Shown: positions 1-64,000 of the stretch, piece after piece
Layout of the letters: the number at the start of each line of letters is the position of its first letter
Numbering within the stretch: the first letter of the stretch is position 1
Assembly (NCBI GenBank): GCA_030700025.1
Contig: JAUYKI010000015.1
Location: 28,623-92,622 of the forward strand
Direction of reading: 5' to 3'
From: a bacterium
GTDB lineage: Bacteria; Patescibacteriota; Minisyncoccia; UBA6257; 02-FULL-45-10c
Length of the DNA: 64,000 nucleotides
Made by a program: the position numbers and the translations under genes
Notes under the pieces: model-generated
What the model was told of the DNA's origin: nothing
The model's database searches: none
Seen by the model: only the letters and a program-made list of their open reading frames with translations

Positions 1-7
1 GCCCGTA

Positions 8-275
8 GGGCCTGTCATAAAATTACTGGTTTAATTTGGAGGCCGAGATTTGAGCCAGATGCGAGGCACGACGACGAAATTGTAGCCATAGCTACGTTGA
101 GGAGGAGTAACAAAGTAGCTGGCCAAATATCGGCCTCCCCGAAGGGCCATAGTATTTTATGGGCTACGACTGCGTCACTCGTCGTCAATGTAACTCAAGT
201 TACAATCTCCTCCTCGTTTCTGGTCTCGCTCCAAAAATGCTGTGGCAAATAAGCCATTAATTTTATGACAGGCCC
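8..275. repeat. Palindromic (foldback) intergenic element bounded by an 18-bp perfect terminal inverted repeat. The arms are gggcctgtcataaaatta at 8–25 and taattttatgacaggccc at 258–275.
   Basis: The terminal inverted repeat and internal inverted repeats (gaggaggag/ctcctcctc, cgacgacg/cgtcgtc) were read directly. The element is GC-richer than its surroundings. It shares internal motifs with the element at 45814–46082 (gtagcCATAgctac, cgacga..gaaattg, gaggagg, cccgaaggg). Confidence 0.5.
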
Positions 276-339
276 TTAACTATAAAAGAGTTTATCATAA
301 ACACGTTATCTGTTAAAGTACAAAGAAGGTTTTTATCTT

Positions 340-1641
340 ATGTTTTCCAATAACAAACCAAAAGTGGCTATCATCGGCGCGGGAATGTCCGGCCTCGGCG
401 CGGCCATAAAGCTTTTAGAAAGCGGCTATTCCTGCGTTATTTTAGAATCCCAAGCCGAAGCCGGAGGGTTAGCCGGAAGTTTTTCCATTGATAAAAAATA
501 CTTTCCGTTTGGTTATCATCATATTCTTTGCCAAGATAAACCGCTTTTAAAAACCCTTAAAAAGCTGGGACTTTATCCGCAAGTAGCCTGGAAAAAAGGC
601 AAAGTGCTTTTCGCGGTAGACAATCAAATTTATAATCTGGAAAATCCCTGGGAATTTATTAAGTTTCCAATGTCCTGGAAGGCTAAAATTAAATTTGCCA
701 AATTAATGGCTTATTGTTTTTTAAAAAAGGATTGGGAAAAATCTCTTGGCAATGCCCAGAATTGGCTGGATAAAATCGCCGGCGAAGAGGTGCGGAAAAC
801 TATTTTTGATCCTTTAATGGATATCAAATACGGATTGCCTTCCGAAAATCTAAGCGCCAACTGGCTGGGAAGCCGGCTGCATTATCAGGAATTTTCTAAA
901 CCATTGGGATATCTGCCCAATCAAGATTGGACCAAAGTTTTAACTGACAAAATGGCGGAGAAAGTAAAAGAGCTCGGCGGAGAAATTATTACCAATGCTC
1001 CGGTTACAAAAATTCGCTTTAATCAAAATAAAGTAACCGGGCTGACTTATGTCCGCCAAAATCAAAGTTACGATATAAATACGGAGATTGTCATTAATAC
1101 CGCCCCGCCGCATATTTTTCTATCTTTGTGCGACTATCAGGACACCAAATTACAGAAAGTGGAGTATTTGGATGCCCTGTCTTTAATTCTGGAAACTGAG
1201 CAAAAATTACCGCGGGAACTATACCTTTTAAGCTGCCTAAGGCCGCGGTATTCTTTCGGGGGAATATTCATGCTGTCCTCTTTAAATAGAACTATCGGGG
1301 TTAAAAACGGTACGATTGTTAACTTTTTTACTACCCTAAGCCCAAAATATGAATACCTCCGGAGCCAAAATAGCGAAGAACTGCTGGAAACCTACCAGCG
1401 AGATTTTGAAAAAATCTTCGGCTTCCGCTTAGAACCCATTTGGCATCATTTAACATTAATTAAAAACTATTCTCCTAAGTTTTTAAATGATTACAAAAAT
1501 CCGGAAACTCGGGGAAATATTCCGGGGCTTTATTTTGCCGGAAATTATTTAACTTATCCGATTATTACTTCTACCGGAAGCGCGATCGCCTCGGGTGAAA
1601 AGGCCGCTGATTATATTATCCAAGACCACGATGGACATTAA
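340..1641 (+). CDS. FAD/NAD(P)-binding oxidoreductase (amine oxidase / phytoene desaturase-like family)
   Basis: N-terminal dinucleotide-binding motif VAIIGAGMSGLGAA followed by ESQAEAGG (the GxGxxG...E..GG pattern). The ORF is intact at 433 aa. Confidence 0.65.
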   Translation: MFSNNKPKVAIIGAGMSGLGAAIKLLESGYSCVILESQAEAGGLAGSFSIDKKYFPFGYHHILCQDKPLLKTLKKLGLYPQVAWKKGKVLFAVDNQIYNLENPWEFIKFPMSWKAKIKFAKLMAYCFLKKDWEKSLGNAQNWLDKIAGEEVRKTIFDPLMDIKYGLPSENLSANWLGSRLHYQEFSKPLGYLPNQDWTKVLTDKMAEKVKELGGEIITNAPVTKIRFNQNKVTGLTYVRQNQSYDINTEIVINTAPPHIFLSLCDYQDTKLQKVEYLDALSLILETEQKLPRELYLLSCLRPRYSFGGIFMLSSLNRTIGVKNGTIVNFFTTLSPKYEYLRSQNSEELLETYQRDFEKIFGFRLEPIWHHLTLIKNYSPKFLNDYKNPETRGNIPGLYFAGNYLTYPIITSTGSAIASGEKAADYIIQDHDGH

Positions 1642-2344
1642 ATTATCAATAATAATTCCCACTTATAACGAAGAGGGAAATATCGGGCGGTTGCTGACGC
1701 TAACCCATGAAATATTGCAATCGGAATCCATTTCGCACGAGCTGATTGTCGTGGATGACGGAAGTAAGGACAAAACCAGAGAAATAATCCGAACTCTGCA
1801 AAAAACTATTTCGGAAATTATACTGATTGAACGGGACAATGAACGGGGGTTAGCCACCGCTTTAATACGCGGTTATAACCAGGCCCGCGGGCTTTATTTA
1901 GGTTCCATGGACGCGGATTTTGCCCACGACCCCAAGTATATTCCAGCAATGATCCGCATTCTTGATAATGAGAAAGTGGATTTTATCATTGGCTCCCGCT
2001 ATGTCCAGGGCGCGCGCTTTGAGGGAAAGCCCCTTCTCAATAAATTAGCCAGCTTAACCGGGCAATGGCTCATTAAGATACTTTTGGGGCTAAAAATAAA
2101 AGACACGAGCAATAATTATCGGGTCTTTAGAAAAGAGCTTTGGGCGAAAATTAAAGATAAGCTGCATCCCGATGGAAACATTATGATTACCGAAATTGCT
2201 TATTTAGCAGAAAAAAATAATTTCAAATTTAAAGAAATACCAATTCTCTATATTGAAAGGCGCTTGGGCAAAAGCAAATTAAGCGTTTTTAAAGAGACGG
2301 TAAAATTTTTTAAGAATATCCGGAGAATAAAAAATAGCCGTTAA
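1631..2344 (+). CDS. GT2 family glycosyltransferase (polyprenol-phosphate sugar transferase, Dpm1-like)
   Basis: SIIIPTYNEEGNI...VVDDGSKD...DADFAHDP...IGSRY motifs of GT-A / Dpm1-like enzymes. The start was moved to the internal ATG at 1631, giving an 11-nt overlap with the upstream gene. Confidence 0.75.
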   Translation: MDIKLSIIIPTYNEEGNIGRLLTLTHEILQSESISHELIVVDDGSKDKTREIIRTLQKTISEIILIERDNERGLATALIRGYNQARGLYLGSMDADFAHDPKYIPAMIRILDNEKVDFIIGSRYVQGARFEGKPLLNKLASLTGQWLIKILLGLKIKDTSNNYRVFRKELWAKIKDKLHPDGNIMITEIAYLAEKNNFKFKEIPILYIERRLGKSKLSVFKETVKFFKNIRRIKNSR

Positions 2345-2356
2345 CGGCTATTTTTT
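2328..2356. terminator. Bidirectional hairpin terminator (perfect palindrome aaaaaatagccgTTAAcggctatttttt) between convergent genes
   Basis: Palindrome flanked by A/T runs on both sides. It covers the stop codons of both convergent genes. Confidence 0.5.
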
Positions 2357-3339
2357 AAATCAAGTTTTATTTTAGCCAGCACTTTCACGAATCCTTCTTT
2401 AATGGAATATTTCGGTTTCCAGCCCAAACTCTTAATTAATGCGGGGTCGGCTAAAACAGTAAACGAACCCTCAACTTTCTCTGCCAGGGGCTGAATTTTG
2501 GGGCTATAACCCTCTATTTCGGCCATCAACCGCGCCACCTCCTTAAAAGAAGTCGCCTGCCCCAGCCCGATATTCACGCCGCGGCCATCGCTGATATTTC
2601 TAATTGCCAAGCAAAGCGCGTCAACAAAATCATCAATATAAACAAAATCCCGAGTTTGATTTCCCGACCCCCAAACTACCAAGGGGTCCTCTCTTTTAAC
2701 CGCCCGCAAAGCAATGGAAGGAATTGGGTAAGATAAATCCTGATCCTCCCCATAACCGGAAAAAGGCCGGACGCAAACGACCGGCAGGCCGTATTTTTTC
2801 GCGGTCACGCCAGCCAAATATTCTCCATTCACCTTAATCCAGCCATAAATTGATTCCGGTATTCCCACTTCTCCTAAATTATTTCTAAGATCCAGAAATT
2901 CCTCCTTCATGGCAATTTGGCCTCCGGCCTCGCGGCTTTGCAGTTTATTCGGATAAGCCACGGAACTGCTGACATACAAAATCCGGCCAATCTTTTCTTT
3001 ATTTTTTACCGCCCAGCTAAAAAAAGTAGAATCAATAACCTGGTCATAAGCTACAAACATTGGATTCTGCTCTATCAGAACCGCCCGGCCGCCCACCACC
3101 GCCGCCAAATGATATACTTCGTCAAAATACGGCCAATCGGAATTATTATTTAAAAATTCCACTAAATTTTCTTGGACAAAATGAACTTTTGGCTTGTACG
3201 ATTCCGAAAGCCACGCATCCGGATGCTTTCCGCTAAAAAGATTATCAATAATCCAGACATCGCTGCCCTCGCTCAACAATTTATTAACTAAATGCCGGCC
3301 GACAAACCCGCAGCCGCCGGTAATTAAAATTCTTTTCAT
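2341..3339 (-). CDS. NAD-dependent epimerase/dehydratase family protein (nucleotide-sugar epimerase/reductase)
   Basis: N-terminal ILITGGCGFVGRHL Rossmann motif, with typical SDR-extended family length and organisation. Confidence 0.8.
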   Translation of the reverse strand: MKRILITGGCGFVGRHLVNKLLSEGSDVWIIDNLFSGKHPDAWLSESYKPKVHFVQENLVEFLNNNSDWPYFDEVYHLAAVVGGRAVLIEQNPMFVAYDQVIDSTFFSWAVKNKEKIGRILYVSSSVAYPNKLQSREAGGQIAMKEEFLDLRNNLGEVGIPESIYGWIKVNGEYLAGVTAKKYGLPVVCVRPFSGYGEDQDLSYPIPSIALRAVKREDPLVVWGSGNQTRDFVYIDDFVDALCLAIRNISDGRGVNIGLGQATSFKEVARLMAEIEGYSPKIQPLAEKVEGSFTVLADPALIKSLGWKPKYSIKEGFVKVLAKIKLDLKNSR

Positions 3340-3428
3340 ATCGTTATTATATTCTCTTACAATTCATTCAACAATCCTAATAATCCCGAAAGTAAACTTT
3401 TCTAATTGTAAAAAGGCCGTAATATGAC

Positions 3429-4317
3429 CTATAAAATTTCTTCTATTATATTTCTCCCCTTCCAACATAATAAGTTAGTTGCGGCATCTGGGTCGTTTGA
3501 GGGAAAAATTTTATAAAATTCGCGCTCCGTCATGCGCGTTACTTGCTTCTTCTCTTCATCGATTACGACCCACGAAAAATTCTCTTTAGTAAGAATATCA
3601 AAAAATTCCTCAATAGACGTACCGGCGCGCTCCATTTTCCGTGGCCAAACTTCACTAATCAATGTCAGATTGGGATTTTCTCCAAGTACCCGGCGCATAC
3701 CTCGCAAAGCTAATACTTCAGCTCCTTGAATATCCATCTTAATAAAACTTATCGGGGTAGGTGGTTTGATAACTTCGTCCAAAGTAGTAAGTCGTATGCC
3801 CACCCCCTTGGCGCCAAAAGATTCATAAATTCGATTATCGCCTTTATTGTAATCATTTATAAATATTTGGCCGCCGCCCGATTTGTCCGATAAACCCATC
3901 TCGTAAAGATTAACCCGATCTACAAAATGATTTTCTTGTACATTTTGCTTTAGTAACCGAAAAGTCTGTGGCGCCGGTTCAAACGCCCACACCTTACTCT
4001 CTCTCTCTCTCTCTCGTGCCTATCAACTCTGACAGAAGAACGGTGTAGTATCCGACATTCGCTCCAATATCTACCGCGTTGTCCCCTCGGGAGACTAGTT
4101 TACTTATCAAAAAAGTTTCATAGGGTTCATAAGAATTACTAAGCAGCTCTCGACTTATTGTCTCGTCAGTTGGATCAAGATTAAACACAAATCCACGCAC
4201 ATATGCCTTACGGGGCTTTATTGCGCTCAAAATTGAGCGCGCAATAGGTACCTTACGAAGACCAAGGCCTCTAAATGGTGCCAGAAAAAAAAGAATTAAT
4301 TTATATAACTTATTCAT
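3429..4317 (-). pseudogene. FkbM-family SAM-dependent methyltransferase, split into two ORFs (3994..4317 and 3429..3992) by a frameshift inside an (AG)9 tract
   Basis: The upstream ORF carries the SAM-binding motif VDIGANVGYYT and ends ...GTRERERE*, translated from the AG repeat. The downstream ORF carries the FkbM C-terminal motif FIKMDIQGAEVLAL. Adding one AG unit gives an in-frame fusion ...RERERESKVWAFEP of about 295 aa. Confidence 0.6.
3997..4014. repeat. Dinucleotide simple sequence repeat (CT)9 on the plus strand, (AG)9 on the coding strand
   Basis: Counted directly in the sequence; it sits exactly at the junction of the two methyltransferase fragments. Confidence 0.9.
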
Positions 4318-4347
4318 AGTATGGCTCGTAGGGATAAATTTTATCCT

Positions 4348-5961
4348 TTATAACTTATAAACATTTACAAAAGTGCCGCCATAAGCGCGGGCCCCGATTA
4401 ATTCGGGCGTGTCTATTTTAGTAACCCTGGAAATAGGATCGTCAATTCCAAAAAAAGATTTATAGCGATAAGTTAAAACTACCTCATAATCCACCAGATA
4501 ATCAATTCGGTTGTCTTGGAATAATTGCCAAATTTTATTTTCCTTCATTGCCTTATAAGCGCTGTTGTTGATTAATCCGTCGGAATTCATAACAAACCGA
4601 TCGGAAAAATAACCCATAATACCGCTGTTGAAAGCGGCAACCCTGGCATCCGCGGGAAGATTGTTCTTAGTCCAAATTGCGACTTGATACATTCCTAATT
4701 GATTAATATTTTCGGATAAAATCTTATTAAAATGCCCCAAATAAGAAACGCTTAGCAAAACCGCCAAAACCACCAGTGCTTTTCGGCGGTAGGAATATAA
4801 AGTGGCCCGACTTAAAACCAAAGCAATAAAAATCGTGGCGAAAATCGGGAACGTGGCAAAATACCACGACCGGCCAGACCAGCGGATTGCTCCGTGCCCC
4901 GCCACCAGCAAAAAATATCCGGCAAAAAATACCAATAAGGCCAGCCACTCCTTGGAAGAAAAAAGTTCTTTTAAAAAACTCCCCAATTCCATTTTTTTCT
5001 TTTTATAAAAATAAAAAATAATTGCCGAGGGAATGAGCGCGGTCCCCGCCATCCAAAAAAATGACTTAAGCATATCTCGGGTTGAATAATATATCGGCCA
5101 GCCCAAAGTACTAATATTGGAAGCCACGGTGCCAAAAAAATTATGCAGAGACCAAAGTCCGATATAAGTTAAACTCCGCTCTTTATAAAACCAAAGCCGG
5201 TGATTAATTAGGGTGTAAGCCAAACCGCTTGCCGGAACAAAAGAACCGAAATAAAAATAATTATATAAGAACCAGGGGGCAGCTAATAAAAACGCCGGCA
5301 ATCCAAAAAAAAGAAGTTGTTTCCACCGCAATTTCCCAAATCGAAAACCCAAGAAAATAAAAACTGCCGCCAAAAAAACACCGTAATCCAAACGAGAAAG
5401 GACTAGCAATCCTCCGATTATTCCCAAAAGAATGAGGTTCTTTGGCGAGTCCCCGCCTTTAAGGATTTTTAAAAAAATCCTGAAGAATACCGTAAACAGA
5501 AAAAGCGCCAAAGGAGTTTCCAGCCCGCTCAAATAAAAAGACAGGTTCCAGGGATTAATGGCATAAGTTAAAACCAAAAGAGACGGGGCAAGCTTATCAT
5601 TGGTAAAAGTTGAAATAATTTTCCAAATTAATACACTGGTCAGAAAAAAAAGAATGGCGGATAAGGTTAATATAATATGAAGCGGAAGAATTTTATCTCC
5701 GGGGAAAAAATAAAAAACCGCCGCGCTAATGCCCATCCATAAAGGATGGTATCCGTTCGTCGCGTGCTCTCCGTCAAAAGTAGGCCCCAATCCGCTGGTT
5801 AAATTAATCGCGGTTTTAAAATAATAAAAAGCGTCATCTACCAGAAATCTGGCGAGCAGGCTTTCAATCGGCTGCCAAGCCAGCCAAAGATAGGCAAAAA
5901 AAATCAACATCAAGAGTCCTAAAAAAACTTTATTTTCTTTTAAGGAAGTTATTAGATTCAT
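4348..5961 (-). CDS. Polytopic membrane protein with an extracytoplasmic C-terminal domain; putative GT-C-type glycosyltransferase
   Basis: About 12 hydrophobic segments followed by a soluble C-terminus of about 130 aa. It lies in a glycosyltransferase cluster. No specific motif was recognised. Confidence 0.4.
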   Translation of the reverse strand: MNLITSLKENKVFLGLLMLIFFAYLWLAWQPIESLLARFLVDDAFYYFKTAINLTSGLGPTFDGEHATNGYHPLWMGISAAVFYFFPGDKILPLHIILTLSAILFFLTSVLIWKIISTFTNDKLAPSLLVLTYAINPWNLSFYLSGLETPLALFLFTVFFRIFLKILKGGDSPKNLILLGIIGGLLVLSRLDYGVFLAAVFIFLGFRFGKLRWKQLLFFGLPAFLLAAPWFLYNYFYFGSFVPASGLAYTLINHRLWFYKERSLTYIGLWSLHNFFGTVASNISTLGWPIYYSTRDMLKSFFWMAGTALIPSAIIFYFYKKKKMELGSFLKELFSSKEWLALLVFFAGYFLLVAGHGAIRWSGRSWYFATFPIFATIFIALVLSRATLYSYRRKALVVLAVLLSVSYLGHFNKILSENINQLGMYQVAIWTKNNLPADARVAAFNSGIMGYFSDRFVMNSDGLINNSAYKAMKENKIWQLFQDNRIDYLVDYEVVLTYRYKSFFGIDDPISRVTKIDTPELIGARAYGGTFVNVYKL

Positions 5962-7160
5962 TTGTTCAGACTCTTAGATTTAATGTCTTTCATTTTATTC
6001 AGCCATCGCTCAATTTGTTTTTCGTGATTCATTTCGTCTTCGCCCAATCGCTTATAGCAATTACGGGACAGTTCCGCGCGCAAATTAGCATCGTTTCCCA
6101 GTTGTTCTATTTTTTTAGCCAAATCATCCGTATCTTCGTCTTTAAAATAAAGCGCGCTTTTCCGCGCCACCCACTCTAAACCGCCTCCGCCTGGCAAAAT
6201 AGCCGGCAAACCAAAAGCCATGGCATAAGACAGGGAAATAGAGGTATTGTCCGTCCTCCAATGGGCCTGCACAAAGATATCTACTTCCTTGTGCATTTCG
6301 AGCAACCTTTCTCGGGTAACCCAACCGGTCAATTTCATATAAGGATCAAGTTTGAAATCGCTAATCATCCGCCTAATCGCCCCCGCCTCCGGGCCCGTTC
6401 CGCCCAAAATCAAGCGGAAATTATCTTTATTCTTTAATTTAGAAAAAGCCGTTAATAATAAATCAAATCCTTTTCCGGGCGCCATCCGGCTGGAATAAAA
6501 AAGCGCAACCGGGCCGGATTTTTTATTGCGCTTTAAATAATCATCGGGCGAAATATGATTCTCCCTGAAAATTTTCGGGTAATCAATCGGGTCTCCCATA
6601 ATTTGCGCCTGCGGATCTTTTCTCATTCCAAAATCTTCATAAGCCGATCGCAAAACCGGATTGGTATAAAAAATAATATCCATATGGCTCGCGATCGGCA
6701 TTAAAAAATATTTTTCAATCCATCGGCGTAATTTCTTTTTTAGCTGAACCGGGAAAGAATCTTTGGGCGCGCGGAATAAACTGGAAATATTTTCCGGCCA
6801 GCTGGAAAGCTCCCGGTTAAAAAAAGCGGATACGGGAATGCGGCCGCCTAGGAATCGGTATAGTCCGGCGCCATAAAGAAAATTGTGGCCGTCCACGTGG
6901 AAAAAATCGGCTTGGTCAGAATACTTTTTTAAAATTTTAAAGATTCCCTTCTGAATGCCGAATAGTCCCCGCGATGTTATATTTTCTTCAATTAATTTAT
7001 ACGGCAGTGGGTTAGGAATATCGTTCGCATAAGAAAATGCCGTAACGGCCGTTACCTCATTTCCCAGCTTTATCAAGGTCCTAATCATTAAGTCAAACTC
7101 TTCTATGGACCCGCCCGCGGTCCGGAAATTTAATTTGGATGTAATAAAGAAAATTTTCAT
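5958..7160 (-). CDS. GT4-like (GT-B fold) glycosyltransferase
   Basis: Two-Rossmann-domain architecture with a C-terminal ...GLP...GGG... E-x7-E-like region. It overlaps the downstream gene by 4 nt (operon). Confidence 0.6.
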   Translation of the reverse strand: MKIFFITSKLNFRTAGGSIEEFDLMIRTLIKLGNEVTAVTAFSYANDIPNPLPYKLIEENITSRGLFGIQKGIFKILKKYSDQADFFHVDGHNFLYGAGLYRFLGGRIPVSAFFNRELSSWPENISSLFRAPKDSFPVQLKKKLRRWIEKYFLMPIASHMDIIFYTNPVLRSAYEDFGMRKDPQAQIMGDPIDYPKIFRENHISPDDYLKRNKKSGPVALFYSSRMAPGKGFDLLLTAFSKLKNKDNFRLILGGTGPEAGAIRRMISDFKLDPYMKLTGWVTRERLLEMHKEVDIFVQAHWRTDNTSISLSYAMAFGLPAILPGGGGLEWVARKSALYFKDEDTDDLAKKIEQLGNDANLRAELSRNCYKRLGEDEMNHEKQIERWLNKMKDIKSKSLNK

Positions 7161-7222
7161 TTATTATGATAATATAATTAGCAATATAACTCTGATCCAA
7201 GATTATAAGTTATAATACGATA

Positions 7223-8470
7223 ATGAATACTAAAACCGATATTGGCTATATCAGCGGCTGCCAAGTCTGCCGGTCGCCTAAATTAACCACTGTTCTCCGT
7301 TACGGCAACCAGCCTATTGTTCAGGCTTATCTTACCAAAAAACAACTTAACCAGCCAGAAACCACCTTTCCCCTTAACTTAGTTTATTGCCAAGCTTGCG
7401 GATTATTACAGCTAGATTATATCGTAGATCCCCAAATTGTTTTTCCTAAAAATTATCCTTACCGCACCGGCTTAACCAACATGCTAATCCGCAATTTCCG
7501 CGCGCTCGCTGACAAAGTCACGCCAGAATATAATTTAAAGCTAAAAGATTTAGTAATCGATATCGGCTCCAATGACGGCAGTCTATTGAAAGGATTTAAA
7601 GAAAAAGGGTTGCGCGTCTTGGGAGTAGAACCTACCGACGCGGCCAAAGACGCCAATAAAAATGGCATACCGACTATTCAGGAATTTTTTGACAAAAACA
7701 TTGCTAAAAAAATAATTAACAAACACGGCCGGGCAAAATTAATTACCGCGACCAATGTTTTCGCTCACATCAATAACGCCTCGGATCTGGCCAAAAATAT
7801 TTATTCTTTATTGGATAAAAACGGCGTATTTATTTCTGAATCGCAATACTTCTTGGATACCTTTGAAAAGACAGAGCTGGACTGCGTTTACCATGAGCAC
7901 ATCCGATTCTATACCCTCAAACCATTAATAAAACTGCTTTCCAATGCCGGGTTTACGATAGTGGATGCCGAAAGAATTTCTGCCGCCGGCGGATCCATTC
8001 GAGTTTTTGCGATGAAAGGAAAGCGTCCGCAAGCCAAAAGAGTAAAAGATTTAGTCCGAAAAGAGGAAAAAGCCGGGCTTTATAATATTAAAAAGTTAAA
8101 AACTTTCTCGGAAAAAGCTATTCAGGCGAAGCGGGAATTAATTTCTCTAGTGTCAGAATGCGCCCAAAAAGGCACCGTTGTCGGGCTGGGCTCTCCGGCC
8201 AGAGCCAATACCCTGCTAGGATTTACGCATATTGATAAAGATTTAATAGCTTATCTCGGCGAAAAATCCGGATCTCCAAAAATCGGCCTGCTAACTCCCG
8301 GAACTCACATTCCGGTAGTAGATGAAAAAAAGATATTTCAAGAACAGCCCGAGTATGTTTTAGTTCTTTCCTGGCATATCGGCGAAGAATTAGTTAAGAA
8401 AATAAAACAGCTTGGCTACAAGGGAAAATTCATTCTTCCTCTTCCTAAACCAAGAATCATATCCAATTAA
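7223..8470 (+). CDS. SAM-dependent C-methyltransferase (TylCIII/NovU-like NDP-hexose methyltransferase family) with an N-terminal Cys4 zinc ribbon
   Basis: CQVC...CQAC zinc-ribbon pairs, the DIGSNDGSLL SAM motif, and a C-terminal domain typical of C-methyltransferases. Confidence 0.6.
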   Translation: MNTKTDIGYISGCQVCRSPKLTTVLRYGNQPIVQAYLTKKQLNQPETTFPLNLVYCQACGLLQLDYIVDPQIVFPKNYPYRTGLTNMLIRNFRALADKVTPEYNLKLKDLVIDIGSNDGSLLKGFKEKGLRVLGVEPTDAAKDANKNGIPTIQEFFDKNIAKKIINKHGRAKLITATNVFAHINNASDLAKNIYSLLDKNGVFISESQYFLDTFEKTELDCVYHEHIRFYTLKPLIKLLSNAGFTIVDAERISAAGGSIRVFAMKGKRPQAKRVKDLVRKEEKAGLYNIKKLKTFSEKAIQAKRELISLVSECAQKGTVVGLGSPARANTLLGFTHIDKDLIAYLGEKSGSPKIGLLTPGTHIPVVDEKKIFQEQPEYVLVLSWHIGEELVKKIKQLGYKGKFILPLPKPRIISN

Positions 8471-8471
8471 A

Positions 8472-9530
8472 ATGATAAGGATTGGAATTATCGGAACCGG
8501 TTTCGGCGCCAAGGTGCATATACCGGGATTTCAAAAAATTAAAGGGGTAAAAATTACCGGGATTGCCGGATCTAATCCGGCTAAAACTGCCCAAACCGCC
8601 AAAGAGAGTAATATTCCCCTGGTTTTTGATACTTGGCAAAAGCTAATTGCCTCGCCGGAAATTGATGCCGTAAGTATTACTACGCCTCCGCATCTCCATT
8701 TTAAAATCGCGGCGGCGGCTTTCCGAAATAAAAAACACGTCCTATGCGAAAAACCGCTCGCTATGAACGCGCAAGAAGCCCAGCGCATAACCAAAATAGC
8801 AAAAAAGAGCGGCTTAATTCATATGGTGAACTTTGAATTTAAAAATATCCCCAATTGGTTGCTAATGAAAGATTTGCTTCAAAAAAATCGCCTGGGAAAA
8901 TTGCGCCACATTAGCGTTAATTGGATTACCGGCGGGCGGGCAAACCCCAAACTTCCCTTTATCTGGCAAAATGACGCTAAATACGGCGGGGGGACTCTCT
9001 TTGCCTTCGGCTCGCATATAGTTGACTACATTGAATGGTTTTTTGGCCCCATTGAGAAAGTTTTTGGAAAATTAAGCATCATTAAAAAAATAGCGGGTGG
9101 CAAAAAACCAACCGCGGAAGATACTTGTGATGTTTTAATGGAATTAAAGATTGGGGTTTTGTTAAATTTAACTACCTCTAATGTTTTGCCTAACGGTTGC
9201 GGGCATAGAATAGAAATTTATGGAGAAAAAGGATCGCTAAAACTGCAAAATAGCAACTTAAAAGATGCTGTGTATGGATTTGAATTAGAAGAATGGCTGA
9301 CTAAAAATAAAATGAGAAAGAAATTATCTTTGCCGGCCGGATATCCTAAATTTAAAGAAAAATATTCCGACGGGAGATTAGAAGCCTTCCTAAAAATCGC
9401 TGAACGCTTTATTAAAGCCATAAAAACTAACCGCCAAACTTCTTCGTCTTTCCAAGACGGACTAAGAGCCCAACTAGTCATGGAAGCCATCCAAAAATCC
9501 CATAAGCTCCAAAAATGGATTTCTATTTAA
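8472..9530 (+). CDS. Gfo/Idh/MocA family NAD(P)-dependent oxidoreductase
   Basis: MIRIGIIGTGFGAKVHIPGF N-terminus and EKPLA motif. The start was moved to the internal ATG at 8472. Confidence 0.75.
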   Translation: MIRIGIIGTGFGAKVHIPGFQKIKGVKITGIAGSNPAKTAQTAKESNIPLVFDTWQKLIASPEIDAVSITTPPHLHFKIAAAAFRNKKHVLCEKPLAMNAQEAQRITKIAKKSGLIHMVNFEFKNIPNWLLMKDLLQKNRLGKLRHISVNWITGGRANPKLPFIWQNDAKYGGGTLFAFGSHIVDYIEWFFGPIEKVFGKLSIIKKIAGGKKPTAEDTCDVLMELKIGVLLNLTTSNVLPNGCGHRIEIYGEKGSLKLQNSNLKDAVYGFELEEWLTKNKMRKKLSLPAGYPKFKEKYSDGRLEAFLKIAERFIKAIKTNRQTSSSFQDGLRAQLVMEAIQKSHKLQKWISI

Positions 9531-9565
9531 AAAATCGGCCGCGGATAAATTCGACTGTCCTTTTT

Positions 9566-9598
9566 ATTGACTAAAAAAGTATTTCTGGTATCCTATAA
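9566..9598 (+). promoter_or_regulatory. Candidate sigma-70-type promoter (TTGACT ... TATCCT/TATAAT) upstream of 9630..10181
   Basis: Hexamers read in the sequence. The spacing is ambiguous: 16 nt to TATCCT and 21 nt to TATAAT. Confidence 0.3.
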
Positions 9599-9629
9599 TC
9601 AGTTCGCAAAAATAATGAGGTAACTGCCA

Positions 9630-10181
9630 ATGCAATACAGGGCCTATGCCGAAAACAAGCGCGTAATGGCCCCCAAGCGGCTTACCGATAAAGAATATGC
9701 TGCTGCCATAGCGCGATTCCCGCGAGTTTGCGCCGATATAATTCCGATTAATCGGCGCAACAGAACCATTTATCTTGCCAAACGAAAATTAGGCCATCCT
9801 AACGGTTGGTGGTGGATTGGCGGCGCTTTAAGTGCCGGCGAAAAACCAGAAAGAGCGGCGCAACGAAATTTAAAACGGGAAACTTCTTTAAAGCTCCCCG
9901 TAAAAAGATTTGATAGTTTGCCGAAACTGAATTTCTATATTTGGAATCTGGGAAATCATTCCTCTAAAAATCTGAGCTGTAATGACATCGTTTTTTGTTA
10001 TCTAATTGAACCTTCGGAAAAAGAAATAGCGCGGATGTCCCGGAATCTGGACCAAGCCGAATATGAACAGTCAGCGGCGCTTATAGAATTTTCTAGGGCT
10101 GCCATAAAAAATCAAGCGGGATTTAACGAGCTTGCCCGAAAAATCATTTTAGATATTTATGACGAAGTTTTTCCAAAATAA
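9630..10181 (+). CDS. Nudix-like hydrolase with a degenerate Nudix box (possible nucleotide-sugar hydrolase)
   Basis: GGALSAGEKPERAAQRNLKRETSL approximates Gx5Ex7REUxEExGU, but with RN in place of RE. Degenerate boxes occur in GDP-mannose mannosyl hydrolases; that link is inference. Confidence 0.4.
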   Translation: MQYRAYAENKRVMAPKRLTDKEYAAAIARFPRVCADIIPINRRNRTIYLAKRKLGHPNGWWWIGGALSAGEKPERAAQRNLKRETSLKLPVKRFDSLPKLNFYIWNLGNHSSKNLSCNDIVFCYLIEPSEKEIARMSRNLDQAEYEQSAALIEFSRAAIKNQAGFNELARKIILDIYDEVFPK

Positions 10182-10185
10182 AGGC

Positions 10186-10212
10186 AAAAACGAGCTATAA
10201 GCTCGTTTTTTT
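10186..10212. terminator. Rho-independent terminator hairpin (aaaaacgagcTATAAgctcgttttt) between convergent genes
   Basis: GC stem flanked by A5 and T7 runs. Confidence 0.6.
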
Positions 10213-11218
10213 ATTTCTTGGGATGAGCTCTGTACCATTCAAACGCTCTTTTTAGCCCCTCTTGCAAAGAAACTTGCGGCTGCCAGCCAGTTAACGACTG
10301 TAGCTTAGAAACGTCCGCTAGACGCCTTTTTACGCTTCCCGGGGGCGATTGTTTGATATCCAGCTTCTCCGGATGCCAGCCAGCTATCGCAAATAGTTTT
10401 TCGGCTAATTTCTTCATAGTAATCTCTTCAAAATCGCCGATGTGCACGGTTTCAATCGGCTGGCTATCAGTTTTTACAGAATCCATCAGCATCTGCATTG
10501 CCCGGACCGCGTCTTCTATAAAACAGAAAGTCCGGGTATCGTCGGCGCCGAAAATCGGAAAAGGATCAACCCGCTTAGTAATTCTCTCAACGAATTCCGG
10601 AATCACGTGGTCATAGCCGGCCCTTGGCCCATAAAAATTATGGGGCCGGACAATTAGAGCCCGCAAATTATATTTAGCGGCATAATTAATTACAAAAAGT
10701 TCGCCGACTAATTTAGTGGCCGCGTAAGACCAGCGCGGATTATAAGTGTCTTCAATGACCAAAGGAACTTTCTCCGGCGTCGGAATTGGCAATTGGCCGA
10801 AAGCATTCAAAGCGCCGGCATAAGCTTCATTGGATGATGTAAAGCAAAATTTTCCCTTCGGGCTTTCTTTGCGGAACCATTCCAGCATATAGATCAACGA
10901 TAGCGTATTAATGCGGAGAGTTTCTTGCGGCATTTCATAAAACCACTTGGTGCCATTAACCGCGGCAAGATGATAAACGTGGTCATAATCGCTTCCCAAT
11001 TCTTTATAAGATGCCGGATCGGTTAAATCTAAAGTTAAAAACTTCACCCGCCTATCTTCCAATATTTTTTTAAAATCCGTGTCCATTTTTCCCCGCTGGA
11101 GATTATCAACCAAAACTAGTTCAACATCTTTTTCTGTATCCAAAATATGCTTGGATAAAAAGTATCCAATAAATCCCGCGCCGCCGGTAATAAGAATTTT
11201 CTTTATTTTTCCAGCCAT
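10211..11218 (-). CDS. NAD-dependent epimerase/dehydratase family protein
   Basis: KILITGGAGFIGYFL Rossmann motif; SDR-extended family. Confidence 0.8.
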   Translation of the reverse strand: MAGKIKKILITGGAGFIGYFLSKHILDTEKDVELVLVDNLQRGKMDTDFKKILEDRRVKFLTLDLTDPASYKELGSDYDHVYHLAAVNGTKWFYEMPQETLRINTLSLIYMLEWFRKESPKGKFCFTSSNEAYAGALNAFGQLPIPTPEKVPLVIEDTYNPRWSYAATKLVGELFVINYAAKYNLRALIVRPHNFYGPRAGYDHVIPEFVERITKRVDPFPIFGADDTRTFCFIEDAVRAMQMLMDSVKTDSQPIETVHIGDFEEITMKKLAEKLFAIAGWHPEKLDIKQSPPGSVKRRLADVSKLQSLTGWQPQVSLQEGLKRAFEWYRAHPKK

Positions 11219-12840
11219 ACCCAAAAACTTTTAGAGTCTTCCGCCTGGTGATTTAAAAACTTAAAACCGATTTTTTCTGACAGCGCTTTTGCTTCTGCTG
11301 GAGTTGTTGAAATTCCATACGCCCAATGCCATTTATATAAACCTCGGCCAGCGCGCAAATGAAGCTTAGCAATTCCGCCCGGCTTTAAAGTGCGATAAAT
11401 TTCTTGTAGCTTATCCGCCAAAATTTCCTTAGTCGGCAAATGCTGGAGGGTTTGATAAGAAAACGCGAGATCAAAGGAATTCGGCACCGCTTCAATCGTT
11501 TTTCCGTCAGTTAATCTAAATTCTACTTTTAGGGAGTCAATTAAACGTTTTTTAGCGCTATTCAACATTTCCGCGGAGATATCCGTCGCCACTACCTGAT
11601 TAAAGTGCCGCGGGAAAAATTCCGTCATCCGGCCAATGCCACAACCGATTTCCAGGGCTTGGGATTTATCGGCGCCCTCAACAATGTGCGCGATCAGCGA
11701 ATCTCCGGCAATATATTTTTCATAATCCGACTGGCCGGATTCCCGAATATCAAATTCATTAACATCCGTTCCTTTCGGGTGCTTGGTATTTACAAAATAG
11801 CGGGCATTTTTCTTGGCCTTGCTGTCCCAAATTGCCCCGACTTGCTCCAGGGACCGATCCGGAATTAGCCTGGCCATAACAGCGGTAACAAACCTTAATT
11901 GGCGCCTGGATGCCCTAATCCAGCGCCACGAATTAATTTTTTGCCACACAAAAGACGCGAAACCCAGATTCATAATCATTTTCCGGTCGTCGTCCCAGCT
12001 GGAAAACCATTCCGGCAAATGGCTGTAATTCCGCTCTTTTTTCTTGTGCAATTCGTTGCTTCGAAATGCCGCTTTCAGCAAATGAATATCTTTATTTTCC
12101 GCGTGAGCGGTATAAAAAGCCAAAAGATCTTTCGGCAAACAATGTCCGCCAAAAGATTTTCCATAACGGAGATAGTTCTTTTTTTCGAAAACAAAATCAA
12201 TTACCTGTTCAATTTCCAGCATAGATCGCCGATCGGTCGGTTCCTGGATCAGATTTCCAAATTCATTGATAAAGGCAATCCGCACCGCGTTCCAAATATT
12301 GGATAAGTATTTTATATGCGACGCCTGTTCTGGCGTTCCCCTGAAAACTTTCTTAGCGCGCAATTGCCAAGCCGAAAGAAAGCTCGGCTCCTTTCTGCCG
12401 GCATTGCGGCGCCCCACGACAAAATAATGAGGATCTAAGCATTCTTCCACGGCATGTTTTTCGTGTAAAAATTCCGGAACGTAGAAATGAAAATCCAAAC
12501 TGCCCAAATGCTTCGGTAAAACGGTGGATCGCAATATCACTCCTCCCTGGGCCGATTTTAAGCCAGCCATAGCTTTTTTAATCAAAGACAAATCTTGAGT
12601 CCCGTCCGGCTGAACCCGGTCGCCCACGCAGATAACATACCAAGTATTGGCGCTATCTTCGGCCAATAATTCTTTCAGCGGCAGAATTTTTTTATATAAA
12701 TCTTCGTGGCTATCCGCATAGCGAAAAACTGGCGGCGCAATGTCGTAGTAAAAAACCGGGTATCCCATTTGAGCCAGCGATAAACCGTTGGCCTGTCCTA
12801 CCCAGCCATATCCTAAAATAACCACCTTTTCTTTATTCAT
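11203..12840 (-). CDS. Fusion protein: UDP-glucose/GDP-mannose dehydrogenase-like N-terminal and central domains (catalytic GGHCLPKD) fused to a C-terminal class I SAM-dependent methyltransferase domain
   Basis: VVILGYGWVGQANG NAD-binding motif; IAFINEFGNL...FGGHCLPKD dehydrogenase catalytic region; then LEIGCGIGRMT...LKPGGI methyltransferase motifs. The C-terminal UDP-binding domain of canonical UDP-glucose dehydrogenase is absent. Confidence 0.6.
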   Translation of the reverse strand: MNKEKVVILGYGWVGQANGLSLAQMGYPVFYYDIAPPVFRYADSHEDLYKKILPLKELLAEDSANTWYVICVGDRVQPDGTQDLSLIKKAMAGLKSAQGGVILRSTVLPKHLGSLDFHFYVPEFLHEKHAVEECLDPHYFVVGRRNAGRKEPSFLSAWQLRAKKVFRGTPEQASHIKYLSNIWNAVRIAFINEFGNLIQEPTDRRSMLEIEQVIDFVFEKKNYLRYGKSFGGHCLPKDLLAFYTAHAENKDIHLLKAAFRSNELHKKKERNYSHLPEWFSSWDDDRKMIMNLGFASFVWQKINSWRWIRASRRQLRFVTAVMARLIPDRSLEQVGAIWDSKAKKNARYFVNTKHPKGTDVNEFDIRESGQSDYEKYIAGDSLIAHIVEGADKSQALEIGCGIGRMTEFFPRHFNQVVATDISAEMLNSAKKRLIDSLKVEFRLTDGKTIEAVPNSFDLAFSYQTLQHLPTKEILADKLQEIYRTLKPGGIAKLHLRAGRGLYKWHWAYGISTTPAEAKALSEKIGFKFLNHQAEDSKSFWVWLEK

Positions 12841-12905
12841 AGATTTGGAACCTATCAAGTATAAAACCCGTGATTAAAAATTAAAGTTTCTTTAAAAAAA
12901 GCGGG

Positions 12906-14627
12906 TTAGAAAGCGGAGTAAATAACTAGATTGTCTTGGTCATAAATTTTCTTGGAAAAAAATCGGTCCATATTCCAAGAAGGATCCTGGACTCTGTTCC
13001 AAATAACGTAATCAAGGCGGTATTTTTTCAATTCGCTCGCAAAATCTTTCTTAAGAAAATCTTGATATTCCAAAATCAACCCGTCCAAAAGAGAATCGGG
13101 AAAGCATCCGTAACAACCCCCGGTTTTCCGGTAATAATGCCCGAAGAAATGATTGCCGATATCGCCCCGGTGGCTGTAAAAATATTCTCGGGCATTGTTT
13201 TGATTAGCGCCGTCTAAAAAGAAATAGATAAAGTAAGAATCTTTGAGCCGGCGGGGGTCGGCCAAATAATTGGTTATCTTATTAGTAAAATAAACATTAT
13301 GGCTGGTATAAACTGACAATAGGTCCGCAAGGTCTTCGTTGGCAAAAACCACGCTCTCGGCCGGCGCGTTCTTTTGAAACCAGGAGAGCGCCGGGCGATA
13401 GCGCTGCAGGCCTGCCCAATAATCCCTTCCGACCGAATAAGAATCCTTTTGAAACAAAAAACCGGAATAAATAAAAATTAACAAAATTATTACCGCGGTT
13501 ATTTTAGAAATGATCGCGGCTCCCAGCCTCTCTAAGTTTAATAAAAATAAATAAATAAGAAGCGCCCCGCCAAGTGGAGCCACAAAATACCAATGATAAT
13601 GCGAAGGCACGGGGGCAGTCCTGCCGGTAATTAACTGCTGATTGGTAACGAAAAATCCGGCGATCCATAGGGGCAATACGAAAGCCCGAAAATTATCAGG
13701 CAAACGGCGATAAAACACCAATAAAAGCAAAAAAACGCCCCACCAAACCCGGCTAAAAATAAATTGGCGATTATATAAAACTCCCTGAATAGAAGCGAGA
13801 TTTTCATATAACGGGGATTGCAAGAATTCTGCCAAGCTCAAAAAATACGGAATTCCAATTATAACCGCTAGGCCGACAACGATTAAAATTTTCTTAATTT
13901 GTTTTCGGTCTTTTTTATATAAAAACCATAAAAATAAGATTCCGGTAAAAGCCAGCAAAAATGAATAACTAAAGAAATAAGTATAAAATGACAGTCCCAA
14001 AATTAATCCGGAGCCAATCCCTAAAAAGATTTTCTTTTTACTGGAAAATTCTTCAAATAAAAACTTCCAGAGGCAGAGCAAATATCCGAAAAAGAAAAAG
14101 GAGCTGACTTGCGGATTAATCGGCCGGGCATAATTCAGAAAACCGGGATCCGTACCCGGAAATTCTCCACGCAACAGAATAGATGCCCAGGAGCCGGGAT
14201 TTAAAAACGCCCAGGTGGCTTGCGTCAGCATAATAAAAACCGCCATTACCAGCGCCCAATCTTTTCTCTTGGTGATAGCTTCAAAAAATAAATAGATAAC
14301 AATAGTTAAGAAAAATGGCAGGACAAATTTTGTCAGTAAATTAACGCCGATTGCAGAAATTCCCAAAATTTTTCCGAACATCCCAACCAAAAACGGAGAT
14401 AAAAACTGCAAAGGGTACGGGGCGCCTTTTTGATCCGCCCAATACAGATTTCCGGAAAACCAATGCCCGTCATACACTTCTTGAATTTGAGCTAAATAAT
14501 CATCTTCGGCGTCCGAGCCAAAAAATTCTATTCCCTGATAAGCCGGGTCAAAATAATGGAAATAAAGCGCCGGACCGGCTATCAAAGCGCCTATTATAAA
14601 AGCAATTATAATAATCCAATATTTCAT
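12906..14627 (-). CDS. Polytopic membrane protein with a large C-terminal soluble domain (putative glycan-processing or GT-C-like enzyme)
   Basis: Multiple hydrophobic helices. The start was moved to MKYWIII (ATG at 14627). Confidence 0.4.
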   Translation of the reverse strand: MKYWIIIIAFIIGALIAGPALYFHYFDPAYQGIEFFGSDAEDDYLAQIQEVYDGHWFSGNLYWADQKGAPYPLQFLSPFLVGMFGKILGISAIGVNLLTKFVLPFFLTIVIYLFFEAITKRKDWALVMAVFIMLTQATWAFLNPGSWASILLRGEFPGTDPGFLNYARPINPQVSSFFFFGYLLCLWKFLFEEFSSKKKIFLGIGSGLILGLSFYTYFFSYSFLLAFTGILFLWFLYKKDRKQIKKILIVVGLAVIIGIPYFLSLAEFLQSPLYENLASIQGVLYNRQFIFSRVWWGVFLLLLVFYRRLPDNFRAFVLPLWIAGFFVTNQQLITGRTAPVPSHYHWYFVAPLGGALLIYLFLLNLERLGAAIISKITAVIILLIFIYSGFLFQKDSYSVGRDYWAGLQRYRPALSWFQKNAPAESVVFANEDLADLLSVYTSHNVYFTNKITNYLADPRRLKDSYFIYFFLDGANQNNAREYFYSHRGDIGNHFFGHYYRKTGGCYGCFPDSLLDGLILEYQDFLKKDFASELKKYRLDYVIWNRVQDPSWNMDRFFSKKIYDQDNLVIYSAF

Positions 14628-14628
14628 A

Positions 14629-15264
14629 TTATTTTGATGTTCGTTTCTCGCAAACATAAGTCACGTGGGAAAAAGGAGTGCCCTGATGAGATTTTTGATA
14701 CTGAATATTGAATTGGAGGGTCTTTAAAAAACTCAAAAGTTCCGCGGGAAAGCGATAATAAATTCGGTCGCCCGGATACAAAAGATGATCTGCCATCTGA
14801 GTCAAAATAAATTTCCACCAAGGATACCGGTCAATTTCGCAAATAATTAACTTCCCGCCCTCCTTTAATTTATCATAACAGGCGCGGATCAAAACCTCCT
14901 GCTCGGAATAAGAATTTAAATGATGCAAAACATGAATTAACAAAATACAATCGGCACTTGGTATTTGGGCCCTTGTGATATCAGCGGCCTGAAAATGAAC
15001 GTTGCCCAATCCCCGATCGGCATATTTTATCTTGGACATATCCAGTTCAAGCCCCAAAATCTCCCGCTGAGAAGATAATAACGCCAAAAGATTGGAAAAA
15101 ATTCCATAACCGCAGCCTAAATCAATAATAAATCCGTCCCGCGGCACATCCGCCTCCAGCTTCCGGTAAGGAGCGGTAAAAAACCGAATTTTAATAAAAA
15201 GGCTGGGCCATCCTAATCCTTTATATTTTTTTTTGATTTCCCGTACCGCTGAAGAATAATCCAT
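14629..15264 (-). CDS. Class I SAM-dependent methyltransferase
   Basis: IIDLGCGYGIFS motif I and LKEGGKLII motif. Confidence 0.7.
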   Translation of the reverse strand: MDYSSAVREIKKKYKGLGWPSLFIKIRFFTAPYRKLEADVPRDGFIIDLGCGYGIFSNLLALLSSQREILGLELDMSKIKYADRGLGNVHFQAADITRAQIPSADCILLIHVLHHLNSYSEQEVLIRACYDKLKEGGKLIICEIDRYPWWKFILTQMADHLLYPGDRIYYRFPAELLSFLKTLQFNIQYQKSHQGTPFSHVTYVCEKRTSK

Positions 15265-15995
15265 TATTTTTTACGATATTTGCCCCTTAAGTTCCTAACG
15301 GTAAGATTCCACATTCCCAAAAGAGTCCGGAAAGAATCCTTCAAAATAAAAACTTTAGACCGGCGATCATCCTCCCAGGAAATGGGGGCTTCTTTAATCT
15401 TATATCCAAATTTATGGGCTACATAAATTACTTCTCCCGCGGCAAGATATTTATCGTCATAGACATAATGAAAAATGTCCTTGGCTACTTTTTGCCGGAA
15501 CATTTTAAAACCGCACATAACATCCTTAAACTTCACTCCGAATAAAAATCCGAAAATAATATGAAAAACTTTCCCGGCAAAAACTCTAAGGGGCGGCTGG
15601 CCCAAAACGAAAATCGAACCCGGGAGTTCCCGCGAGCCCATGATTAAACCGACGTCCGGATTGGCAGCTAAAAAATCGATGAATTTATCAATATATTCCG
15701 GGCTAACCGGCAAATCAGCGTCAGTCTCTAAAACATATTCGCCCGAAGCCGCCAAAACGCCGGCGCGCATCCCAAAACCCCGTCCCCGATTTACTGTATT
15801 ATGGATAATTTTAACTCTGGAATTAACAGTGGCTAAAGAATCTAAAAATTTCAAAGTGCCATCCGTGCTTCCGTCATCCACAAAAATTAATTCATAATCC
15901 GGCAAATGTTTTTCCAGATATTCCAAATAGGGCGCCAATTTAACCGGCAAACGCCCCTCTTCGTTGTAAACCGGAATGGCAATCGAAAGTTTCAT
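15264..15995 (-). CDS. GT2 family glycosyltransferase (Dpm1-like)
   Basis: SIAIPVYNEE...[10 protein letters not shown]...DADL motifs. The stop/start overlaps the downstream methyltransferase. Confidence 0.75.
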   Translation of the reverse strand: MKLSIAIPVYNEEGRLPVKLAPYLEYLEKHLPDYELIFVDDGSTDGTLKFLDSLATVNSRVKIIHNTVNRGRGFGMRAGVLAASGEYVLETDADLPVSPEYIDKFIDFLAANPDVGLIMGSRELPGSIFVLGQPPLRVFAGKVFHIIFGFLFGVKFKDVMCGFKMFRQKVAKDIFHYVYDDKYLAAGEVIYVAHKFGYKIKEAPISWEDDRRSKVFILKDSFRTLLGMWNLTVRNLRGKYRKK

Positions 15996-16016
15996 AACTT
16001 AAAAAGTGGTTTAAAA

Positions 16017-17726
16017 TTAACGCTGACGCTTTTTAACAATGTAAGAATCGTCTTCAAAAACTATTTCACCGGGCACTTGTTTATAAATAAGATCTTTATC
16101 TTTCTGGTAATACACCAGGTAATCCACATGGTATTTCTCCAAATAATGATTAAATTCAACCGGGTCCGGATTAAGCCGTTTGGCGCGAATCGGCCCGAAA
16201 TCATATGGGGTATATTCCAGCAGGGTAGCGGGCGTAAAATCCCGGCCTAAAATCTTGGCTTTAATTTTATTTATAACATTATCTTTTTGCAATGCGGAAT
16301 TAAAAGCTTGGCCGAAAACCCGCGTCTGCTGTTGCTCAAGATTATCAGTAATATATTGATAAGTAACGTCCCAATAAATATAGCGGTCTAGCAATTCTTC
16401 CGTCGGCATCAGTTGCAATTCTTGGCTCGGATGAAAATATAAATAATTATTCGTTAATAAATTAATGTCGTTTCCCAGATCCTTCGGGGCATACACCACT
16501 TTATCGCGAATTTGATTCGCCAAAAACCAGTCCACGACCGCATCCGCCCGGCCGCCGACATAAGTTTCTGCGGTGGCCGGATTGTTTATTTGCGGATCGC
16601 TGATAATTAAATAAGCCTTATTAGCTGCCATCCCAACCGCTACTAAAATAAAAATGGCGGTGGCGATTTTTTTATAGGAGCCGAAATAATTGCTTACGAT
16701 AAAAACTATACCGCCCCAAAAAGCAACAAAAAAGAACAAAAGGGTGGGCAAATAATGCGAATTAAATTCTAGCTGCATTCCGGTAATTATCTGCTGATTA
16801 AGAACCATTAGTCCGGCAACCAGCCCCATGGCAATCTTATCTAAAGTCCCTTCGGTAACTGCCTTCATATCTAGTTTCGGAAAAATATATTTTCGTAATA
16901 CAAAAAAGGCTATTAATGAAGCAATTAAAAAGGCCTGAGTATATAAACCGGCCGGCCAACGGCTATATAAAGCGCCGATCCGAACCATGCTTTCTTTGTA
17001 ATAAGCTAACTGGCTGATCTGCAACAGGTGGATAACATACCAGGAAGCCACGCCGGCAATAATTAAATATTTATACAAGTATTTCCAAATAATTTTTCTT
17101 GCCTGCCAAAACATCCAGCAATCGCTGGCCGCTAAAAGCGCCAAGGCGAAAGTCCAATAATATGGATAAACATAAAATAGCGATCCGGCCAAAACAGCCA
17201 ATCCGATTTCTCGTTTCCAAAATTTTAAATTCGAAAAATAAAAAATAAAAAATAATGCTAATGGAATAAAGTTTATCTCGGGGCTCAAGGTTCGGCCCCA
17301 ATCCAGCCGAGGAATAAAAATATAGGCGGCAGCGGCTAAATAACCGAAATAATGAAAATTAAAAATTACCAAAAACGCGTTTATTAAAAGCGCCATAATT
17401 ACAAAGACCGCCAAATAGCCGGTGATTAAGGCGTAAAATTTTACATCCAGTCCCAATGCGCTTTTAAATAGCCCGGCGGCATGAATGTTTAAAGCCGGAT
17501 ACAAATACGGCTGATAACGCCACTCGGAAAGATACGGGCTGCCCAATTGCCAATTGCCCTTAGAGCTCTCATTAATCAATGATAGATAATAATTAAATCC
17601 GCTGACCTGCTTGGTATTCAAATAATTATCAAAAACAATAGCCTGGGTAAGGTCAAGCTGAATTATGACCGTAAACAAAAGGCTTAAAATCAATATAGTA
17701 TAAATGGATTTTGTTGGGGGGGGCAT
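16017..17726 (-). CDS. Polytopic membrane protein with a C-terminal extracytoplasmic domain (putative GT-C-like glycosyltransferase)
   Basis: About 12 hydrophobic helices plus a C-terminal domain of about 170 aa. A C8 tract lies at codons 2–4 (MPPPT). Confidence 0.45.
   Translation of the reverse strand: MPPPTKSIYTILILSLLFTVIIQLDLTQAIVFDNYLNTKQVSGFNYYLSLINESSKGNWQLGSPYLSEWRYQPYLYPALNIHAAGLFKSALGLDVKFYALITGYLAVFVIMALLINAFLVIFNFHYFGYLAAAAYIFIPRLDWGRTLSPEINFIPLALFFIFYFSNLKFWKREIGLAVLAGSLFYVYPYYWTFALALLAASDCWMFWQARKIIWKYLYKYLIIAGVASWYVIHLLQISQLAYYKESMVRIGALYSRWPAGLYTQAFLIASLIAFFVLRKYIFPKLDMKAVTEGTLDKIAMGLVAGLMVLNQQIITGMQLEFNSHYLPTLLFFFVAFWGGIVFIVSNYFGSYKKIATAIFILVAVGMAANKAYLIISDPQINNPATAETYVGGRADAVVDWFLANQIRDKVVYAPKDLGNDINLLTNNYLYFHPSQELQLMPTEELLDRYIYWDVTYQYITDNLEQQQTRVFGQAFNSALQKDNVINKIKAKILGRDFTPATLLEYTPYDFGPIRAKRLNPDPVEFNHYLEKYHVDYLVYYQKDKDLIYKQVPGEIVFEDDSYIVKKRQR
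17716..17723. repeat. Homopolymeric G8 (C8 on the coding strand) tract at codons 2–4 of the membrane protein gene
   Basis: Counted directly: gttGGGGGGGGcat. Confidence 0.9.
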
Positions 17727-17849
17727 AATTTTAATTAACCTAATTACTCTAATTAACCTAATGAATGTCTAATTTCTAATGACTAAAATTTAGGCATTGG
17801 TCATTGGGATTTGATTAAAATAATTAGAAATTAGGTTAATTAGAATAAT
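17727..17849. promoter_or_regulatory. AT-rich intergenic region with three copies of a 13-mer (TAATTAACCTAAT twice direct at 17732 and 17750, once inverted at 17830) and many CTAAT repeats
   Basis: Read directly. The region lies upstream of the 16017..17726 gene start. It resembles regulator binding sites but no specific site is recognised. Confidence 0.3.
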
Positions 17850-18719
17850 TTAATTTGCTTGTTTTCTAGCTAATATTAGCATATTATCCCCCAAATAAAG
17901 CTTCAGAGCAAAGGTGCCCAGCGCGGGAAATCGTTCTAAAAATAACGTAATCCACCGCCAAATAAAAATTCGTTGATACCGATAAAGAAAATTGAATATA
18001 TACTGCAAAGAAAAGGTCTTATGAATAGTCCGTATTTCTAAAATATCAAATTTATTATTCTCTAAAAATAATTTAATATTGCGATTATTAAAATAACTGA
18101 TATGTTCCGGCGGCAGCCAGGTATGCCACTTTGTTCCGAAAATCCTTGCCCACCAGCTAGCGGTATTAACCGTAATAATCGCCAAAGTGCCGTTAGCCGC
18201 CAGAAGCTTACGGATCGCTCCGGCATTATCAGCCAACTTATCTTGGGGAAGGTGTTCAAAAAAATCAAAGGCGGTAATAACGTCAAAAGACTCCGGCGAA
18301 AAACTGGCGCTTAGCAAATCACCCTGGGTTATTTTTCTCCCGCGAAAGCGCCCCTCTTCTACTGAAGAAGCGTTTAAATCTATTCCTTCAGCTAAATAAC
18401 CGCTCCGGGCAGCAACGTCTAAAAAATAACCGTTGGCAGTGCCAAGATCCAGCAATCGCCGGCCCAAATTATGCGATTGAATTTTTTTTAATAAATTTGT
18501 ATATACCGAAAACATCGGGGCCTTGTCGGCTTCATAATCCACATATCCCCGCCCCTCATTATCGTGAAGGTAAATCGGATTATTATAATAATCCGCTAAA
18601 TTAATATGGGCGGTGTCCACAAAAATAAACCCGCAATTCGGACATTTAAAAAATAAAAAAATCTCTTTACTGAACGAGGCAGGGCAATTTTGGTTTCCGC
18701 AAATGGAACAGGTTTTCAT
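17850..18719 (-). CDS. Class I SAM-dependent methyltransferase with an N-terminal Cys4 zinc ribbon
   Basis: CSICGNQNC...CPNCG, then LLDLGTANGYF and a DV.T motif. Confidence 0.65.
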   Translation of the reverse strand: MKTCSICGNQNCPASFSKEIFLFFKCPNCGFIFVDTAHINLADYYNNPIYLHDNEGRGYVDYEADKAPMFSVYTNLLKKIQSHNLGRRLLDLGTANGYFLDVAARSGYLAEGIDLNASSVEEGRFRGRKITQGDLLSASFSPESFDVITAFDFFEHLPQDKLADNAGAIRKLLAANGTLAIITVNTASWWARIFGTKWHTWLPPEHISYFNNRNIKLFLENNKFDILEIRTIHKTFSLQYIFNFLYRYQRIFIWRWITLFLERFPALGTFALKLYLGDNMLILARKQAN

Positions 18720-18727
18720 ATGAAGCC

Positions 18728-19852
18728 TTAGTCAGCGGTCTGAATAATTTTTATAAATGCCGCGGCAGAATTCCGAATATCATACCGCTTCACCCAATCC
18801 AATAATAAAATTTTCATTAATGCCAGATCGGATGGTTTTTTATATAATAATGCTTTAACTTTATCAGCAAATTGCCCCGTATCGCCAACTCGCGCCAAAT
18901 AACTATGCATTGGCTCCGGCGTTATCTCCCGAACCCCGCCGATATCGCTCGCCACAAATGGAACTGCGGCCGCCATAGATTCCAATAGAACATGCGGAAA
19001 GCCCTCTTCATCAGACGGCATTATAAACAAATCGGCAGCCGCATAATAATAAGGCAGCTGATTATTCGGCACCCAGCCTAAAAATCGAACTTTATCCAAC
19101 AGTTTGTAATTTGTGATTTGTGATTTAATGCTTTCTCGTTCTGGGCCATCGCCAATTACCACCAATACCGCATTTTCGTCTTGAAGGGCCTTTAATATTT
19201 CAGGCAAATAATGCGCTCCTTTACGTTGGGATAAACGATGAACAAAAAGCAAAACTTTGGCGTCTTCCGGAATTTTTAATTCTTGTTTTATTTCTCCAAT
19301 TTTGATTTTTGATTTTTGATTTTTGATTTTTTCTATATCTACCCAGTTAGGCATGACTTTAATTTTATTCTCGCGAATAGCATAATGCGCGGCATACTCT
19401 TTTTTTAAGCTTTCCGTTCCGGTAACTAGAAAATCGATAAATCGATACGCCAATCTCTCTAATTGATTTCTTAAAAAATTCTTCCGGTAAAGCCACGGCA
19501 AGCCGCAATTCCAATAAAAAACTTTTCCTCCCAAAATCCCGCTGATTAACGACGCGTTAAAAGCGGCGACGAAAGAATAGTGGATATAAAAATTTTGGCA
19601 GCCGGACATCCGCGCCTTCGCCAAAAGAATAAGATTTTCCAGCCAGCGTAACGGGAGAAAATGGAATTTTTGAATAAACTTTTTAAACCCCGCCGAGTCC
19701 CCCTTCCCCCTTTCCGCAATCAAAAAAATATCGGCGCTTTGAGCTAGCAAATCCAACATCTTATATATTGAATAAAAGTGAGTTGCCGTTTCCAGGTTAT
19801 ATTCCGGCACAACAAAGCAAATTTTCAGTTTTTCCATATGGCTAGCGGGCAT
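18728..19852 (-). CDS. GT4 family (GT-B) glycosyltransferase
   Basis: The C-terminal domain has the ...FIMPS.EEGFP...ESMA... (E-x7-E) region. The gene contains two heptanucleotide arrays. Confidence 0.75.
   Translation of the reverse strand: MPASHMEKLKICFVVPEYNLETATHFYSIYKMLDLLAQSADIFLIAERGKGDSAGFKKFIQKFHFLPLRWLENLILLAKARMSGCQNFYIHYSFVAAFNASLISGILGGKVFYWNCGLPWLYRKNFLRNQLERLAYRFIDFLVTGTESLKKEYAAHYAIRENKIKVMPNWVDIEKIKNQKSKIKIGEIKQELKIPEDAKVLLFVHRLSQRKGAHYLPEILKALQDENAVLVVIGDGPERESIKSQITNYKLLDKVRFLGWVPNNQLPYYYAAADLFIMPSDEEGFPHVLLESMAAAVPFVASDIGGVREITPEPMHSYLARVGDTGQFADKVKALLYKKPSDLALMKILLLDWVKRYDIRNSAAAFIKIIQTAD
19103..19126. repeat. Heptanucleotide tandem array (TTTGTRA)x3 inside the GT4 coding sequence, encoding KSQITNYKL
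   Basis: Read directly; translation confirmed in frame. Confidence 0.85.
19301..19328. repeat. Heptanucleotide tandem array (TTTGATT)x4 inside the GT4 coding sequence, encoding KIKNQKSKIKI
   Basis: Read directly; translation confirmed in frame. Confidence 0.9.
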
Positions 19853-19927
19853 TATATATAAAACTCATAAATTGAATCAACGGTTTTTTAAAAAAATAAG
19901 GGCGCGTTTGCGTCCCTTAAAAATATC

Positions 19928-20896
19928 TTATTTAGACAGTGCCTTCAAGTCTGAATTAACCATCATTTCCACCAATTCAGTAAAGCCGACTCTCGGCTTC
20001 CAATCTAATTCCTTCCTAGCCAAGGAAGAATCGCCCCTTAACAGATTAACCTCAGCTGGCCTGATAAATTTAGGGTCAGTCCGGACATAGTTTTCCCAAT
20101 TTAAATCAACGCATTTAAAAGCCGCGACTAAAAATTCTCTAATGGAGTGGCTTTCGCCGGTAGCAATAACATAATCTCGAGCCTCTTTCTGCTGAAGCAT
20201 CAACCACATCGCTTCCACGTAATCGCCGGCAAATCCCCAGTCCCGCTCCGCGTCTAAGTTTCCCAAAACTAATTCCTTCGCCGTTCCCAGTTTAATCCGA
20301 GCTATCGCATTGGTAATTTTCCGAGTTACAAATTCCAAACCGCGCCGAGGAGATTCATGATTGAATAAAATCCCGGAAGCAGCAAACATTCCATAAGATT
20401 CCCGATAATTCACCGTAATCCAATGGGCGTAAAGTTTAGCTACCCCATAAGGACTGCGGGGATAAAACGGGGTCTTTTCGGTCTGCGGAGTTTCATGAAC
20501 CTTCCCGAACATTTCCGACGAAGAAGCTTGATAAAACTTGATGCTAGGATTTACCTGACGAATCGCTTCCAAAACCCGCACCGCGCCCAAACCCGTCACC
20601 TCTCCGGTAAAAACCGGCTGTTTCCAGGACTCATGGACAAATGACTGCGCCGCCAGATTATAAACTTCATCCGGCTTAACTTCCTTTAGCGCGTGGACTA
20701 CGGACGCTTCGTCCAAAAGATCTCCGGAAACCAGCTCAATACGATCCAAAATATGATCAATATTCATCCGATTTTTTTGGCTGCTCCGCCGTTCCAATCC
20801 AAATACTTGATATCCTTTCGCCAAAAGAAACTCCGCCAGATAAGAACCATCTTGCCCGGTAATTCCGGTGATTAGGGCTACTCTGACCATTGCCAT
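19928..20896 (-). CDS. gmd: GDP-mannose 4,6-dehydratase
   Basis: [24 protein letters not shown]-terminus, with Gmd-like conservation throughout the 322 aa. Confidence 0.9.
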
Positions 20897-20952
20897 CCTC
20901 CTATTCCAATTTAAAAGTAACTGTAATAGCGTAGCACCTTAAAAAACACGCG

Positions 20953-22398
20953 TCAATTTAATACAAAAATTGAGTAACTCCCCAAATTTGAATAAGGCGA
21001 ATAATGTTTATCTAAAATAAGTTGCTCCGGGCTGGATAATCCCTCACTAGCCGAAAAAACAATGACTTCCGGCAAAGAATCGGCCAATAACGGGCTGGTT
21101 CCCATAGTCGGAATGCCGGCCATATCTACAATTTGAAACCGCTGGTCGGTTTTCAGCAATACCGAAAGCGCCAGGGAATTGATAGTGCCAATACTCTGAT
21201 TTAGAAATTCCTCATTTAAAAAACGGCTGGCTTTAATTTCGGAATCGGAATAAAAAATTTGAGCGCCGGTAAAAAGATGGGTTAGTTGAATTACAATCAA
21301 AGCTAGCGCCAAGCCAACCGGCAATCGTCGCGGATTTAACTTTAACTTAGCAATAAACAACTTAACGCGAATTAACAGCGATGATAAAACTGCCGGCAAA
21401 ACAAAAAGAATTAAAAGTTCGGCGATTAAAATATAGCGCAGCCAGCCCGGACTCCGAAGATAATAAATAAAAGCGAAAATGCCGTAAATAATTATAAAGC
21501 TATAAAGCGATTTTAATTTAATATTTTCTTCCTTAGTTCTAACCCGCCAAAGCAAAATAAACAAAATTCCGAAATAAATCAGAGTGGTGGAAAGGGGCGC
21601 GTTTAATAGATTTTGCGCAACATTTTCCATTAAAGAACCGGCGGAGTAAGGATTTTGATAAAAATTTAATATTCCTACCCAAGCCGATTTTGAAAACGGC
21701 TGTTCTAATACCAGCAACACCCAGCCAGCCGCGGCCGGCAACGCGCCCAACCCTACCAACATTAGTTTTTTAAAAAAGCCTGATTTTTCTAATAAGAAAA
21801 TAACCAGCATTACTGGCAAAATCCAGGTAAACACCGACGGCTTAGTAACTATCGCGAGGCCCCACAAAACTCCGCTCCAAAAATAAGAATTTTTATTAAG
21901 CCATAAATAAAAGCCGATAAGTAGAAAAATGAATCCCGGTATCTCGCCCACCACGGTCCGGCCGCTGTCGTGAAAAGAGGCAAAAGTAACAATTAATCCG
22001 ACTGATAACAAACTCAATTTTTCTCCGAATAAACTGCGACCCACCACAAAAATTGCCATTAGGGCAATTGCCATCCAAATCAGCATATAAATCCGCGCCT
22101 GAACCAACCCATAACCGAATATCTTAAAAAAGATGGCCAGGGGAACGGTTACCGGGTAGCCGGTAGACTGCAACAACTCTGGAAAGTCAGTGAATTCTCC
22201 GGGGGCAATCTGGACATTAAGCTTACCGAAGCCCAAAAAGCTTCTGGCCAGCTCAATACTCTTAGCCTCATCTATCCAAAGCCGTGGTTTAGTAGTCAGG
22301 GTCGCCCAAGAGCCGGTTAAAAATATAAGAAGAATCGCGCCCAGAACAACGCGAGGCCAATGTTCTTTAATAAAATTTTGATAAATCGAATTGTTCAT
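20953..22398 (-). CDS. Polytopic membrane protein (putative GT-C-like glycosyltransferase)
   Basis: About 12–13 hydrophobic helices. The start is uncertain (the ORF extends to 22443). Confidence 0.4.
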   Translation of the reverse strand: MNNSIYQNFIKEHWPRVVLGAILLIFLTGSWATLTTKPRLWIDEAKSIELARSFLGFGKLNVQIAPGEFTDFPELLQSTGYPVTVPLAIFFKIFGYGLVQARIYMLIWMAIALMAIFVVGRSLFGEKLSLLSVGLIVTFASFHDSGRTVVGEIPGFIFLLIGFYLWLNKNSYFWSGVLWGLAIVTKPSVFTWILPVMLVIFLLEKSGFFKKLMLVGLGALPAAAGWVLLVLEQPFSKSAWVGILNFYQNPYSAGSLMENVAQNLLNAPLSTTLIYFGILFILLWRVRTKEENIKLKSLYSFIIIYGIFAFIYYLRSPGWLRYILIAELLILFVLPAVLSSLLIRVKLFIAKLKLNPRRLPVGLALALIVIQLTHLFTGAQIFYSDSEIKASRFLNEEFLNQSIGTINSLALSVLLKTDQRFQIVDMAGIPTMGTSPLLADSLPEVIVFSASEGLSSPEQLILDKHYSPYSNLGSYSIFVLN

Positions 22399-23128
22399 AG
22401 TTTTTAATTCCCGATCGATGTAAAATATAGCGCGCCAAAACATTAAGAATACCCAAGCCGTATTTCAAGCTACGTCCGAATCCAATCATGGAAGCTTCCG
22501 CGAAGTATCGGGTGGTAATCGGAATTTCTTTTATTTTCATATTCGCCACCTTCATTTGGGCAATAATTTCGGTATCAAAAACAAAGTCGTTTGAATTAAG
22601 CCCCAGCGGAAGCTCTAAAACTTTCCGGCTATAAGCGCGGAATCCCGAATGATATTCAGTTAAATTCATTTTTAAAACCAAATTCTCCAGCCGAGTTAAG
22701 AAAATATTAGCTATAAACTTCCAATAAGGCATGCCGCCTAATAGCGCGTTGCGCCGAACATACATTCTTGATCCAAAAACCGCGTCGCATTCACCGCGGA
22801 CAATCGGCTGAATCATTTCGGGAATAAATGAGGGATCGTATTGAAAATCAGGGTGAACCATGACGGCAATATCCGCCCCCAGCCTCAAAGCCTCCCGATA
22901 GCAGGTCTTTTGATTGCCCCCATAACCAAGATTTTTATCATGAACAATGGTCTTTATCCCTAAATTTTTAGAAGCCTCCGCTGTATTATCCCGGCTGGCG
23001 TCGTCCACTAAAATAATCTCGTCCACCCAATCTTTCGGAATGGCAAAAAGAGTCTTTTCTAAAGTTTTAGCGGCATTATAAGCCGGCAAAACTACAATTA
23101 TTTTTTTATCGGATATTTTAACGCTCAT
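22367..23128 (-). CDS. GT2 family glycosyltransferase
   Basis: VVLPAYNAAKT...VDDASRDNT...HPDFQYD motifs. Confidence 0.75.
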   Translation of the reverse strand: MSVKISDKKIIVVLPAYNAAKTLEKTLFAIPKDWVDEIILVDDASRDNTAEASKNLGIKTIVHDKNLGYGGNQKTCYREALRLGADIAVMVHPDFQYDPSFIPEMIQPIVRGECDAVFGSRMYVRRNALLGGMPYWKFIANIFLTRLENLVLKMNLTEYHSGFRAYSRKVLELPLGLNSNDFVFDTEIIAQMKVANMKIKEIPITTRYFAEASMIGFGRSLKYGLGILNVLARYILHRSGIKNYEQFDLSKFY

Positions 23129-23830
23129 TTAATCTATAAACCGATATTTTATAATGGTCCATAAAATCAAAAATCCGTGCTTCCAATTAATTTTTTTTCC
23201 TTCTTCATAATTGCGGGGGTGGTACTTAATTGGGGCGGTAATAATTTTCTTTCCGCGCTTTAAAATTTTACAAACCAATTCATTATCAAAATCAAAATTA
23301 TTAGTTTTAACATTAATAGAATCTATCAGTTTTTTAGTAAACGCCTTATAACACCCCTCATATTCTTCGATGTTTGCCCTATAAAGCGCGTTGGTAAGCC
23401 AGGTAATAACTTCGTTGCCGAACCAGCTAAACCAATACAAAGATTTATGCCGCCGAGCATCATGCTCGGGCTGAACCCGGACGCCCAATACCGCCTCGGC
23501 CCGGCCATCTAAAATCGGCTGAATCATTGCCGTGTAATCATTGGGATCATACTCTAAATCCGCATCCTGAATAATAACCATATCACCGGTAGCGTTTTTA
23601 AATCCGGTTTTAACGGCGCCGCCTTTGCCAAGATTTTTTTCATGAAAAATATAAATAATTCCCGGGGTCTTTTTTAAAATCTCTCTGGTGCCATCCGTAG
23701 AGCCGTCATCTACTACAATAATCTCTTTTTCTATCTGGCCCAGCGAAACTGCCTTTACCGCCCCCAATAGCTTTTCTATGGTGTTTTTCTCGTTAAAAGC
23801 GGGTATAATAATGGAAAGTTTAGACATCAA
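23129..23830 (-). CDS. GT2 family glycosyltransferase
   Basis: SIIIPAFNE...[10 protein letters not shown]...QDADLEYDP motifs. Confidence 0.75.
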
Positions 23831-23841
23831 TACAATATAAC

Positions 23842-24564
23842 ATGGCTAAAAATATTATTGTCATACCGACCTATAATGAAAAAGCTAATATTTCCTTGCT
23901 TTTAGAAAAAATTTGGGGCCTGCTTCCCGATACCTACGCCATGGTGGTAGACGATAATTCCCCCGACGGCACCGCTGAAGTGGTAGAAAAATTAAAAATC
24001 CGGTATCCAAACCTTCTATTATTGAAACGCCCGGGCAAAGACGGGCTCGGCAAAGCTTATATTGCCGCTTTCCGGAATATTTTTGCCAATTATAATTTTA
24101 CTACCATTACCATGATGGACGCGGATTTATCACACGACGTAAAATATTTACCGGAAATGCTAAGATTATCGGAAAATTTTGGCCTGGTGATTGGCTCGCG
24201 GTATATTCTCGGGGGCGGAGTCACTCAAAAATGGGGCGCTGGGCGACGGCTTCTTAGCGCGGCCGGAAATTTATATCTAAAAATAATTTTTCATCGCTAT
24301 CCGATTCAGGACTGGACTACCGGTTACAATGTAATCAGGGTGAATGTTCTTAAAAAAGTAAATTTTGATGAATTAAATCCGCGGGGCTACGCCTTCATCT
24401 CCAGCCTGAAATACCGGCTGGCCAAAGCCGGAGCCGCTATAAAAGAATCCCCGATATTTTTTGAAGAACGAAATGGCGGAGAGTCCAAGATGTCCCTTTT
24501 TATTATTCTAGAGGGATTAATTTTGCCCTGGAAAATTATTTTCCAAAAGCTATTCCGTCGTTAA
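23842..24564 (+). CDS. GT2 family glycosyltransferase (polyprenol-phosphate mannose synthase / Dpm1-like)
   Basis: [12 protein letters not shown]...[10 protein letters not shown]...MDADLSHD...IGSRY motifs. Confidence 0.75.
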
Positions 24565-24581
24565 GGGAGTGTTCTTAAATT

Positions 24582-25913
24582 TTAAAGATTGCTGATTCGT
24601 TCTAAAACTCTTTCAAGATTTCTCCAGGCATCAAAAATAGTATTCAAAATTAAAAACAAGCTTACATAAAGGGCGGATTTCCAAGCAAGGCGGCCGCTTA
24701 ATAATTCCCGCAAGCCATAACCGGCAAACACCGCAAAAAATGGGTAAACCAGCATCCGATATCGCGTCTCTACGATAATGCCCACCACCGCCAATGGCAT
24801 CATGATTAATAAGGCGGTTAAAAATTGGGCTCGGGTTTTATCGGCGCCCGCCAAATTCTTAATTTTAAGGATTCCCCAAAATCCTAAAATAAATAAAATT
24901 GCGGAATATATCGCGGAAAGCGCTAGCGTCAATCCCCTGCTTAAACCGTGCAAATGAAACCAAAAACCGGTCGGCCGGGCGAAACTAAAATAAATGGAGA
25001 TTCTGTAAAAAGTTATTTTTAAAAATTCCAAAGGGTGGAATGCCATAAATTTTAAAGTTTCCTTGGTTAATTGCCGGCTGCCGGCCACCAAGCCATATTG
25101 TTCCAGGTATTGATCGGCCAGCGGATAAGGCTCTAATTCGCCGGTGGCGCCCAAGTGGTTGCCGGCCAGCAAATCCACGCCATAGGCTAAATTAGTGGGA
25201 ACAAACGCGTTAAAAACAATATAATTCCGAATAATCCAGGGCGTAAAAATAATGGCTGCTCCGCAAAGAACTAATAATCCGTGATTCCATTGTTTGGCGC
25301 GAAAACAGTAAAATAAAATCGGCAGAAAAAGAAATAGCGCGGGAGTCCGGACGCTTCCCGCCGCCCCCATCGCTAAACCCAATAATAAAATTATCGGCCA
25401 AGAGCGCCGCTGGCTATTAAAATAACGGAAAAATAAATAAGCGCTGAGGGTAATCAAAAAAACTCCCAGCGTTTCCGTCATCAGCATTCCCTGCATAGTA
25501 ATCAAATCCGGAGAAAAACCGATTAAAACAGCGGCAACAATTCCCGCGGAAAAACTCCAATTATCTTTAAAAACCTGCCTGCTAACTCCAAAAACTAGCA
25601 GGGCCGAAAGGGCCAAAAGAAAAGCCTGGATAACCCAAATTACTTCATAGCTATAGCCAATAATAAAATAAATTGCCGCCAGAAAGAATTCGTATCCCGG
25701 ACCCACCCGCATAATAGAGTTATCCTGATCCAGCGGGCCCTCTAAAGACCCCCGATAACCGTTACCGGCGACAATATTCCGGGCAATGCTATCATAAGCG
25801 CGGGCATCTACCGCCGGCGGAATTCTGAAATAAAATGAATAGGCCAAACCGCAGATAAATACCCCCAACAACACTGCCGCCAAAATTAATTTTTGATTTT
25901 TGCTTAATTCCAT
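24582..25913 (-). CDS. GT-C fold membrane glycosyltransferase (ArnT/PMT-like, GT39/GT83-type)
   Basis: An Asp-rich motif in the first loop (VDARAYDSIARNIVAGNGY) and a polytopic topology. Confidence 0.5.
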   Translation of the reverse strand: MELSKNQKLILAAVLLGVFICGLAYSFYFRIPPAVDARAYDSIARNIVAGNGYRGSLEGPLDQDNSIMRVGPGYEFFLAAIYFIIGYSYEVIWVIQAFLLALSALLVFGVSRQVFKDNWSFSAGIVAAVLIGFSPDLITMQGMLMTETLGVFLITLSAYLFFRYFNSQRRSWPIILLLGLAMGAAGSVRTPALFLFLPILFYCFRAKQWNHGLLVLCGAAIIFTPWIIRNYIVFNAFVPTNLAYGVDLLAGNHLGATGELEPYPLADQYLEQYGLVAGSRQLTKETLKFMAFHPLEFLKITFYRISIYFSFARPTGFWFHLHGLSRGLTLALSAIYSAILFILGFWGILKIKNLAGADKTRAQFLTALLIMMPLAVVGIIVETRYRMLVYPFFAVFAGYGLRELLSGRLAWKSALYVSLFLILNTIFDAWRNLERVLERISNL

Positions 25914-27010
25914 CTTTTTATTATCTTAACAACTCTTTTCTCCCAAGTATAATTCTGAACCTTGGCGTAGGCATTCGCGGATAATGATTCTGCCAATGAC
26001 TGATTGCCGGCCACGGCTTCAATGGCTTTAGTTAAATTGGCCGAATCGCCTGCTTGAAAAAAGAAGGCTTCTTTTTCGCCGATCATTTCCCGCAACGAAG
26101 GAAGATCGGACGCGACAATCGGCCTTTGGCAGGCCATATACTCAAAAAGCTTTAAAGGAGAAGTGTATTTTTCAGAAATCGGATCTCCGGCCTTATTGGG
26201 AATAACTAAAACATCAGCCGCTTTTAAATAAAACGGGATATTTTCCCTTTTTAAAAAAGGCAGTATCCTAGCCTTAGTTTTAGGATATCGTTCTTGGATT
26301 TTTGCCAATTCATGGGGATGAGCTCCAATTAAAATTACCAAATAATCCTCCCCAAGTTTATCGGCGGCTTCAATTAAAGAATCGGCCCCTTTCCAGTCAT
26401 AAAAAAGGAAACTGCCGGTATATAGAATAATTTTTTTATTCATGGGCAAGCCCAGCTTTTGCCGCGCTTCTTTTTTAGAAATATTAATGGCAAATTCGTT
26501 CAGGTCCACGCTGTCGGGCAAAACCAAAATCTTCTCCGGAGCTATTCCCAGGCGCAGAATCTCTTTTTCTAAGGAATGCGTAATGACAACAATTAACCCG
26601 GCGCGCCGCAACATACGCAAAAACCATTGCCCGGCCCGATGAGGCATGGCATGAACCTCTAAAATAAAATTGTGGAATAAAATTCCCGTTAATGATTCTC
26701 GGGTATAAATAATATCGTATTTTTTAAACAGCAAATAGATTCTAGTAAAAATCAAAAAGCTGGCGGTGGATATAAAAAACCCGATTTTATGAATATCCAC
26801 CCAATCCGGGCCGGGTATCCAAATGATTTTAAAATTTTTCCTAACCTTATAAAACTCAAATGGATCAGTCTGCAAATTATTAAAACGGCGCGGTACCAAC
26901 AGATCCACGGCAACCCCCTGCTCGGCAAAGGCTTCGCACATTTTCATAATCTGGATGCCGTGAGCCTTCTCGGTAGGCATACGGATATTGGCGATATAAA
27001 TTAACTTCAT
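25904..27010 (-). CDS. GT4 family glycosyltransferase
   Basis: GT-B architecture with a ...VLVIPNKAGDPISEKYTSPLKLFEYMA... region. The start was moved to MKLIY. Confidence 0.7.
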   Translation of the reverse strand: MKLIYIANIRMPTEKAHGIQIMKMCEAFAEQGVAVDLLVPRRFNNLQTDPFEFYKVRKNFKIIWIPGPDWVDIHKIGFFISTASFLIFTRIYLLFKKYDIIYTRESLTGILFHNFILEVHAMPHRAGQWFLRMLRRAGLIVVITHSLEKEILRLGIAPEKILVLPDSVDLNEFAINISKKEARQKLGLPMNKKIILYTGSFLFYDWKGADSLIEAADKLGEDYLVILIGAHPHELAKIQERYPKTKARILPFLKRENIPFYLKAADVLVIPNKAGDPISEKYTSPLKLFEYMACQRPIVASDLPSLREMIGEKEAFFFQAGDSANLTKAIEAVAGNQSLAESLSANAYAKVQNYTWEKRVVKIIKRWN

Positions 27011-27134
27011 CCCACACATAACAAAGACTGCGAAGCTTTTCGCAAATCCTTGCCTTTTAATTTAATGCGGCATTTTGATTTTACCATCATAGTTATTAGC
27101 TTAGATATCCTATGGTCTTTGTTATGTGTGGGAT

Positions 27135-28280
27135 TCATATTTTTAAAATTTGCAAAAACTTATTAGCGGCGTCTTGCCAGGAAAAAATTTTAGACCGCTC
27201 TAATCCCTTAATAATTAAATCTCCGCGCAGGCTATTATTGCTTAAAACTTCAAAAATTTTGTCCGCCCATTGCTGGGGATCTTTCGGGTCCGCCAACACC
27301 GCGGCGCCGCCCGCCACCTCTGCCAATACCGGAATATCTGAAACAATTACCGGCGTCCCACAGCTCATGGCCTCTACTATCGGCAAACCAAAACCTTCCA
27401 ATAAAGAAGGAAATGCTAAAACATCGGCCAAATTATAAATAGCGGGCATATCTTCGTCTTCAATATAAGGCGCAATTATTACGTCCTGATTCAAATTTCT
27501 GCTTTTAATTTGAGCCTCGATCATAGAGGTATATTTTGGCAAATGCCTGCCTCCCGCAATAACCAGTTTATGCGGAATAGGGTGGGCGCTCTTTAATAAT
27601 GAAAAGGCTTCAATGAGAGTGTGAATATTTTTATGGGGCTCAATTCTGGAAACATCTAAAATAAAAGGTTTTGCGATGCCGTATTTATCCTCCAAAAGTT
27701 TTCGGGATTTTTCTTTAGCGTCCTCCGAATATTTTTTGAAGTTTTCTCCGGCAGCGGGATAAATTATAGAAACCCTATCGGGATTCAAATGATGATATTC
27801 AATAACTGCTTGCCGCGCGTCTTTAGAAACCGCGATGACTGAATCCAAAAAATATTTGCCGGCTATTCCCAAGAACCCATAAAATAACTTTGTGCCCAAG
27901 TCTAATTTTTCTTTATAAATAAGGTTCGCCGGGGCATCATAGGCCAATAATACAAATTTCTTAGAATTTAAAAACCAAAATCCCGGATAAACAAATTTAT
28001 TAAAAATAACAGCGTCAAAGCTTTCTTTATTAGAAATAAAAAAAATCAGATAAGATATTAAGGTGGAAAAAATCGGACTAGGATAAACTTTTATCTCAAT
28101 ATTTCTGATTTTTTCAGCCAGCGGGTGGCTGCATGGCCCCGCCTTTCTAATCAGCACGACCTCTGCTTGATCGGAAAAATTAGCCAAAAGCTGTTCAGTT
28201 AATTTTTGAACTACCAATGCGGTTCCCTTGGCTTTTCTGGAAAAATCTTCGCCGAAAAAAGCAACTTTAATTTTTTTCAT
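27135..28280 (-). CDS. GT4 family glycosyltransferase
   Basis: ...VLAFPSLLEGFGLPIVEAMSCG... E-x7-E region. The start was moved to MKKIKVAFFG to avoid a 40-nt overlap. Confidence 0.7.
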   Translation of the reverse strand: MKKIKVAFFGEDFSRKAKGTALVVQKLTEQLLANFSDQAEVVLIRKAGPCSHPLAEKIRNIEIKVYPSPIFSTLISYLIFFISNKESFDAVIFNKFVYPGFWFLNSKKFVLLAYDAPANLIYKEKLDLGTKLFYGFLGIAGKYFLDSVIAVSKDARQAVIEYHHLNPDRVSIIYPAAGENFKKYSEDAKEKSRKLLEDKYGIAKPFILDVSRIEPHKNIHTLIEAFSLLKSAHPIPHKLVIAGGRHLPKYTSMIEAQIKSRNLNQDVIIAPYIEDEDMPAIYNLADVLAFPSLLEGFGLPIVEAMSCGTPVIVSDIPVLAEVAGGAAVLADPKDPQQWADKIFEVLSNNSLRGDLIIKGLERSKIFSWQDAANKFLQILKI

Positions 28281-28312
28281 CTTCTTATGCTTATGTAACT
28301 TTTTTCGCCGCC

Positions 28313-29059
28313 TTATCGTTTCGGAATATTTTTCTTCCAGCGCAAACTCCAAACTACCCCTAAAGACTCCTGAATATCCTCCCAGGAGCTTTTAGACGCC
28401 CCGCCGGTCCGTTCTAAAAACTTAATGGGGATTTCCTTAACTCTGGCGCCTAATCGGATCATTTCATATAAAAGATGGATTTTATAAGCGTGGCGCCTGG
28501 ATAAAATTTTATCCTCCGATAAAGGCAATTTATCAAAAAACCCGCTAACCCGCGTTAACTTAAATCCGGAAGTATTATCATTAGTGGGCAATTTCAGCAT
28601 GAATTTTATGAACCACCCGCCGAACCAGCTTAACAATTTGCGGTACCAAGCCCATTTTTGAGGAATAGCTCCGCCTGGAACGTATCGGGAACCAATTACA
28701 TAATCATAGCCATTATCTAATTCCGCGATTAAGCGCTTAATATCTTTGGGGTCATGCTGAAAATCCCCGTCAAATTCTATAAAAGCGCCGGCGTCCATTT
28801 TTTCTACCGCGTATTTCATGCCGGCAATATAAGCCATGCCCAACCCGCGCTTTTCTTTTTCTATCAATAATTCGATGTTGTTATACATCGGCATTTTAGC
28901 GCGAACCGCTACCGCTGTTCCGTCCGGCGAATTGCCGTCTACGACTAAAATACTTAACTCGTGATTGGCAATATTTAAAAACTCCGCCTCTACCGCATCA
29001 ATTACCCGGGTGATGGTTTTTTGCTCGTTATAGGTGGGTATAATAACAACTATTTTCAT
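28313..29059 (-). CDS. GT2 family glycosyltransferase (Dpm1-like)
   Basis: VVIIPTYNEQ...VVDGNSPDGT...EFDGDFQHDP...IGSRY motifs. Confidence 0.75.
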   Translation of the reverse strand: MKIVVIIPTYNEQKTITRVIDAVEAEFLNIANHELSILVVDGNSPDGTAVAVRAKMPMYNNIELLIEKEKRGLGMAYIAGMKYAVEKMDAGAFIEFDGDFQHDPKDIKRLIAELDNGYDYVIGSRYVPGGAIPQKWAWYRKLLSWFGGWFIKFMLKLPTNDNTSGFKLTRVSGFFDKLPLSEDKILSRRHAYKIHLLYEMIRLGARVKEIPIKFLERTGGASKSSWEDIQESLGVVWSLRWKKNIPKR

Positions 29060-29064
29060 AAAGA

Positions 29065-30723
29065 TTACTTAATTTTGTAAACGCTTACGGCCGGGCCCAA
29101 TTCTCTTAATCGGAATAAACCGCCGGGAGCGCCTTTCAGCTGGCCGATAGACAAAGAATAGGTCTCTTGCGAATCGCCAAAAGACTTCAATAATATACCC
29201 CCTTTGGCCAAAGATTGAAAATGCCGAAAATACTCCGGACGCTGAGCAAAGTCTGTCTCGCTTATCACTAAATATTGATATTGATTTTTCTTAGCGTATT
29301 CTTCCACGGAGTCAAAAAAGTCGTCGTTAGCAACCGAATAAAGATTCAAGGCGTGGAAATACTTATCCTTTCGAATTATTAGGTTTTCTTCAGCAACATC
29401 CGTCTTTCTCAAAGAGCCGGGGTCAATCAATCGCTGTTCGGCAATCGCCTCTACGCTAGACGGCAAACGTGTTAATCGCGCATATACCAAGATTTTAGCG
29501 CTCTGGGGAATATTCTCCTTAACCCAATTCCGCAAATGAATCCGGGAATCATTACGATAGGCCAAATATCCCAGCCGTCCGGCGGCCGCCAGGGGCAATA
29601 ACAACATCAGCAAGAAAACGGCCATAATCAAACGGCGGTTGAAAATCTTTTTTATTTCTCCGAAAGCAAAACCGGCCGTAATAACCCAAAATGGCAATAA
29701 CGGCAAAATAAAGCGATGCTCATAGCGGAAAAGCCAGTAAAAAACTCCCGAGTAGCCGTAAATAAAAATTAAAAGCGTAAAAAACAAAGGTTTTTGGCGC
29801 ATTAACATCAAGCCAAGCCCAATGGCCGCGAATAATGCCAAAATTGGTTCGGATAAAATAATCGGTTTTAAAAATTGAACTGGGCTTGCTAATAAACCGC
29901 TTAAAGTTTTAACTTCATTCAAGGTTACATCATTCTTAAATCCAAAGCTAGCCGGATAAAGAATTGATGGCAAAAATGCTAAAACAATAAAAATAATTCC
30001 GCCTAAATAAAAATGCTTATTTTTAATTAAGTCTCCAAAATTCCTTTTTTCATATATAAAATACCATCCCGCCATCAAAATCAGAAAAAGCGCCGTAATC
30101 GGACTAACGCCCATTCCCAGGCCGGTAACCAATAAAGCGCTGAAATATCTCTTTTCCCAGGCCCATTTCTCATTAACTAATAACCAAAATCCTAAAAGAT
30201 AAAAAATGGACACCGGCAACCAATGCCGTCCCGCTAATGAAAACATGACGTGCGTAAGGCTGGTCGCCAGAAAAAAAGCCGCCGCCAATCCGGCGATTTT
30301 ATCTTTAAAAAGATTTTTAGCCGCGTCATAAGCCAGCCACACCGAAATAACTCCCAATAAAACATTCAAAAATCGGGCAGTTAAAAAGAAGGCGGACAAA
30401 TCGCTGGTTAAATAATAAATAAATTGTCCGGCTGGTCCCGAAAATAATAAGAATTTTGCTCCCAATAAAGCTAAAAAGGGCAAAATATAAACATAGGCAA
30501 GATACGGCGGGTAATATAGTACCGATTTAAAGTCTTCCAAATTAAAGGCCGGGATCGGATTTTTCAGCTGAATCATCTTCAGAGCCGCCAGGGCAAATGG
30601 AGGCTCGTCATCTATCAGCCACAACGGCAACCCATAGCCAATGCCAATTAATCTCACTACAAACGCAAATGCCAATATATAAATTAGAATCTGCCTTGAA
30701 CTGAATATGCCAGACATACCCAT
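29065..30723 (-). CDS. GT-C fold membrane glycosyltransferase (ArnT/PMT-like)
   Basis: First-loop LIDDEPPFALAALKM motif (DE motif) and about 12 transmembrane segments. Confidence 0.55.
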   Translation of the reverse strand: MGMSGIFSSRQILIYILAFAFVVRLIGIGYGLPLWLIDDEPPFALAALKMIQLKNPIPAFNLEDFKSVLYYPPYLAYVYILPFLALLGAKFLLFSGPAGQFIYYLTSDLSAFFLTARFLNVLLGVISVWLAYDAAKNLFKDKIAGLAAAFFLATSLTHVMFSLAGRHWLPVSIFYLLGFWLLVNEKWAWEKRYFSALLVTGLGMGVSPITALFLILMAGWYFIYEKRNFGDLIKNKHFYLGGIIFIVLAFLPSILYPASFGFKNDVTLNEVKTLSGLLASPVQFLKPIILSEPILALFAAIGLGLMLMRQKPLFFTLLIFIYGYSGVFYWLFRYEHRFILPLLPFWVITAGFAFGEIKKIFNRRLIMAVFLLMLLLPLAAAGRLGYLAYRNDSRIHLRNWVKENIPQSAKILVYARLTRLPSSVEAIAEQRLIDPGSLRKTDVAEENLIIRKDKYFHALNLYSVANDDFFDSVEEYAKKNQYQYLVISETDFAQRPEYFRHFQSLAKGGILLKSFGDSQETYSLSIGQLKGAPGGLFRLRELGPAVSVYKIK

Positions 30724-31929
30724 TTATTTTACCATCTTTACGGCACCAGCCGATTCTAGGCAATCCCTGTATTGTTTCCAATATTCTTCCTGCTTAGGCC
30801 AATTTTGCAATAACCTTAAAGCATTCTGTTTAAATTCCTCTCTTTTAAAAGAGTTTTCTTTCGATTCTAAAATCGCCTTGGCGAGCGCCCGCTCATCGCC
30901 CACCGGAACCACCCAGCCATCCAAATCATCAATCAATAATTCTCCCGCCAAACCAACGTCCGTCATAACTACGGGCAAGCCCGCCGCCATCGCCTCCACA
31001 ATCGTCCGTCCGTAACCTTCATAATTAGAAGTCAGTAAAAAAATATCAGCTGTTTTATAATAAGAAGCCAGATCATCAGTCCAGGGCTCAAGAATAATAT
31101 TATTTTGTAATTTGTAATTTGTAATTTGTAATTTAAGCGCTTCGTGTTTTGGTCCATTGCCCACTATTACCAATAGTGATTTAGGGTATTTCTCCGCCAC
31201 CTCCCGCATGGCCTCAATTCCCAAGCCAATATTTTTTTCTTGAGTCAGCCGGGAAGCCATCAAAATAATAAAATCGCGATCGGAATATTTTTGGCGCAAA
31301 TCTATTTTTATTTTAGCTGTTTGAATTTTTTTAACATCAACTAAAATCGGCAATACCGATATGGGGCGTAAGGTATGGGGTTTAGGATATAGGGCTAATA
31401 ATGATTGCTTGATTCGCTCACTAACAACCCGGATGCCGTCCGCGCGGGGAAGTAAAAATTTAGCCAGCCAAACCCGCAGTTTATTTTTGAAAGATTCACT
31501 ATAAAAATAAGGGCTGAAAATATCGGCGTGTATTTGCAGCTGCAAAGACAAATTGAATTTCTTTTTCAAACACCAGCCGACTAATCCCGTTTCAAAAGGA
31601 TCCTGCGCGCTTATAGCGCAATTTCTAATTTCTAATTCCCAATTTCTAATGATATTTTTCCCGATTTTATACGCGTCCCAAAAATACAATATCCGGAAGC
31701 GCGTATTGGTGGGATAAGTAAAAACATTCTCGCTAATTTGTAATTTAAAATTTATTTGTGATTTGTCCTGCCTGCCGATAAGCATGGGATTTGTGATTTG
31801 TGATTTTCGTGTTGCAAACACGATTATGTGCAGTTCTTCAAAAAGCGGGCCGTAATTGCCAATCCTTTTCCTGGCTTCAGACTTTTCATCCAATATTTGT
31901 TTATCGGTAGAGAACATTAAAACTTTCAT
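30724..31929 (-). CDS. GT4 family glycosyltransferase
   Basis: ...IFLLTSNYEGYGRTIVEAMAAGLPVV... region. Contains three heptanucleotide arrays. The start was moved to MKVLMF (ATGA overlap with the upstream gene). Confidence 0.75.
   Translation of the reverse strand: MKVLMFSTDKQILDEKSEARKRIGNYGPLFEELHIIVFATRKSQITNPMLIGRQDKSQINFKLQISENVFTYPTNTRFRILYFWDAYKIGKNIIRNWELEIRNCAISAQDPFETGLVGWCLKKKFNLSLQLQIHADIFSPYFYSESFKNKLRVWLAKFLLPRADGIRVVSERIKQSLLALYPKPHTLRPISVLPILVDVKKIQTAKIKIDLRQKYSDRDFIILMASRLTQEKNIGLGIEAMREVAEKYPKSLLVIVGNGPKHEALKLQITNYKLQNNIILEPWTDDLASYYKTADIFLLTSNYEGYGRTIVEAMAAGLPVVMTDVGLAGELLIDDLDGWVVPVGDERALAKAILESKENSFKREEFKQNALRLLQNWPKQEEYWKQYRDCLESAGAVKMVK
31104..31134. repeat. Heptanucleotide tandem array (TTTGTAA)x4 within the coding sequence, encoding KLQITNYKLQ
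   Basis: Read directly; translation confirmed. Confidence 0.9.
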
Positions 31930-33080
31930 AGATTTTTCCATATCTCTATATATCCATTAATCATCATATTGTGGGTATAAGCCATTTCTTTTTTTCGCGC
32001 TAATTCTCCCAAACGCTGGCGCAACGATTCATCAGAAATAATATCAATAAGCGTCCGCCTTAACGCGTTATAGTCATTATACGGAACCAAAAGTCCGGTT
32101 TGACCGTGAATTACAATTTCAGGATTACCGCCAACGTCCGTAGTAACTACCGGCAATCCTAAGGCCTGAGCTTCCCGTATCTGATGCGAAAGTCCTTCGT
32201 AGCCGGTATTAAGAACAAATACATCGGACGCTTTCAAATATTTTATCAATTCATTTTTAGGCAACGAACCCATTAATACCGCATTCTTTTCAATTCTGAG
32301 CTTATTAATTAAACTCTCTAAATTTGCCCGTTCCGGCCCATCGCCGATAATAAACAAATGTAAATCGGAAAATTTATTCTTTAAATCAGCCACAATTTTT
32401 ATTAACATATCAAAACCCTTCCATGGCACCAAGCGGCCGACCGAAACCAAAATAGTTCCTTGTAATCCTAAAATTCCCCTTTCCAAATCTTTGCCGCTGG
32501 TGGAAATCATCGGGGAAACCGCATTTAAGATAACGTTTATCTTTTCTGGCGCCACTCCCCAACGAACCACTATTTTTTTTAAATATTCGCTGGGAACAAT
32601 TACCAAATCCGAACCATCGGCTACCCAGCTCCGAATCCACTTCAATCCCTCCACCACCCAATGATATTTTTTCTTGGTATCCTGAAAGTCATCAATAGAA
32701 TCCTGAACTCTAAACCGCTGCGCTCCCTGTTCCCAGGCGTAATCACCGACTGCTTTTAAGATAAACTTCCGATGCAAGAATTTATTCGCTAAAAATGCTG
32801 GCAAGCCCGCGCTAACCGGATCTTGGGCAAAAATAATATCCGCTTTCCGCCCCAGCTGCCACACTTTTAAAAAATAAATAAAGTGTCGTAATCCCTTGGG
32901 AATGTGGCGGGAAACCCTGCGAATATTAGACGGGTCGCCTTTTTGAGATTCTCCATAAGAAAGCGCGATTACTTTAAAACCCCGCTTCGGCAATTCTTCC
33001 AAAAGCAATTTAGTAAAAGTTGCCGGCCCTCCGATATCCGGCGGAAAAATTCCTGTAGCGATTAAAATTGTTCTGGCCAT
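31926..33080 (-). CDS. GT4 family glycosyltransferase
   Basis: ...VFVLNTGYEGLSHQIREAQALGLPVV... region. Confidence 0.75.
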   Translation of the reverse strand: MARTILIATGIFPPDIGGPATFTKLLLEELPKRGFKVIALSYGESQKGDPSNIRRVSRHIPKGLRHFIYFLKVWQLGRKADIIFAQDPVSAGLPAFLANKFLHRKFILKAVGDYAWEQGAQRFRVQDSIDDFQDTKKKYHWVVEGLKWIRSWVADGSDLVIVPSEYLKKIVVRWGVAPEKINVILNAVSPMISTSGKDLERGILGLQGTILVSVGRLVPWKGFDMLIKIVADLKNKFSDLHLFIIGDGPERANLESLINKLRIEKNAVLMGSLPKNELIKYLKASDVFVLNTGYEGLSHQIREAQALGLPVVTTDVGGNPEIVIHGQTGLLVPYNDYNALRRTLIDIISDESLRQRLGELARKKEMAYTHNMMINGYIEIWKNL

Positions 33081-33081
33081 T

Positions 33082-34266
33082 TTAGAGATTAATCAGCCGA
33101 TTAAAAATATTTCTGAATAATTTCACTATTATCTCCCAGGAATAATTTTGCTTCACCATCAAGCGGGCATTATTAATTACCGGCTTAATACGGCTTGGAT
33201 TATCCAAAACGTATTTTATTTTTTCCGCTAATGCCTCCGAGTCTCCAACGGGCACAAAAAAACCGGTTTGTCCGTCTTTTAAGAAATCGATTATTCCTCC
33301 AACCGGCGTGCCAATTACCGGCAAACCGGCCGCCATGGCTTCCAAAAAAGAATTACCAAGCCCCTCTGAACGCGATGCTCGGACAAAAATATCCGCAATT
33401 TTAAAATAAATCGGCAAATCGCGCTGAGGCATTTGCCCTAAAAAAATAATCTGATGGCCGATCTTTAATTTTTCACTTTGCCATTTTAATTTTGGGTGAT
33501 CCGGTCCGCCGCCAATAATCAAACATTTTACAACCAGTCTTTTCTCTTTTAACTTCGCAATGGCGTCTATCAGAATATCAATGCCGTTCTTGTAAACCAG
33601 CCGGGAAGTCGTGATAACAATATATTCATCTTTAATGCCTAAATTTTCCCGAATAGATTTTATTTCTGAATCTTTATAGGCGGAATTGAATAATTCCCAA
33701 TCCACTCCATTAGGCACTACCTCAATGGGACAGACGGCTCCTTTTTTATTGGCAATGTCTTTAAGGTAATTACTGATAACTTGAATAAAATCCGCCTTCC
33801 AAATAATTTGCTTCCCAAAGAGTCCCACCAATCCTAATTTTCCTAAAGATAAATATTTTTCTGAATCTCCTTCTTGAATAGTTAACAGCAAAGGAACGCG
33901 CGGATGGCGCATCTTAAAGAATAATGCCGCGACGCCCCCATAAGAAGCCATAATCGCCCAGATAACTTCAAACCGTTTCTGCCGGTGCAATTCTTCCGCC
34001 TTTTGCCAGGAAGAAAAAATATAAATAATTTTATCCCAAATACGGCCATAATATTTCCCGCCGCTTCGGCCCCGTCCCAGCCGGACAATATCGGCGTTTT
34101 CCGCCGCTTCCCGCGAAAGCCATCGGCTATCAAATTTGAAGGTAAAAATCGTAAAATTCAGCCCCTTTAAGCGCTTTATAACCTCCCGGGCAGCTATTTC
34201 CGCACCCCCCTCAAAAGGGGTGTAAGCAAGCGAAAAAACTGCTATATTTGGCTCTTTAGGAAACAT
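33082..34266 (-). CDS. GT4 family glycosyltransferase
   Basis: ...IFVRASRSEGLGNSFLEAMAAGLPVI... region. Confidence 0.75.
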   Translation of the reverse strand: MFPKEPNIAVFSLAYTPFEGGAEIAAREVIKRLKGLNFTIFTFKFDSRWLSREAAENADIVRLGRGRSGGKYYGRIWDKIIYIFSSWQKAEELHRQKRFEVIWAIMASYGGVAALFFKMRHPRVPLLLTIQEGDSEKYLSLGKLGLVGLFGKQIIWKADFIQVISNYLKDIANKKGAVCPIEVVPNGVDWELFNSAYKDSEIKSIRENLGIKDEYIVITTSRLVYKNGIDILIDAIAKLKEKRLVVKCLIIGGGPDHPKLKWQSEKLKIGHQIIFLGQMPQRDLPIYFKIADIFVRASRSEGLGNSFLEAMAAGLPVIGTPVGGIIDFLKDGQTGFFVPVGDSEALAEKIKYVLDNPSRIKPVINNARLMVKQNYSWEIIVKLFRNIFNRLINL

Positions 34267-34300
34267 ATAGAGATAATAATGATGTTATCTTAATATAACC

Positions 34301-35428
34301 ATGAATACCAAGATAAAAGTTCTCTACGCCATAACCAAAACCGACCTGGGCGGCGCCCAGAAGTACGTTTCCGATTTAGCGGCTAATTTAGACCGCCAAC
34401 GGTTTGAGGCTAAAATAATATATGGCGGCCAAGACTTAAGATGGCTTTCCAACCGAGTCTGGCCATGGGCTTTATTTCTAAATGATTGGCTGGCGATTTT
34501 AGAATTGCGAAAATTCTACAAAAAAGAACAGCCCCAAATTGTCCACCTTAATAGTTCTAAGGCGGGAATTATCGGTTCCTTAGCGGCTATTTTAATTTCG
34601 CCGCGCCCCAAAATTATTTTTACCGCCCATGGATGGGTATTTAATCCTACCAACGCCCTGTCATTGGCCGTTCGCTGGTTTTATATCTTATTGCATAAAA
34701 TTGCGGCATTCTTCCAAGATCATATTATCTGCGTTTCAGAATACGATCATCAATTAGCGCTGCGCTATCATATCGCGCCTCCAAAAAAAATTACCACTAT
34801 TCACAATGGCATTGATTCCGGATTAAAGTTTTTGGATAAAGAAAGCGCCAAACGGGACATTATTAAAATAATTCCAAATTCTAAATTCCAGATTCTAGAT
34901 TCTAAATTGCCCTGGATTGGCTCCATCGGCCGGTTAGTCAAAGAAAAAAATTATGAAACCCTGATTGAAGCCGCCGCGATAATACCCAATGCTTGCTTTT
35001 TTATTATCGGGAGCGGATCAGAACAACGTAATTTAGAATCCCGAATTAAAAATTTAAAACTAGAAAAGCGGTTTTTCTTGCTTAACCCATCGGGCAATGA
35101 TGCCCAATATTTAAAAGCTTTCGATATTTTTGCCATGTCCTCCATCAAAGAGGGGTTGCCCTATATCCTCATGGAAGCGATGCTGGCAGAACGCCCCATA
35201 ATTATTACGGAGGCGGGCGGCATGCCGGAGATGATCAAAAACCACGAAAATGGATTAATGGTGGCCCAAAAAAATCCTAAAATGCTCGCTCAAGCAATAA
35301 GCGGATTATTAGAAAATCCGGCCATCGCCCAATCTTTAAGCCAAACGGGCAAAAAAGTGGTTCGGGATAAATTTAGTTTGCAAAAAATGATTTTCGAAAC
35401 AAAACAGGTATATCAAAACCTGCTATAA
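34301..35428 (+). CDS. GT4 family glycosyltransferase
   Basis: ...IFAMSSIKEGLPYILMEAMLAERPII... region. Contains a heptanucleotide array. Confidence 0.75.
   Translation: MNTKIKVLYAITKTDLGGAQKYVSDLAANLDRQRFEAKIIYGGQDLRWLSNRVWPWALFLNDWLAILELRKFYKKEQPQIVHLNSSKAGIIGSLAAILISPRPKIIFTAHGWVFNPTNALSLAVRWFYILLHKIAAFFQDHIICVSEYDHQLALRYHIAPPKKITTIHNGIDSGLKFLDKESAKRDIIKIIPNSKFQILDSKLPWIGSIGRLVKEKNYETLIEAAAIIPNACFFIIGSGSEQRNLESRIKNLKLEKRFFLLNPSGNDAQYLKAFDIFAMSSIKEGLPYILMEAMLAERPIIITEAGGMPEMIKNHENGLMVAQKNPKMLAQAISGLLENPAIAQSLSQTGKKVVRDKFSLQKMIFETKQVYQNLL
34873..34907. repeat. Degenerate heptanucleotide tandem array (CYARATT)x5 within the coding sequence, encoding PNSKFQILDSKL
   Basis: Read directly; translation confirmed. 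Confidence 0.85.
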
Positions 35429-35441
35429 AGTCGGGGCCTGG

Positions 35442-36221
35442 TTATGACTTAAGTGCCGCCAGCTCCTCTCGCAATTCCTGGTTGTCGGGAGTTAATGCTA
35501 GCGCTTCGTCAAAATATTTAATAGCGTCTGCCTTCCGCCCAAGCCGGATATAATACTTACCCAACTCGATTTTCAATACCGCTACTTCGGAATTTTCCCG
35601 GATTCCCTCAAGAAGAATGTTCTCTGTCCGAACTATATCCTTTAATGAAAATTCATATAAAATCGCTAATTGTTGATAGGCCGAAACATTTTGCGGATTT
35701 TTTTGGATAGACTGCAAAAAACTCCGTTCCCCCTTGGCATAATCTTTTAAATAAAATGCGTATAAGTCGCCCAAGTTTTGATCAAAAATATAATCTTTGG
35801 GCCTTAAAATACTGCCAAAAGTCCAAGCCTCAATCGCGCCGTCATAATCGCCGATTAATCGGCGGTAAGCGCCCAAGTCATACCATTGATATACCTCGTC
35901 ATAATAATTTTTAATGGATTCATTTAACTCTTGAATTTTAGCCACGGCTTGCTGCCGGGAACTTTCCGGCAAAGACGCCGTCACTACTATCGGCCTGGCA
36001 ATGATTTTTAATACCCAGCCTTGAATGTCCTCAAGAATATCCGCCTTGGCAGGTTCGGTAACGCCGGTCGTCTGGTTGCCGCCCACCGCAAGGGATTTAT
36101 CTAAAGATTGCGGATTCTCTAAGTTGAGGTCAGCCGCGATATCCTTTCGTCCCGATTGGACATACCACCAAAAGATTCCCGCCAAAACTGCCGCCAAAAA
36201 TAAAATTAAAATTCTTTTCAT
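35442..36221 (-). CDS. Signal-anchored TPR-repeat protein
   Basis: N-terminal hydrophobic segment, then repeated TPR-like helices (A..Y..LG..Y, LGKYYIRLGRKADAIKYFDEALALTPDN). Confidence 0.55.
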   Translation of the reverse strand: MKRILILFLAAVLAGIFWWYVQSGRKDIAADLNLENPQSLDKSLAVGGNQTTGVTEPAKADILEDIQGWVLKIIARPIVVTASLPESSRQQAVAKIQELNESIKNYYDEVYQWYDLGAYRRLIGDYDGAIEAWTFGSILRPKDYIFDQNLGDLYAFYLKDYAKGERSFLQSIQKNPQNVSAYQQLAILYEFSLKDIVRTENILLEGIRENSEVAVLKIELGKYYIRLGRKADAIKYFDEALALTPDNQELREELAALKS

Positions 36222-36240
36222 GATATATAAAATATACGCT

Positions 36241-37935
36241 CTATATTATATCCGAGATAAGAAATTTGTAAACTCGGAACATGGTCCGGCTATCGCTTCC
36301 CTCAATAATCTTCGCGGGCTGAAGGCCCCGGCTCTGTAAATAACGTTCAAATTCTTCCCCTGCCTTTTTATCCGCCTTAAACGAATTCAACAGCGTTTGA
36401 TCCGTGCTCTGGACAAAATAAATCCGAAAACCGTCGAAATATTCCAAACCGCGCTCATTAACTACCTTAGTAAAATTCTCCACAAATAACGCCGGCATAT
36501 TGTGGTAAAAAAACCGCCGATAAAAAACCCATTCCAGCGTAGGCAGGGCCACATTGTCGTTATAAACAATCAGCCAAAATTGCCGGTCGCTAATTTTAGA
36601 TTTCCTGGAAGCAAATTCGTGAATAACTTTATTTAAATGCGAGTTGTCGGATTCCGGAATAACCGCCGATCTTTTGCCCGCAAATTCTTCCTCAAAATAA
36701 TGGTCTAATTTGGCCATGCCGTAATCCGGCATGGAAATAAAATTAACATTAACGGCGTGAATCATTTCCCAGATAAAAAATACGGCGATGGCTATTTTAA
36801 AAATCGGAAGCCCCGCGCCATCCTTTCGCCATTCCCATAAATGAGCCGCCCAAAAACCCACTAGAATCGCGAAAGCAGGGCCGTAAAGGGCCAAGAAACG
36901 ATGAGCGGAGCCGATCTTAACTAGAAGCAAGGTGAGAAAAATAAGATATAACCAGAAAAATAATATGCCTGGCAGACGTTTTTGCTTAAAAACGAAAATG
37001 GACCGGATTAATCCCCCCAGCGCGACAATTACCGCCAAAATTCCATAATAGCCCACCGGCCACGCCAAACCAGTCCCCCTGTCTAATTGTTGAAAGGTCA
37101 AGTTCCTCCACAAGTCTGAAAATGGCGACTGAACTTTACCCGCTAACCCGGTCCATTCCGGCGTTTCCTGGCCAAAAAGATAAGCCAATTGCAAATCGAA
37201 ATGGCCTACCGCTTGATAAAGATAAAAATTATAAACTATGACCGGAGAGAAAAGCAGTAAGGCGAATCCTAAAGCGGCATAAAGGCGCCAATTCCTAAAT
37301 AACAATCGGGCAGGCGGATTTAAAATTAAATAAAAGAAATAAACCGGCAACAGAAAAATTCCTGTGTATTTAGTAAGAGCCACCAACCCCAAAGTTAATC
37401 CGAAAAGCCACCACCGGCGCCGATTCTCCACAAATTGAAAAAAACAATAAATATTTAAAATGATAAAGAACAGCAGAAGCGGCTCCAGCATGCTGGTTCG
37501 GAAAACCCAGACCAAGGCTCCGTTAACCGCAAAAAATAAAGCCGAGAATAACGCCGCCGTTTCGTTGGCAAATAACTTTTTAACCAGCAAATAAACTAAA
37601 TAAACCGAAATTACGCCCAAAACGATGGCTGGCAAGCGGGCAATCCAAATAGAATCGCCAAAAAGCCGGAAAAAGAAATTCATAATCAAAATTCCTAATG
37701 GCGGCAAATCGTGAAAGGAAAGACCGCCCCACCACGGCAGGGCTTGATTCTTATACCAGTCAACCAGCTGAGTTTGGAAACTGGTTCCCAAAAAATCCAA
37801 ATAGCCGATGGCTCGGAAAGCGTCCGGCGCTTCATCCCCAAATAAATCTTGATTGCCCGCGCCCCAAATGCGCAGTGCCAAAGCTAAGATTAATATCCCC
37901 CAAAGCAGGTTTTGATAAGTTAAATATTTTTTCAT
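36241..37935 (-). CDS. GT-C fold membrane glycosyltransferase (ArnT/PMT-like); paralogue of 40297..41997
   Basis: DEAPDAFRAIGY first-loop motif. Long blocks align with 40297..41997 (for example FSPVIVYNFYLYQAVGHFDLQLAYLFGQETPEW against FSPVLIYNFYLLANLGHFDLQFSYLFQQETPEW). Confidence 0.6.
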   Translation of the reverse strand: MKKYLTYQNLLWGILILALALRIWGAGNQDLFGDEAPDAFRAIGYLDFLGTSFQTQLVDWYKNQALPWWGGLSFHDLPPLGILIMNFFFRLFGDSIWIARLPAIVLGVISVYLVYLLVKKLFANETAALFSALFFAVNGALVWVFRTSMLEPLLLFFIILNIYCFFQFVENRRRWWLFGLTLGLVALTKYTGIFLLPVYFFYLILNPPARLLFRNWRLYAALGFALLLFSPVIVYNFYLYQAVGHFDLQLAYLFGQETPEWTGLAGKVQSPFSDLWRNLTFQQLDRGTGLAWPVGYYGILAVIVALGGLIRSIFVFKQKRLPGILFFWLYLIFLTLLLVKIGSAHRFLALYGPAFAILVGFWAAHLWEWRKDGAGLPIFKIAIAVFFIWEMIHAVNVNFISMPDYGMAKLDHYFEEEFAGKRSAVIPESDNSHLNKVIHEFASRKSKISDRQFWLIVYNDNVALPTLEWVFYRRFFYHNMPALFVENFTKVVNERGLEYFDGFRIYFVQSTDQTLLNSFKADKKAGEEFERYLQSRGLQPAKIIEGSDSRTMFRVYKFLISDII

Positions 37936-37942
37936 ACAAACC

Positions 37943-39355
37943 CTAACGCGCTTCAAACATAGTTAGTATTTCTCCAGTATATACTATCCGGGATTTTTCT
38001 TGAATCTTAGAGTCCAGATCATATACTCGAAGAATGCTATTAGGAATTATTAAAAAGAATGGCGCCTCATTCAAGTCCCCCCGGAAAGGGGTTAAATTAA
38101 AATTCTTTTTTCGGCCGTAATAATATATAGTTTCGTAGTTATAAAAATTAGAACTGTAGACTTTTTCGGAAAAATTCTGGGCAGCAAGATATTGCCCGAT
38201 GTCTTTTTCTTCCTTCGCTAGAGCATATTCACTGCCCTGTCCGCCGCCAATTTCCCAAATCTGCCAATTAACGCTAACGAAACCAATTATTAATAACGCG
38301 CAAACGCCTGCCAATAAGCGTTTTTGAGAAGCGCGTTCAGCCGTTTCAAAAAAATTTACTAGCGCACAACTGACAAAAATGGCCAAAAAGGGATAAATTG
38401 GCTCCAAATAATAAAATAGCTTAAAGCTAGCCGCTTCAAAAAATACAAAAATAAATAAAACGCTTCCCAGCGAAGCGATGGCTAACGGATCTTTTTTGCG
38501 CCAAAAATTAAATTTCCCGATTATTCCCAATAAAATCAGCGCGAAAACAGTAATCCATGGCTGGGCGAGCTGAAAAAGAAATTTGGGATAATACAACCAA
38601 GACACCGGATCCTTTGTAAAACGGCTAGTAATACTGTGAGTAAAAAATTTCTGTAAGAAACCAGTGCCAAACTGCGCAGTCTCATACCAAAACCAGGGGG
38701 CAATCAAAAGAAGAGCCAAAACCTCTCCGACCCAAAAATAACCGCTTTTTAACCAGTCCCATCGAAAATAAACCGCGCTAAATATTAAAATAACCGGAAA
38801 AATCAGCAATCCGATCACGCTTTTAAAAAGCGCCCCGGCCGCCAAACAAATTCCAAAACCCAAATACCATTTCTGCTTATCCCACCCCCTAATAAAAAAA
38901 TACAGGGCGAAAATAATCGCCGCAGCCACCGGAACATCCATGCGCACCTGCCGGGCGGCAAAAATAAAGTCACCAATAGTAAGAAGAATGGCGCTGGCCA
39001 ATAAGGCCTTCCATTTATTTTTAGTTAATTGCCACGCCACTAGTCCGGCTCCCCAAACTGCCGCTAACCCCAGCAATGCCGCCGGCAATCGCATAGCAAA
39101 TTCATTTTCTCCAAAAATCCACACGCTTCCCGCCATCAGCCAATAGAGAAGAGGCGGTTTATCTATTTCTAGCTGGCCGTGCCGCGTAAAAGATAAAAAA
39201 TCCCCCGACTGAAAACTTTCAGAAAATACCAACGCGTAAGTCGCCTCATCATAATCTAGAAACGGAAAAGCGCCCAACCGAAATAAAAATAAAAAAAGCG
39301 CCGAGCAAAATAAAGCGCCAAATAACCAATTTTTAGAAACGCTCATAAGCGCCAA
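37943..39355 (-). CDS. GT-C fold membrane glycosyltransferase, ArnT/PMT family (GT83/GT39-like)
   Basis: YDEATYALVFSE...KPPLLYWLMAGSVWIFGENEFAMRLPAALLG matches the ArnT/PMT N-terminal signature closely. Confidence 0.7.
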   Translation of the reverse strand: MALMSVSKNWLFGALFCSALFLFLFRLGAFPFLDYDEATYALVFSESFQSGDFLSFTRHGQLEIDKPPLLYWLMAGSVWIFGENEFAMRLPAALLGLAAVWGAGLVAWQLTKNKWKALLASAILLTIGDFIFAARQVRMDVPVAAAIIFALYFFIRGWDKQKWYLGFGICLAAGALFKSVIGLLIFPVILIFSAVYFRWDWLKSGYFWVGEVLALLLIAPWFWYETAQFGTGFLQKFFTHSITSRFTKDPVSWLYYPKFLFQLAQPWITVFALILLGIIGKFNFWRKKDPLAIASLGSVLFIFVFFEAASFKLFYYLEPIYPFLAIFVSCALVNFFETAERASQKRLLAGVCALLIIGFVSVNWQIWEIGGGQGSEYALAKEEKDIGQYLAAQNFSEKVYSSNFYNYETIYYYGRKKNFNLTPFRGDLNEAPFFLIIPNSILRVYDLDSKIQEKSRIVYTGEILTMFEAR

Positions 39356-39362
39356 TAATCAA

Positions 39363-40289
39363 TTAAAAGGCGGAGATCTTAGGCCCCTGAATCGGAAAAA
39401 CATTGGTTGCGGAAATATCCGCCACCCTGTTCAAATCGTTAAAATCAAAAGCGGAAATATCGGAAGCTAATTCAAGTTCTAAACGAATATACGGTTTTTC
39501 CGCCCCATAGCTTGGGGTAAGAAGAATCGCCGAAATATAGTAAGTATTTCCGGAAACCGCTAATCCCTTGTCTGTTTTGGCAGAATCTTCAGTCATTTTG
39601 AATTCAATATATTTATCAACCGGAGACTCAACCGTAGCCAAAACTTCGCTGGTCGCTGAATTAATCAGCTTAAAACCAACTGTGTAATTATCGGTAAAGG
39701 TGCCCGAATTTTTGAAACGCATTTTAGTAATGCCGATTTTTTCGTCCGCAATAAGCCGGAATTCCGCCAAGGTCTTTAGGCCATAACTGCTTAAAGTGGA
39801 CGGGGAAAGCGTGGGCTCAATTTTCAAAGTACTAACAAAAGGACTCGGCAACGAAGGAGCGGGCGCAACCACGGGCAAGGGCGCCGGCGCGGCTTCCTGT
39901 TCCGCTGCTTGTAATTGGGCCAGCTGATCCTGTAATTCTTTTACGGTTTGAAGTAAAACGGCTATTTGTTGTTCTAGCGTTAACGCCGGCGCTGCCCCAA
40001 TTTGATTCGCCACCGCTCTGGTTTTTGGGCCAAAATAACCGAGGGCGGGAGCAATGTTATTCTTTTCCTGAAATTGTTTAACTGCCCCCTGCGTTAAAGA
40101 GAAAAAGTTTCCCGTAACCGGACCGGAATAAATTTTCTGATCGGTTAAAAACTGCTGGAGCAACGTAACACCCGGATCATTTTGCAGGCCATAATATAAA
40201 TCGCGGTCAAATTGAGCCGCCCGGGAAAGCGCCGGAAACCCGCCAAGAAAAATTAAGCCCGCGACTAAAACAATAAAGAATTTATTCAT
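39363..40289 (-). CDS. Secreted protein with a peptidoglycan-binding-like domain, a coiled coil, a Pro/Ala-rich linker and a C-terminal beta domain
   Basis: Signal peptide; LQQFL..IYSGPVTGNF...AVKQFQ (PG_binding_1-like); QLAQLQAAEQEAAPAPLPVVAPAPS linker. Confidence 0.5.
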   Translation of the reverse strand: MNKFFIVLVAGLIFLGGFPALSRAAQFDRDLYYGLQNDPGVTLLQQFLTDQKIYSGPVTGNFFSLTQGAVKQFQEKNNIAPALGYFGPKTRAVANQIGAAPALTLEQQIAVLLQTVKELQDQLAQLQAAEQEAAPAPLPVVAPAPSLPSPFVSTLKIEPTLSPSTLSSYGLKTLAEFRLIADEKIGITKMRFKNSGTFTDNYTVGFKLINSATSEVLATVESPVDKYIEFKMTEDSAKTDKGLAVSGNTYYISAILLTPSYGAEKPYIRLELELASDISAFDFNDLNRVADISATNVFPIQGPKISAF

Positions 40290-40296
40290 ATGTTTA

Positions 40297-41997
40297 TTAT
40301 AGCTTAAATTTATAAACTTTGAACATTAAGAGATTATTATGGCCATAAATAACGTGGGCGGGGCTCAAATTAAGCTCTTGAGTTAGATAAACTTCTAATT
40401 CTTGCGCTGAAGTATTTTGAAAAAGGGGATTTAAAATAGTATCTGGTTCCGCCTTAACAAAATAAATTTCATAACCGCTGAAGGCGTTCGGGCCTTCTTT
40501 TTGCAAGAAGTTTCTGAATTGATCCACGTTAAAATTAGGAACTCCCTGGTAATAATTGCGCCGGGTAAAAAGCCACAGCCTAGGCGAAAGTCCGATGTTG
40601 CTGTCATAGGCCACCAGCATGGATTTATCCGCCGGCGGAATTTTTATCGCCCAAGATTTAATAATCTTATTAAGATGGGGGTTCGGGGAAGCGGGTATGG
40701 ACAAAGACCGCTTATTGCCCAGTTGGGCGCTTAAATAATTATCCAGCTTAACGATGCCGAAGTCCGGAAAATTATAAAAAAGATCTGAGGCAAAAAATAA
40801 TTCATAGGCGGCAAAAATAGCAATCAAAATAAGCAATAAACTTTTTTTATTGAACCGCGAAAGCAAATAATCAATTGCTAAAACTATCAGCATTACCGCC
40901 GGCGCCGAATACAAAACAATAAAGCGAAAACCCGACCCGGCTGCTACCAGCATTAAAGTTATAAAAATGATATTCAGCCACCAGAATAAATAAAGCTGGC
41001 TTTTGCCCCGGCCTTCTTCGGAACCTTCTGATTTTTTAATCCCAAAAACCTTATAAAAACCATAGGCGATTCCCGCCAGTGAAAATAAGATAAATGGAAT
41101 AGAAAAAACTAATTTTAAATTAGTTAAAATTTCGGAAAACGGGTCCTGAATTTTACCCAGGGATACCCGCCACTCCGGAGTCTCTTGTTGAAACAAATAA
41201 GAAAATTGCAGGTCAAAGTGGCCTAAATTAGCTAAAAGATAAAAATTATAAATTAAAACCGGGCTAAATAAGACAGCTGCCAATCCCAACGCGCAATAAA
41301 ATGACTTCCACTTAAAAACTTCTCTGCGAAAAATTAAAAGATAAATTGCGTAAACTGGCAGCAAAAAAGCGCTGGTGTATTTAGTTAAAAAGCTAAGCCC
41401 CAAAGTGAGCCCGAATAATTTCCATTTTTGCCGATTTTCCAAAAACCGGAAAAACGCGTAAATGTTCCAAAGGATGAAAAATATCTGAACTGATTCCATC
41501 AAGCTGGCGCGGGAAATCCAAAGATGAAGCAGGTTCACGGCTAAAAGCAATGGCGGCAAAAAAACCAGCCAGGTATTTTTTTCCTGCCTGCCGACAGGTA
41601 TGGCGCCCTTGGTAAAAAAAGTTTTCTTGGAAATTAAATAGAGCAGATAAACCGAAAGCGTGCCGGCAATAGCCGAAGGCAAGCGGGCGGCAAACAGCGA
41701 AATTCCGAAAATTTTAAAAAATGCGTTTTGAATTAAAAAGAAGAGTGGCGGGTGGTCGTGAAAAGAAAGCGATGTCCACCAGGGTAAAGATGGGGCGTCT
41801 TTGAACCACTGAACCGGTGTAGTCTGGTCGTCGTTCTGAATATAATCCAAATAATCAATGGAGCGAAAGGCTTTGAATCCTTCATCGTGAAAAAACTCCG
41901 CGCTTCCGAGTCCCCACAAGCGCAAAACCGCGGCCAATATCACAATAGCCGCTAAAATCTGCTTTTCCGTTATTTTATGAGAAAAAACTGTAAGCAT
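40297..41997 (-). CDS. GT-C fold membrane glycosyltransferase (ArnT/PMT-like); paralogue of 36241..37935
   Basis: DEGFKAFRSIDY motif and long colinear similarity to 36241..37935. Confidence 0.6.
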   Translation of the reverse strand: MLTVFSHKITEKQILAAIVILAAVLRLWGLGSAEFFHDEGFKAFRSIDYLDYIQNDDQTTPVQWFKDAPSLPWWTSLSFHDHPPLFFLIQNAFFKIFGISLFAARLPSAIAGTLSVYLLYLISKKTFFTKGAIPVGRQEKNTWLVFLPPLLLAVNLLHLWISRASLMESVQIFFILWNIYAFFRFLENRQKWKLFGLTLGLSFLTKYTSAFLLPVYAIYLLIFRREVFKWKSFYCALGLAAVLFSPVLIYNFYLLANLGHFDLQFSYLFQQETPEWRVSLGKIQDPFSEILTNLKLVFSIPFILFSLAGIAYGFYKVFGIKKSEGSEEGRGKSQLYLFWWLNIIFITLMLVAAGSGFRFIVLYSAPAVMLIVLAIDYLLSRFNKKSLLLILIAIFAAYELFFASDLFYNFPDFGIVKLDNYLSAQLGNKRSLSIPASPNPHLNKIIKSWAIKIPPADKSMLVAYDSNIGLSPRLWLFTRRNYYQGVPNFNVDQFRNFLQKEGPNAFSGYEIYFVKAEPDTILNPLFQNTSAQELEVYLTQELNLSPAHVIYGHNNLLMFKVYKFKL

Positions 41998-42165
41998 AAT
42001 TTATATTTTATCACAGATTTTCGTATATTCGTAATTTTTTCGTATTTCGTAGCTATTTAAATATTCGAATGGGCGCATTTGTAACGCGCTTTCGCATGCA
42101 ACCAAAAGCCCCGCAAAGCGGGGCTTATTGGCCTCATCCCTAAATTATCTCAAGTAATTTAGAAA

Positions 42166-45100
42166 CTATTTGGTGAGAGTTTCAGAGGTCATGTTGGTAG
42201 ATGGCAAGCCCATCACGCCATAACCGTTAGTCCAGTCAAGGTTATTCAAGTACGCGGAATCGGATTCATTAGTGGAAGTAGAACGCGGTGACCACAAGAA
42301 ATCATTGTGGGTCGCATCGTTCACGCCAATTTCACCCAAGTGTCCAAAAGTACCCATATCACCGCTGACTGCGGAACCTCCTTGAATGTTAGTTGGGAAA
42401 GCGGCATCGCCTTCTAACTGAACAGACATGGATTCAGCTGTTCCGGATGGAGCAAGCGTAGCAACTGAAGCTTCTAACCGGAACCATCGGCTTTCGCCAG
42501 ACGGAATCTTGATAGTAGTAGTTGCTAAGTTGCAGCCGGTAACGTCCGGATAAATCTCAACTATAGATTGTAATCCTCCAGAAATGAAAGCTCCGGCAGT
42601 GTTTAACGCGCCGCCGCTATAGCAATTTCCGGCATTCACTAATCCACCAGGATTGTTAGCGCCGCTGAAATTACCGTCGGCAGAACTAAAGCCGGCATCA
42701 GTAAACACAAAGAGTGAGTACCGAGAAGTAGTAGCAGAAACCGTCGAAGAAGAGAAGCTGAAGGTCAACTTCGCGAGCGAAATGTCGCCGCTGTTGGCCG
42801 TCACTTTAAACTTGTAGAACGGTACCGATACTCCAGTAGTAAAGGCTCTCTCGGAAGAAGTTAAGTCAATCTTACTGAAAGAAGGATATCCTTTCGCGAT
42901 TCTTACGCCAGTAGAATCAGTAGACGCGCTAGTCGGACTTACAGTCTGACCAGACGAAACGCCTGTTCCATAGGTCGCAGTCAAGCCACCACCGCCATCG
43001 TAGTTAAGTTTCGGGAAATCACCGGATCGGGTCATAGGACCGGAAGCGGAAATTCCTGAGATTACTCCTTTAACAGTCAAAACTTTTGAACCGTCTTTAG
43101 GAACTACGAAGTTAGTGATGTTGGTTGAAGTAGCGCGGTTAGTTACACCGGCAGCTTCAGAGCCTGGGAAAGTGGCTGCGCCAACTTGAGTCGCTCCATC
43201 CCACAAAGTAACCTGTTGTCCAACTAAGTTAATAGGGGTGTTAGAAGCGGCGCCCGACATCATTAACGAAACTTGTTTCAATGAAACATCTTCGTTAGTA
43301 GCCGAGAATTTCAATTTGGCTAATTCCACAGTTTGTCCAGGAGCCACAATCATATAAGGAGCGGCAGAGTCTAACGACACGCTCATAGAACCAACAGTCG
43401 CGGCAGTCATTAACTGACCGATGTTATCGTTTTCAGTTAAAGTCGCAGTTTGGCCAGAGACCAAACCAGTTGGCGATGGAGCGGCGGTAGAATCATAACC
43501 CCAAGAATACGAACCAGTCGCGGCTGATTTAAGATCGCATTTCAATGATAACTGCTTGGAAGTGCCTTTGGTCAAAGTCAGGCCAGTGCCGTCAAAAGTG
43601 AAAGCAGTGGTAGAGCTTCGAGCCGAAGGACTTACAGCGTTGCTACCGCTGTTAAGAATGGTAACGCCATCATAAAGTTTGCAATTAGTTAAGTCAGTCG
43701 CATTGCCGGTAGTTGGGTTATATTCCAAAGGCAATGAGGTTAATCTCAAGTCTTCACCGGAAGCCGAGGTGTCTAAAATGTACCGGGCAAATTCGAACTG
43801 GTTAACACCCGCGATAACTGTCTGCGCGATTGGCACAGCAGAAACGCTAATTGTTAAGGCCGGTCCTTTTGCGGTCATTTGTTGGCCAGCAACAGCTGAG
43901 GTTGGGCTTGGAGTAATCGCATTTCCAGTAGATTGGCCAGTCGTGGTCCAAGTACTTGGCGTAGAAGAAGCCTGAAGAGTGTCGTTATTTTCAAACGCCG
44001 CTGTTCCGGCTGCTAATTTACCAACTAATTTAAAGTTGGTTACGCCAATTGGGAAGGTGATGGTATCGGTAAAGGTTAAGGATGGGCCAGTCAGAGTAGT
44101 TCCGCTAGCATCCAACGGTCCAGCCAATACTTTTCCGGATTCATCTACGATTTTAACATTGTCCAAATCATTCATACCAAGGCCAGTGGTTCCACCGGCG
44201 TCTTCAGTAAGAAGTAATTGGAACTTCATGTTGCTAACCGAGATGGCTTCACCCTTAACTTCAACAGACCAACCACCTAATGGCTGATCGGCCAAGTTAA
44301 CGGCGATGTTCTGAGCCGCCACGGTATTCCAGGAGCTGACGCTCATGGTTCCGGTGCTGATCGTAACTTGAGCAGCATCATACCATGGGTCTTCAACGTT
44401 GCTGAAAGCCGCAGTGTCATCAGTCGGATCAGTAGCGCCAGTTTGCGGAGGAACAATTCCATAGCCATAGGTTTCGCCTACGACGAAGAGATCAGTTCTT
44501 TTCGCAAGATCAAAGTCTACAGTCCGGGAAGAACCGCTAACAACATCTCCCTTAACAACGATTTCTTTGTTGAAACCCTTGTCCATTAAGATGCCGCTGC
44601 CAGGAAAGACGGTTGAATAATATTTGCCGTCAGAGCTGACCACGGTGTCATAGGAAACGCCGTCCACGATAGTCTTCACATTTTCCAAGTCTGCTTTACC
44701 AGCAGAACCAGTCTGATTCCATCGGATAGATTTAACATAAATCTTTTCCGCGGAGCCAGCAGTTACTTTTACAGACGAAAAGACATAGCCCGTAGTGCCG
44801 ATTTCTTTTGTCTGGCTAGAACCTGGATCCAATGGGCCACGAGCCATAGTAACGCTACCAATTGTTAAGGTTTCGTTAATAGTGTGGGTCGTGCCAACCA
44901 ATGGGGTGCCAAAGACGCTAGCAGAAGTATTTACCGCTGTAACGCGTAAGGCCAAAGTCTGACCGCCATAAGAACCACCGACTGCAGCGCGGTTAGCAGC
45001 TACAACGACGGATACGGTTTGGCCAGCCTTTACTACAAATGTTTCGCCAACATTTGCTTTGTGTTCAGAGTTCAAGGTCTTTTTAATACCAAGCTGATTG

Positions 45101-45801
45101 CCCACGGAGTCTAACAAGAGAACGCCATCTAATGCGGCGTCCGCAGCAAGACCAATTCTTTCCACGGTCAAAGAGTTAACAGTTACATCGCCATCGGCAG
45201 ATGCAGTTAACAAAACTTTAGTGAAAGGAATTCGTGCGGCATCACCAGGAGCCAAGCTGGAAACTGGCTGATCGGAAGCTAAGCTTACGGTCAAACCGGA
45301 ACCGGCTGGGACTGGAGCTGGGGTGGTAGTGCCAGGAACAGTAACAACACCGCCAGCCATTGAATTATATTTGGCCTGCGAAAGCGGACCAAAATAACCA
45401 ACTGCTGGAACAACGCCGTTAGCGGCCTGCCACTTTGCAACCGCTGCTCTGGTTAAAGAACCAAAGTAGGTAGATTCATTGCCAACCGAACCAGCGCCGC
45501 TTGCCGCAACCGCGTGTCCAGCAGCGTTCAAGTATTTCTGTAAGCAACGGACATCTTCACCCGTGAAGCCCACTGTGAGGGAGCGAGTCCATGAGCAAGC
45601 GCCTGCTACTACAGTACTTGGAGTTCCGGACAACTGCGCTTGCAAAGCAGTAATCTGCGTAAGCAAGGCGTTGATTTGAGCTTGCAATTCTTCTACGGTT
45701 GCACCATAAGCGACTGGCAACAAAGCGCCAGCGCCAGAAAGTGAAACGACTGTAGCAACAGATACTACAGTTGTAGAAATTTTTGTAAGTAATTTACTCA
45801 T
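42166..45801 (-). CDS. Giant (about 1211 aa) secreted Ser/Thr/Gly/Ala-rich surface protein. It has a signal peptide, a coiled coil, a peptidoglycan-binding-like domain and a long beta-rich region. It is a probable glycosylation substrate.
   Basis: MSKLLTKISTTVVSVATVVSLSGAGA signal; EELQAQINALLTQITALQAQL coiled coil; CLQKYLNAAG...AVAKWQ PG-binding-like domain; then more than 1000 aa at high S/T/G/A/V content. The ORF as listed starts at a TTG inside the inverted repeat; the true start is taken as ATG at 45801, with GAGAGGA upstream. Confidence 0.7.
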   Translation of the reverse strand: MSKLLTKISTTVVSVATVVSLSGAGALLPVAYGATVEELQAQINALLTQITALQAQLSGTPSTVVAGACSWTRSLTVGFTGEDVRCLQKYLNAAGHAVAASGAGSVGNESTYFGSLTRAAVAKWQAANGVVPAVGYFGPLSQAKYNSMAGGVVTVPGTTTPAPVPAGSGLTVSLASDQPVSSLAPGDAARIPFTKVLLTASADGDVTVNSLTVERIGLAADAALDGVLLLDSVGNQLGIKKTLNSEHKANVGETFVVKAGQTVSVVVAANRAAVGGSYGGQTLALRVTAVNTSASVFGTPLVGTTHTINETLTIGSVTMARGPLDPGSSQTKEIGTTGYVFSSVKVTAGSAEKIYVKSIRWNQTGSAGKADLENVKTIVDGVSYDTVVSSDGKYYSTVFPGSGILMDKGFNKEIVVKGDVVSGSSRTVDFDLAKRTDLFVVGETYGYGIVPPQTGATDPTDDTAAFSNVEDPWYDAAQVTISTGTMSVSSWNTVAAQNIAVNLADQPLGGWSVEVKGEAISVSNMKFQLLLTEDAGGTTGLGMNDLDNVKIVDESGKVLAGPLDASGTTLTGPSLTFTDTITFPIGVTNFKLVGKLAAGTAAFENNDTLQASSTPSTWTTTGQSTGNAITPSPTSAVAGQQMTAKGPALTISVSAVPIAQTVIAGVNQFEFARYILDTSASGEDLRLTSLPLEYNPTTGNATDLTNCKLYDGVTILNSGSNAVSPSARSSTTAFTFDGTGLTLTKGTSKQLSLKCDLKSAATGSYSWGYDSTAAPSPTGLVSGQTATLTENDNIGQLMTAATVGSMSVSLDSAAPYMIVAPGQTVELAKLKFSATNEDVSLKQVSLMMSGAASNTPINLVGQQVTLWDGATQVGAATFPGSEAAGVTNRATSTNITNFVVPKDGSKVLTVKGVISGISASGPMTRSGDFPKLNYDGGGGLTATYGTGVSSGQTVSPTSASTDSTGVRIAKGYPSFSKIDLTSSERAFTTGVSVPFYKFKVTANSGDISLAKLTFSFSSSTVSATTSRYSLFVFTDAGFSSADGNFSGANNPGGLVNAGNCYSGGALNTAGAFISGGLQSIVEIYPDVTGCNLATTTIKIPSGESRWFRLEASVATLAPSGTAESMSVQLEGDAAFPTNIQGGSAVSGDMGTFGHLGEIGVNDATHNDFLWSPRSTSTNESDSAYLNNLDWTNGYGVMGLPSTNMTSETLTK

Positions 45802-45813
45802 AATTTTATTATT

Positions 45814-46082
45814 GTCCTCTCTGTACAAATGTTTCCACTAAATTGAAATCTTTGGTTTTATATTAAGTTCAAGGCGCGAGGAGGAAATCGTAGCTATGCT
45901 ACCTTTCCGACGAGCAACGATGAAATTGATGTAAAATCAAGATTCCCGAAGGGTAAGGAAATTTTCTGAAATTCCTTCGTTATTTCTCCTCAACGTGGCG
46001 TACGCCACAGCTTCGTCGAAACGCCTTGGAATTTCAGAAAATTTCTCTTATCAATTTGTGAAAATATTTGTACAGAGAGGAC
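45814..46082. repeat. Large nested palindromic element. From outside in: outer 17-bp inverted repeat (gtcctctctgtacaaat); inner 18-bp inverted repeat (gaaattttctgaaattcc); central perfect 14-bp palindrome (gtggcgtacgccac). The left arm carries an insert of about 105 bp.
   Basis: Arms compared directly. The outer left arm overlaps the SD and 5' UTR of the giant surface-protein gene. Confidence 0.6.
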
Positions 46083-46544
46083 TTGTCCTTTCTCCTTCTT
46101 AAACAACTTTATCGACTTAGCGGCCTAAGAAGAAGCTTATTATTATTTATTAATTATTTTTTAATTTCAAAAATTATTTCTCCCGCTGTTCCCCTTGTCG
46201 ACCATCGACTTTTAACTTTCGATAATCGACTTAGAGGACCGACCTCAACAAAAGAATAATTTCCCAATATCAATGTTAAATTTTTTGTTAATGCTTCGTG
46301 AGGGAAACTATCAACAAAAAATCTCGCTTGGAGCGAGACTAAATAAACCCTTAATAAACCTTTGCCAGTCAGCAAAATCGCTGACTGATAAAAACTTATA
46401 ACGGATTCAGCCTCACTCTGAATCTCTGTGACATCAAATGATGTCACTTATTATTATATCAAATATTCAATTCTGATAAGCCTTTTTCTGTGCATAACTG
46501 GGTTTAGGCTTACGTAGAAATATAACGAATCTGCCCTATTCCTG

Positions 46545-47297
46545 TTACGACTTCAGCTGATAATACGTAGCTGGCCCGCCATTGCCAATTCTCTCCACCA
46601 CCCCCTGCTCGGCCAACCGCTGTAAGTCGTATCGCAGGGTTCTTTCGCTAACGTGTGGAAATTCAGTTATTAAATCCTTCAATCGGCAGCCGATTCCGTT
46701 GCCAGATTTGATCCTATCCATAATTGCCGATTGCCGAATTGCCATATTAACGCCGTTGCCGTTGCCGTTGCCGTTTCCATTTACACTGAGCGTAGTCGAA
46801 GCGTTGCCGTTTTCATGATAGCCATTACTACCCTCTTTAATTTCAAAGGTTTCATCCGGCAATGCCATTGGTAAACTAGATACGCCGTTCCATGATTCAG
46901 ATTTCATTAAGCTGGCAACCGGCAACGGCTGTTGCGAAGGCATTGCCGTAAACAAAGATTCTAATTTCGGCAGTTCCTGATCTACATTGCCGAATTGCCG
47001 GATTGCCGAATGGAAAGTATTTAACTCTTTAATTAAGATCGTCGCGTTAACTGGCTCAACTTCATAAAGCGAATGGCCAACCCGAACCAGGGAGTCTAAT
47101 GCCGCAATGTTCTTAAACACCGCCTGAACCATGCCCTTGTCGGTAATATCAATGCTGGCGCAAGCCATATTTTCTAAAAGCTCAAAAGCCGAGCGCTCCA
47201 GGCGATGCTTCAATTCCGGGCGCTTAACATAAAAAGACACCTTGACTAAGGCGTAGCAAATTTCCCGCGCTTTCTGCTTAAGAGACTCCGAAGACAT
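46545..47297 (-). CDS. Putative DNA-binding regulator with a C-terminal winged helix-turn-helix (DeoR/HTH_11-like) and an internal (NG)5 linker
   Basis: C-terminal LKDLITEFPHVSERTLRYDLQRLAEQGVVERI; central NGNGNGNGNG encoded by (GCCGTT)4. The N-domain is unassigned. Confidence 0.45.
   Translation of the reverse strand: MSSESLKQKAREICYALVKVSFYVKRPELKHRLERSAFELLENMACASIDITDKGMVQAVFKNIAALDSLVRVGHSLYEVEPVNATILIKELNTFHSAIRQFGNVDQELPKLESLFTAMPSQQPLPVASLMKSESWNGVSSLPMALPDETFEIKEGSNGYHENGNASTTLSVNGNGNGNGNGVNMAIRQSAIMDRIKSGNGIGCRLKDLITEFPHVSERTLRYDLQRLAEQGVVERIGNGGPATYYQLKS
46741..46766. repeat. Hexanucleotide tandem repeat (GCCGTT)4, in-frame, encoding (NG)n
   Basis: Read directly. Confidence 0.8.
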
Positions 47298-47408
47298 TAG
47301 TAACTAGTCTAAATCAAAAATTAAGCCGGTGTCAATCCCTCGTGTAACTTTACTTAAATAAATATTTATTTTACAATAACTACGCTCATTAACAATTGGG
47401 GATAAAAA

Positions 47409-48284
47409 ATGCTCAATCCTCCGGTAACCCGCGAACGGTTTATGGAAATCTTGCCTTATATTTGCGATGAAGAAACCAGCTCTGATCCGGCCGGCTGGAG
47501 AAAAGAAAATCCTCTTTGGGGGCAATGCGCGGTCGTTTCCTTGCTGGCCCAAAATATTTTTGGCGGCGAACTGTTGCGCGCCTCGTTAAGCGGAACTCCC
47601 TTCGCCGAAATGCGTTCGCATTATTGGAACGTTTTTTCCGACAAAACTATGGAAGATTTTACCGCCGGCCAATTTAAGGAAAGTTATCCGATAACCGGCG
47701 ATATGGTAATTGAAACCCGATCCCGTCAATCTGTTCTGTTTCATCCGATAACCGGCCAACCTCAAGAAATAATGAAAAGATATAAACGGCTGGCTTGGAA
47801 ATTTGCCCGAGATATTTATCCCAATAACGCCTTGCTGGAAAATCGGACTTACGAGGAATGCTTTAACGAGGCGCTGGAATCTACCTGCCAAAAAATGTGG
47901 TTTGGCTGCGTTGTCCGCCACCGCGGCGGAATAATCGCCCAAACCCACAATCAAGCGGTTCCGGAATTGCAATGCCTCTGCGAACCAACTTGTACTGAAC
48001 CTATACTGGGCGCCTGCGGCCACGCCGAAGAATTCGCCATCTGGGAAGCCGTACAGAAAAAGATTCCCCTGTCAGAATGCGATTTGTTCATTGCCGGATT
48101 TTTTACCAATGGCTTGCCTTGGCTGAAAACCCAGGCCGAATATACCTGCCTCCGCTGCGCAGTTCAAATGAAGATGGCCGGAGTAGAATCCATCTGGGTG
48201 CCGGTCCAAAATCACTGGGAAATGATCTCCCCCGCTGAAGCTCTAAAAGGAGCCATAACCAAACAAAAGGAGGCAGGGTCATGA
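47409..48284 (+). CDS. Cytidine/deoxycytidylate-deaminase-fold zinc protein (HAE ... CxxC) with an uncharacterised N-terminal domain of about 160 aa
   Basis: GACGHAEEFAIWEAV and TCLRCAVQMKMAGVESIWV (TadA/CDA-like HAE and CxxC zinc ligands). Confidence 0.5.
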   Translation: MLNPPVTRERFMEILPYICDEETSSDPAGWRKENPLWGQCAVVSLLAQNIFGGELLRASLSGTPFAEMRSHYWNVFSDKTMEDFTAGQFKESYPITGDMVIETRSRQSVLFHPITGQPQEIMKRYKRLAWKFARDIYPNNALLENRTYEECFNEALESTCQKMWFGCVVRHRGGIIAQTHNQAVPELQCLCEPTCTEPILGACGHAEEFAIWEAVQKKIPLSECDLFIAGFFTNGLPWLKTQAEYTCLRCAVQMKMAGVESIWVPVQNHWEMISPAEALKGAITKQKEAGS

Positions 48285-48781
48285 AGCGCGTAATTCTGGA
48301 AAGTCCGTTTGCCGGAGAAGTTGAAAGAAATATCCAATATGCCCGGCTTTGCCTGCGGGATTGCCTAAAAAGAGGCGAGGCTCCGATTGCCAGCCATCTA
48401 TTATATACGCAACCCGGCGTGCTCGATGACGACCAGCCAGAAGAACGGCGATTAGGAATAGAAGCGGGGTTAGTCTGGGGATCGTTGGCTGAAATGACCG
48501 TAGTCTACGCGGACTTTGGAATCTCTAAAGGAATGCAATATGGCATTGACCACGCTAAACAAGAAGCCCGGCCAGTAGAAATCCGCTATCTGTCCATAGA
48601 TGTTGTGATGAACCTCGCTAAGAGGTTTGCCATGACTATTTGCGACGGCTGTAATGTAAATGCGCCATTTGAACACCGCTGTCACGGAGATAGAGCATTT
48701 ATTAACGGAGAAAGAAAGCCATTTAAGTCCTGCGAATGCCCGATTTGCCGAGAGCAAGAACGAATCATTAACCAAAAATAA
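48281..48781 (+). CDS. Nucleoside 2-deoxyribosyltransferase-like (DUF1937/DUF4406-like) protein with a C-terminal Cys-rich zinc ribbon; translationally coupled to the deaminase gene
   Basis: VILESPFAGEVERNIQYARLCLRDCLKRGEAPIASHLLY resembles the N-terminal motif of the DUF1937/DUF4406 fold. CDGC...C..CPIC cluster. ATGA start/stop overlap at 48281. Confidence 0.35.
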   Translation: MKRVILESPFAGEVERNIQYARLCLRDCLKRGEAPIASHLLYTQPGVLDDDQPEERRLGIEAGLVWGSLAEMTVVYADFGISKGMQYGIDHAKQEARPVEIRYLSIDVVMNLAKRFAMTICDGCNVNAPFEHRCHGDRAFINGERKPFKSCECPICREQERIINQK

Positions 48782-48811
48782 AACCCTGACTTTTAAATCG
48801 AGGCTTGTCCC

Positions 48812-48840
48812 CTACATAATTTATGTGGGGGATTTTTAAT
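48812..48840. terminator. Hairpin terminator (cccctacataatttatgtggggg + T-run) between convergent genes
   Basis: 10-bp GC-rich stem with one G·U pair, followed by ATTTTT. Confidence 0.5.
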
Positions 48841-48864
48841 TTAAAACAAATTTTCGCGTTAATC

Positions 48865-49596
48865 CTATCTAATCCCCCACTGGGTAGTCGCGAAAATCAA
48901 AATTAACAGCAATATAAATATAGTAAAGTGCCGCAAAACCAGCTGGCGGTTAATCTTTCCCTGGAAATGATGCCGGGCGAAATCAAACAGAATATAAGCG
49001 ATTAGTGTCATCAAGCTGGCGGAATTAACCGGCCCCAAAGGCAACAACGCCACCGCCCACAAAAACTGTAAAACTATAAAAGCCAGCGCCAGCGCCATCA
49101 AGGCCGGCCGTTTGATGAATTTCACCAAAGAGTCCTCCGGCGGCAAAAACCATTCCCGCAGAATCAGCCAAGCTGCCAAAAATACCGCCAAATACTTAAA
49201 AAGAAACCAGGAAGACTTATCTGCCAGAAAAAACAGCAAAAACATTATATAAAATAAAAAAGTGTTCCGGACCAACAGCCATTCCGGACGCCGGATAATA
49301 ATCAGCTCCTGAATACCGACGGTTAAATAAAATAAGCCCGCGGAACCGATAAGGGCCAGAACTAAAAATAACGGGCGGTCCAGAATATTCACCAGCGCGG
49401 CCGAAACGAACAAAAAAACCAAAAAAGAGGCCTGAGCGCCGCGCGCCATCATAAAAACCGCCCAAAGAAAAAATAAAATCGGAAGAATCCCGAAATCTCC
49501 CAATTTTAACAAAAACAAAAAGCCCGCGAAAATCGCGCTCTTAAGAACTAATAGTGACTGCGGCTTCCGTAAAATTAACTTTAATTTTGCCTCCAT
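48865..49596 (-). CDS. Integral membrane protein of unknown function
   Basis: 6–7 hydrophobic helices. The 5' end overlaps the clpB 3' end; the start is uncertain. Confidence 0.4.
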   Translation of the reverse strand: MEAKLKLILRKPQSLLVLKSAIFAGFLFLLKLGDFGILPILFFLWAVFMMARGAQASFLVFLFVSAALVNILDRPLFLVLALIGSAGLFYLTVGIQELIIIRRPEWLLVRNTFLFYIMFLLFFLADKSSWFLFKYLAVFLAAWLILREWFLPPEDSLVKFIKRPALMALALAFIVLQFLWAVALLPLGPVNSASLMTLIAYILFDFARHHFQGKINRQLVLRHFTIFILLLILIFATTQWGIR

Positions 49597-52180
49597 GTTT
49601 TAACTGGCCTCTTATAATCTTATCAGCCATTTTATCTAAAATCATCTTTTGGATTAAACGCCGGATCGGCCGAGCTCCGTATTCGGGGCTAAATCCGTTT
49701 TCTACCAAATAATCTTTTAAGGATTGGGTGAATTCTACCTTAAATCCTTTACCGGAAAACTTCGCCATGGCTTGTTCCAGCTGGAGAGTAACAATCTTTT
49801 CAATATTCTTTTTGGTTAAAGGATTGAAAACAATGACATCGTCTATTCGGTTCAAAAATTCCGGCTTAAACTGCTCGCGCAAAGCATCCTGGACTTTATT
49901 TTTAAATTCCCCTTCTTGATGGACTAATTCAGTATCGCTAGCCGCTGAAAATCCTAAATTAGACATTTGCCGGATAAAATGGCCGCCGACATTGGACGTC
50001 ATAATGATAATGGAGTTTTGAAAATTAACTACCCGCCCCTTGCTGTCGGTTAAACGGCCGTTATCCAAAACCTGCAATAAAATATTGAAGACATCCGAAT
50101 GAGCTTTTTCAATTTCGTCAAAAAGAATCACGCTATAAGGCCGATGCCGGAGGATTTCCGTCAGCTGTCCGCCTTCTTCAAACCCAACATAGCCCGGCGG
50201 CGAACCGATCATTTTGGAAACCGCGTGCTTTTCCATATATTCCGACATATCCAAGCGCACCAAGGCCTTTTCATCGTTAAACATAAATTCCGCCAACGCC
50301 CGCGCCAATTCAGTCTTGCCAACGCCGGTCGGCCCTAAAAACATAAATGATCCTGAAGGCTTATTTTCATCGGAAAGTCCGGCTCTGGCCCGTCGCAAAG
50401 CATTCGCCACCGCGCTAATCGCTTCTTCCTGGCCGATTACTCTTTTCCCCAGAACTTCCTCGATCCTGGTTAATTTATCGGCTTCCGTTTCCAGCATCCG
50501 GGTCACCGGAATGCCGGTCCAGCGAGAAACCACCGAAGCAATATCTTCTTCGTCTACTTTCTCCTTCAAAAATTTGCTTTCCGAAGAAGCTGATTTTTCC
50601 GCTCGCCCAAAATGCTTTTTTTCAAAAACTTTGTATTCCTTTTCCGCCACCGGCAATTCGCCGTAAAGTATCCGGGCAACTTTTTCTAAATCGCCTTCCC
50701 GCTCCGCCACTTCCGCTTGCCGCCGCAAATCATCAATCTTCTTCCGAAAATTATGCAAATTCTCAAAAGTAATTTTTTCTCCGTGCCAGCGTGCCGAAAC
50801 ATCATCATTATTTTCTTTTAACTTAACCAGTTCTTGGTTGATTTCTTTCAGGCGTTTTTTGCCGGCCGTACTTTGTTCTTTAGCTAAAGCGGATTTTTCT
50901 ATTTCCAGCTTGGTTATTTCCCTACGCAACCGGTCAATTTCCCTCGGCAGGCTTTCGCTTTCCAATCGCCGGGCCGCCGCCGCTTCATCAATCAAATCAA
51001 CGGCCTTATCCGGCAAAAAACGGTCCGAAATATAACGAGCCGATAAATTGACAGCGGCAATCAACGCTTCGTCGCTGATCCGCAAGCCATGATGGATTTC
51101 ATATTTTTCTTTCAAGCCCCGCAAAATCGTAACACTGTCTTCAATCGTCGGCTCTTCCACGTGAATCGGCTGAAAGCGCCGCTCCAAAGCCGGGTCTTTT
51201 TCAAAATGCTTCTGATATTCTTTTAAAGTAGTCGCGCCAACGGCATGCAATTCTCCGCGCGCTAAAGCCGGTTTTAACAAATTAGAAGCGTCCACCGCTC
51301 CTTCGGCCGCACCGGCGCCGACAATCATATGAATTTCGTCTATGAATAAAATTAACCGGCCGGCGGAATTCTGGATTTCTTTTATAAATGCTTTTAAACG
51401 GTCTTCAAATTCGCCGCGGAATTTCGTGCCGGCAATTAAAGAACCGATATCCAGCATAATAATTTCTTTGTCTTTTAACGGCTCCGGAACATCGCCAGAC
51501 ACAATTCTCTGCGCCAGGCCTTCCACAATCGCGGTCTTGCCAACGCCCGGCTCGCCGATTAAAACTGGATTATTTTTGGTCCGGCGGGACAAAACCTGGA
51601 TCACTCTCCGCAATTCTTCCTCCCGGCCGATTACCGGATCTAATTTTCCTTCTTTCGCCCGATCCGTAAGATTAATGGCGTATTTATCCAATACCTGGAA
51701 TTTGCTTTCCGGGGTTTCATCCGTTACCCGCGTAGATCCGCGCAATTGCGCTAAAATCCGCAAAGCCATATCTTTTTTCAAACCAAGCCGTTCCAATAAA
51801 ATCTGCGCCGCGGAAGCGGTTTCTAAAATTCCCAAAAGCAAATGCTCACAGGAAATAAACTCGTCATGCTGAGCCTGGGCGATTTTTGCCGCCTTATCCA
51901 GCACGTGCATTAATTCCTGCGATAAATAAAGCTGTCCGACATTGCCGGAAGAAAATATTTTTGGCAATTTCTTCAGCTCTTCCTCAATTTGCTGGTCCAA
52001 AACAGAAATATTAATTCCGGCCTTGCCCAATAGCGGCTGAACTAAAGACTGTCCGTCGGACAAGAGCGCCGATAAAAGATGCAGCGCCTTAAACTCTCCG
52101 TGATTGCGCTGTCCGGCTAAATCCTGGGCGTTTTGCAGGGCCTCCTGCGCTTTGATTGTAAATCTATTGAAATTCTTCAT
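49541..52180 (-). CDS. clpB: ATP-dependent chaperone ClpB (AAA+ disaggregase)
   Basis: Clp N-domain repeats, two AAA+ modules (GEPGVGKT..., [12 protein letters not shown]), a middle coiled-coil domain, and full length of 879 aa. Confidence 0.95.
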
Positions 52181-52293
52181 ACGCTTACGCTAATGAAATG
52201 CTAATATACTAATTCATACTAATAATACTAATTAAATTGGTATAATTCGCATGTATTAGTATATTGGTATTACACTATTAGATTAGCAAAAAA

Positions 52294-52320
52294 TTAGCAC
52301 TCTGTCAATGAGAGTGCTAA
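52294..52320. promoter_or_regulatory. CIRCE operator (HrcA binding site): TTAGCACTC-N9-GAGTGCTAA, with a TTGACA -35 hexamer inside the spacer on the clpB strand
   Basis: Perfect match to the CIRCE consensus read directly. A TTGACA-17-TAATCT promoter on the minus strand overlaps it. Confidence 0.75.
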
Positions 52321-52441
52321 TTCTTAGTAAGGGTTCAGGTGTGGGAAATAATCTCAGGCTTGTAATCGGCTGTTCCCGCCCCGTCACTAAAAGAGCATTT
52401 TTATTTCTCGCAGGCGGAAGCCGTAGCGAGCAATGCTCTTT

Positions 52442-52468
52442 TTAGTGCGGGGTCAATGAGAGTGCTAA
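52442..52468. promoter_or_regulatory. Second, degenerate CIRCE-like element (TTAGTGCGG-N9-GAGTGCTAA)
   Basis: The right arm and spacer are identical to the first copy; the left arm is diverged. Confidence 0.4.
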
Positions 52469-52494
52469 TTCTTTGGTATTCAGGGAATTTTATC

Positions 52495-52710
52495 TTACAA
52501 GCTATCTATATCCGCCTCCAAGCCCTGGAGTTCGGCATCCACATCGCCCAAATCAACGGCGTTCAAATCCTGGTCAATCGCCACAGTCGTGTCTTCTTCG
52601 GAAACAGTTTCCGGAGCAATGGCCGGCTGTTGGTTCCACCACCACAAAGCCACGGCCAATAAAACAACTACGACTACCCAAATCCAAGTTTTAGATTTTT
52701 GTGATTCCAT
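52495..52710 (-). CDS. Small protein of 71 aa with one transmembrane helix and an acidic C-terminal tail
   Basis: WIWVVVVVLLAVALWWW hydrophobic segment. No similarity recognised; it may be real or spurious. Confidence 0.3.
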   Translation of the reverse strand: MESQKSKTWIWVVVVVLLAVALWWWNQQPAIAPETVSEEDTTVAIDQDLNAVDLGDVDAELQGLEADIDSL

Positions 52711-52830
52711 CCCTCACCCTTGAAAGGCCTAACGCGTTTCCGCGTTTTTGTTTCAAGGTTAATTTAAATTTATAATTTTATCGACATTTTTAAATATAAT
52801 ACATCAATTCTAATCCCAGCCTTTCAAAGG
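52711..52830. repeat. Intergenic element bounded by an 18-bp inverted repeat (tccctcacccttgaaagg / cctttcaaaggtgaggga, one mismatch) around about 80 bp of AT-rich DNA
   Basis: Read directly. Confidence 0.4.
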
Positions 52831-52848
52831 TGAGGGATTTTATCGCGA

Positions 52849-53595
52849 CTATTGCGTTACTGTGGCATCATCGTCGTCCACTTTCGGAACTCCTTTCAAT
52901 AACCGGTTAGCCTCTACCACTGCCTTGTGAGCAGTTTGAACCAATTCCTTCACGGCCTTTAAATCTTTATTTAAAGTATTCCGTACTTCGCTTACTACGG
53001 ACCGCAATTGGTCCTCGGTCGTCACATTAATCGGATAAGTCTTGGCGAGCTGGGCCTGTAAAGCAACGCGCGCCGCGGCAATCGCGGTTTTCGCTTTTTC
53101 TACGGTCGTCCTAACCACCGTAACATCCGCACCGCGGGTAGCGGCCTTATCCGCCCGCGCGCTGACTTTAGTTAAAGCATTTTCAATGCGAGTTACCATA
53201 GCCAGCCAGTGATTGGTCAACTTCTGATTAAGTTCGGTAAAGCGATTATCTAGCCGTTCTACGACTTCTTTTTTCTTGACATCTTTAATTTTCTCTAACC
53301 GGACTTTTAATTCGGCTTGTTCAGCTTTGCGCCGGGTTTCAAATTGATCCTTCGCCGACTCCAGCCGGACTTTAAAATCTTCCCGTAATTTTTCTACTTG
53401 CGCCTTCCGGTCCGCTTCCAACGTCCGCAAGGATTCCTTAAAGTCAGTCACTGCGGCTTTCCGTTCAGTTTGGAAAGTTTCCTGCGCTTCTCGAATCTTC
53501 GTTGGCACGGCTGTTTCCGCGCCGGTCTGCGCGAATGCCGCTGACCCGCTGGCGACTAGAAAAGCTACCATACTATTAATAATAATTTTATTCAT
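52849..53595 (-). CDS. Secreted alpha-helical / coiled-coil K/E-rich protein
   Basis: Signal peptide MVAFLVASGSAAFA, then repetitive K/E/R-rich helical sequence. Confidence 0.45.
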   Translation of the reverse strand: MNKIIINSMVAFLVASGSAAFAQTGAETAVPTKIREAQETFQTERKAAVTDFKESLRTLEADRKAQVEKLREDFKVRLESAKDQFETRRKAEQAELKVRLEKIKDVKKKEVVERLDNRFTELNQKLTNHWLAMVTRIENALTKVSARADKAATRGADVTVVRTTVEKAKTAIAAARVALQAQLAKTYPINVTTEDQLRSVVSEVRNTLNKDLKAVKELVQTAHKAVVEANRLLKGVPKVDDDDATVTQ

Positions 53596-53609
53596 ACTAA
53601 TTTTAGTTC

Positions 53610-54863
53610 TTAATTAGACGACTTTAATATAAAGTATAACACATCCGATAATTTTTCAGTATCTTTTTTACTCGTTCCCCGGCCGAAAGTAATCCGCAAT
53701 CCGGCGCTGGCCCGCTGGTCCGAATAGCCCAAAGCTTTTAAAACATGCGATGGCTTGCAAATCCGGGCGGCGCAAGCCGCGCCCGGGGAAACCGCGAATC
53801 CTGCCAAATCCAGCTTGATAATTAAATCCTGGGCCGTTTCTTGGCCGGGAAAATATAAATTAACATTATTCGGCAAACGCCTTTCTAAATCCCCGTTTAA
53901 TTCTGCTTTGGGCAAAATAGTTTTAATCCGGTTCAAAAAATATTTTTGTAAATCCCTTAATCGCTTGGCTTCTTTGGCCCGATCCCTATCGGCAATTTCC
54001 ATAGCCTTGGCAAAGCCAATAATGCCGGGAACATTCTCTGTTCCTCCGCGCAATCCCGATTCCTGTCCGCCGCCGGTAATCAGCGGTTGTACCGCTGAAA
54101 AATCCGAAATTCGAATATCGAAATTCGAAATGTTTTGAGTTTTAGATTTTGAATTTTGAATTTGTTTGTGATTTGTGATTTGGAATTTGGAATTTTTCCT
54201 GACATAGAGAAGCCCAACTCCTTTGGGCCCGTAAATTTTTTGAGAAGATAAAGTCATTAAATCTACTCCCAGCCGCTGAACATTGCAATCTAAATAATTA
54301 AATGCCTGGGCCGCGTCAGTATGAAAAAGCGGATATCCGCCGTTAGCCGCCTTGTTTTTCTTGAATTCCGAAATTATTTTGCTGATTTCCAGAATCGGCT
54401 GGATTGTTCCGACTTCATTATTGGCATACATTATGGAAACTAAAATAGTCCGGTCGTCCAAAGCAATTCGGAATTTTTTTAAATCCACAATTCCCTTTTT
54501 ATCTACCGGCAAATAAACCACTTCCACGCCATCCCTCTCCAGCTCTAAACAAGTTTCTAAAATTGATTCGTGTTCCACCGCGGAGATAATAATTTTCGGA
54601 CGGCTGATATTTTTAACCGCGCCCCGCAACGCCAAATTATTCGCCTCGGTCGCTCCGGAAGTAAAAACTATTTCTTTATAATGGCATCCTAAAATCTCCG
54701 CGGCCTTCTGGCGGGCATTAAATACCGCCGCCGACGCTTCCTGGCCAAACCAATGCAAAGCCCCGGGATTGCCGTAGATTTTTCTAAAATACGGCCGCAT
54801 GGCTTTCTCCGCCCGCGGATCCACGGGTGTCGCCGCCGCGTAATCAAAGTAATGTCTGCGCAT
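53610..54863 (-). CDS. Cysteine desulfurase (IscS/NifS family, class V aminotransferase) carrying an inserted low-complexity loop of about 33 aa
   Basis: SSQKIYGPKGVGLLYVRK (PLP-lysine region) and AVSPGAACAARICKPSHVLKALG (catalytic Cys loop). The insert between YVRK and GGGQE is encoded entirely by a heptamer array. Confidence 0.8.
   Translation of the reverse strand: MRRHYFDYAAATPVDPRAEKAMRPYFRKIYGNPGALHWFGQEASAAVFNARQKAAEILGCHYKEIVFTSGATEANNLALRGAVKNISRPKIIISAVEHESILETCLELERDGVEVVYLPVDKKGIVDLKKFRIALDDRTILVSIMYANNEVGTIQPILEISKIISEFKKNKAANGGYPLFHTDAAQAFNYLDCNVQRLGVDLMTLSSQKIYGPKGVGLLYVRKNSKFQITNHKQIQNSKSKTQNISNFDIRISDFSAVQPLITGGGQESGLRGGTENVPGIIGFAKAMEIADRDRAKEAKRLRDLQKYFLNRIKTILPKAELNGDLERRLPNNVNLYFPGQETAQDLIIKLDLAGFAVSPGAACAARICKPSHVLKALGYSDQRASAGLRITFGRGTSKKDTEKLSDVLYFILKSSN
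54097..54201. repeat. Array of about 15 phased heptanucleotide units (sub-families TCGAAAT, RTTTTGA, TGTGATT, TGGAATT), 105 nt in total, encoding a 35-aa insertion in the cysteine desulfurase
   Basis: Units parsed directly. The 7-nt phase is kept across all sub-families. The translation is KNSKFQITNHKQIQNSKSKTQNISNFDIRISDFS. Confidence 0.85.
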
Positions 54864-54867
54864 AATT

Positions 54868-55929
54868 TTATTGTAACTCATTCAATTGTTTTTGGATTTT
54901 ATATCCTTGGCAATGTTTTAACAAGCCCAAATAAGATTGTAAATTTTTGCCATTAATTTTTCTCAATAACCTTCTTTTTGTCTTAGTTCTTAAAATTCTA
55001 TAGTGGGGTCTTGCGATATATCCTAAAAAATCAATTCCTTGGGAAAATTTCCGAATAATTATCTTATTCGGATGTAGGGTTAAATTTAAATTATCCGCTA
55101 AAAACTTGCTTACTTTATCTGTAATTCCTATAAAATTCTCTTTTGTATCGCTTAAAACAACAAAGTCGTCGCAATAACGGAGATAATGTTTAATTTTTAA
55201 TTTATGCTTAATAAATTGGTCCAATTCATTTAAATAGATGTTGGCAAAAAGCTGGCTGGTTACGTTGCCAAGTGGCAATCCTTTGTCCGGATTTTTTTCA
55301 AAACTTTTTATAACTTTTTCAATAAGCCAAATGTCTTTTGGGTCAAAAATTTTCTTTTTGATTAAATTCAATAAAATTTGCTGGTCAATAGAATCAAAAA
55401 ACTTACTGATATCGCACTTTAAAACAAAAACCGGCTTGCAGTAATTCTTGCTCAATTTCCGAAGAAAAATTCCTAACCGTTCTACCGCGATATGCGTCCC
55501 CTTGCCCAGCCGCGATGAATCAGAATCGTAAATAAAACCCTTATCAAAAATCACGTATAAAATCCGAAAAATTGCTTGGTGCAAGACCCGGTCTCGGACG
55601 CTGGCTTTATGAATATGCCGCAATTTCGGGTCTTGAACATAAAAAGCTGTGTATAAATCAGGTTTGTAAATTTTATCCTTTAATTCCTGATGAAGTTGAA
55701 ATAAATTGTCTTCCAGATTAAACTCAAATTGCTGAACGTCCGATTTTTTCCTTTTTCCGCGCCGGAATTCTTTCCACGCTAAAAATAAATTTTCCAGCGA
55801 AATTATCCGTTCAAAAATATTATGACTTTTAATACCCCCCCCCCTCCAAATTTGCCTCTGATTCATAAGCTTGATGAATTCTATCGCAATATCTATCTGC
55901 TCGGCAAGCAAATTCCGAAACGGGATCAT
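54868..55929 (-). CDS. Diversity-generating retroelement (DGR) reverse transcriptase
   Basis: RT motifs 1–7 are present. These include DISKFFDSID and the DGR-type motif 4 GLPLGNVTSQLFANIYL (I/LGxxxSQ where other RTs have QGxxxSP). Also present are YLRYCDDFVV (YxDD) and LHPNKIIIRKFSQGIDFLGY. Similarity is closest to Bordetella phage bRT as recalled from memory. The true start is probably internal (about 55866) or near the G10 tract. Confidence 0.9.
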   Translation of the reverse strand: MIPFRNLLAEQIDIAIEFIKLMNQRQIWRGGGIKSHNIFERIISLENLFLAWKEFRRGKRKKSDVQQFEFNLEDNLFQLHQELKDKIYKPDLYTAFYVQDPKLRHIHKASVRDRVLHQAIFRILYVIFDKGFIYDSDSSRLGKGTHIAVERLGIFLRKLSKNYCKPVFVLKCDISKFFDSIDQQILLNLIKKKIFDPKDIWLIEKVIKSFEKNPDKGLPLGNVTSQLFANIYLNELDQFIKHKLKIKHYLRYCDDFVVLSDTKENFIGITDKVSKFLADNLNLTLHPNKIIIRKFSQGIDFLGYIARPHYRILRTKTKRRLLRKINGKNLQSYLGLLKHCQGYKIQKQLNELQ

Positions 55930-56181
55930 TTTGGAATTTTTTTGAAAATTGAAAATGTTTTACTAGATGTTCTCGAATTGATTATTACTGCTTCCCTAGA
56001 AACTAAAATTAATAAAATTTCGCCGTTGAATTCTGCTCGGATTAAAATAGAAATCCTAAAACGGCTGATTAGATTGATACAGGAATTTAAAATCATTGAA
56101 GCGAATAAATATCTTACGTTAGAAAAAGACCTTCAAGAAATTTCCAAAATGATCAACGGCTGGATTAAATACTTAAAATAA
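55822..56181 (+). CDS. DGR accessory variability determinant (Avd-like four-helix-bundle protein)
   Basis: 119 aa. LIHKLDEFYRNIYLLGKQIPKRDHFGIFLKIENVLLDVLELIITA aligns with Bordetella bAvd LIVERYERVISYLYPIAQSIPRKHGVAREMFLKCLLGQVELFIVA. The C-terminal EISKMINGWIKYLK aligns with EVGRILGSWIARV. The bAvd sequence is recalled from memory. The ORF is on the opposite strand to the RT and target. Confidence 0.65.
   Translation: MTFNTPPPPNLPLIHKLDEFYRNIYLLGKQIPKRDHFGIFLKIENVLLDVLELIITASLETKINKISPLNSARIKIEILKRLIRLIQEFKIIEANKYLTLEKDLQEISKMINGWIKYLK
55836..55845. repeat. Homopolymeric C10 (G10 on the RT strand) tract in the region shared by the 5' ends of the RT and Avd ORFs
   Basis: Counted directly. 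It encodes PPPP in Avd and RGGG in the RT ORF. Confidence 0.9.
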
Positions 56182-56204
56182 ATAACTCCGATTAAGGAGT
56201 TATT
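56181..56204. other. 9-bp stem hairpin (aataactcc-GATTAA-ggagttatt) between the Avd stop and the TR
   Basis: Read directly. Confidence 0.4.
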
Positions 56205-56208
56205 TATA

Positions 56209-56336
56209 GAAACTTCTGCGCGAGTCCGCAAATTACCATTGGCGTTGTCCGGATTGTACCAGTTGACCTTGAGCTTGCGATTGATCGGATTCCAATTCAC
56301 GTTCGGCACGTTGCCATTAGGATTGCGCGAACCAGC
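56209..56336 (-). other. DGR template repeat (TR), 128 nt, coding-sense on the minus strand
   Basis: Co-oriented near-identical copy of the VR. All 24 TR/VR differences sit at TR adenines. In the target frame it encodes AGSRNPNGNVPNVNWNPINRKLKVNWYNPDNANGNLRTRAEVS, with 13 AAY codons. Confidence 0.85.
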
Positions 56337-56553
56337 TTTTGCTTGTCTCCTGCTATATCACCGATAATCTTATAACAAAATTATCTGAGTTTTCCGGACA
56401 CACCGGATTTATTTTTGTAGCATTCACCAACGGCGAAACCTACACCAAAAACAAGCAAGCAGTTTCTGTTATTTGTGGTAAATCACTATCCGCCGTAGGC
56501 GGACTGATTATATTAACCGTAATTAGAATAAATCAATTTTGACCAAAAGAAAA

Positions 56554-56580
56554 TCCCCAGTCGCCTTTGGCGACTGGGGA
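56554..56580 (-). terminator. 12-bp GC-rich hairpin (tccccagtcgcc-TTT-ggcgactgggga) followed by a T-run on the minus strand, about 30 nt after the target stop
   Basis: Read directly. It could be the target-gene terminator, the DGR structure downstream of the VR, or both. Confidence 0.6.
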
Positions 56581-56609
56581 TTAAGGGTTCAAGTCAAAAG
56601 ATTCAAGGG

Positions 56610-57347
56610 TTAAACAGAAACTACTGCGCGAGCCCGCAAATCACCACTGGCGCTGCCCGGACCGTACCAGCCGACCCCGAGCCAGCGACCGATCGGACCC
56701 CAATCCACGCACGGCACGCTGCCATCAGGATAGCGCGAACCAGCGCAAAGTGTCCAATTCTTTTCATCCAGGTGTTTATTAGTTTCCAGGAAATACTTGA
56801 GTTCCAGGAGCAGACGCTCTTCCAGGGCGATGCCATTGATTTGCTCTTTGGCCAAGTCATTGGCTGACTTGTTCTTGAGCTCTTCGTCGGCTTCCTGGCG
56901 GTCTCTGACCCAGATGGCGTAGGTTTCGCCGGTGTTTCGGACCGAAGTGATGGAATTGAGATTGTTCGTGCAGGTCCAAACGCTCATGTGTTTCCTTAGG
57001 ACTTGGACAATCTGATTGAGGGTCAATCCCTTGGCAACGACAATCAACCAATCAATGCCCGGAACACGCTTTGGGGGCTGGATTTTTGAGATATCCAGCT
57101 CAATGCCAAATTCCTGGCGGTAGAGGGTTTGCCAGGCGCGAAGCATTGCTCGCACACTCTGGCCGGGTCGGGTCTGCTTTTCTTTGATGACAGAAGCTGT
57201 TGCTTCCGCGAAATTCGGATTCTCCTTAATTCGCTGAAGCGCCCCGGACACCTGATCCGGATCGCGCTTGCCATCCCGCACCAGCTCCAGCACCGTAGTC
57301 ACCAAATCCAGCAGCCGCGCTTTCTTTCGTTCGGTTCTTGCGAACAT
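56610..57347 (-). CDS. DGR target (variable) protein. The N-terminal region is uncharacterised. The C-terminal region ends in the VR and may be C-type-lectin/FGE-like.
   Basis: The C-terminus is ...NWTLCAGSRYPDGSVPCVDWGPIGRWLGVGWYGPGSASGDLRARAVVSV. The start was set at ATG 57347 (MFARTERKK), preceded by AAGGAG. The gene is markedly GC-richer than the neighbouring RT and Avd. Confidence 0.8.
   Translation of the reverse strand: MFARTERKKARLLDLVTTVLELVRDGKRDPDQVSGALQRIKENPNFAEATASVIKEKQTRPGQSVRAMLRAWQTLYRQEFGIELDISKIQPPKRVPGIDWLIVVAKGLTLNQIVQVLRKHMSVWTCTNNLNSITSVRNTGETYAIWVRDRQEADEELKNKSANDLAKEQINGIALEERLLLELKYFLETNKHLDEKNWTLCAGSRYPDGSVPCVDWGPIGRWLGVGWYGPGSASGDLRARAVVSV
56617..56744 (-). other. 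DGR variable repeat (VR) forming the last 43 codons of the target gene
   Basis: 104 of 128 positions are identical to the TR. All 24 mismatches are at TR adenines (A to G/T/C in the coding sense). It ends 5 nt before the stop. Confidence 0.85.
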
Positions 57348-57426
57348 TTTTGTTCTCCTTAGTTCTTTCACATCTGTCCAAATCCGGTTATCGCGGATTG
57401 GTATCTGATTTTGAAAGAACGTTCCT

Positions 57427-57455
57427 ATTATAATTCAATTTTTTATTCTTGTCAA
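57427..57455 (-). promoter_or_regulatory. Consensus sigma-70 promoter (TTGACA-17-TATAAT) on the minus strand, driving the DGR target gene
   Basis: The plus strand reads attata at 57427–57432 and tgtcaa at 57450–57455, with a 17-nt spacer. Confidence 0.55.
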
Positions 57456-57474
57456 GCAATAAATTGGGGGCTTT

Positions 57475-57628
57475 AAAACACAAAATCCTCTTGTTTCTGA
57501 TACCCGCGCAGCCGCTTTGCCCTGGTCCAATCGTTATGGGCGGAGCCACGATTGGCAAAGCGAGCGAGCACAAGAGAGTCCGCGGTGGCGGACGAACGGG
57601 TTGAGGGAATAAGAGGATTTTGTGTTTT
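57475..57628. repeat. GC-rich element of about 118 bp bounded by a perfect 18-bp inverted repeat (aaaacacaaaatcctctt / aagaggattttgtgtttt), lying between two divergent promoters
   Basis: Read directly. The interior has further stem-forming segments (gctttgcc/ggcaaagc, ccaatcg/cgattgg). Confidence 0.5.
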
Positions 57629-57649
57629 TTAAATTATTAAAAACTTTCT

Positions 57650-57678
57650 TTGACAAAAGTTAATTAAAAGCGTAAATT
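57650..57678 (+). promoter_or_regulatory. Consensus-like sigma-70 promoter (TTGACA-17-TAAATT) upstream of 57689..58186
   Basis: Read directly. The -10 hexamer ends 10 nt before the ATG. Confidence 0.5.
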
Positions 57679-57688
57679 ATAAGACATT

Positions 57689-58186
57689 ATGACCGAGCCA
57701 ATGCTTTTTAACAGCTCCTTCGGCCTGAAGCTGGATCCTTTTCAAATCGTTAAGGCGATTTCTGATTTTATCAACTCCGACCCTAAGCGGGAATATAAAA
57801 TTACCGTGGGCACCGATTCCCAAAAACGGCAGGACAACAAAGCGGATTTCGTTACCGCCATTGTCGTCCATCGGGTTGGCTATGGCGGACGCTATTTCTG
57901 GCGGCACATGGAAATCGCCAAATCTTACACGCTAAGGGACAGAATGTGGCAAGAAGTGCTTACTTCTTTGGACATCAGCAAAGAATTAGTGGTGCTTTTA
58001 AAAAATGCCGGACTGGAAAAATATAATTTTGAAATTCATGTGGATATCGGCGAAAAAGGCGAAACTAAATCTATGATTCAAGAACTGACCGGCATGATCC
58101 GCGCGCACAACTTTGAAGCCCGGACCAAGCCGGACAGCTATGCCGCCTCCAAAGTCGCCGACCGGCATGTTCATATTTATGACTAA
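57689..58186 (+). CDS. YkuK-like (DUF458) RNase-H-fold protein
   Basis: ITVGTDSQ...ADFVTAIVVHRVGYGGRYFW...EIHVDIGEKGETKSMIQELTGMI...AASKVADRH is colinear with Bacillus YkuK as recalled from memory. Confidence 0.6.
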   Translation: MTEPMLFNSSFGLKLDPFQIVKAISDFINSDPKREYKITVGTDSQKRQDNKADFVTAIVVHRVGYGGRYFWRHMEIAKSYTLRDRMWQEVLTSLDISKELVVLLKNAGLEKYNFEIHVDIGEKGETKSMIQELTGMIRAHNFEARTKPDSYAASKVADRHVHIYD

Positions 58187-58211
58187 TCGCTAACCACTAA
58201 TTACTAAATCA

Positions 58212-58778
58212 ATGGATAAATTAGTCTTAGACATAGAAACTAAAAATACTTTTGCCGAAGTCGGCGGGCAAGAAAACATCCACAAATTGGAGGTATCTTT
58301 TGTCGGCGTTTATTCTTACAACCAAAACCAATATTTTTCTTTTTTTGAAAATGAATTGGATAAGCTGGGCCCAATGCTCCAAAGCGCCGGCTTAATAATC
58401 GGATTCTGTTCTAACCGCTTTGACCTGCCGGTTTTAAAAAAACATTACAAATTTAATATCATGTCTCTGGAAAGCCTGGATATTTTGGAAGAAATTGAGG
58501 AAAGGCTCGGCCACCGGATCAGCCTAAACGAATTGGCCTACGCCAATTTGAGAACCCAAAAAACCGCCCACGGATTGGAAGCGATTAAATTTTATAAAGA
58601 AGGCCGGCTGGAAGAATTAAAAAAATATTGCCTGAACGACGTAAAAATCACCAAAGACCTTTATGACCTGGGAATGTCCCAGGGTCACTTAGTCGTTCCC
58701 CAAAGAACTACCGGCGAAATGCAAAAAGTGGAATTTGACTGGCATACCCGATTGCCTTCGGCGTCTACCCTATTTTAA
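58212..58778 (+). CDS. Predicted 3'-5' exonuclease (RNase-H-like / DEDD-type, YprB/PolB-exo-like)
   Basis: N-terminal LVLDIETKNTF (Exo I-like DxE), with later acidic motifs. Confidence 0.4.
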   Translation: MDKLVLDIETKNTFAEVGGQENIHKLEVSFVGVYSYNQNQYFSFFENELDKLGPMLQSAGLIIGFCSNRFDLPVLKKHYKFNIMSLESLDILEEIEERLGHRISLNELAYANLRTQKTAHGLEAIKFYKEGRLEELKKYCLNDVKITKDLYDLGMSQGHLVVPQRTTGEMQKVEFDWHTRLPSASTLF

Positions 58779-59796
58779 AACGCTTTATCCGTTTTAGCTC
58801 CTGATTCAGGAGTTTTTTATTTTTCGCTTCTATATTGATTCTTAAAAGCGGTTCGGTATTGGAAGCTCTAATATTAAACCAGTGGTCCGGAAACTCTGCC
58901 GTTAAGCCATCTAACTTAGAAATTTTCGCTTTTTGTTTTTTATAATATTGTTCTACTCTTTCCAAACTTTTAACTTTTAACTTTTCGCTTTTAACTTTAA
59001 GGTTGATTTCCCCGCTCCGGTAATACTTCGGCGATTTGTCCAGATATTCAGAAACTGGAATGTTTAATTTAGAAACAAAATTTATAATATGAATTGCCGC
59101 TAAAATACCCGAGTCCCAGACCGTGTCTGGTCCGCCTCTGGCGGAAAAATCTGGAAATCCAAAATAATAATGGCCGGAATGTTCCAGGCCCAGCGGAATC
59201 TTTTTCTCCCGCATCAGCTTTTTGAAAAAATAATGGCCGACGCGTGAAACGCTAACTTTTGACTTATAACCATTAACTATTAACTTTCTAATAAGTTGAC
59301 CGGAGATAACGCTGACGATATAAGATTTTGGCTTTAGCTCTTGCAGTAATAAATAACCGGTTTCGTCCGGACTGATTACTCTGCCCAAATTGTCTACCAA
59401 AAACATTCTGTCGCCGTCGGCGTCAAAAATCACGCCCAAGTCCGCGTGGTGTTTTAATACGGCTTTTTGTAGTTGGCTAATCGCTCCCGGCGCCAGCGGA
59501 TTCGGCCCATGCCCGGGAAAATGACCGTCGGGTTTATCGTTGATAAAAACAATTGACAATTGACAATTAACAATTAACTTCCGGAAAAGTTCTTTTAGAA
59601 CTTTTCCGGTTGTGCCGTTGGAACAATCAAAAACTATTTTTAACGGCTTGCCCTGAGCCTGCTTGCCCCGCTGTGGCGGTGGTCGAAGGAGTCTTAAAAA
59701 TCGTTTTAAATACTTAACGTATAAACCCGCGTAATCCATATGATTATTATACAGAAAATAAAAAACTCCGCGCATTACGGAGTTAGGCATAGCCAC
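58765..59796 (-). CDS. Phosphohexomutase (phosphomannomutase/phosphoglucomutase) C-terminal fragment, domains II–IV
   Basis: FDCSNGTTG, FDADGDR (Mg2+ loop), GLEHSGHYYF (sugar-binding loop) and RASNTEP (phosphate-binding loop). Its likely independent start is MDYAGLYVKYLK at about 59738, preceded by TATAAT. Contains three heptamer arrays. Confidence 0.7.
   Translation of the reverse strand: MAMPNSVMRGVFYFLYNNHMDYAGLYVKYLKRFLRLLRPPPQRGKQAQGKPLKIVFDCSNGTTGKVLKELFRKLIVNCQLSIVFINDKPDGHFPGHGPNPLAPGAISQLQKAVLKHHADLGVIFDADGDRMFLVDNLGRVISPDETGYLLLQELKPKSYIVSVISGQLIRKLIVNGYKSKVSVSRVGHYFFKKLMREKKIPLGLEHSGHYYFGFPDFSARGGPDTVWDSGILAAIHIINFVSKLNIPVSEYLDKSPKYYRSGEINLKVKSEKLKVKSLERVEQYYKKQKAKISKLDGLTAEFPDHWFNIRASNTEPLLRINIEAKNKKLLNQELKRIKRFKIG
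58965..58999. repeat. Heptanucleotide tandem array (AACTTTT)x3 plus 2 degenerate units in the phosphohexomutase coding sequence, encoding KVKSEKLKVKS
   Basis: Read directly; translation confirmed. Confidence 0.85.
59551..59578. repeat. Heptanucleotide tandem array (AATTGAC)x2(AATTAAC)x2 in the phosphohexomutase coding sequence, encoding VNCQLSIVF
   Basis: Read directly; translation confirmed. A further phased stretch lies at 59251–59292. Confidence 0.85.
59761..59784 (-). terminator. Hairpin (aactccg-TAATGCG-cggagtt) plus T-run on the minus strand, directly after the small ORF stop
   Basis: 7-bp stem followed by TTTTTTATTTT on the minus strand. Confidence 0.5.
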
Positions 59797-60019
59797 CGGC
59801 TTCTTCTTGCTGGATAGCGCTTAACACTTCTTCTAATTTCCCTTCCCGGATATGGTCAATCGGACGCTGATTGCCGATAAAAGCGTTGTGGCCGTGAAGC
59901 CAATTCAACGCGGTTTCCGGATTATACATATTTAAAAGCCGTTGGAAAATACTCAAAATTCGCAAAGACCTTAAAATCTCTTCTTCCGAGTCCCAGCTTA
60001 AAACTATCTTTTCTCCCAT
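59783..60019 (-). CDS. Small ORF of 78 aa resembling the C-terminal toxin-binding domain of DUF2384 (Xre/MbcA/ParS-type) antitoxins. It is inserted between the two phosphohexomutase fragments.
   Basis: YNPETALNWLHGHNAFIGNQRPIDHIREGKLEEVLSAIQQEEAGGYA fits the DUF2384 pattern A..WL...N.AL.G..PIDLL....G...V...L..IE.G.YA. It has its own GAGGGAGG RBS and a terminator hairpin. Confidence 0.5.
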   Translation of the reverse strand: MGEKIVLSWDSEEEILRSLRILSIFQRLLNMYNPETALNWLHGHNAFIGNQRPIDHIREGKLEEVLSAIQQEEAGGYA

Positions 60020-60089
60020 CTCTGCCTCCCTCGGGCGTCCCGCTTGGCGGGATTAGCTCTACAACTTTCAAGAACAAAATTATTTTAAA

Positions 60090-60476
60090 CTATTTTTTAA
60101 ATAAAAGCAAAATTTCCTTCCCACTAATCGGTTTGGCGTTTTTCCCAACCACCTTCAGCCCGTTAAAATTTTTCGGATTATGGGAAGCCGTAACCATAAT
60201 CCCTCCGCTCGCCTTCAGCTTATTCACCAAAAAATAAAACATGGGGGTTGTTGTCATTCTAACGTTCTTAAGAACGTTAGAATGTTGCAAGCCCTTTAAA
60301 ACCGCCTTATAAAGCGCCGGCGAACTCAAACGCGCGTCATGGGCAACAACTATCCTCTTTCCTAAAAGCTTAGGTAACTTTATCGCTATCGCGGAAACCA
60401 CCCTTTCATTTATCTCTCTCGGGTATTGCCCCCTGATATCATAGGCTTTAAAAATTTTCTCATTCATTACTTCCAT
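60090..60476 (-). CDS. Phosphohexomutase N-terminal fragment (domain I with the active-site serine loop)
   Basis: IFKAYDIRG..., GIMVTASHNP (TASHNP phosphoserine motif). It ends at a TAG about 70 nt upstream of the small ORF. Confidence 0.7.
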   Translation of the reverse strand: MEVMNEKIFKAYDIRGQYPREINERVVSAIAIKLPKLLGKRIVVAHDARLSSPALYKAVLKGLQHSNVLKNVRMTTTPMFYFLVNKLKASGGIMVTASHNPKNFNGLKVVGKNAKPISGKEILLLFKK

Positions 60477-60508
60477 TATATAATAGATATATCAAGAAAA
60501 GGTATTTC

Positions 60509-62668
60509 ATGGCCAAATTAATCAAAAAAATTAAAACTAAAACCGGGCTGGGAGAAAAGCTCCGCCGCCTGCGTTCCCAAATCCATCCGGAAACCGAACA
60601 AAGCGTTCTGGGAATTATTTTTATCGGCGTGGCAACAATTTTAATTCTGGCGAATTTCCATAAAGCCGGGCCGGCCGGAGAATTAACCTACAAAATCCTG
60701 TCCCAGCTTTTCGGACTGGGCTATTACCTCTTCCCAACCATCTTCTTAGTGATGGCGGGAACATTCTTGTCCGGCCAGGAAAAAAAGGAGCGCGCCATGA
60801 CAGTTACTTTTCTAAGCGCGGTTTTCTTTGTGGCGGCCGGACTGGGACTGATTGATATTATTTTCCCGGACAAAGGCGGAATGGTGGGGCGCTGGATCGG
60901 CACTCTGGAAATTCCGTTCGGCTATACCGCCGCTATTATTGTGGATGCCACAATTCTTTTGGCGGCCCTAATTCTGACTGCCAATGTTCCGCTGAAAATC
61001 CGGCGCTTGCTGAAAGAAGAAAAGAAGCCGGAAGCGCCGCTGGTGGTTAAAAATGCCGACAGCTTTACCGCGCCTGCCGCCGCTTCAAAAGCTGAAGAAT
61101 CAAAACAAGTTCCGGAAAAAGAAACAAATGCTGCTCCGACGCTCGCTGAAAGCGAGGCCGGAGGCCCGAATACCGCGTATGTCGGGCAAAATCCAAAGGC
61201 CTTTTTCGTACCGAGAAAAAAAGCTTCCGGCGCTTTGCCGATAAGCAAAAATTATACGCCTCCGCCAACCTCTTTACTGAAGTCCAGCATTGAAAAGCCG
61301 ACTTCGGGCGACTTGCGCGCCAACGCCAATATTATAAAAAGGACTTTGGAAAGTTTCGGCATTCCGGTAGAAATGGGCGAAATAACCATCGGCCCGAAAG
61401 TTACCCGCTATACTTTGAAGCCGGCGGAGGGAATTAAATTGACGCGCATTATTGCTTTAAACCAGGATTTATCTTTGGCGCTGGCCGCCCATCCCATCCG
61501 CATTGAAGCGCCGATTCCCGGAAAATCTTTAGTGGGAATTGAAGTGCCGAACAAATCCGCGGCCATTGTCCGCTTAGGCAGTTTGATGGCCTTTCCGGAA
61601 TTTACCGGTTCCGGTCCGCTGGGATTTATTTTAGGGCGCGATGTCAGCGGCGATCCGATTATCGCGGACATTGAGAAAATGCCGCATCTTTTAATCGCCG
61701 GTTCCACCGGCAGCGGAAAATCAGTCGCCATCCATTCTTTAATTATTTCTTTGCTGTATAAAAATTCTCCGGAAACTCTGCGGATGATTTTAATTGATCC
61801 AAAACGGGTAGAGCTGACAATTTATAATGATATTCCCCACTTGATTGCGCCGGTAATTACCGAGGGCAAAAAAGCTTTGGGAGTTTTCCGCTGGGCAATT
61901 GAAGAAATGGAAAAACGCTATGAAAAACTGCAGGGCGCCGGCGCCCGCGACATCCGCAGTTACAATAAAACCAATCCGAAAGATACCCTGCCTTACTTAG
62001 TGATTGTCGTGGATGAATTAGCCGACTTGATGGCGGCTTACGGCCGGGACATTGAAAGCTCCATCGTCCGCCTGGCGCAAATGGCCCGCGCCACCGGCAT
62101 TCACTTGGTGCTCTCCACCCAACGGCCATCCGTGGAAGTCATTACCGGCCTGATTAAAGCCAACATCACCGCCAGAATGGCGCTTCAAGTGGCAAGCCAG
62201 GTTGATTCCCGCACCATTTTAGACATGGCCGGAGCGGAAAAACTTTTAGGCGGAGGCGATATGCTTTTTACTTCATCGGATCTTTCCAAACCAAAACGCA
62301 TTCAGGGGGCTTATATCAGCGAAGAAGAAATGCACGCCGTGGCTGATTTTATCCGCGATCACAATCCCTCACTCTTGGAAGACCAAGAGCCAACGGCTCT
62401 TGAGAAATCTTTAAATCAGTCTTCCAAAAGTGAGGGATTAGATTTTGATAATTACGCCCAGGTCGATGACGACGAACTTTATGACGAAGCCGTGCAAATA
62501 GTCCGGGAGGCGCAAAAAGCTTCGGCTTCTTTATTGCAAAGGCGTCTGGCTGTCGGCTACGCGCGAGCCGCCCGCCTGCTGGATATAATGGAGGAGCGCG
62601 GAGTAGTCGGCCCGGGCGACGGCGCCAAGCCCCGGGAAGTTTATTTGGACCGCGGCGAACAAAATTAA
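60509..62668 (+). CDS. ftsK: DNA translocase FtsK
   Basis: N-terminal transmembrane helices and a linker, then the motor domain (GSTGSGKS Walker A, VVDELADLM Walker B). A C-terminal gamma (winged-helix) domain with LYDEAVQIVREAQKASASLLQRRLAVGYARAARLLDIMEERGVVGP. Confidence 0.9.
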   Translation: MAKLIKKIKTKTGLGEKLRRLRSQIHPETEQSVLGIIFIGVATILILANFHKAGPAGELTYKILSQLFGLGYYLFPTIFLVMAGTFLSGQEKKERAMTVTFLSAVFFVAAGLGLIDIIFPDKGGMVGRWIGTLEIPFGYTAAIIVDATILLAALILTANVPLKIRRLLKEEKKPEAPLVVKNADSFTAPAAASKAEESKQVPEKETNAAPTLAESEAGGPNTAYVGQNPKAFFVPRKKASGALPISKNYTPPPTSLLKSSIEKPTSGDLRANANIIKRTLESFGIPVEMGEITIGPKVTRYTLKPAEGIKLTRIIALNQDLSLALAAHPIRIEAPIPGKSLVGIEVPNKSAAIVRLGSLMAFPEFTGSGPLGFILGRDVSGDPIIADIEKMPHLLIAGSTGSGKSVAIHSLIISLLYKNSPETLRMILIDPKRVELTIYNDIPHLIAPVITEGKKALGVFRWAIEEMEKRYEKLQGAGARDIRSYNKTNPKDTLPYLVIVVDELADLMAAYGRDIESSIVRLAQMARATGIHLVLSTQRPSVEVITGLIKANITARMALQVASQVDSRTILDMAGAEKLLGGGDMLFTSSDLSKPKRIQGAYISEEEMHAVADFIRDHNPSLLEDQEPTALEKSLNQSSKSEGLDFDNYAQVDDDELYDEAVQIVREAQKASASLLQRRLAVGYARAARLLDIMEERGVVGPGDGAKPREVYLDRGEQN

Positions 62669-62671
62669 AAA

Positions 62672-62692
62672 CCGTCCCAGGGACGGTTTTTT
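62672..62692. terminator. Bidirectional hairpin terminator (accgtccc-AGG-gacggt + T-run)
   Basis: Read directly between convergent genes. Confidence 0.5.
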
Positions 62693-62701
62693 ACTTTTCA
62701 A

Positions 62702-63253
62702 TTAGTGCAGGCCGGTACCGCCTCTTACTTTAGCGCCGCCAGTTTCACAATAATCTTCAATAATAACGCAGGAGCTGTCAAAATCATCCAGATTTACTTC
62801 CGAACCGTATTGCTTAACTAATTTATTCAAAATATCTTTCGTCACCGCTCTTCCGTCGGCCAAAAGCCGGTCCAACACCTCAATTCGGCACAGCATTTCA
62901 TTCTTGTATCCGCTAAAATCCGGGTTGTCCAGGCGGTGGCGGTACTCCTCACGCTTGCGCGTTAATCTCTGTTTCCGCTCTTCGTCTTTGGGCAAAACAA
63001 TGACTGCCGGCCGAACGGAAAAGCCGTACTGCTTTTTTTCTTCCGGCGTTAACTGCCGGGTGGTGTGCTTCGGAAACCGGACGTACATAAATCCCATGCC
63101 CGATGACCAATTGCCAACCCAGTTTTCCCCATCCTCGCCAAATACCAAACACAAATCCGGATCCTTCCGGCTGATATCACCCATCTTATGCATCGCCCTG
63201 GTAGCCATCATGTTACGTTTCGATATGTGGCGGAAGTCCTCTAGTTCGGGCAT
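62702..63253 (-). CDS. Hypothetical protein
   Basis: Intact ORF. The start was set at MPELEDF, with GGAG 6 nt upstream. No recognisable domain. Confidence 0.35.
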   Translation of the reverse strand: MPELEDFRHISKRNMMATRAMHKMGDISRKDPDLCLVFGEDGENWVGNWSSGMGFMYVRFPKHTTRQLTPEEKKQYGFSVRPAVIVLPKDEERKQRLTRKREEYRHRLDNPDFSGYKNEMLCRIEVLDRLLADGRAVTKDILNKLVKQYGSEVNLDDFDSSCVIIEDYCETGGAKVRGGTGLH

Positions 63254-63378
63254 TGTGGCTCCTTTTTCAAAGAATCTCGCGTTTTTCCAACGCGCTAATA
63301 ATTTAAACCAATAAATGAAATATGTCAATCCATTGATTGTTGAAGTAAAATTTATTATCCTTAATTCATTATTCTCGT

Positions 63379-64000
63379 ATGGAACCGCAAAAAGATTTTA
63401 AAACTTTAATCAACGAAGCGCTGGAGTTAAAAAATATAACTTGGACGCGGCTTTCCCAATTAACCGGCATTCCCGACCGCTACCTTACGGCGTTTCAAAA
63501 TTTAAATATCGGGCAATTGCCGGCCGCTCCCTATGTCCGCGGTTATCTGCAAAAAATCGCCCTGGTTCTGCATTTGAACGCCGAAGAGCTTTGGCAGCTC
63601 TACAAAAAAGAATTAACTCCAAAAACTTCCGGCGCTTTGGATAAATTGCCAGCTAACCGATTCGCTATCCAATCTCTAAATAAAAATATAGTAATTGTAG
63701 CGGTAATAATTGTATTGGGCTTGCTGTATATTCTGATCAACGCGAATAATATCTTCGGCGCCCCAGTATTGAAAATAATTTCTCCGGAAGCTTCCATTAT
63801 CTCCGTCACCGAACCAATAGTTAATTTAACCGGAAAATTCAATATCAAAGATAAATTAACTATTAACGGTGAAGAAACTCTGGGTAATGAAGGTGGCGAG
63901 TTTCAGGCGGATTTCCCCTTACAGCCCGGCTTAAATACGATAGAATTTAAAGTAAAGCGATTTTTAGGAAAAGAAACAGTAGTTCTACGGCAAGTATTAT
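63379..64000 (+). CDS. RodZ-like protein (N-terminal Xre-type HTH, a transmembrane helix, a C-terminal domain); 3'-partial at the window edge
   Basis: LTWTRLSQLTGIPDRYLTAFQN...PYVRGYLQKIA (RodZ HTH signature), then the hydrophobic IVIVAVIIVLGLLYIL. No stop occurs before the window end. Confidence 0.5.
   Translation, partial: MEPQKDFKTLINEALELKNITWTRLSQLTGIPDRYLTAFQNLNIGQLPAAPYVRGYLQKIALVLHLNAEELWQLYKKELTPKTSGALDKLPANRFAIQSLNKNIVIVAVIIVLGLLYILINANNIFGAPVLKIISPEASIISVTEPIVNLTGKFNIKDKLTINGEETLGNEGGEFQADFPLQPGLNTIEFKVKRFLGKETVVLRQVL

Follow-up and report, generated by a model that had tools for sequence, protein, structure and literature searches.

A glycosyltransferase island linked to a conserved wall-anchored surface protein in a Parcubacterium: a candidate envelope glycosylation locus

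The window analysed here, a stretch of 64,000 nucleotides, comes from a tiny uncultured groundwater-type bacterium of the Parcubacteria (Patescibacteria/CPR), close to Candidatus Harrisonbacteria. An island of glycosyltransferase (GT) genes spans 1.6-42 kb of the window, in a block of ~45 kb; it ends at the gene for a secreted protein of 1211 residues, here called BIG, and the GT block lies directly downstream of that gene. The island encodes nine GT-C membrane glycosyltransferases, eight GT4 and six soluble GT2 enzymes, together with GDP-6-deoxyhexose and methylation enzymes (Table 1; genes are named below by their first coordinate). The gene layout given in an earlier note on this DNA was recovered.

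Table 1. Features of the island and its BIG-proximal flank, in window coordinates.
Position	Strand	Feature	Evidence
1595..2344	+	GT2, Dpm1/ArnC/AglJ-like	PF00535 106 bits; best NCBIfam ArnC, AglJ, PpgS
2341..3339	-	NAD-dependent epimerase/reductase, GDP-fucose-synthase-like	PF01370/PF16363; Fcl 95 bits, below cut-off
3429..4317	-	FkbM-type methyltransferase, two ORFs	PF05050 on ORF 3429-3992; SAM motif on ORF 3994-4317
4348..5961	-	GT-C, divergent PMT_2/GT39-like	VDDAFYY first-loop motif; polytopic
5958..7160	-	GT4	PF00534 75.9 bits
7223..8470	+	NDP-hexose C-methyltransferase (Methyltransf_13/14)	PF08421, PF08484
8412..9530	+	GFO/IDH/MocA sugar oxidoreductase	PF01408, PF02894
9630..10181	+	NUDIX hydrolase	PF00293
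10211..11224	-	NDP-sugar 4,6-dehydratase/epimerase	PF16363 156 bits; best NCBIfam dTDP-glucose dehydratase-like, below cut-off
11203..12858	-	UDP-Glc/GDP-Man dehydrogenase-like domain + methyltransferase fusion	PF00984 + PF08241
12906..14657	-	GT-C, Pfam-less family	AF2 + Foldseek
14629..15264	-	Class I methyltransferase	PF08241
15264..15995	-	GT2, PgfS/ArnC-like	PF00535 96 bits; best NCBIfam PgfS; adjoins GT-C 16017
16017..17726	-	GT-C, paralogue of 12906	BLASTP to 12906 E 3e-10 over 536 aa
17850..18719	-	Methyltransferase	PF13489
18728..19852	-	GT4	PF00534 137 bits
19928..20896	-	GDP-mannose 4,6-dehydratase (Gmd)	TIGR01472 452 bits (cut-off 415, passed); PF16363 448 bits
20953..22443	-	GT-C (PMT_2)	PF13231 34.9 bits; IDEAK first-loop motif; overlaps GT2 22367
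22367..23128	-	GT2, PpgS/AglJ-like	PF00535; PpgS 75.8 bits, nearly full model
23129..23830	-	GT2, AglJ-like	PF00535 123.6 bits; AglJ 122 bits
23842..24564	+	GT2	PF00535 73 bits
24582..25913	-	GT-C (PMT / PMT_2)	PF02366 33.1 bits, PF13231 33.2 bits
25904..27019	-	GT4	PF00534
27135..28352	-	GT4	PF00534 131 bits
28313..29059	-	GT2, pair with GT-C 29065	PF00535
29065..30723	-	GT-C (PMT_2), conserved after GT4 quartet	PF13231 40.3 bits; synteny
30724-31941, 31926-33080, 33082-34266	-	Three GT4	PF00534 134-152 bits
34301..35428	+	GT4, divergent orientation, 4th of conserved GT4 quartet	PF00534 118 bits; synteny
35442..36221	-	Membrane-anchored extracytoplasmic TPR protein	TPR Pfam matches; N-terminal TM helix
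36241..37956	-	GT-C (PMT_2/PMT), BIG-linked orthologue group	PF13231 94.5 bits
37943..39355	-	GT-C (PMT_2/ArnT-like)	PF13231 85 bits; ArnT 52.9 bits
39363..40289	-	PGB, secreted 308-aa PG_binding_1 protein	PF01471; coiled coil, Pro/Ser/Thr linker
40297..41997	-	GT-C (PMT_2), first gene behind BIG	PF13231 78 bits; synteny
42100..42125	-	Intrinsic-terminator-like hairpin + U tract	Directly after BIG stop codon
42166..45801	-	BIG, secreted, peptidoglycan-anchored, 1211 aa	PF01471; β-sandwich domains
46545..47297	-	DeoR-like HTH protein, upstream of BIG	PF08220

All nine membrane proteins proposed in the earlier note to be GT-C enzymes are supported as such: six (20953, 24582, 29065, 36241, 37943 and 40297) pass the Pfam PMT_2 gathering score, 4348 is supported by its homologues, 12906 by structure and 16017 by homology. 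All nine are polytopic, and an acidic DE/DD motif, claimed for at least five, follows the first membrane helix in at least seven. 4348 has no Pfam match of its own; its homologues at ~55% identity bear PF13231 and are named GT39. The proteins 40297 and 36241 are 41% identical, and a profile of the BIG-adjacent GT-C family matches yeast Pmt1 (1.4e-8), ArnT (2e-6) and also Pmt4 in the PDB; within this family D41 is invariant and E42 is at least 90% conserved.

The six GT2 proteins described as Dpm1-like were all confirmed by PF00535 and have no hydrophobic segments. Their top scores are to polyprenyl-phosphate sugar synthases (ArnC, AglJ, PpgS, PgfS and a haloarchaeal Dol-P-hexose transferase), every one under the equivalog cut-off. 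The likely start of the first GT2 gene is the ATG at 1631. At four places GT2 genes adjoin or overlap a GT-C gene (28313/29065, 22367/20953, 23842-23129/24582 and 15264/16017), and the adjacency of the 29065-type GT-C with a GT2 recurs in three relatives' loci.

Two GT-C proteins, 12906 and its paralogue 16017, belong to a family of 3345 clusters. Searches with 12906 (573 aa, 12906-14627, with the NCBI start) gave no sequence match in Pfam, NCBIfam or the PDB; its AlphaFold (AF2) model, with a pLDDT of 92, matched PglB best in Foldseek (E 1e-6), then STT3, AftA, AglB, DPY19, ArnT and Pmt4, and the modelled structure confirms the Pfam-less family as GT-C. The gene 16017 carries a simple sequence repeat, a C8 tract in codons 2-4 (17716-17723). 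Members of the 12906 family occur fused to GT2 (four proteins), to GtrA_DPMS_TM (four) and to GT4 (one), which ties the family to polyprenol-phosphate-sugar chemistry. The polyprenol-phosphate enzymology that had been proposed for the GT2 and GT-C enzymes is supported by all nine GT-C proteins, the best GT2 scores, the adjacent pairs and the fusions.

With PglB, STT3 and AglB as the best structural matches of 12906, the island might also glycosylate BIG en bloc, much as in archaeal Agl N-glycosylation; a GT2 would prime polyprenol monophosphate, the GT4s would extend the chain in the cytoplasm, 12906 or 16017 would transfer the oligosaccharide, and the other GT-Cs would add the final sugars. 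The GT2 matches to AglJ and weak matches of three GT-Cs to Agl23 are consistent with this, and under such a scheme the GT4s would have a function that needs no phosphoglycosyltransferase. The TM-scores are only ~0.5, however, with AftA, ArnT and DPY19 almost equal in score; 12906 has no PF02516 match, the almost invariant positions of the aligned family include nothing like the WWD catalytic motif, and both genes sit in the island's variable distal part, away from BIG. The fusions to GtrA and GT2 suggest monosaccharides as donors, and we consider en-bloc transfer improbable.

Among the accessory genes, the FkbM-type methyltransferase is split at an (AG)9 repeat (3997-4014), and one additional GA unit would join both ORFs. 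PF00534 confirmed eight of the nine claimed GT4 genes; no ninth was found, leaving the ninth, a weaker call, unsupported. Homologues of the trio 30724..34266 are present in 16-21 BIG loci. In a purely PMT-like scheme it is not obvious what the eight GT4s would do. The GtfA/GtfB and SdgA/SdgB enzymes O-glycosylate serine-rich repeat adhesins in the cytoplasm before export, and the GT4s of the island match the SdgA/SdgB and GtfA models weakly (41-85 bits vs cut-offs of 575-800). We nonetheless hold it very improbable that these GT4s modify BIG in this way before export: their scores against dozens of other, unrelated GT4 families are just as good, serine-rich or SD repeats are missing from BIG, and the window holds no accessory SecA2/SecY2.

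BIG consists of a signal peptide, a helix, a PG_binding_1 domain, a short Thr/Pro linker and ~9-10 Ig-like β-sandwich domains. Its N-terminus is signal-peptide-like (MSKLLTK, a hydrophobic core and AYG|A). The AF2 model (pLDDT 81) matches only generic Ig-like arrays in the PDB, and we rejected the view of BIG as a mucin-like protein, as it is a folded β-sandwich array. More than 1300 homologues are found in Parcubacteria, at 42-71% identity (47-71% for the best 120 listed), and 354 species genomes encode a relative. Serine and threonine make up 23.4% of BIG, evenly distributed along the chain; in its relatives they amount to 24.5% with and 24.6% without neighbouring GT genes, and the linkers are similar in both cases. 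Given the folded domains and this equal composition, the hundreds of Ser and Thr residues cited earlier are not evidence for glycosylation. Sites of PMT-type appearance are limited in BIG to short, disordered Thr/Pro-rich linkers, such as residues ~150-163 (pLDDT <50) within GGVVTVPGTTTPAPVPAGSG. The PGB gene sits between GT-C genes, a synteny kept in the nearest clade, and all 33 PGB homologues have an S/T/P-rich tract. The poly-Thr/Pro linkers of BIG and PGB are hypervariable (T14 in one relative) and are plausible candidate O-glycosylation sites.

The GT genes cluster on one side of BIG. Of 51 species loci, 19 have two or more in the 10 kb downstream, against 3 of 55 for the upstream side; in raw counts that ignore kinship, there are 93 GT genes in 504 kb downstream vs 6 in 539 kb upstream. 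The reverse also holds: of the metagenome loci with a GT-C at least 40% identical to 36241 or 40297 and at least 5 kb of upstream sequence, every one (17 of 17) carries BIG upstream (again a raw count, kinship ignored). The recurrent array is HTH-BIG-GT-C-PGB-GT-C/TPR-4xGT4-GT-C-GT2. The TPR protein is a near-universal partner of BIG, with a homologue downstream in 68 of 72 loci, and GT-C genes intervene between the two. The HTH gene 46545 tends to be present where the locus bears GT genes (both present in 10 loci, HTH only in 1, GT only in 3, neither in 24). The proposed link between GT genes and the surface protein is supported from both directions.

BIG might still have no functional link to the GT genes and merely adjoin a hypervariable glycan locus that is a hot spot of recombination. 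The island has a G+C of ~0.41 vs ~0.45 for the BIG gene and flank, a strong terminator-like hairpin (fold -23.8 kcal/mol, z = -4.4) stands between BIG and the first GT-C gene, and in 32 of 51 BIG loci at most one GT gene is detectable in the 10 kb downstream. Gene content also differs among relatives' islands, which hold polysaccharide deacetylase and CMP-sugar genes as well as KpsC/S-like Capsule_synth genes, a type typical of lipid-linked polysaccharides. Against these points stand the one-sided enrichment, the reverse association and the GT-C genes inserted between BIG and TPR, and we regard mere proximity as quite unlikely.

Building on the enzyme families and folds, the gene pairing, the domain fusions and the two-way conserved synteny, we suggest that this is an envelope glycosylation island in genetic linkage with BIG, the wall-anchored surface protein conserved in the lineage, and that BIG and PGB are the likely acceptors, a reading to which we give about an even chance. 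The Gmd, epimerase/reductase, C-methyltransferase and O-methyltransferase genes would provide GDP-6-deoxyhexose derivatives, and the GT4s would consume nucleotide sugars in the cytoplasm; the Dpm1/PpgS/AglJ-like GT2s would place single sugars on polyprenol phosphate, and after flipping across the membrane these would be transferred by the GT-Cs at its outer face, most likely to BIG and PGB and chiefly at the disordered linkers. The acceptor above all, be it protein, lipid or wall polymer, is inferred, and so are the donor sugars, the GT4 roles and the flipping step. The route would amount to O-glycosylation of an S-layer-like envelope protein in the style of Pgf, GtrB-PgtC or Ppm1-Pmt. In other bacteria, cnm is co-transcribed with pgfS-pgfM1-pgfE (PMC5856776), Ser/Thr-rich disordered regions are glycosylated by GtrB + PgtC2 and by the Pgf system (PMC12041528), and in Geobacillus slg clusters lie near S-layer genes (PMC2943079). 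Classical S-layer O-glycosylation clusters have a phosphoglycosyltransferase, Wzx or an ABC transporter, and an O-oligosaccharyltransferase, whereas profile searches of the window found no initiating phosphoglycosyltransferase, Wzx, ABC transporter or Wzy_C-type O-oligosaccharyltransferase; nor does the window hold a GtrA-like or other flippase gene. The missing GtrA-like flippase, phosphoglycosyltransferase and O-oligosaccharyltransferase count against protein O-glycosylation, as do the hairpin, the GT-poor loci, the Capsule_synth genes of relatives, the GT4s without a role, and the equal Ser+Thr content and similar linkers where GT neighbours are missing.

The main rival, which we hold to be a serious possibility although short of an even chance, is that the island makes a glycopolymer of the envelope that is not protein-borne, which would be a lipoglycan or a polysaccharide attached to the wall. 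Cytoplasmic GT4s would prime synthesis on a lipid and the GT-Cs would extend or decorate the product outside from polyprenol-phosphate sugars, as in mycobacterial PIM/LM/LAM synthesis or Gram-positive teichoic-acid/rhamnan decoration; BIG, PGB and TPR would be neighbours because layer and glycan form one envelope, not through protein glycosylation. The combination of GT4s, Dpm1-like GT2s and many GT-Cs resembles such pathways, and the three-component GT2/GtrA/GT-C systems characterised mostly modify glycopolymers (PMC8035078, PMC11127046). A PIM-like reading was proposed earlier in a Saccharibacterium (PMC6031116), and several Dol-P-Man-transferase-like genes were remarked in Peribacteria (PMC4736985). 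The gene content of relatives' islands, the terminator after BIG and the retention of BIG without adjoining GT genes in most lineages point the same way. The window, however, gave no LCP ligase, Wzy, GT87 or Emb-type match, besides having no phosphoglycosyltransferase, Wzx or ABC exporter, and the BIG-linked GT-C orthologues occur with BIG in all 17 loci and are interleaved with PGB and its Thr/Pro linker.

Of the O-glycosylation reading in the earlier note, the GT2/GT-C enzymology and the link to BIG are supported, and the Ser/Thr argument is not. The island falls within known GT2 + GT-C envelope glycosylation, as a variant, and the linkage of the GT block to BIG across many relatives suggests that this surface protein is probably sugar-coated.

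The earlier note had read nine membrane proteins of the island as glycosyltransferases of the GT-C type. Profile, homology and structure comparisons bore this out, and somewhat more strongly than had been claimed, since the three proteins without a Pfam match (genes 4348, 12906 and 16017, named here by their start positions) also belong to the GT-C class, and since all nine are polytopic and at least seven carry, as read from the sequence, an acidic motif of the DE/DD type in their first loop. In the family alignment of the GT-C adjacent to BIG, the 1211-aa secreted surface protein, residues D41 and E42 of this motif are conserved. For 4348, relatives at ~55% identity bear PF13231 and carry the NCBI name GT39, and a VDDAFYY motif follows its first helix. 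Four of the enzymes also exceed the 22.7-bit cut-off of PF02366 (PMT), namely 24582 (33.1 bits), 36241 (58.9), 37943 (57.2) and 40297 (27.8); PMT_2 outscores PMT in the last three and equals it in 24582, and the C-terminal PMT_4TMC domain (PF16192) is absent from all nine proteins at E <= 0.01. Yeast Pmt1 is the best match of the profile built from the GT-Cs adjacent to BIG (1.4e-8), with ArnT near (2e-6). Modification of lipid A by ArnT was rejected, as all nine proteins score far under the ArnT equivalog cut-off and lipid A/LPS genes are absent from the window. CPR envelopes are generally regarded as being without LPS. One Parcubacterium has been reported to lack it (PMC5220378).

As a single sequence, 12906 gave no match in Pfam, NCBIfam or the PDB, and a PDB search with its family profile was also empty; PDB searches with 36241 and BIG as single sequences returned nothing. 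The family alignment comprised 12906, 26 homologues and the paralogue 16017, which is homologous to 12906 over 536 residues (E 3e-10). When the AlphaFold2 model of 12906 (mean pLDDT 92, pTM 0.90) was compared with the PDB by Foldseek, the top matches were exclusively GT-C enzymes: PglB came first (E 1.3e-6, TM 0.50), followed by yeast and human STT3, AftA, AglB, DPY19, ArnT and Pmt4. This result establishes a GT-C fold, and not membership of the oligosaccharyltransferases. The window has no match to PF02516 (STT3), the likeness of 12906 to STT3, PglB and AglB is at fold level only (TM ~0.5), and no WWDYG/WWD-like motif was evident among the nearly invariant residues of the alignment, to which this comparison was confined.

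When databases were searched exhaustively with the profile of the 12906 family, 3345 cluster representatives (50% identity) reached E <= 1e-3, and 1345 of them E <= 1e-30. Four of the longer members have an N-terminal GT2 domain (P0324, P0331, P0420, P0384), four an N-terminal GtrA/DPMS membrane domain (P0329, P0333, P0405, P0413) and one an N-terminal GT4 domain (P0330), and these fusions tie the family to a route that leads from GT2 through a flippase to GT-C. The GtrA and GT2 fusions also speak against an Agl-like pathway in which an OST-like 12906 would transfer a glycan en bloc, which we consider unlikely despite the PglB and AglB matches of the fold search. Large and unclassified as it is, the 12906 family could merit definition as a new family. 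GtrA itself (PF04138) has no match in window ORFs of at least 150 aa, and the small ORFs that were inspected are not GtrA-like. Adjoining clpB is a very hydrophobic polytopic membrane protein of 243 aa with no Pfam match; Harrisonbacteria have a 255-aa gene at the equivalent position.

The six GT2 proteins (233-253 aa) contain no hydrophobic 19-mer above 1.7, i.e. no membrane helix; the C-terminal membrane helices of the GtrB/ArnC type are absent from all six, which resemble the soluble DPM1/PpgS type. Their top NCBIfam matches are ArnC, AglJ, PpgS, PgfS and a haloarchaeal Dol-P-hexose transferase, often over nearly the full model, with all scores far under the equivalog cut-offs and with generic GT2 families matching too. 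GT2 and GT-C genes abut or overlap in four places (28313/29065, 22367/20953, 23842-23129/24582 and 15264/16017).

The island, from ~1.6 to 42 kb, consists of densely packed ORFs, mainly on the minus strand, with no intergenic gap larger than 355 bp (ORF map); its G+C content is ~0.41, compared with ~0.45 in the BIG gene and the right flank. Its glycosyltransferases and the features around them are listed in the table. A ninth, weaker GT4 in the earlier count was not found in the Pfam scans, which leaves eight; attempts to name these through NCBIfam gave dozens of families level in score, all far under their cut-offs. The accessory genes encode a GDP-mannose 4,6-dehydratase (TIGR01472, 452 bits against a cut-off of 415), two more SDR epimerases/dehydratases/reductases, an NDP-hexose C-methyltransferase, a GFO/IDH/MocA oxidoreductase, a NUDIX hydrolase, one dehydrogenase-methyltransferase fusion and three further methyltransferases. 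From established sugar-nucleotide chemistry, we infer that these enzymes would supply GDP-mannose-derived 6-deoxyhexoses with C- and O-methylation. Exact-sequence look-ups of the window's Gmd and of BIG gave no match. Among the window ORFs, Pfam searches found no phosphoglycosyltransferase, Wzx, Wzy, ABC exporter, LCP ligase, Wzy_C or STT3 domain, and classical en-bloc glycosylation of the slg, PglL or PglB type was ruled out for want of a phosphoglycosyltransferase, a transporter, Wzy_C and STT3.

Features of the island and its surroundings, in window positions (strand in brackets where recorded)
Feature	Position	Assignment or remark
GT2 genes (6)	1595/1631-2344, 15264-15995, 22367-23128, 23129-23830, 23842-24564, 28313-29059	PF00535
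GT4 genes (8), by start	5958, 18728, 25904, 27135, 30724, 31926, 33082, 34301	PF00534
GT-C genes (6), by start	20953, 24582, 29065, 36241, 37943, 40297	PMT_2 above gathering score (Pfam)
GT-C genes (3)	4348, 12906, 16017-17726	no Pfam match
Sugar methyltransferase gene	3429-4317 (-)	FkbM type, two ORFs
(AG)9 repeat	3997-4014	
C8 homopolymer	17716-17723 (-)	codons 2-4 (Pro-Pro-Pro) of 16017
TPR protein gene	35442-36221 (-)	membrane-anchored
PGB gene	39363-40289 (-)	308-aa secreted PG_binding_1 protein
Hairpin and U tract	42125-42100	after BIG stop codon
BIG gene	42166-45801 (-)	1211-aa secreted surface protein
HTH gene	46545-47297 (-)	250 aa
YunG-deaminase fusion and DUF7768 genes	47409-48781 (+)	
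Polytopic membrane protein gene	48865-49596 (-)	243 aa
Diversity-generating retroelement	54868-57371	
Reverse transcriptase gene	54868-55929 (-)	RVT_1
Avd-like ORF	55822-56181	119 aa, strand opposite the retroelement
Template repeat (TR)	~56208-56336	
ORF with variable repeat	56610-57371 (-)	
Variable repeat (VR)	~56616-56744	3' end of ORF 56610-57371
Phosphoglucomutase/phosphomannomutase gene	58765-60476 (-)	seemingly interrupted
Domain I ORF	60090-60476	
78-aa ORF	59783-60019	between the mutase fragments
Domain II-IV ORF	58765-59796	

Simple repeats touch two of the island's genes. The (AG)9 repeat divides the FkbM-type gene, which one more unit would restore to a single frame, and in GCA_030647465.1 the FkbM homologue is divided at a G9 homopolymer instead (L086, 14581-14589). 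As judged from the repeats, the split genes suggest either phase-variable methylation of the glycan by slipped-strand mispairing or assembly errors at repeats. The C8 tract of 16017, now in frame, could be a second contingency tract; ~0.5 such runs are expected by chance in the window. Farther to the right lies a diversity-generating retroelement, whose template and variable repeats (129 nt, 81% identity) differ exclusively at adenines of the template copy; it is an insertion here, because the syntenic Harrisonbacteria locus L001 is without the cassette. Beyond it, the mutase gene appears to be broken into the fragments listed in the table, where Harrisonbacteria have one 465-aa gene.

BIG begins with MSKLLTK, followed by a hydrophobic stretch and AYG-A, and contains a PG_binding_1 domain and 23.4% Ser+Thr, evenly distributed; an identical entry exists at NCBI, on a 94-kb MAG contig. 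It has more than 1300 homologues, of which the best-scoring 120 listed are mostly full-length (~1150-1280 aa), share 47-71% identity and come from Harrison-, Giovannoni-, Sung-, Niyogi-, Yanofsky-, Lloyd-, Kaiser- and Taylorbacteria. BIG is thus no low-complexity adhesin. Relatives occur in 354 species-representative genomes, and mean column identity in the alignment is 55-56%. In the AlphaFold2 model (pLDDT 81), an N-terminal helix and a helical wall-binding domain are followed by a disordered linker (residues ~150-163 of the full-length protein, pLDDT < 50) and then by ~9-10 beta-sandwich domains. Foldseek returned only generic Ig-like arrays (hydin, PrgB, alpha-2-macroglobulin, integrin legs), and no specific S-layer family. 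By analogy, these features would fit a conserved structural envelope protein, resembling the 'beads on a string' of Bacilli S-layer proteins. The strong hairpin and the U tract after the stop codon are terminator-like (-23.8 kcal/mol, z = -4.4).

The linkage between BIG and the island was followed in both directions. Outward from BIG, the window proteins were compared by phmmer with the ORFs of 83 distinct BIG loci. In 68 of 72 loci, the region downstream of BIG encodes a homologue of the membrane-anchored TPR protein (within 300 bp in 51), and BIG and TPR thus form a conserved core. At least two glycosyltransferase genes lie within 10 kb downstream of BIG in 19/51 loci, compared with 3/55 upstream (Fisher p = 7e-5, shared ancestry uncorrected), and, summed over the loci, 504 kb of downstream sequence contain 93 such genes and 539 kb of upstream sequence contain 6, again with shared ancestry uncorrected. 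The order in the nearest clade is BIG, GT-C (40297 type), PGB, GT-C (36241 type), TPR and four GT4, where PGB is the secreted peptidoglycan-binding protein; in this order, the GT-C genes are an insertion that separates BIG from TPR, its partner. Outward from the GT-Cs, a metagenome scan with the 36241/40297 family gave 77 loci, and BIG was found upstream in all 17 that combined a GT-C of 40% identity or more with 5 kb or more of upstream sequence, while paralogues under 40% identity lie mostly at other places than behind BIG. The array that recurs is HTH, BIG, GT-C, PGB, GT-C and TPR in varying order, four GT4, a GT-C of the 29065 type and GT2. As synteny runs both ways, a merely accidental adjacency of BIG and the island is quite improbable.

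The HTH gene upstream of BIG encodes a protein whose sole recognised domain is a C-terminal DeoR-like HTH. Loci that bear glycosyltransferase genes make up 10/11 of those with this gene and 3/27 of those without it; the gene may encode a regulator or else be a clade marker. Between it and the 243-aa membrane protein lie a fusion of YunG with a cytidine/dCMP deaminase and then a DUF7768 protein, a pair that has no connection with the island.

In GCA_016192685.1, a Harrisonbacteria genome, ~32 kb separate BIG from the 4348 homologue, whose orientation is kept, and the island is similarly long but differs in part of its gene content, which includes CMP-sugar, Capsule_synth and RGP genes. The islands of this locus (L085, JACPTS010000001.1 151880-173466) and of L086 hold CMP-sugar/nonulosonic-acid-type genes (CTP_transf_3, DegT, HpcH), a KpsC/S-like Capsule_synth gene, an RGP-type mutase, a polysaccharide deacetylase and duplicated C-methyltransferases. 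Synteny and the differing content of relatives thus mark the proximal part (28-47 kb) as a conserved unit, in contrast to a variable distal part (1.6-28 kb), which is hypervariable between species.

The earlier note had also taken the hundreds of Ser and Thr residues of BIG as evidence for glycosylation, an argument we have dropped because BIG homologues with neighbouring glycosyltransferase genes are not richer in these residues: Ser+Thr is 24.5% with such neighbours and 24.6% without (p = 0.62), and S/T/P-rich windows cover 104 and 95 residues, respectively (p = 0.25). The linkers of BIG do not differ between the two groups of loci either. Of the 283 Ser/Thr in the window's BIG, 80 are kept as Ser/Thr in at least 90% of homologues, which fits positions in a folded protein and not mucin-like sites. 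The linker that joins the wall-binding domain to the first beta domain is, however, hypervariable, a Thr/Pro/Gly tract that reads, for example, STVTTSTSSTTTTTTTTTTAPAGT in L010, whereas L011 has fourteen Thr here and L016 has twelve; a like Thr/Pro tract is also present in L066, a BIG locus free of glycosyltransferase genes. All 33 of 33 PGB homologues have an S/T/P-rich tract; in the window's PGB, the Thr/Pro linker covers residues ~125-165. With our confidence evenly divided, we suggest that the Thr/Pro linkers of BIG and PGB are the acceptor and are O-glycosylated, a view favoured by the hypervariable tracts of both proteins, by the streptococcal precedents and by the Pmt1-like GT-C profile. 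Cytoplasmic glycosylation of the SRRP type would also place glycans on a surface protein, but BIG has no serine-rich repeats and the window no SecA2/Y2, and we regard it as extremely improbable.

The main rival to linker O-glycosylation is a lipid- or wall-linked glycopolymer that would co-assemble with the protein layer. GT4s together with Dpm1-like GT2s and many GT-Cs are also the mycobacterial PIM/LM/LAM pattern, most characterised three-component systems have glycopolymers as targets (PMC8035078, PMC11127046), KpsC/S-like genes occur in relatives' islands, and a purely PMT-like scheme leaves the GT4s without a role. Set against this, genes for backbone synthesis, export and ligation were not found in the window, and the GT-C group is strictly bound to BIG and PGB; we thus see a glycopolymer as a serious possibility that nonetheless falls short of being probable.

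The chemistry, a probable GT2 polyprenol-phosphate-sugar synthase combined with a GT-C, is of a known kind; as working models, Pgf/GtrB-PgtC2 and actinobacterial Ppm1/Pmt come nearest. Like the island, the streptococcal Pgf (PgfS-PgfM1-PgfE-PgfM2) and GtrB-PgtC2 systems combine these two enzymes with secreted proteins and a monoderm envelope (PMC5856776, PMC12041528), and they glycosylate extracytoplasmic Thr/Ser-rich disordered tracts, as the island's candidate sites are (PMC12041528). Like BIG, cnm, which encodes the Pgf substrate, sits immediately upstream; it is co-transcribed with pgfS-pgfM1-pgfE although a leaky terminator intervenes (PMC5856776). The island differs in having nine GT-C, six GT2 and eight GT4 genes as opposed to two GT-C and one GT2, GT2s without the C-terminal membrane helices of GtrB/PgfS, and genes for deoxyhexoses and methylation; its tracts are short linkers and not long repeat regions, and its substrates are candidates only. 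Actinobacterial Ppm1/Pmt (GT39) O-mannosylation shares a soluble Dpm1-like GT2 and a GT-C with a first-loop DE motif, and modifies secreted proteins at Thr/Pro-rich regions during export, Pmt1 being the best profile match of the BIG-adjacent GT-C. In the island, however, PMT_4TMC is missing, ArnT is nearly as similar, there are many paralogues and extra GT4s, and the sugars are probably not mannose alone.

Other systems share part of the pattern. The slg clusters of Geobacillus, Paenibacillus and Aneurinibacillus also have a large, probably monocistronic surface-protein gene beside a low-G+C glycan cluster, with deoxyhexose synthesis genes, methyltransferases and a TPR protein (WsaA) (PMC2943079). 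Their glycan is built on undecaprenyl-PP from WsaP, exported by Wzm/Wzt and transferred en bloc by the Wzy_C-type O-OTase WsaB (PMC2943079), whereas no window ORF belongs to these families (Pfam), and GT-C with Dpm1-like GT2 predominate. GtrA/GtrB/GT-C systems for LTA, WTA, rhamnan and O-antigen decoration also pair GT2 and GT-C genes (PMC8035078, PMC11127046), and the same logic is seen where members of the 12906 family are fused to GtrA or GT2 domains; their acceptors, in contrast, are glycopolymers, and the window has no GtrA gene and no genes for backbone-polymer synthesis. Mycobacterial PIM/LM/LAM and eukaryotic/archaeal ALG and Agl pathways run, as that of the island would, from cytoplasmic GT4 steps to several extracytoplasmic GT-C steps, supplied by Dpm1-type polyprenol-phosphate sugars, but the island has no PimE/GT87, Emb or ALG family match and no STT3 domain. 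For CPR genomes, many glycosyltransferases, possibly for a glycosylated S-layer (PMC5220378), and several Dol-P-Man-transferase-like genes (PMC4736985, PMC6031116) have been reported; our literature searches yielded general remarks on CPR glycosyltransferases only, and we found the BIG-TPR module, the locus and the 12906 family described nowhere.

The cell envelope of Patescibacteria/CPR is largely unknown, yet these episymbionts rely on contact with the host surface. Ultra-small cells have been seen to bear an S-layer-like coat, for which the two-gene module described here is a strong candidate: in at least 354 species-level genomes, a membrane TPR protein accompanies a peptidoglycan-anchored protein of ~1200 aa made up of beta-sandwich domains. 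The linked GT-C, GT2 and GT4 set predicts a protein-linked or envelope glycan with methylated 6-deoxyhexoses, and domain fusions place a Pfam-less GT-C family in glycosylation from polyprenol-phosphate sugars. We speculate, tentatively and with more doubt than belief, that Parcubacteria have a lineage-wide S-layer-like glycoprotein system, in which BIG and its TPR partner would bear a complex glycan with methylated 6-deoxyhexose, built for the most part on the outer side of the membrane. As many as nine GT-C enzymes, among them members of the unclassified family of 3345 sequence clusters, would be supplied by up to six different polyprenol-phosphate sugars, and simple-sequence repeats would turn methylation of the glycan on and off. 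Such a system would be a bacterial counterpart of the extracytoplasmic assembly lines of the ER lumen or of mycobacteria, with a protein as target. If BIG is indeed the acceptor, no protein glycosylation system would have been described in CPR bacteria before this one, which would also be a case of stepwise extracytoplasmic glycosylation with unusually many paralogues.

Follow-up and report, generated by a model that had tools for sequence, protein, structure and literature searches.

An (AG)9 microsatellite divides an FkbM-family methyltransferase gene in a patescibacterial glycan cluster: a candidate phase-variable locus

Introduction

How should a gene be read that falls into two reading frames exactly at a perfect dinucleotide repeat? 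The question is raised by a locus in a 64-kb stretch of a metagenome-assembled genome (MAG) contig from uncultivated Patescibacteria, to which we refer in its entirety as the window. Here, nine AG units stand between an open reading frame (ORF) of 107 amino acids (aa) and one of 187 aa, and the two together resemble a single S-adenosylmethionine (SAM)-dependent methyltransferase of the FkbM family. Such an arrangement might represent a slipped-strand switch in its OFF state, a pseudogene, a sequencing or assembly error, a site of programmed recoding, or two genes whose products assemble into a split enzyme.

Slipped-strand phase variation is textbook knowledge in Campylobacter, Helicobacter, Neisseria, and Haemophilus. 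The bacteria of the Candidate Phyla Radiation (CPR)/Patescibacteria presumably spend their lives attached to other cells, and phages target them heavily. In the literature that we searched there was no report of repeat-driven ON/OFF switching in this group, and the nearest case described from the CPR is a 9-mer in-frame repeat in a surface protein of Gracilibacteria.

Results

The (AG)9 tract and the frames on its two sides

The repeat occupies positions 3997-4015 of the window, where the plus strand reads (CT)9C and the minus strand, which is the coding strand, reads G(AG)9; Tandem Repeats Finder (TRF) describes it as a period-2 repeat of 9.5 copies with 100% matches. The perfect (AG)9 microsatellite itself (3997..4014, minus strand) encodes the RERERE sequence of residues 102-107, which lies in the loop between helix A and strand 2 of the predicted protein. 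Translation from the ATG at position 4317 yields 107 aa ending in ...VDIGANVGYYTVLLSELIGTRERERE, immediately followed by the TAA stop codon at 3996-3994. This N-terminal ORF (3994..4317, minus strand) encompasses the N-terminal subdomain with strand 1, the glycine-rich SAM loop VDIGANVGYYT, and helix A. The next frame through the tract reads ...RERERESKVWAFEPAPQTF... and remains open to the stop at 3429; the C-terminal ORF of 187 aa, which begins in this frame at GTG 3992 (3429..3992, minus strand) and is separated from the TAA by a single base, extends from strand 2 (VWAFEP) to the end of the protein and includes the motif FIKMDIQGAE. The flanking sequences of the methyltransferase locus are GTCAGAGTTGATAGGCAC ... 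TAAGGTGTGGGCGTTTGAACC. Our re-analysis thus reproduced the tract and both frames as they had been described in the initial annotation, according to which (AG)9 splits an FkbM-family gene and leaves an upstream fragment that ends in RERERE.

When alleles with 3-14 AG units were constructed in silico, the frame was open at n = 4, 7, 10, and 13 only, and these alleles encode proteins of 292, 294, 296, and 298 aa, respectively. Starting from n = 9, either the gain of one unit (n = 10) or the loss of two (n = 7) fuses the 107-aa and 187-aa ORFs. The whole gene (3429..4317, minus strand), which is OFF at n = 9, thereby attains 296 codons with (AG)10, and its junction then reads ...GTRERERESKVWAFEP.... 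A continuous protein of about 295 aa had been forecast for (AG)10 or (AG)7; the rebuilt alleles, with 296 and 294 aa, bear out this forecast, and the predicted junction is exact.

Nine AG units are far beyond what chance would be expected to produce. Within the 64 kb, no other dinucleotide repeat reaches five units, and the longest one in each of 300 first-order Markov simulations had on average 4.4 units and at most 6. None of 100 dinucleotide-preserving shuffles contained a match to the tract, even when two mismatches were allowed.

The fused product as an FkbM-family methyltransferase

The fused protein matches the Pfam profile PF05050 (Methyltransf_21) with 60.9 bits against a cut-off of 22.7, and its residues 83-247 align to profile positions 1-170 of 173 in an alignment that is unbroken across the junction. 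Taken by itself, the C-terminal ORF matches PF05050 at profile positions 26-171, and the N-terminal ORF has no Pfam match. The residues D83, G85, A86, G89, E114, and P115 are invariant or nearly so among the homologues. An AlphaFold2 model of the fused protein, calculated from an alignment of 58 homologues, forms a single domain with a mean pLDDT of 94 and a pTM of 0.92, and its best match in the PDB found with Foldseek is the FkbM structure 2py6, followed by other class I SAM methyltransferases. The protein shares with PF05050 and 2py6 the DIGANVG, AFEP, and FIKMDIQGAE motifs, the length of the domain, and the fold. By profile, modeled fold, and motifs, the predicted gene product is consequently a member of the FkbM family of class I SAM-dependent methyltransferases. 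Its acceptor is predicted, from the family and the genomic neighborhood only, to be a glycan.

In the model, strand 1 comprises residues 81-84, helix A residues 90-99, the following loop residues 100-109, and strand 2 residues 110-113. RERERE (residues 102-107) falls into the loop block that has the lowest confidence within the core of the model. In the standard topology of the class I fold, the loop between helix A and strand 2 is situated at the edge of the sheet and points away from the cofactor, a position that would explain why additional Arg-Glu pairs might be tolerated. The 107-aa product, by contrast, lacks strands 2-7 and can therefore not be an enzyme.

Distant homologues carry one uninterrupted gene

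A profile built from two sequences was scanned against 185,579 species genomes and the JGI metagenomes and yielded 160 loci; none of these exceeded 43% identity, and hence this search of both collections produced no orthologue. Homologues that cover the full length, at 35-47% identity, are encoded as one protein of about 285 residues and show the pattern LVGxxGxVxAFEP at the position of the junction. In a tblastn comparison of the fused protein with 162 loci, a change of frame was detected in three: the two close copies of the gene described below (L001 and L002), and a Planctomycetaceae locus whose frame is broken at a different site from the tract junction. The initial annotation had pointed to homologous loci as the place where a genuine two-gene arrangement would become apparent, and such an arrangement is ruled out by them, since 159 of the 160 more distant loci possess one continuous frame at the junction. 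P0234, a further distant FkbM homologue, is likewise split in several assemblies; its break lies elsewhere, beside a T7 run, and has no bearing on the tract.

The segment equivalent to residues 95-116 of the fused protein measures 17 aa in 161 of 171 alignments vs. 22 aa in the (AG)10 form. Through RERERE, the loop between helix A and strand 2 is thus 4-5 residues longer than in about 160 homologues, and the junction segment of the homologues contains no homopolymer longer than six nucleotides and no dinucleotide repeat of more than three units. Because the length of this loop is otherwise fixed and the segment free of repeats, the (AG)n tract is a lineage-specific insertion.

Two close copies, both out of frame

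In a protein collection of 5.8 billion clusters, only two relatives have more than 50% identity, and these are encoded on the Logan contigs L001 and L002. A search with a profile of the N-terminal fragment retrieved the window, L002, and one distant protein, and no further orthologues. L001 (run SRR13727534) is 100% identical to positions 252-5899 of the window (5,648 bp), the nine AG units included. As the same run also carries the window's ClpB (49541-52180), L001 probably derives from the same reads and therefore constitutes a second assembly rather than a second population.

L002 was assembled from another sample (run SRR22388032) and carries an orthologue with 78% aa and 76-78% nucleotide identity. 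Where the window reads ACG-(AG)9-T-AAG-GTG-TGG, L002 reads ACC-AAG-AG-GGGGGGG-GTG-TGG, and a G8 run thus occupies the codon position of the tract. The orthologue is frameshifted at this G8: a 124-aa ORF runs on in the wrong frame, and a 186-aa ORF begins at the same GTG, with the two overlapping by 55 nt in different frames. Repair by G9 or G6 restores ...GTKRGGVWAFEP..., which matches the pattern of the family. The nucleotide corrections that are needed have opposite directions, +2/-1 in the window and +1/-2 in L002.

Comparison of the window with L002 gives a dN/dS of 0.116 at a dS of 1.10 for the N-terminal part and of 0.095 at a dS of 1.47 for the C-terminal part; both dS values are saturated, and neither copy contains any other stop codon or frameshift. 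A dN/dS of about 0.1 without a further lesion indicates that the gene was kept functional over a long divergence, yet it is OFF in both snapshots. No in-frame (ON) allele was present among the collections searched; an exact look-up of the products of n = 4-13 in a collection of 15 billion proteins returned only the N-terminal fragment of n = 9, from one contig. Since the orthologue group has two members in the collections searched, our comparative argument rests on n = 2.

The L002 gene is preceded by an orthologue, 80% identical, of a GT2 gene found 19 kb away in the window, and this displacement indicates that the glycan clusters are mosaic.

Genomic setting and repeat content of the window

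Most of the window is taken up by a very large glycan cluster, with GT2 and GT1/GT4 glycosyltransferases, a GDP-mannose 4,6-dehydratase, several epimerases/dehydratases, at least five SAM methyltransferases, a sugar C-methyltransferase, and at least five PMT_2-type membrane glycosyltransferases. The gene with the tract had been assigned to a glycosylation cluster from the outset, and the glycosyltransferases, methyltransferases, and sugar epimerases/dehydratases around it fully agree with this placement. Directly upstream on the same minus strand lies a gene for a multi-pass hydrophobic protein of 537 aa without a Pfam hit (4348-5961), itself preceded by a gene for a GT1-family glycosyltransferase (5958-7160, minus strand). 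The gap of only 30 nt before the methyltransferase start suggests that these upstream genes and the methyltransferase gene may form one transcription unit; scans for promoters and terminators around the methyltransferase gene remained at chance level. A gene for an NAD-dependent sugar epimerase/dehydratase (2341..3339, minus strand) follows 89 nt after the methyltransferase stop codon, and a polar effect of the OFF state on this downstream gene is possible. The 64-kb window contains no tRNA and no Rfam element. A diversity-generating retroelement is present in the same 64-kb stretch. The next-best relatives of the window's ClpB (49541-52180) have 80-83% identity and come from Candidatus Paceibacterota, the Patescibacteria group, and Harrisonbacteria, by which the window is assigned to a patescibacterial (CPR) genome of the Paceibacteria/Parcubacteria type.

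Tandem repeats with a period of 7 nt are about ninefold enriched in the window, with 21 rows observed vs. 2.35 expected (at most six in 40 simulations). Nearly all of them are found inside ORFs, glycosyltransferase genes included, and one block forms an in-frame insertion of about 29 residues in an IscS-like cysteine desulfurase when compared with solved IscS structures. This genome seems to be generally prone to repeat expansion.

Discussion

A probable slipped-strand switch of the methyltransferase gene

We consider it reasonably likely that the locus is a simple sequence repeat (SSR) contingency locus at which slipped-strand mispairing causes phase variation of the methyltransferase. Under this reading, a lineage-specific (AG)n tract would have grown within the codons for the surface loop that connects helix A with strand 2, where in-frame changes in length would add or remove Arg-Glu pairs only and should be tolerated. 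At n = 9, translation would end at the TAA directly behind the tract and leave a 107-aa stub without strands 2-7, the OFF state. Replication slippage by plus one unit (n = 10) or minus two units (n = 7) would create an enzyme of 296 or 294 aa, respectively, the ON state. The population would then consist of a mixture of cells with and without one added methyl group, most likely an O-methyl group on a sugar of a surface glycan, whose presence or absence would alter what phages, hosts, or partners see. What we infer in this scheme is a frequently changing tract length, the existence of ON cells, a glycan as the substrate, and an advantage of switching.

Working cut-offs for phase-variable loci are at least six units for dinucleotide repeats and at least seven nucleotides for G/C tracts (PMC6321876). 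Both the (AG)9 of the window and the G8 of L002 are above them. Membership in a glycan cluster also fits, as genes of this class are typical targets of phase variation, with cj1426 of Campylobacter jejuni as an example (PMC8437040). Purifying selection, different pure repeats at one and the same loop, and a distance of one step from ON in both copies give this gene the appearance of a contingency locus, and the opposite corrections that the two copies require are to be expected of random repeat-length states and not of a conserved recoding signal. Moreover, a pure repeat of 18 nt in an expansion-prone genome should often change its length, so that the locus would phase-vary in practice. The initial annotation had seen in the tract the classic signature of slipped-strand phase variation. 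The arithmetic of the frames, the single-gene nature of the family, the G8 run in L002, and the purifying selection speak for this interpretation; against it stands the fact that n = 9 is the only allele that was found in the collections searched.

Possible decay at a mutational hot spot

The serious rival to phase variation is non-adaptive decay at a mutational hot spot, an explanation that we regard as unlikely but well worth weighing. A recent slip at the microsatellite would have killed the gene here, and an independent one would have done so in L002, with no selected, reversible switching involved; we give this scenario a minor share of our confidence. The OFF state of both known copies and the lack of an ON allele in the collections searched are what it predicts. 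It can also draw on the rarity of the methyltransferase gene, on its position in a mosaic, fast-changing cluster, and on the 7-nt repeats, whose enrichment in ORFs, down to the IscS-like housekeeping gene, is indicative of an expansion-prone mutational regime. The (AG)9 tract may, in view of this enrichment, be a by-product of a slippage-prone genome and not a selected switch. Yet both halves of the gene are free of lesions, and their dN/dS stands at about 0.1 over a dS of more than 1. Different long and pure repeats at the same codon position, each of them one step away from ON, are furthermore hard to obtain from two terminal accidents. A pure 18-nt tract that slipped once will in any event slip again; mechanistically, decay of this type and phase variation would then be told apart solely by the presence or absence of selection for reversion.

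Less likely explanations: consensus error, recoding, and a split enzyme

An assembly or sequencing error, by which the real tract would be in frame, e.g., as (AG)10, and the gene intact, is very unlikely. Repeats are the classic sites of such errors, but a dinucleotide tract of 18 nt is easily spanned by a short read, and errors of the consensus are generally uncommon in such tracts. Over 5.6 kb there is not a single base of difference between the MAG contig and the Logan contig L001, the nine units included, and SRR22388032, an unrelated dataset, has its frameshift at this very site through another repeat, for which a second, independent error would have to be invoked. Sequencing error, which had been put forward initially as the alternative to phase variation, has accordingly become the less likely of the two, given nine units in the second assembly as well and the frameshift of L002 through G8.

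Programmed recoding would require that ribosomal frameshifting or transcriptional slippage on the repeat provides the full-length enzyme, constitutively if weakly, and we hold it to be highly improbable. Long repeats can make RNA polymerase or the ribosome slip, which might bring about some leaky rescue, and the G8 run of L002 would in principle permit -1 re-pairing of Gly tRNAs. The shifts required are, however, opposite in the two orthologues (+1/-2 in the window vs. -1/+2 in L002), and the sequences of the site differ, (AG)9 vs. G8; no conserved recoding signal could consequently serve both. A +1 slip in the window from GAG to AGU at GAG-UAA would not re-pair, and the window lacks an Rfam element. 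In bacteria, slippage of transcription on dinucleotide repeats is not known as an established mechanism.

Hardly credible, finally, is a genuine split enzyme in which a 107-aa product and a 187-aa product, the latter made by re-initiation at the GTG, assemble into an active methyltransferase: although stop and GTG lie 1 nt apart, the purine-rich stretch before the GTG could weakly resemble a ribosome-binding site, and L002 has a GTG at the same codon, about 160 homologues are single-chain proteins, the break would fall inside the modeled Rossmann core between helix A and strand 2, the uncoupled ORFs of L002 with their 55-nt overlap show that the arrangement is not conserved, and in both the window and L002 the break coincides with a hypermutable repeat.

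Relation to known phase-variable systems

One of the two closest characterized counterparts to the proposed phase-variable methyltransferase gene of the window is cj1426 of Campylobacter jejuni, a poly-G phase-variable capsule methyltransferase gene responsible for the 6-O-methylation of heptose, for which switching was measured at about 2-3 x 10^-2 per division in the reporter used (PMC8437040). In both genes, the length of an intragenic repeat sets the frame of a methyltransferase encoded in a surface-polysaccharide cluster, and ON and OFF differ in cj1426 by one methyl group on a glycan, the same outcome that we propose for the window gene. The two cases are set apart by the repeat, a G/C homopolymer vs. 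an AG dinucleotide, and by the host, an animal-associated member of the Campylobacterota vs. uncultivated Patescibacteria; in addition, switching has been measured in the former and is deduced from sequence in the latter.

In Helicobacter pylori, the frame of oipA (hopH) and of related outer-membrane-protein genes is set by slipped-strand mispairing at CT repeats (PMC10564699). oipA resembles the window gene in that a CT/AG dinucleotide repeat in the 5' third of the coding region determines expression through the number of its units. Its repeat, however, falls within the stretch for the signal peptide of an adhesin-like outer-membrane protein, whereas that of the window encodes a structural loop of a cytoplasmic enzyme, and variation of oipA is documented among strains and within hosts, whereas n = 9 is the only allele found for the window locus. 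In Neisseria and Haemophilus, homopolymers or repeats of 4-7 nt switch sets of glycan-modifying enzymes for protein and LOS glycosylation (pgl, lgt, and lic genes), from which combinatorial surface glycoforms arise. Those pathogens are restricted to their hosts and have many loci of this kind in each genome, in contrast to one clear locus and a few candidates in 64 kb of an environmental genome.

Implications for surface variation in Patescibacteria

If the methyltransferase gene is indeed phase-variable, stochastic variation of a glycan methyl group would be a plausible hedge against the adsorption of phages or a means to tune the recognition of partners. The new elements would be the host lineage and the occurrence of two different repeats at one site; as the mechanism is already well known, the gain would be one of breadth and not of principle. 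It would also counsel caution to annotators, for "frameshifted pseudogenes" in such MAGs may be switches.

In a wider and more tentative view, which has a realistic chance of being correct but to which we do not commit ourselves, Patescibacteria (CPR) might employ hypermutable simple repeats to switch their surface glycans in the manner of contingency loci. Selection for switchability would then have been strong enough to leave different repeats, (AG)n and Gn, in one dispensable loop of the same methyltransferase in two diverged lineages, and these switches would form, together with the retroelement and the many frame-sensitive 7-nt repeats inside glycosyltransferase genes, a layered toolkit for surface variation in episymbiotic ultra-small bacteria.

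Two further features of the window were considered as possible companions of the (AG)9 tract and were discarded. C8 and G10 runs are found at the 5' ends of two ORFs, but G/C homopolymers are not enriched: two of at least 8 nt were observed vs. 2.6 expected, and one of at least 10 nt vs. 0.17 (first-order Markov). A split phosphoglucomutase-like gene (58765-60476), taken up as a possible second frameshift caused by a repeat, has a 78-aa ORF between its two parts.

A diversity-generating retroelement

The stretch from 54868 to 57371 on the minus strand is a complete diversity-generating retroelement (DGR). It comprises a reverse-transcriptase ORF (54868..55929, minus strand; Pfam RVT_1, 2.8e-22), a template-like repeat of 129 nt that represents the template copy (56208-56336, minus strand), and a second copy of this repeat (56616-56744, minus strand) that is 81% identical to the first and lies inside a 253-aa ORF (56610..57371, minus strand), at its 3' end; no Pfam match was obtained for this ORF. 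Within the repeat, the mismatches between the two copies fall exclusively at adenines of the template copy. Such confinement of mismatches to template adenines is the hallmark of these elements.

Homopolymer runs in other genes

The reverse-transcriptase ORF of the DGR carries a G10 run in its 5' portion, on the coding (minus) strand (55835-55844, approximately codons 29 to 32), and is in frame across this run here. This run exceeds the usual cut-off for phase variation; a Markov model predicts 0.17 runs of such a length per window, and the G10 run taken alone is therefore not significant.

A C8 run on the coding strand (17716-17723) immediately follows the start codon of an ORF in the glycan cluster that encodes a hydrophobic protein of 569 aa (16017..17726; no Pfam match). 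The reading frame starts with ATG CCC CCC CCA, so that the run is in frame, and we regard it as a possible second switch, but G/C runs of at least 8 nt are not enriched in the window. A T9 run at 15226-15234, corresponding to A9 on the coding strand, lies in frame 30-38 nt inside a 211-aa SAM-methyltransferase ORF (14629..15264).

Heptanucleotide tandem repeats and interrupted reading frames

Tandem repeats with a heptanucleotide unit show an approximately 9-fold enrichment across the window, with 21 TRF rows compared to a simulation mean of 2.35. Examples detected by TRF are found at 19300-19331, 19103-19126, 31104-31134, 31620-31650, 34870-34908, 54100-54196, 58965-58998 and 59548-59578. Their units are related (AAATYNN), and nearly all of them are situated within ORFs, with several to a gene. 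A GT4 glycosyltransferase gene and ORF 30724..31941 contain perfect arrays, (AAAAATC)4.6 and (AAATTAC)4.4; the gain or loss of a single unit in either array is predicted to shift the reading frame.

In an IscS-like cysteine desulfurase (ORF 53610..54881, minus strand), approximately 12 degenerate heptanucleotide units make up an in-frame insertion (FQITNHKQIQNSKSKTQNISNFDIRISDF; 54095-54181) with a length of about 29 residues. Solved IscS structures are continuous at this site, with query residues 11-234 aligning to chain residues 3-218 and query residues 264-419 to chain residues 217-370.

A phosphoglucomutase/phosphomannomutase-like gene (58765-60476, minus strand) is divided between two ORFs, one encoding domain I (60090..60476) and the other domains II-IV (58765..59796), with a 78-aa ORF between them (59783..60019). 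No simple repeat is present at the break.

Related loci

The distant FkbM homologue P0234, which shares 49% identity with the N-terminal part, is split into ORFs of 187 and 98 aa adjoining a T7 run (locus L164, 3540-3585; also in loci L165, L166 and L167). A T8 run is predicted to fuse them, giving ...LDVFFADRSVKIDFIKMDIQGAE. NCBI, ENA, JGI and Logan assemblies all show an identical split; these assemblies may originate from related samples. In a homologue from a Planctomycetaceae MAG (L079, 6490-6500), the frame changes at about residues 201-205, a site other than the break in the window.

Positions 2-193 of the Logan contig L002 correspond to window positions 23114-23305 and belong to an orthologue (80% amino acid identity) of the GT2 gene 23129..23830. 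In L002, the methyltransferase gene follows immediately after this orthologue, whereas the GT2 gene of the window is 19 kb away. Given this difference in spacing, the glycan clusters of both relatives are rearranged mosaics.

Follow-up and report, generated by a model that had tools for sequence, protein, structure and literature searches.

Tandem arrays with a 7-nt period are far more frequent than expected by chance in the 64-kb stretch of DNA analyzed here (the window), which comes from the metagenome-assembled genome (MAG) of an uncultured Parcubacteria (CPR) bacterium, and they recur at the same sites of orthologous genes while the units themselves turn over. The balance of evidence leans modestly toward an interpretation in which the arrays of GT4 glycosyltransferase genes, and most of the others, are genuine heptanucleotide microsatellites, lineage-wide in Parcubacteria/CPR and shaped by slippage and selection, with gene switching as a by-product. 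Two known kinds of repeat lie behind these observations, namely heptanucleotide simple sequence repeats (SSRs) and in-frame palindromes resembling Rickettsia palindromic elements (RPEs).

Period-7 arrays in the window and in CPR genomes

Exact period-7 runs of ≥17 nt occur 11 times in the window, compared to 0.18 ± 0.41 (maximum 2) in 200 dinucleotide-preserving shuffles of the same sequence, and the corresponding count for periods 8–15 is zero. With one cut-off (≥12 matched positions) applied to all periods, the window contains six arrays of period 7, one of period 6, and none of any other period. All 11 arrays lie inside coding sequences and are read through, but this placement alone is unremarkable since 92.5% of the window is coding. 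The original prediction had called both the density and the coding placement of the arrays unusual, and only the former withstands comparison with random expectation.

Six of the 11 arrays are found in three GT4 genes that make up 15.7% of the coding length, and this overrepresentation in the GT4 family is statistically real. The remaining hosts are a phosphomannomutase, a cysteine desulfurase, and a membrane protein (16017..17726, predicted), the last with an array previously overlooked, (TTATTTT)x3.1 on the coding strand, which encodes LFFIFYFS (17234..17255, minus strand). When the 11 arrays were mapped to genes, none fell in the GT2, GT-C/PMT, epimerase, or methyltransferase genes of the window, and sugar-nucleotide enzyme genes have none; the proposed concentration in glycosyltransferases and sugar-nucleotide enzymes is only partly correct. 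The longest arrays reach at most 5.6 units. Coding-strand units are free of stop codons in any frame for 8/11 arrays, the opposite strand would carry stops for 9/11, and imperfect units fall where a perfect repeat would place an in-frame stop.

Most of the further arrays listed by the original prediction are real, with tandem-repeat boundaries at 31104-31134 (x4.4, perfect), 31620-31650, 31788-31806, 34870-34908, 54100-54195, 58965-58998, and 59548-59578. Others are weak or of a different nature. A segment at 25887..25905 (minus strand, N-terminus of a GT39/PMT-like protein) comprises ~2 units of AAAAATC, was reported neither by TRF nor among the exact runs of the window, and was not counted as an array; the segment at 59251-59292 has a core of only 2.7 units; and those at 31734-31808 and 54097-54201 are, respectively, a composite and a hairpin (see below).

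The same signal extends to related genomes, as the search for period-7 arrays in these genomes revealed. CPR loci include 26 arrays of period 7 and 13 of period 14 across 370 kb, compared to 6 and 2 across 1.03 Mb of non-CPR loci around the same gene, i.e., a ~14-fold enrichment which, at equal stringency, is observed for periods 7 and 14 only. The units are very diverse across loci (AGCGCCA, GCTTCAA, AAAGGTC, and ACCAACA, among others), and in one locus (L084) all 8 arrays lie in GT4 genes. A literature search returned no paper on heptanucleotide repeats in Parcubacteria, CPR, or Patescibacteria, suggesting that CPR genomes bear, in this lineage-wide in-frame excess, a mutational signature not described before.

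Conserved array sites with changing units

The first GT4 gene (18728..19852, minus strand) encodes a 374-aa glycosyltransferase (Pfam Glycos_transf_1, 5.7e-40) that is 100% identical to the NCBI MAG protein P0121, encoded on a 94-kb contig. Both arrays originally described in this gene are present and read through, and TRF reports them as TTTGTGA x3.4 at 19103-19126 (94% matches) and TTTTGAT x4.6 at 19300-19331 (100%). On the coding (minus) strand, the array at 19103..19126 reads (AAATCAC)2(AAATTAC)1.4 and encodes KSQITNYK (aa 243-250), and that at 19300..19331 reads (AAAATCA)x4.6 and encodes EKIKNQKSKIKI (aa 174-185). In an AlphaFold model, the former peptide lies inside helix 239-248, after the GDGP motif (pLDDT 98), and the latter forms a helix and linker that immediately precede the C-terminal Rossmann domain (pLDDT ~88).

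Comparison with orthologues revealed conserved sites and exchanged units. At 19300..19331, orthologues from L084 and L085 carry an identical DNA array, and those from L086 and L087 carry other units; at 19103..19126, orthologues likewise contain period-7 arrays made of other units. In GT4 orthologues at ~50% identity, these sites are likewise occupied by heptamer arrays of equal unit number but different units; in other orthologues, the same GT4 site holds (AAAGGTC)4.9 or (AGAAATC)2(AGGAATC)3, again with the unit number unchanged. Identical sites occupied by different units point to concerted evolution or repeated rebirth, and units that are homogenised within an array yet differ between orthologues imply unit turnover. 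Orthologues with the peptide KIKNQKSKIKI also share the identical DNA array (AAAATCA)4.5. These identical arrays are found in five orthologues scattered over the gene tree, whose sister sequences have no array, which fits poorly with either drift plus homogenisation or independent rebirth.

Whether such DNA only looks periodic, as a by-product of K/N/I/Q-rich helices conserved in an AT-rich genome, can be judged from the same alignments. The A-rich codons of the arrays are typical of the genome, and the site at 19103..19126 (site 1) corresponds to a conserved helix for which many orthologues have similar peptides. However, array units match one another even at synonymous positions, all units of an array change in parallel between orthologues, and the closest repeat-free orthologue has a different peptide, EKFKPSST, instead of the identical segment expected if the protein sequence were what is conserved. 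Combined with the excess over dinucleotide shuffles, and with a window enrichment for period 7 and not for 3, 6, or 9, these observations effectively refute a protein-level or compositional artefact, which we regard as very improbable. Nor are the array peptides of this gene insertions: in orthologue alignments, its two arrays add at most 2 aa in length and encode normal helices and a linker.

The second GT4 gene (30724..31941, minus strand) encodes a 405-aa protein, ~25 aa longer than its homologues, and orthologues of this gene also show conserved sites with changed units. Its array (AAATTAC)x4.4 (31104..31134, minus strand) encodes KLQITNYKLQN at the structural position occupied in the paralogous first GT4 by 19103-19126, i.e., the helix following GxGP, and is immediately preceded by AAACACGAAGCGC, which resembles the start of an arm of the dispersed element described below. 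An imperfect array of ATTAGAA/ATTGGGA units (31620..31650, minus strand) encodes IRNWELEIRNC, with the deviant unit located exactly where a perfect repeat would give an in-frame TAG; the corresponding loop reads IGNWKLEIGN or MGNGKWEMGN in orthologues. The third feature of this gene (31734..31808, minus strand) is a translated composite of AAATCAC/AAATTAC heptamers around a 22-nt GC-rich piece, CCATGCTTATCGGCAGGCAGGA, and represents a ~16-aa insertion relative to nearly all homologues. Its GGCAGGCAGG module also adjoins element arms in L117, L146, and L154. In Nostoc, Elhai and colleagues reportedly described in 2008 small dispersed repeats nested within runs of tandem heptamers. The short, GC-rich, hairpin-prone module within a heptamer run at 31734-31808 is similar, although this likeness is a lead only, as the composite is translated, comes from another phylum, and appears unrelated in sequence. 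In the third GT4 (34301..35428), an imperfect period-7/14 array of AATTCCA/AATTCTA/GATTCTA units (34870..34908, plus strand) encodes IIPNSKFQILDSKL in the interdomain linker, and its deviant units avoid an in-frame TAA.

Site conservation with unit replacement is equally apparent in the phosphomannomutase gene, for which all features reported here are on the minus strand. The array (GTTAATT/GTCAATT)x4.4 (59548..59578), encoding KLIVNCQLSIV in domain II, corresponds to (CTAAAAG)x4 in the syntenic orthologue from L081. The imperfect array (AAAAGTT)x4.9 (58965..58999), encoding LKVKSEKLKVKSL in domain IV, adds 3 aa by insertion compared to L081, and the weak, degenerate period-7 segment IRKLIVNGYKSKVS (59251..59292) corresponds to a clear (ACCAACA)x4 array in that relative. 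A perfect 30-nt palindrome, CATTCTAACGTTCTTAAGAACGTTAGAATG (60255..60284), is read in frame as QHSNVLKNVRM in domain I, and L081 has an (AGCGTTC)x3.6 array at this site. Another in-frame palindrome is found in the window at 62363-62439.

A dispersed hairpin element in a cysteine desulfurase

The gene at 53610..54881 (minus strand) encodes a 423-aa class-V aminotransferase (Pfam Aminotran_5, 9.5e-67) whose homologues are named cysteine desulfurase, and orthologous cysteine desulfurases contain heptamer arrays at the same sites. The segment at 54097..54201 (minus strand), which had been grouped with the arrays, instead derives from a dispersed long-hairpin element, of which it is a truncated copy that lies in frame and adds ~30-35 aa to the enzyme. 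Its origin is related to that of the simple arrays but distinct. It reads (AAATTCC)2(AAATCAC)2 AAACAAATTC(AAAATTC).. CAAAAC | ATTTCGAATTTCGATATTCGAATTTCGGATTT, followed by a small hairpin, CAGCGG-n5-CCGCTG; A-rich heptamers are hence followed by their near-complement to form a hairpin. The copy aligns with both arms of the element, and its reading frame is open. Insert residues 231-257 have a pLDDT of ~40, with low confidence extending to 278, inside a fold that is confident elsewhere (overall pLDDT 82).

The closest homologue (P0001) and many further homologues lack the element, and L081, the syntenic relative, has it at the same site along with a second copy in the same gene. BLAST of the element consensus identified one copy in the window, and at least 120 exact 26-mer matches were detected in metagenome contigs, in addition to 2 in viral contigs. 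Element-bearing contigs range from 34 to 65% GC, and outside of CPR the element is mostly intergenic. One host is a Syntrophaceae-like deltaproteobacterium, and the sharing of the element between Parcubacteria and this bacterium points to cross-phylum horizontal spread of very small repeats. The literature search returned no paper on the sequence of this element, BLAST searches of plasmid and phage collections were negative, possibly due to low-complexity filtering, and an Rfam search of 15 element-bearing loci at gathering thresholds identified rRNA and tRNA only.

All 18 full copies of the element fold into one long hairpin (z -2.9 to -6.6). RNAalifold provided no evidence for covariation across these 18 copies, whose outer stem does not vary and whose inner part is unalignable. 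Element ends are defined only approximately, and 35 of 82 copies are one-armed. In the window copy, the coding strand has TTTCGA in place of TTTTGA, which removes a TGA, and the antisense strand yields the better fold (-29 kcal/mol, z -3.2). An antisense RNA was considered on the basis of this fold and rejected, as the G.U pairs result from TGA removal on the coding strand.

Taken together, the segment at 54097-54201 has several properties of an RPE-like or MITE insertion: it is multi-copy, palindromic, in frame, present or absent between orthologues, and compatible with the protein fold. We propose that it is an in-frame, internally deleted copy of a ~140-nt hairpin element with heptamer-periodic arms, and that it may be tolerated as a disordered loop of the cysteine desulfurase, as are Rickettsia palindromic elements in their host proteins. 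ERIC and BOX are other intragenic MITE-like repeats. In-frame RPEs (Ogata et al. 2000), as covered in the review PMC10969869, provide the closest parallel, i.e., a dispersed palindrome of the ~100-150 nt class located in frame in an unrelated metabolic enzyme and translated as a fold-compatible surface segment. Unlike RPEs, the arms of this element are heptamer-periodic, its hosts span Parcubacteria and a deltaproteobacterium, and the 64-kb window holds a single copy; the parallel drawn here is one of architecture and placement.

A broader possibility is that all arrays, including the simple ones of GT4 genes, are decayed in-frame insertions of such selfish hairpin elements. Along with the clear copy at 54097-54201 and the two copies in one L081 gene, this would accommodate the insertion at 31734-31808 with its GC-rich module seen beside element arms elsewhere, the occurrence of AAACACGAAGCGC directly before the array of the second GT4, and the in-frame palindromes at 60255-60284 and 62363-62439. 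Site 1 of the P0175 GT4, AAGCACCAAATCACAAATTACAAAC, also differs from the element arm AAGCACGAAATCCGAAATTCGAAAC at CG positions only. However, the two arrays of the first GT4 (19103-19126 and 19300-19331) are not length insertions, have no complementary partner arm, and show no significant match to the element consensus. Given also the single consensus match in the window and the great diversity of unit sequences, we consider an element origin for all arrays improbable.

The cysteine desulfurase gene adjoins a reverse transcriptase (RT) gene (54868..55929) that overlaps its start, and some defence RTs produce tandem-repeat cDNA, which raises the question of whether this RT or a similar enzyme writes tandem heptamer cDNA into genes. 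The RT, however, is part of an ordinary DGR that has a TR/VR pair with mismatches specific to adenine. L081 contains the element at the same site and its second copy with no RT nearby, and arrays occur in many loci without RT genes. The adjacent RT was thus dropped as array writer, and any such enzymatic origin appears exceedingly improbable.

Unit-number change and the origin of the arrays

Seven is not a multiple of three, and the original prediction held that gain or loss of one unit would shift the reading frame of these genes. In silico, adding or removing one or two units cuts the first GT4 at 185-262 of 374 aa, before the catalytic C-terminal half of the enzyme, and changes of three units keep the frame. 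A natural one-unit change was identified in a related cysteine desulfurase: alleles L088 and L089, from different metagenomes, differ by 2 SNPs over 1228 nt and a single indel, which is exactly one ACCAATT unit (x3 vs x4) and causes a frameshift. This pair indicates that slippage occurs in nature, in this case in a housekeeping gene; it is the only unit-number polymorphism found and derives from metagenome assemblies, for which an assembly or sequencing artefact is possible. In another sequence (P0298), a homogenising point change inside an array creates a TGA nonsense codon.

Other comparisons were uniform in unit number. Among ~40 members of 90%-identity GT4 clusters, which cover GT4 sequences related to the window's own (singleton) proteins, we detected no unit-number change and no truncated allele ending at an array. 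Examination of 90%-identity clusters and shorter GT4 homologues for ±3-unit variants and truncated alleles returned, apart from the P0298 nonsense change and one 7-aa indel, only N- or C-terminal differences and contig-end truncations. The indel, APAAKIS, distinguishes P0288 from P0063 at the protein level, at repeat-prone site 1 of a cysteine desulfurase cluster. The suggestion that changes of three units would alter loop length in frame is therefore borne out by in silico frame retention but not by any natural variant, and the GT4 arrays encode a helix and a helix plus linker rather than inserted loops.

These results bear on whether the GT4 arrays are adaptive contingency loci, selected as stochastic ±1-unit switches that vary the surface glycan of a host-attached CPR bacterium with a small genome. 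Host-adapted bacteria with reduced genomes typically carry contingency loci, and the LOS genes of Haemophilus influenzae include well-known examples based on tetranucleotide repeats. The GT4 arrays share with such loci a repeat unit that is not a multiple of three inside an open reading frame, with predicted truncation upon unit change. GT4 enrichment, both in the window and in L084, the ongoing turnover implied by homogenised units, and the L088/L089 allele would also fit. The most direct precedent comes from Neisseria meningitidis, where phase variation of the glycosyltransferase gene pglE is under the control of a heptanucleotide repeat (PMC7157529), and a 7-nt unit within the ORF similarly shifts the frame upon ±1 change. 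Unlike pglE, the tracts described here have 3-5 units, lie mid-gene, encode regular and conserved helices or linkers, and are constant in unit number across distant orthologues, and GT4 switching is predicted only. Moreover, the arrays are not confined to surface-glycan genes: despite the enrichment in GT4 genes (6/11), arrays are also found in cysteine desulfurase and phosphomannomutase, with arrays at the same sites in their orthologues, and the sole frameshift allele affects a housekeeping gene. The arrays are slippage-prone and can act as ON/OFF switches, but because they are short, conserved in unit number, and also hosted by housekeeping genes, a dedicated surface-glycan switch, or adaptive glycan phase variation, is unproven, and we view selection for switching as unlikely.

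The microsatellite interpretation that we favor would instead rely on a DNA-level process with a 7-nt register, most likely replication slippage, which would create and homogenise arrays of ~3-5 units. Selection would then keep arrays with a stop-free coding-strand unit, a frame-preserving length, and a peptide suited to a tolerant surface helix, linker, or loop. Because selection would act as a filter, the same permissive sites could hold arrays in orthologues and paralogues with different units. Arrays would remain indel hot spots at which ±1 unit leads to a truncated null allele, so that ON/OFF behavior would be a by-product and adaptive switching is probably lacking. Counting against slippage, one-unit steps would pass through frameshifted intermediates, which would be costly for ~4.5-unit arrays in essential genes. 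We know of no mechanism favoring 7 nt over 6, 8, or 9 nt, a "polymerase footprint" being only a hypothesis.

More speculatively, Parcubacteria/CPR, and perhaps their sediment and groundwater neighbors, might possess an active 7-nt repeat-writing system, either a polymerase property or a mobile family of heptamer-periodic hairpins, which would overwrite the same permissive surface segments with ~4.5-unit arrays, installing heptad-coded peptides and evolvable GT4 ON/OFF switches. We consider this scenario a long shot. If true, such a system would supply organisms almost without transcriptional regulation with selectable variation in surface glycans and enzymes, generated throughout the genome.

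CPR bacteria represent a large uncultured share of bacterial diversity, with tiny genomes and few regulators, and heptameric repeats are also known from cyanobacteria (STRR heptamers). Heptamers are reported to be over-represented among bacterial SSRs, for which polymerase slippage was proposed (Mrazek 2007, as cited in PMC4692102), and examples given in the latter source include GGGAATC in Xanthomonas and GGGGA(T/C)T in Nostoc. The arrays described here resemble the heptameric SSRs of that account in that the excess is specific to period 7 and some arrays occur as stem-loop-capable inverted pairs. They differ from the SSRs it presents, which are intergenic, often G-rich, and from large genomes, in being A/T-rich, in frame within coding sequences, and located in reduced CPR genomes. 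By combining site conservation with unit turnover, these arrays offer a tractable case for the old question of why heptamers are over-represented in bacterial SSRs, as well as a concrete route to ON/OFF variation of glycosyltransferases. They may also explain many odd low-complexity segments and length differences of CPR proteins, along with some genes of MAGs that look split or like "pseudogenes", and frameshifts and contig breaks at arrays should be anticipated by annotation pipelines and assemblers.

Two gene irregularities considered as potential array effects have other causes. The short N-terminus of P0140 reflects the choice of start in gene calling, and the split epimerase in L086 results from a point nonsense codon.

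Heptamer periodicity in the window and its relatives

Two period-7 arrays lie inside the minus-strand ORF 18728..19852, which encodes a GT4 glycosyltransferase (Pfam Glycos_transf_1, 5.7e-40) with 100% identity to an NCBI MAG protein from a 94-kb contig. On the plus strand, array 1 (19103-19126) reads TTTGTAATTTGTGATTTGTGATTT and array 2 (19300-19331) reads (TTTTGAT)x4.6, and these are translated as KSQITNYK and EKIKNQKSKIKI, respectively. Sequence and translation therefore confirm the original prediction that both arrays are embedded in this gene and read through. An excess over shuffled sequence was likewise recovered across the window, with 11 exact period-7 runs of ≥17 nt vs. 0.18 ± 0.41 expected (200 shuffles preserving dinucleotides), and no exact runs of this length at periods 8-15. 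At equal stringency across periods, the window holds six arrays of period 7, one of period 6, and none of any other period. Most of the other arrays initially proposed were borne out, except that 25887-25905 and 59251-59292 are weak, and that 31734-31808 and 54097-54201 are composite.

Homologues of the window cysteine desulfurase and GT4 belong to Harrison-, Wolfe-, Colwell-, and Liptonbacteria and to 'Paceibacterota', which identifies the window host as a Parcubacteria/CPR bacterium. One relative, L081 (GCA_020724845.1), is syntenic with window 42-62 kb. Period-7 arrays were also sought, and found, in loci surrounding GT4 orthologues or cysteine desulfurase genes. The CPR loci total 370 kb and include 26 arrays of period 7, 13 of period 14, and at most three of any other period, whereas the non-CPR loci (1.03 Mb) include six and two, respectively, and are flat across periods. 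The 7-nt register is therefore a feature of the lineage and not an oddity of one gene cluster. In nearly every case, arrays are 27-34 nt long, i.e., 4-4.9 units.

Constant sites and changing units

Alignment with 29 orthologues indicated no real length insertion at the GT4 arrays, so that the array-encoded peptides are not insertions; array-free orthologues are 2 aa shorter at array 2. In an AlphaFold model (pLDDT 92.7), array 1 corresponds to aa 243-250, within helix 239-248 (pLDDT 98), and array 2 to aa 174-185, spanning helix 173-180 and the linker preceding the C-terminal Rossmann domain (pLDDT ~88). Position and unit number are constant across orthologues at the array 2 site, while the unit differs and all copies within an array change jointly: (AAAATCA)x4.4-4.6 in the window and orthologous loci L084 and L085, (AAAGGTC)x4.9 in L086, and (AGAAATC)2(AGGAATC)3 in L087. 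Orthologue DNA at the array 1 site behaves alike (AAATCAC/AAATTAC, GAATCAA/GAATTAT, GTCAATT/GTTAAAT). An identical KIKNQKSKIKI array is scattered over the GT4 gene tree, with sister sequences having either no array or another unit.

The same rule extends to other genes. Loop variants across the second window GT4 (30724..31941) and its orthologues include IRNWELEIRN, IGNWKLEIGN, and MGNGKWEMGN, and the two paralogous window GT4s carry arrays at an equal structural position, the helix after GxGP. In phosphomannomutase, one site has GTTAATT in the window vs. CTAAAAG in L081, and another has (ACCAACA)x4 in L081 vs. only the weak, degenerate segment 59251-59292 in the window. Since orthologues and paralogues keep the site while units differ, these comparisons show that repetition resides in the DNA itself. 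A conserved peptide that looks repetitive by chance is not borne out, as orthologues change the unit DNA at the same sites, and an artefact of composition or of the peptide can effectively be regarded as refuted. Arrays either evolve in concert or arise anew repeatedly at the few protein-tolerated sites.

No frame of the coding strand contains a stop codon in 8 of the 11 units, while 9 of 11 would produce stops on the opposite strand. The deviant unit of an imperfect array falls at the very position at which a perfect repeat would bring a stop into frame, e.g., TAG changed to TGG in the array at 31620 and TAA avoided in the array at 34870. Such stop-free units and placed deviants point to selection on a DNA process that is itself blind to frame.

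Mutability and origin of the arrays

In silico, gain or loss of one or two units truncates GT4 at 185-262 of 374 aa, and three units add or remove 7 aa, as anticipated from the frame-shifting effect of a one-unit change and the in-frame effect of a three-unit change. A natural one-unit change is seen between L088 and L089, two alleles of a cysteine desulfurase gene recovered in separate metagenome assemblies: over 1228 nt they have 2 SNPs and a single indel, a frame-shifting difference of exactly one ACCAATT unit (x3 vs. x4). A further allele has an AATTAGG to AATTATG change that homogenises units and introduces a TGA stop within an array. No unit-number change was detected among ~40 GT4 sequences clustered at 90% identity, no truncated homologue terminating at an array was found, and the window's own proteins form singleton clusters. 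Adaptive phase variation of GT4 genes would fit the enrichment of arrays in these genes and has a precedent in Neisseria pglE (PMC7157529), but seems doubtful given that housekeeping genes are also hosts, tracts are short, unit number is conserved, and no variants were observed.

The best explanation, which we consider somewhat probable, is a DNA process with a 7-nt register combined with a selection filter, leaving arrays as remaining indel hot spots. This process, most likely replication slippage, would create and homogenise arrays, possibly seeded in part by the arms of a hairpin element, and the filter would retain arrays that preserve the frame, lack stops, and fall in tolerant surface segments. 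Arrays would stay indel hot spots and so be able to switch genes off. Heptamers are reported as over-represented among bacterial SSRs, with a polymerase-footprint rationale proposed (PMC4692102). Intragenic heptanucleotide SSRs, heptamer over-representation, and in-frame palindromic elements are already known; we found no description in the literature of their combination, i.e., an excess within coding sequences that is CPR-wide and specific to period 7, sites conserved while units turn over, and a heptamer-periodic hairpin element common to different phyla.

A dispersed hairpin element and neighbouring features

Initially listed as an array of the same kind, 54097-54201 is instead an in-frame copy of a dispersed palindromic repeat. 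It adds ~30-35 aa to the cysteine desulfurase, between LLYVR and PLITGGGQE, and is lacking in the closest homologue (P0001, 82% identity). Insert residues 231-257 are modelled at pLDDT ~40 in an otherwise confident fold, the low-confidence stretch continuing to residue 278 across the flanking native loop (SAVQPLITGGGQE…). A-rich heptamers are followed by the near-complement ATTTCGAATTTCGATATTCGAATTTCGG, with arm mismatches being A.C on the coding strand, where ATTTTGA would have made a TGA stop; these TGA-avoiding mismatches account for the better fold of the antisense strand (z -3.2 vs. -1.1). L081, L082, and L083 have the same insert DNA at the matching site, with conservation (0.59-0.78) at least equal to that of flanking coding DNA (0.52-0.69), and L081 has a second copy elsewhere in the gene.

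Exact matches to the 26-mer TTTCGRATTTCGATATTCGRATTTCG number at least 120 in metagenome contigs (34% to 65% GC among the matches listed) and 2 in viral contigs; Rfam holds no family for the element and our literature search found no paper on it. Full copies are ~135-155 nt, each a single long hairpin (z -2.9 to -6.6), and among the matches listed are mostly intergenic, frequently just 5′ of a start codon. One precedes recA in a Syntrophaceae-like deltaproteobacterium (RecA 87-89% identical to named proteins). The window copy aligns with both arms, without the inner stem. Taken together, the element behaves like a dispersed palindromic repeat of small size whose in-frame presence is tolerated, its closest analogue being the Rickettsia palindromic element (PMC10969869). 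That all arrays would have such a mobile-element origin is improbable.

In Syntrophaceae-like deltaproteobacteria (L139 1723-1790; RecA homologues P0454-P0467), the element immediately precedes recA, and gene callers lengthen RecA by ~30-40 aa through it (374-389 vs. 342 aa), probably an annotation artefact due to the stop-free element. Three insertion sites in other Parcubacteria cysteine desulfurases carry palindromic heptamer arrays of different kinds (L081 10260-10288; L213 (P0086) site 1; P0016/P0017/P0020 in the alignment), one type being AATAATG.../...CATAATT (peptides RIMNNELGIKN...IIHNSQFIIP) and another encoding GLGFRVKGL...LYPNP, for which back-translation suggests TTTAGGG/CCCTAAA-type units.

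Other related sequences read in frame in the window include a GC-rich module amid heptamers at 31734-31808 (a ~16-aa insertion), a 30-nt palindrome without mismatches in domain I of phosphomannomutase, and the inverted repeat of 77 nt within the ftsK linker (62363-62439). Three MITE-like inverted repeats (27009-27134, 52709-52838, 62363-62439) have common termini, ATCCC(T/A)CAC...GTG(A/T)GGGAT, and 20-21-nt arms with 95-100% complementarity; the third is part of the ftsK coding sequence, being placed in the variable linker that precedes the gamma domain, and reads in frame as NPSLLEDQEPTALEKSLNQSSKSEGL. Intergenic complex repeats at 17725-17850 (units TAATTAACC, AATGTCT, and ATTAGAATA) and 52191-52277 (a palindrome with 43-nt arms) are nested inverted repeats built from 7-9-nt tandem units, and may represent bidirectional terminators or more repeat-family members.

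A complete diversity-generating retroelement adjoins the cysteine desulfurase (54868-57371, minus strand). Its RT ORF (54868..55929, minus; Pfam RVT_1, 2.8e-22) and 253-aa target gene (56610..57371, minus; no Pfam match) are associated with a template repeat at ~56215-56335 and a variable repeat at ~56620-56740, the 3′ end of the target gene, whose mismatches fall nearly all at template adenines (24 A to G and 8 A to T). L081 has no RT at this position, and RT-mediated writing of arrays is very unlikely.

The cysteine desulfurase as translated here (53610-54881) is absent from the protein collection, in which four other window proteins from the same 94-kb NCBI contig are present; the public record may use another start codon or treat it as a pseudogene. 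L086 has a GDP-mannose dehydratase/epimerase gene interrupted by one in-frame TAA (8310-8330) at a position where a conserved Tyr codon would be expected (SP*G); this is either a nonsense mutation or a sequencing error, with no relation to repeats. The window phosphomannomutase (58765-60476, minus strand) is split into domain I (60090..60476, minus) and domains II-IV (58765..59796, minus). The ~290-bp gap carries a 78-aa ORF (59783..60019) with weak similarity to Xre/ParS-type antitoxins (NCBIfam E = 3e-4, short of the cutoff). L081 and L088 also have two phosphomannomutase ORFs, without the small inserted ORF, and L083 has a single 452-aa gene.
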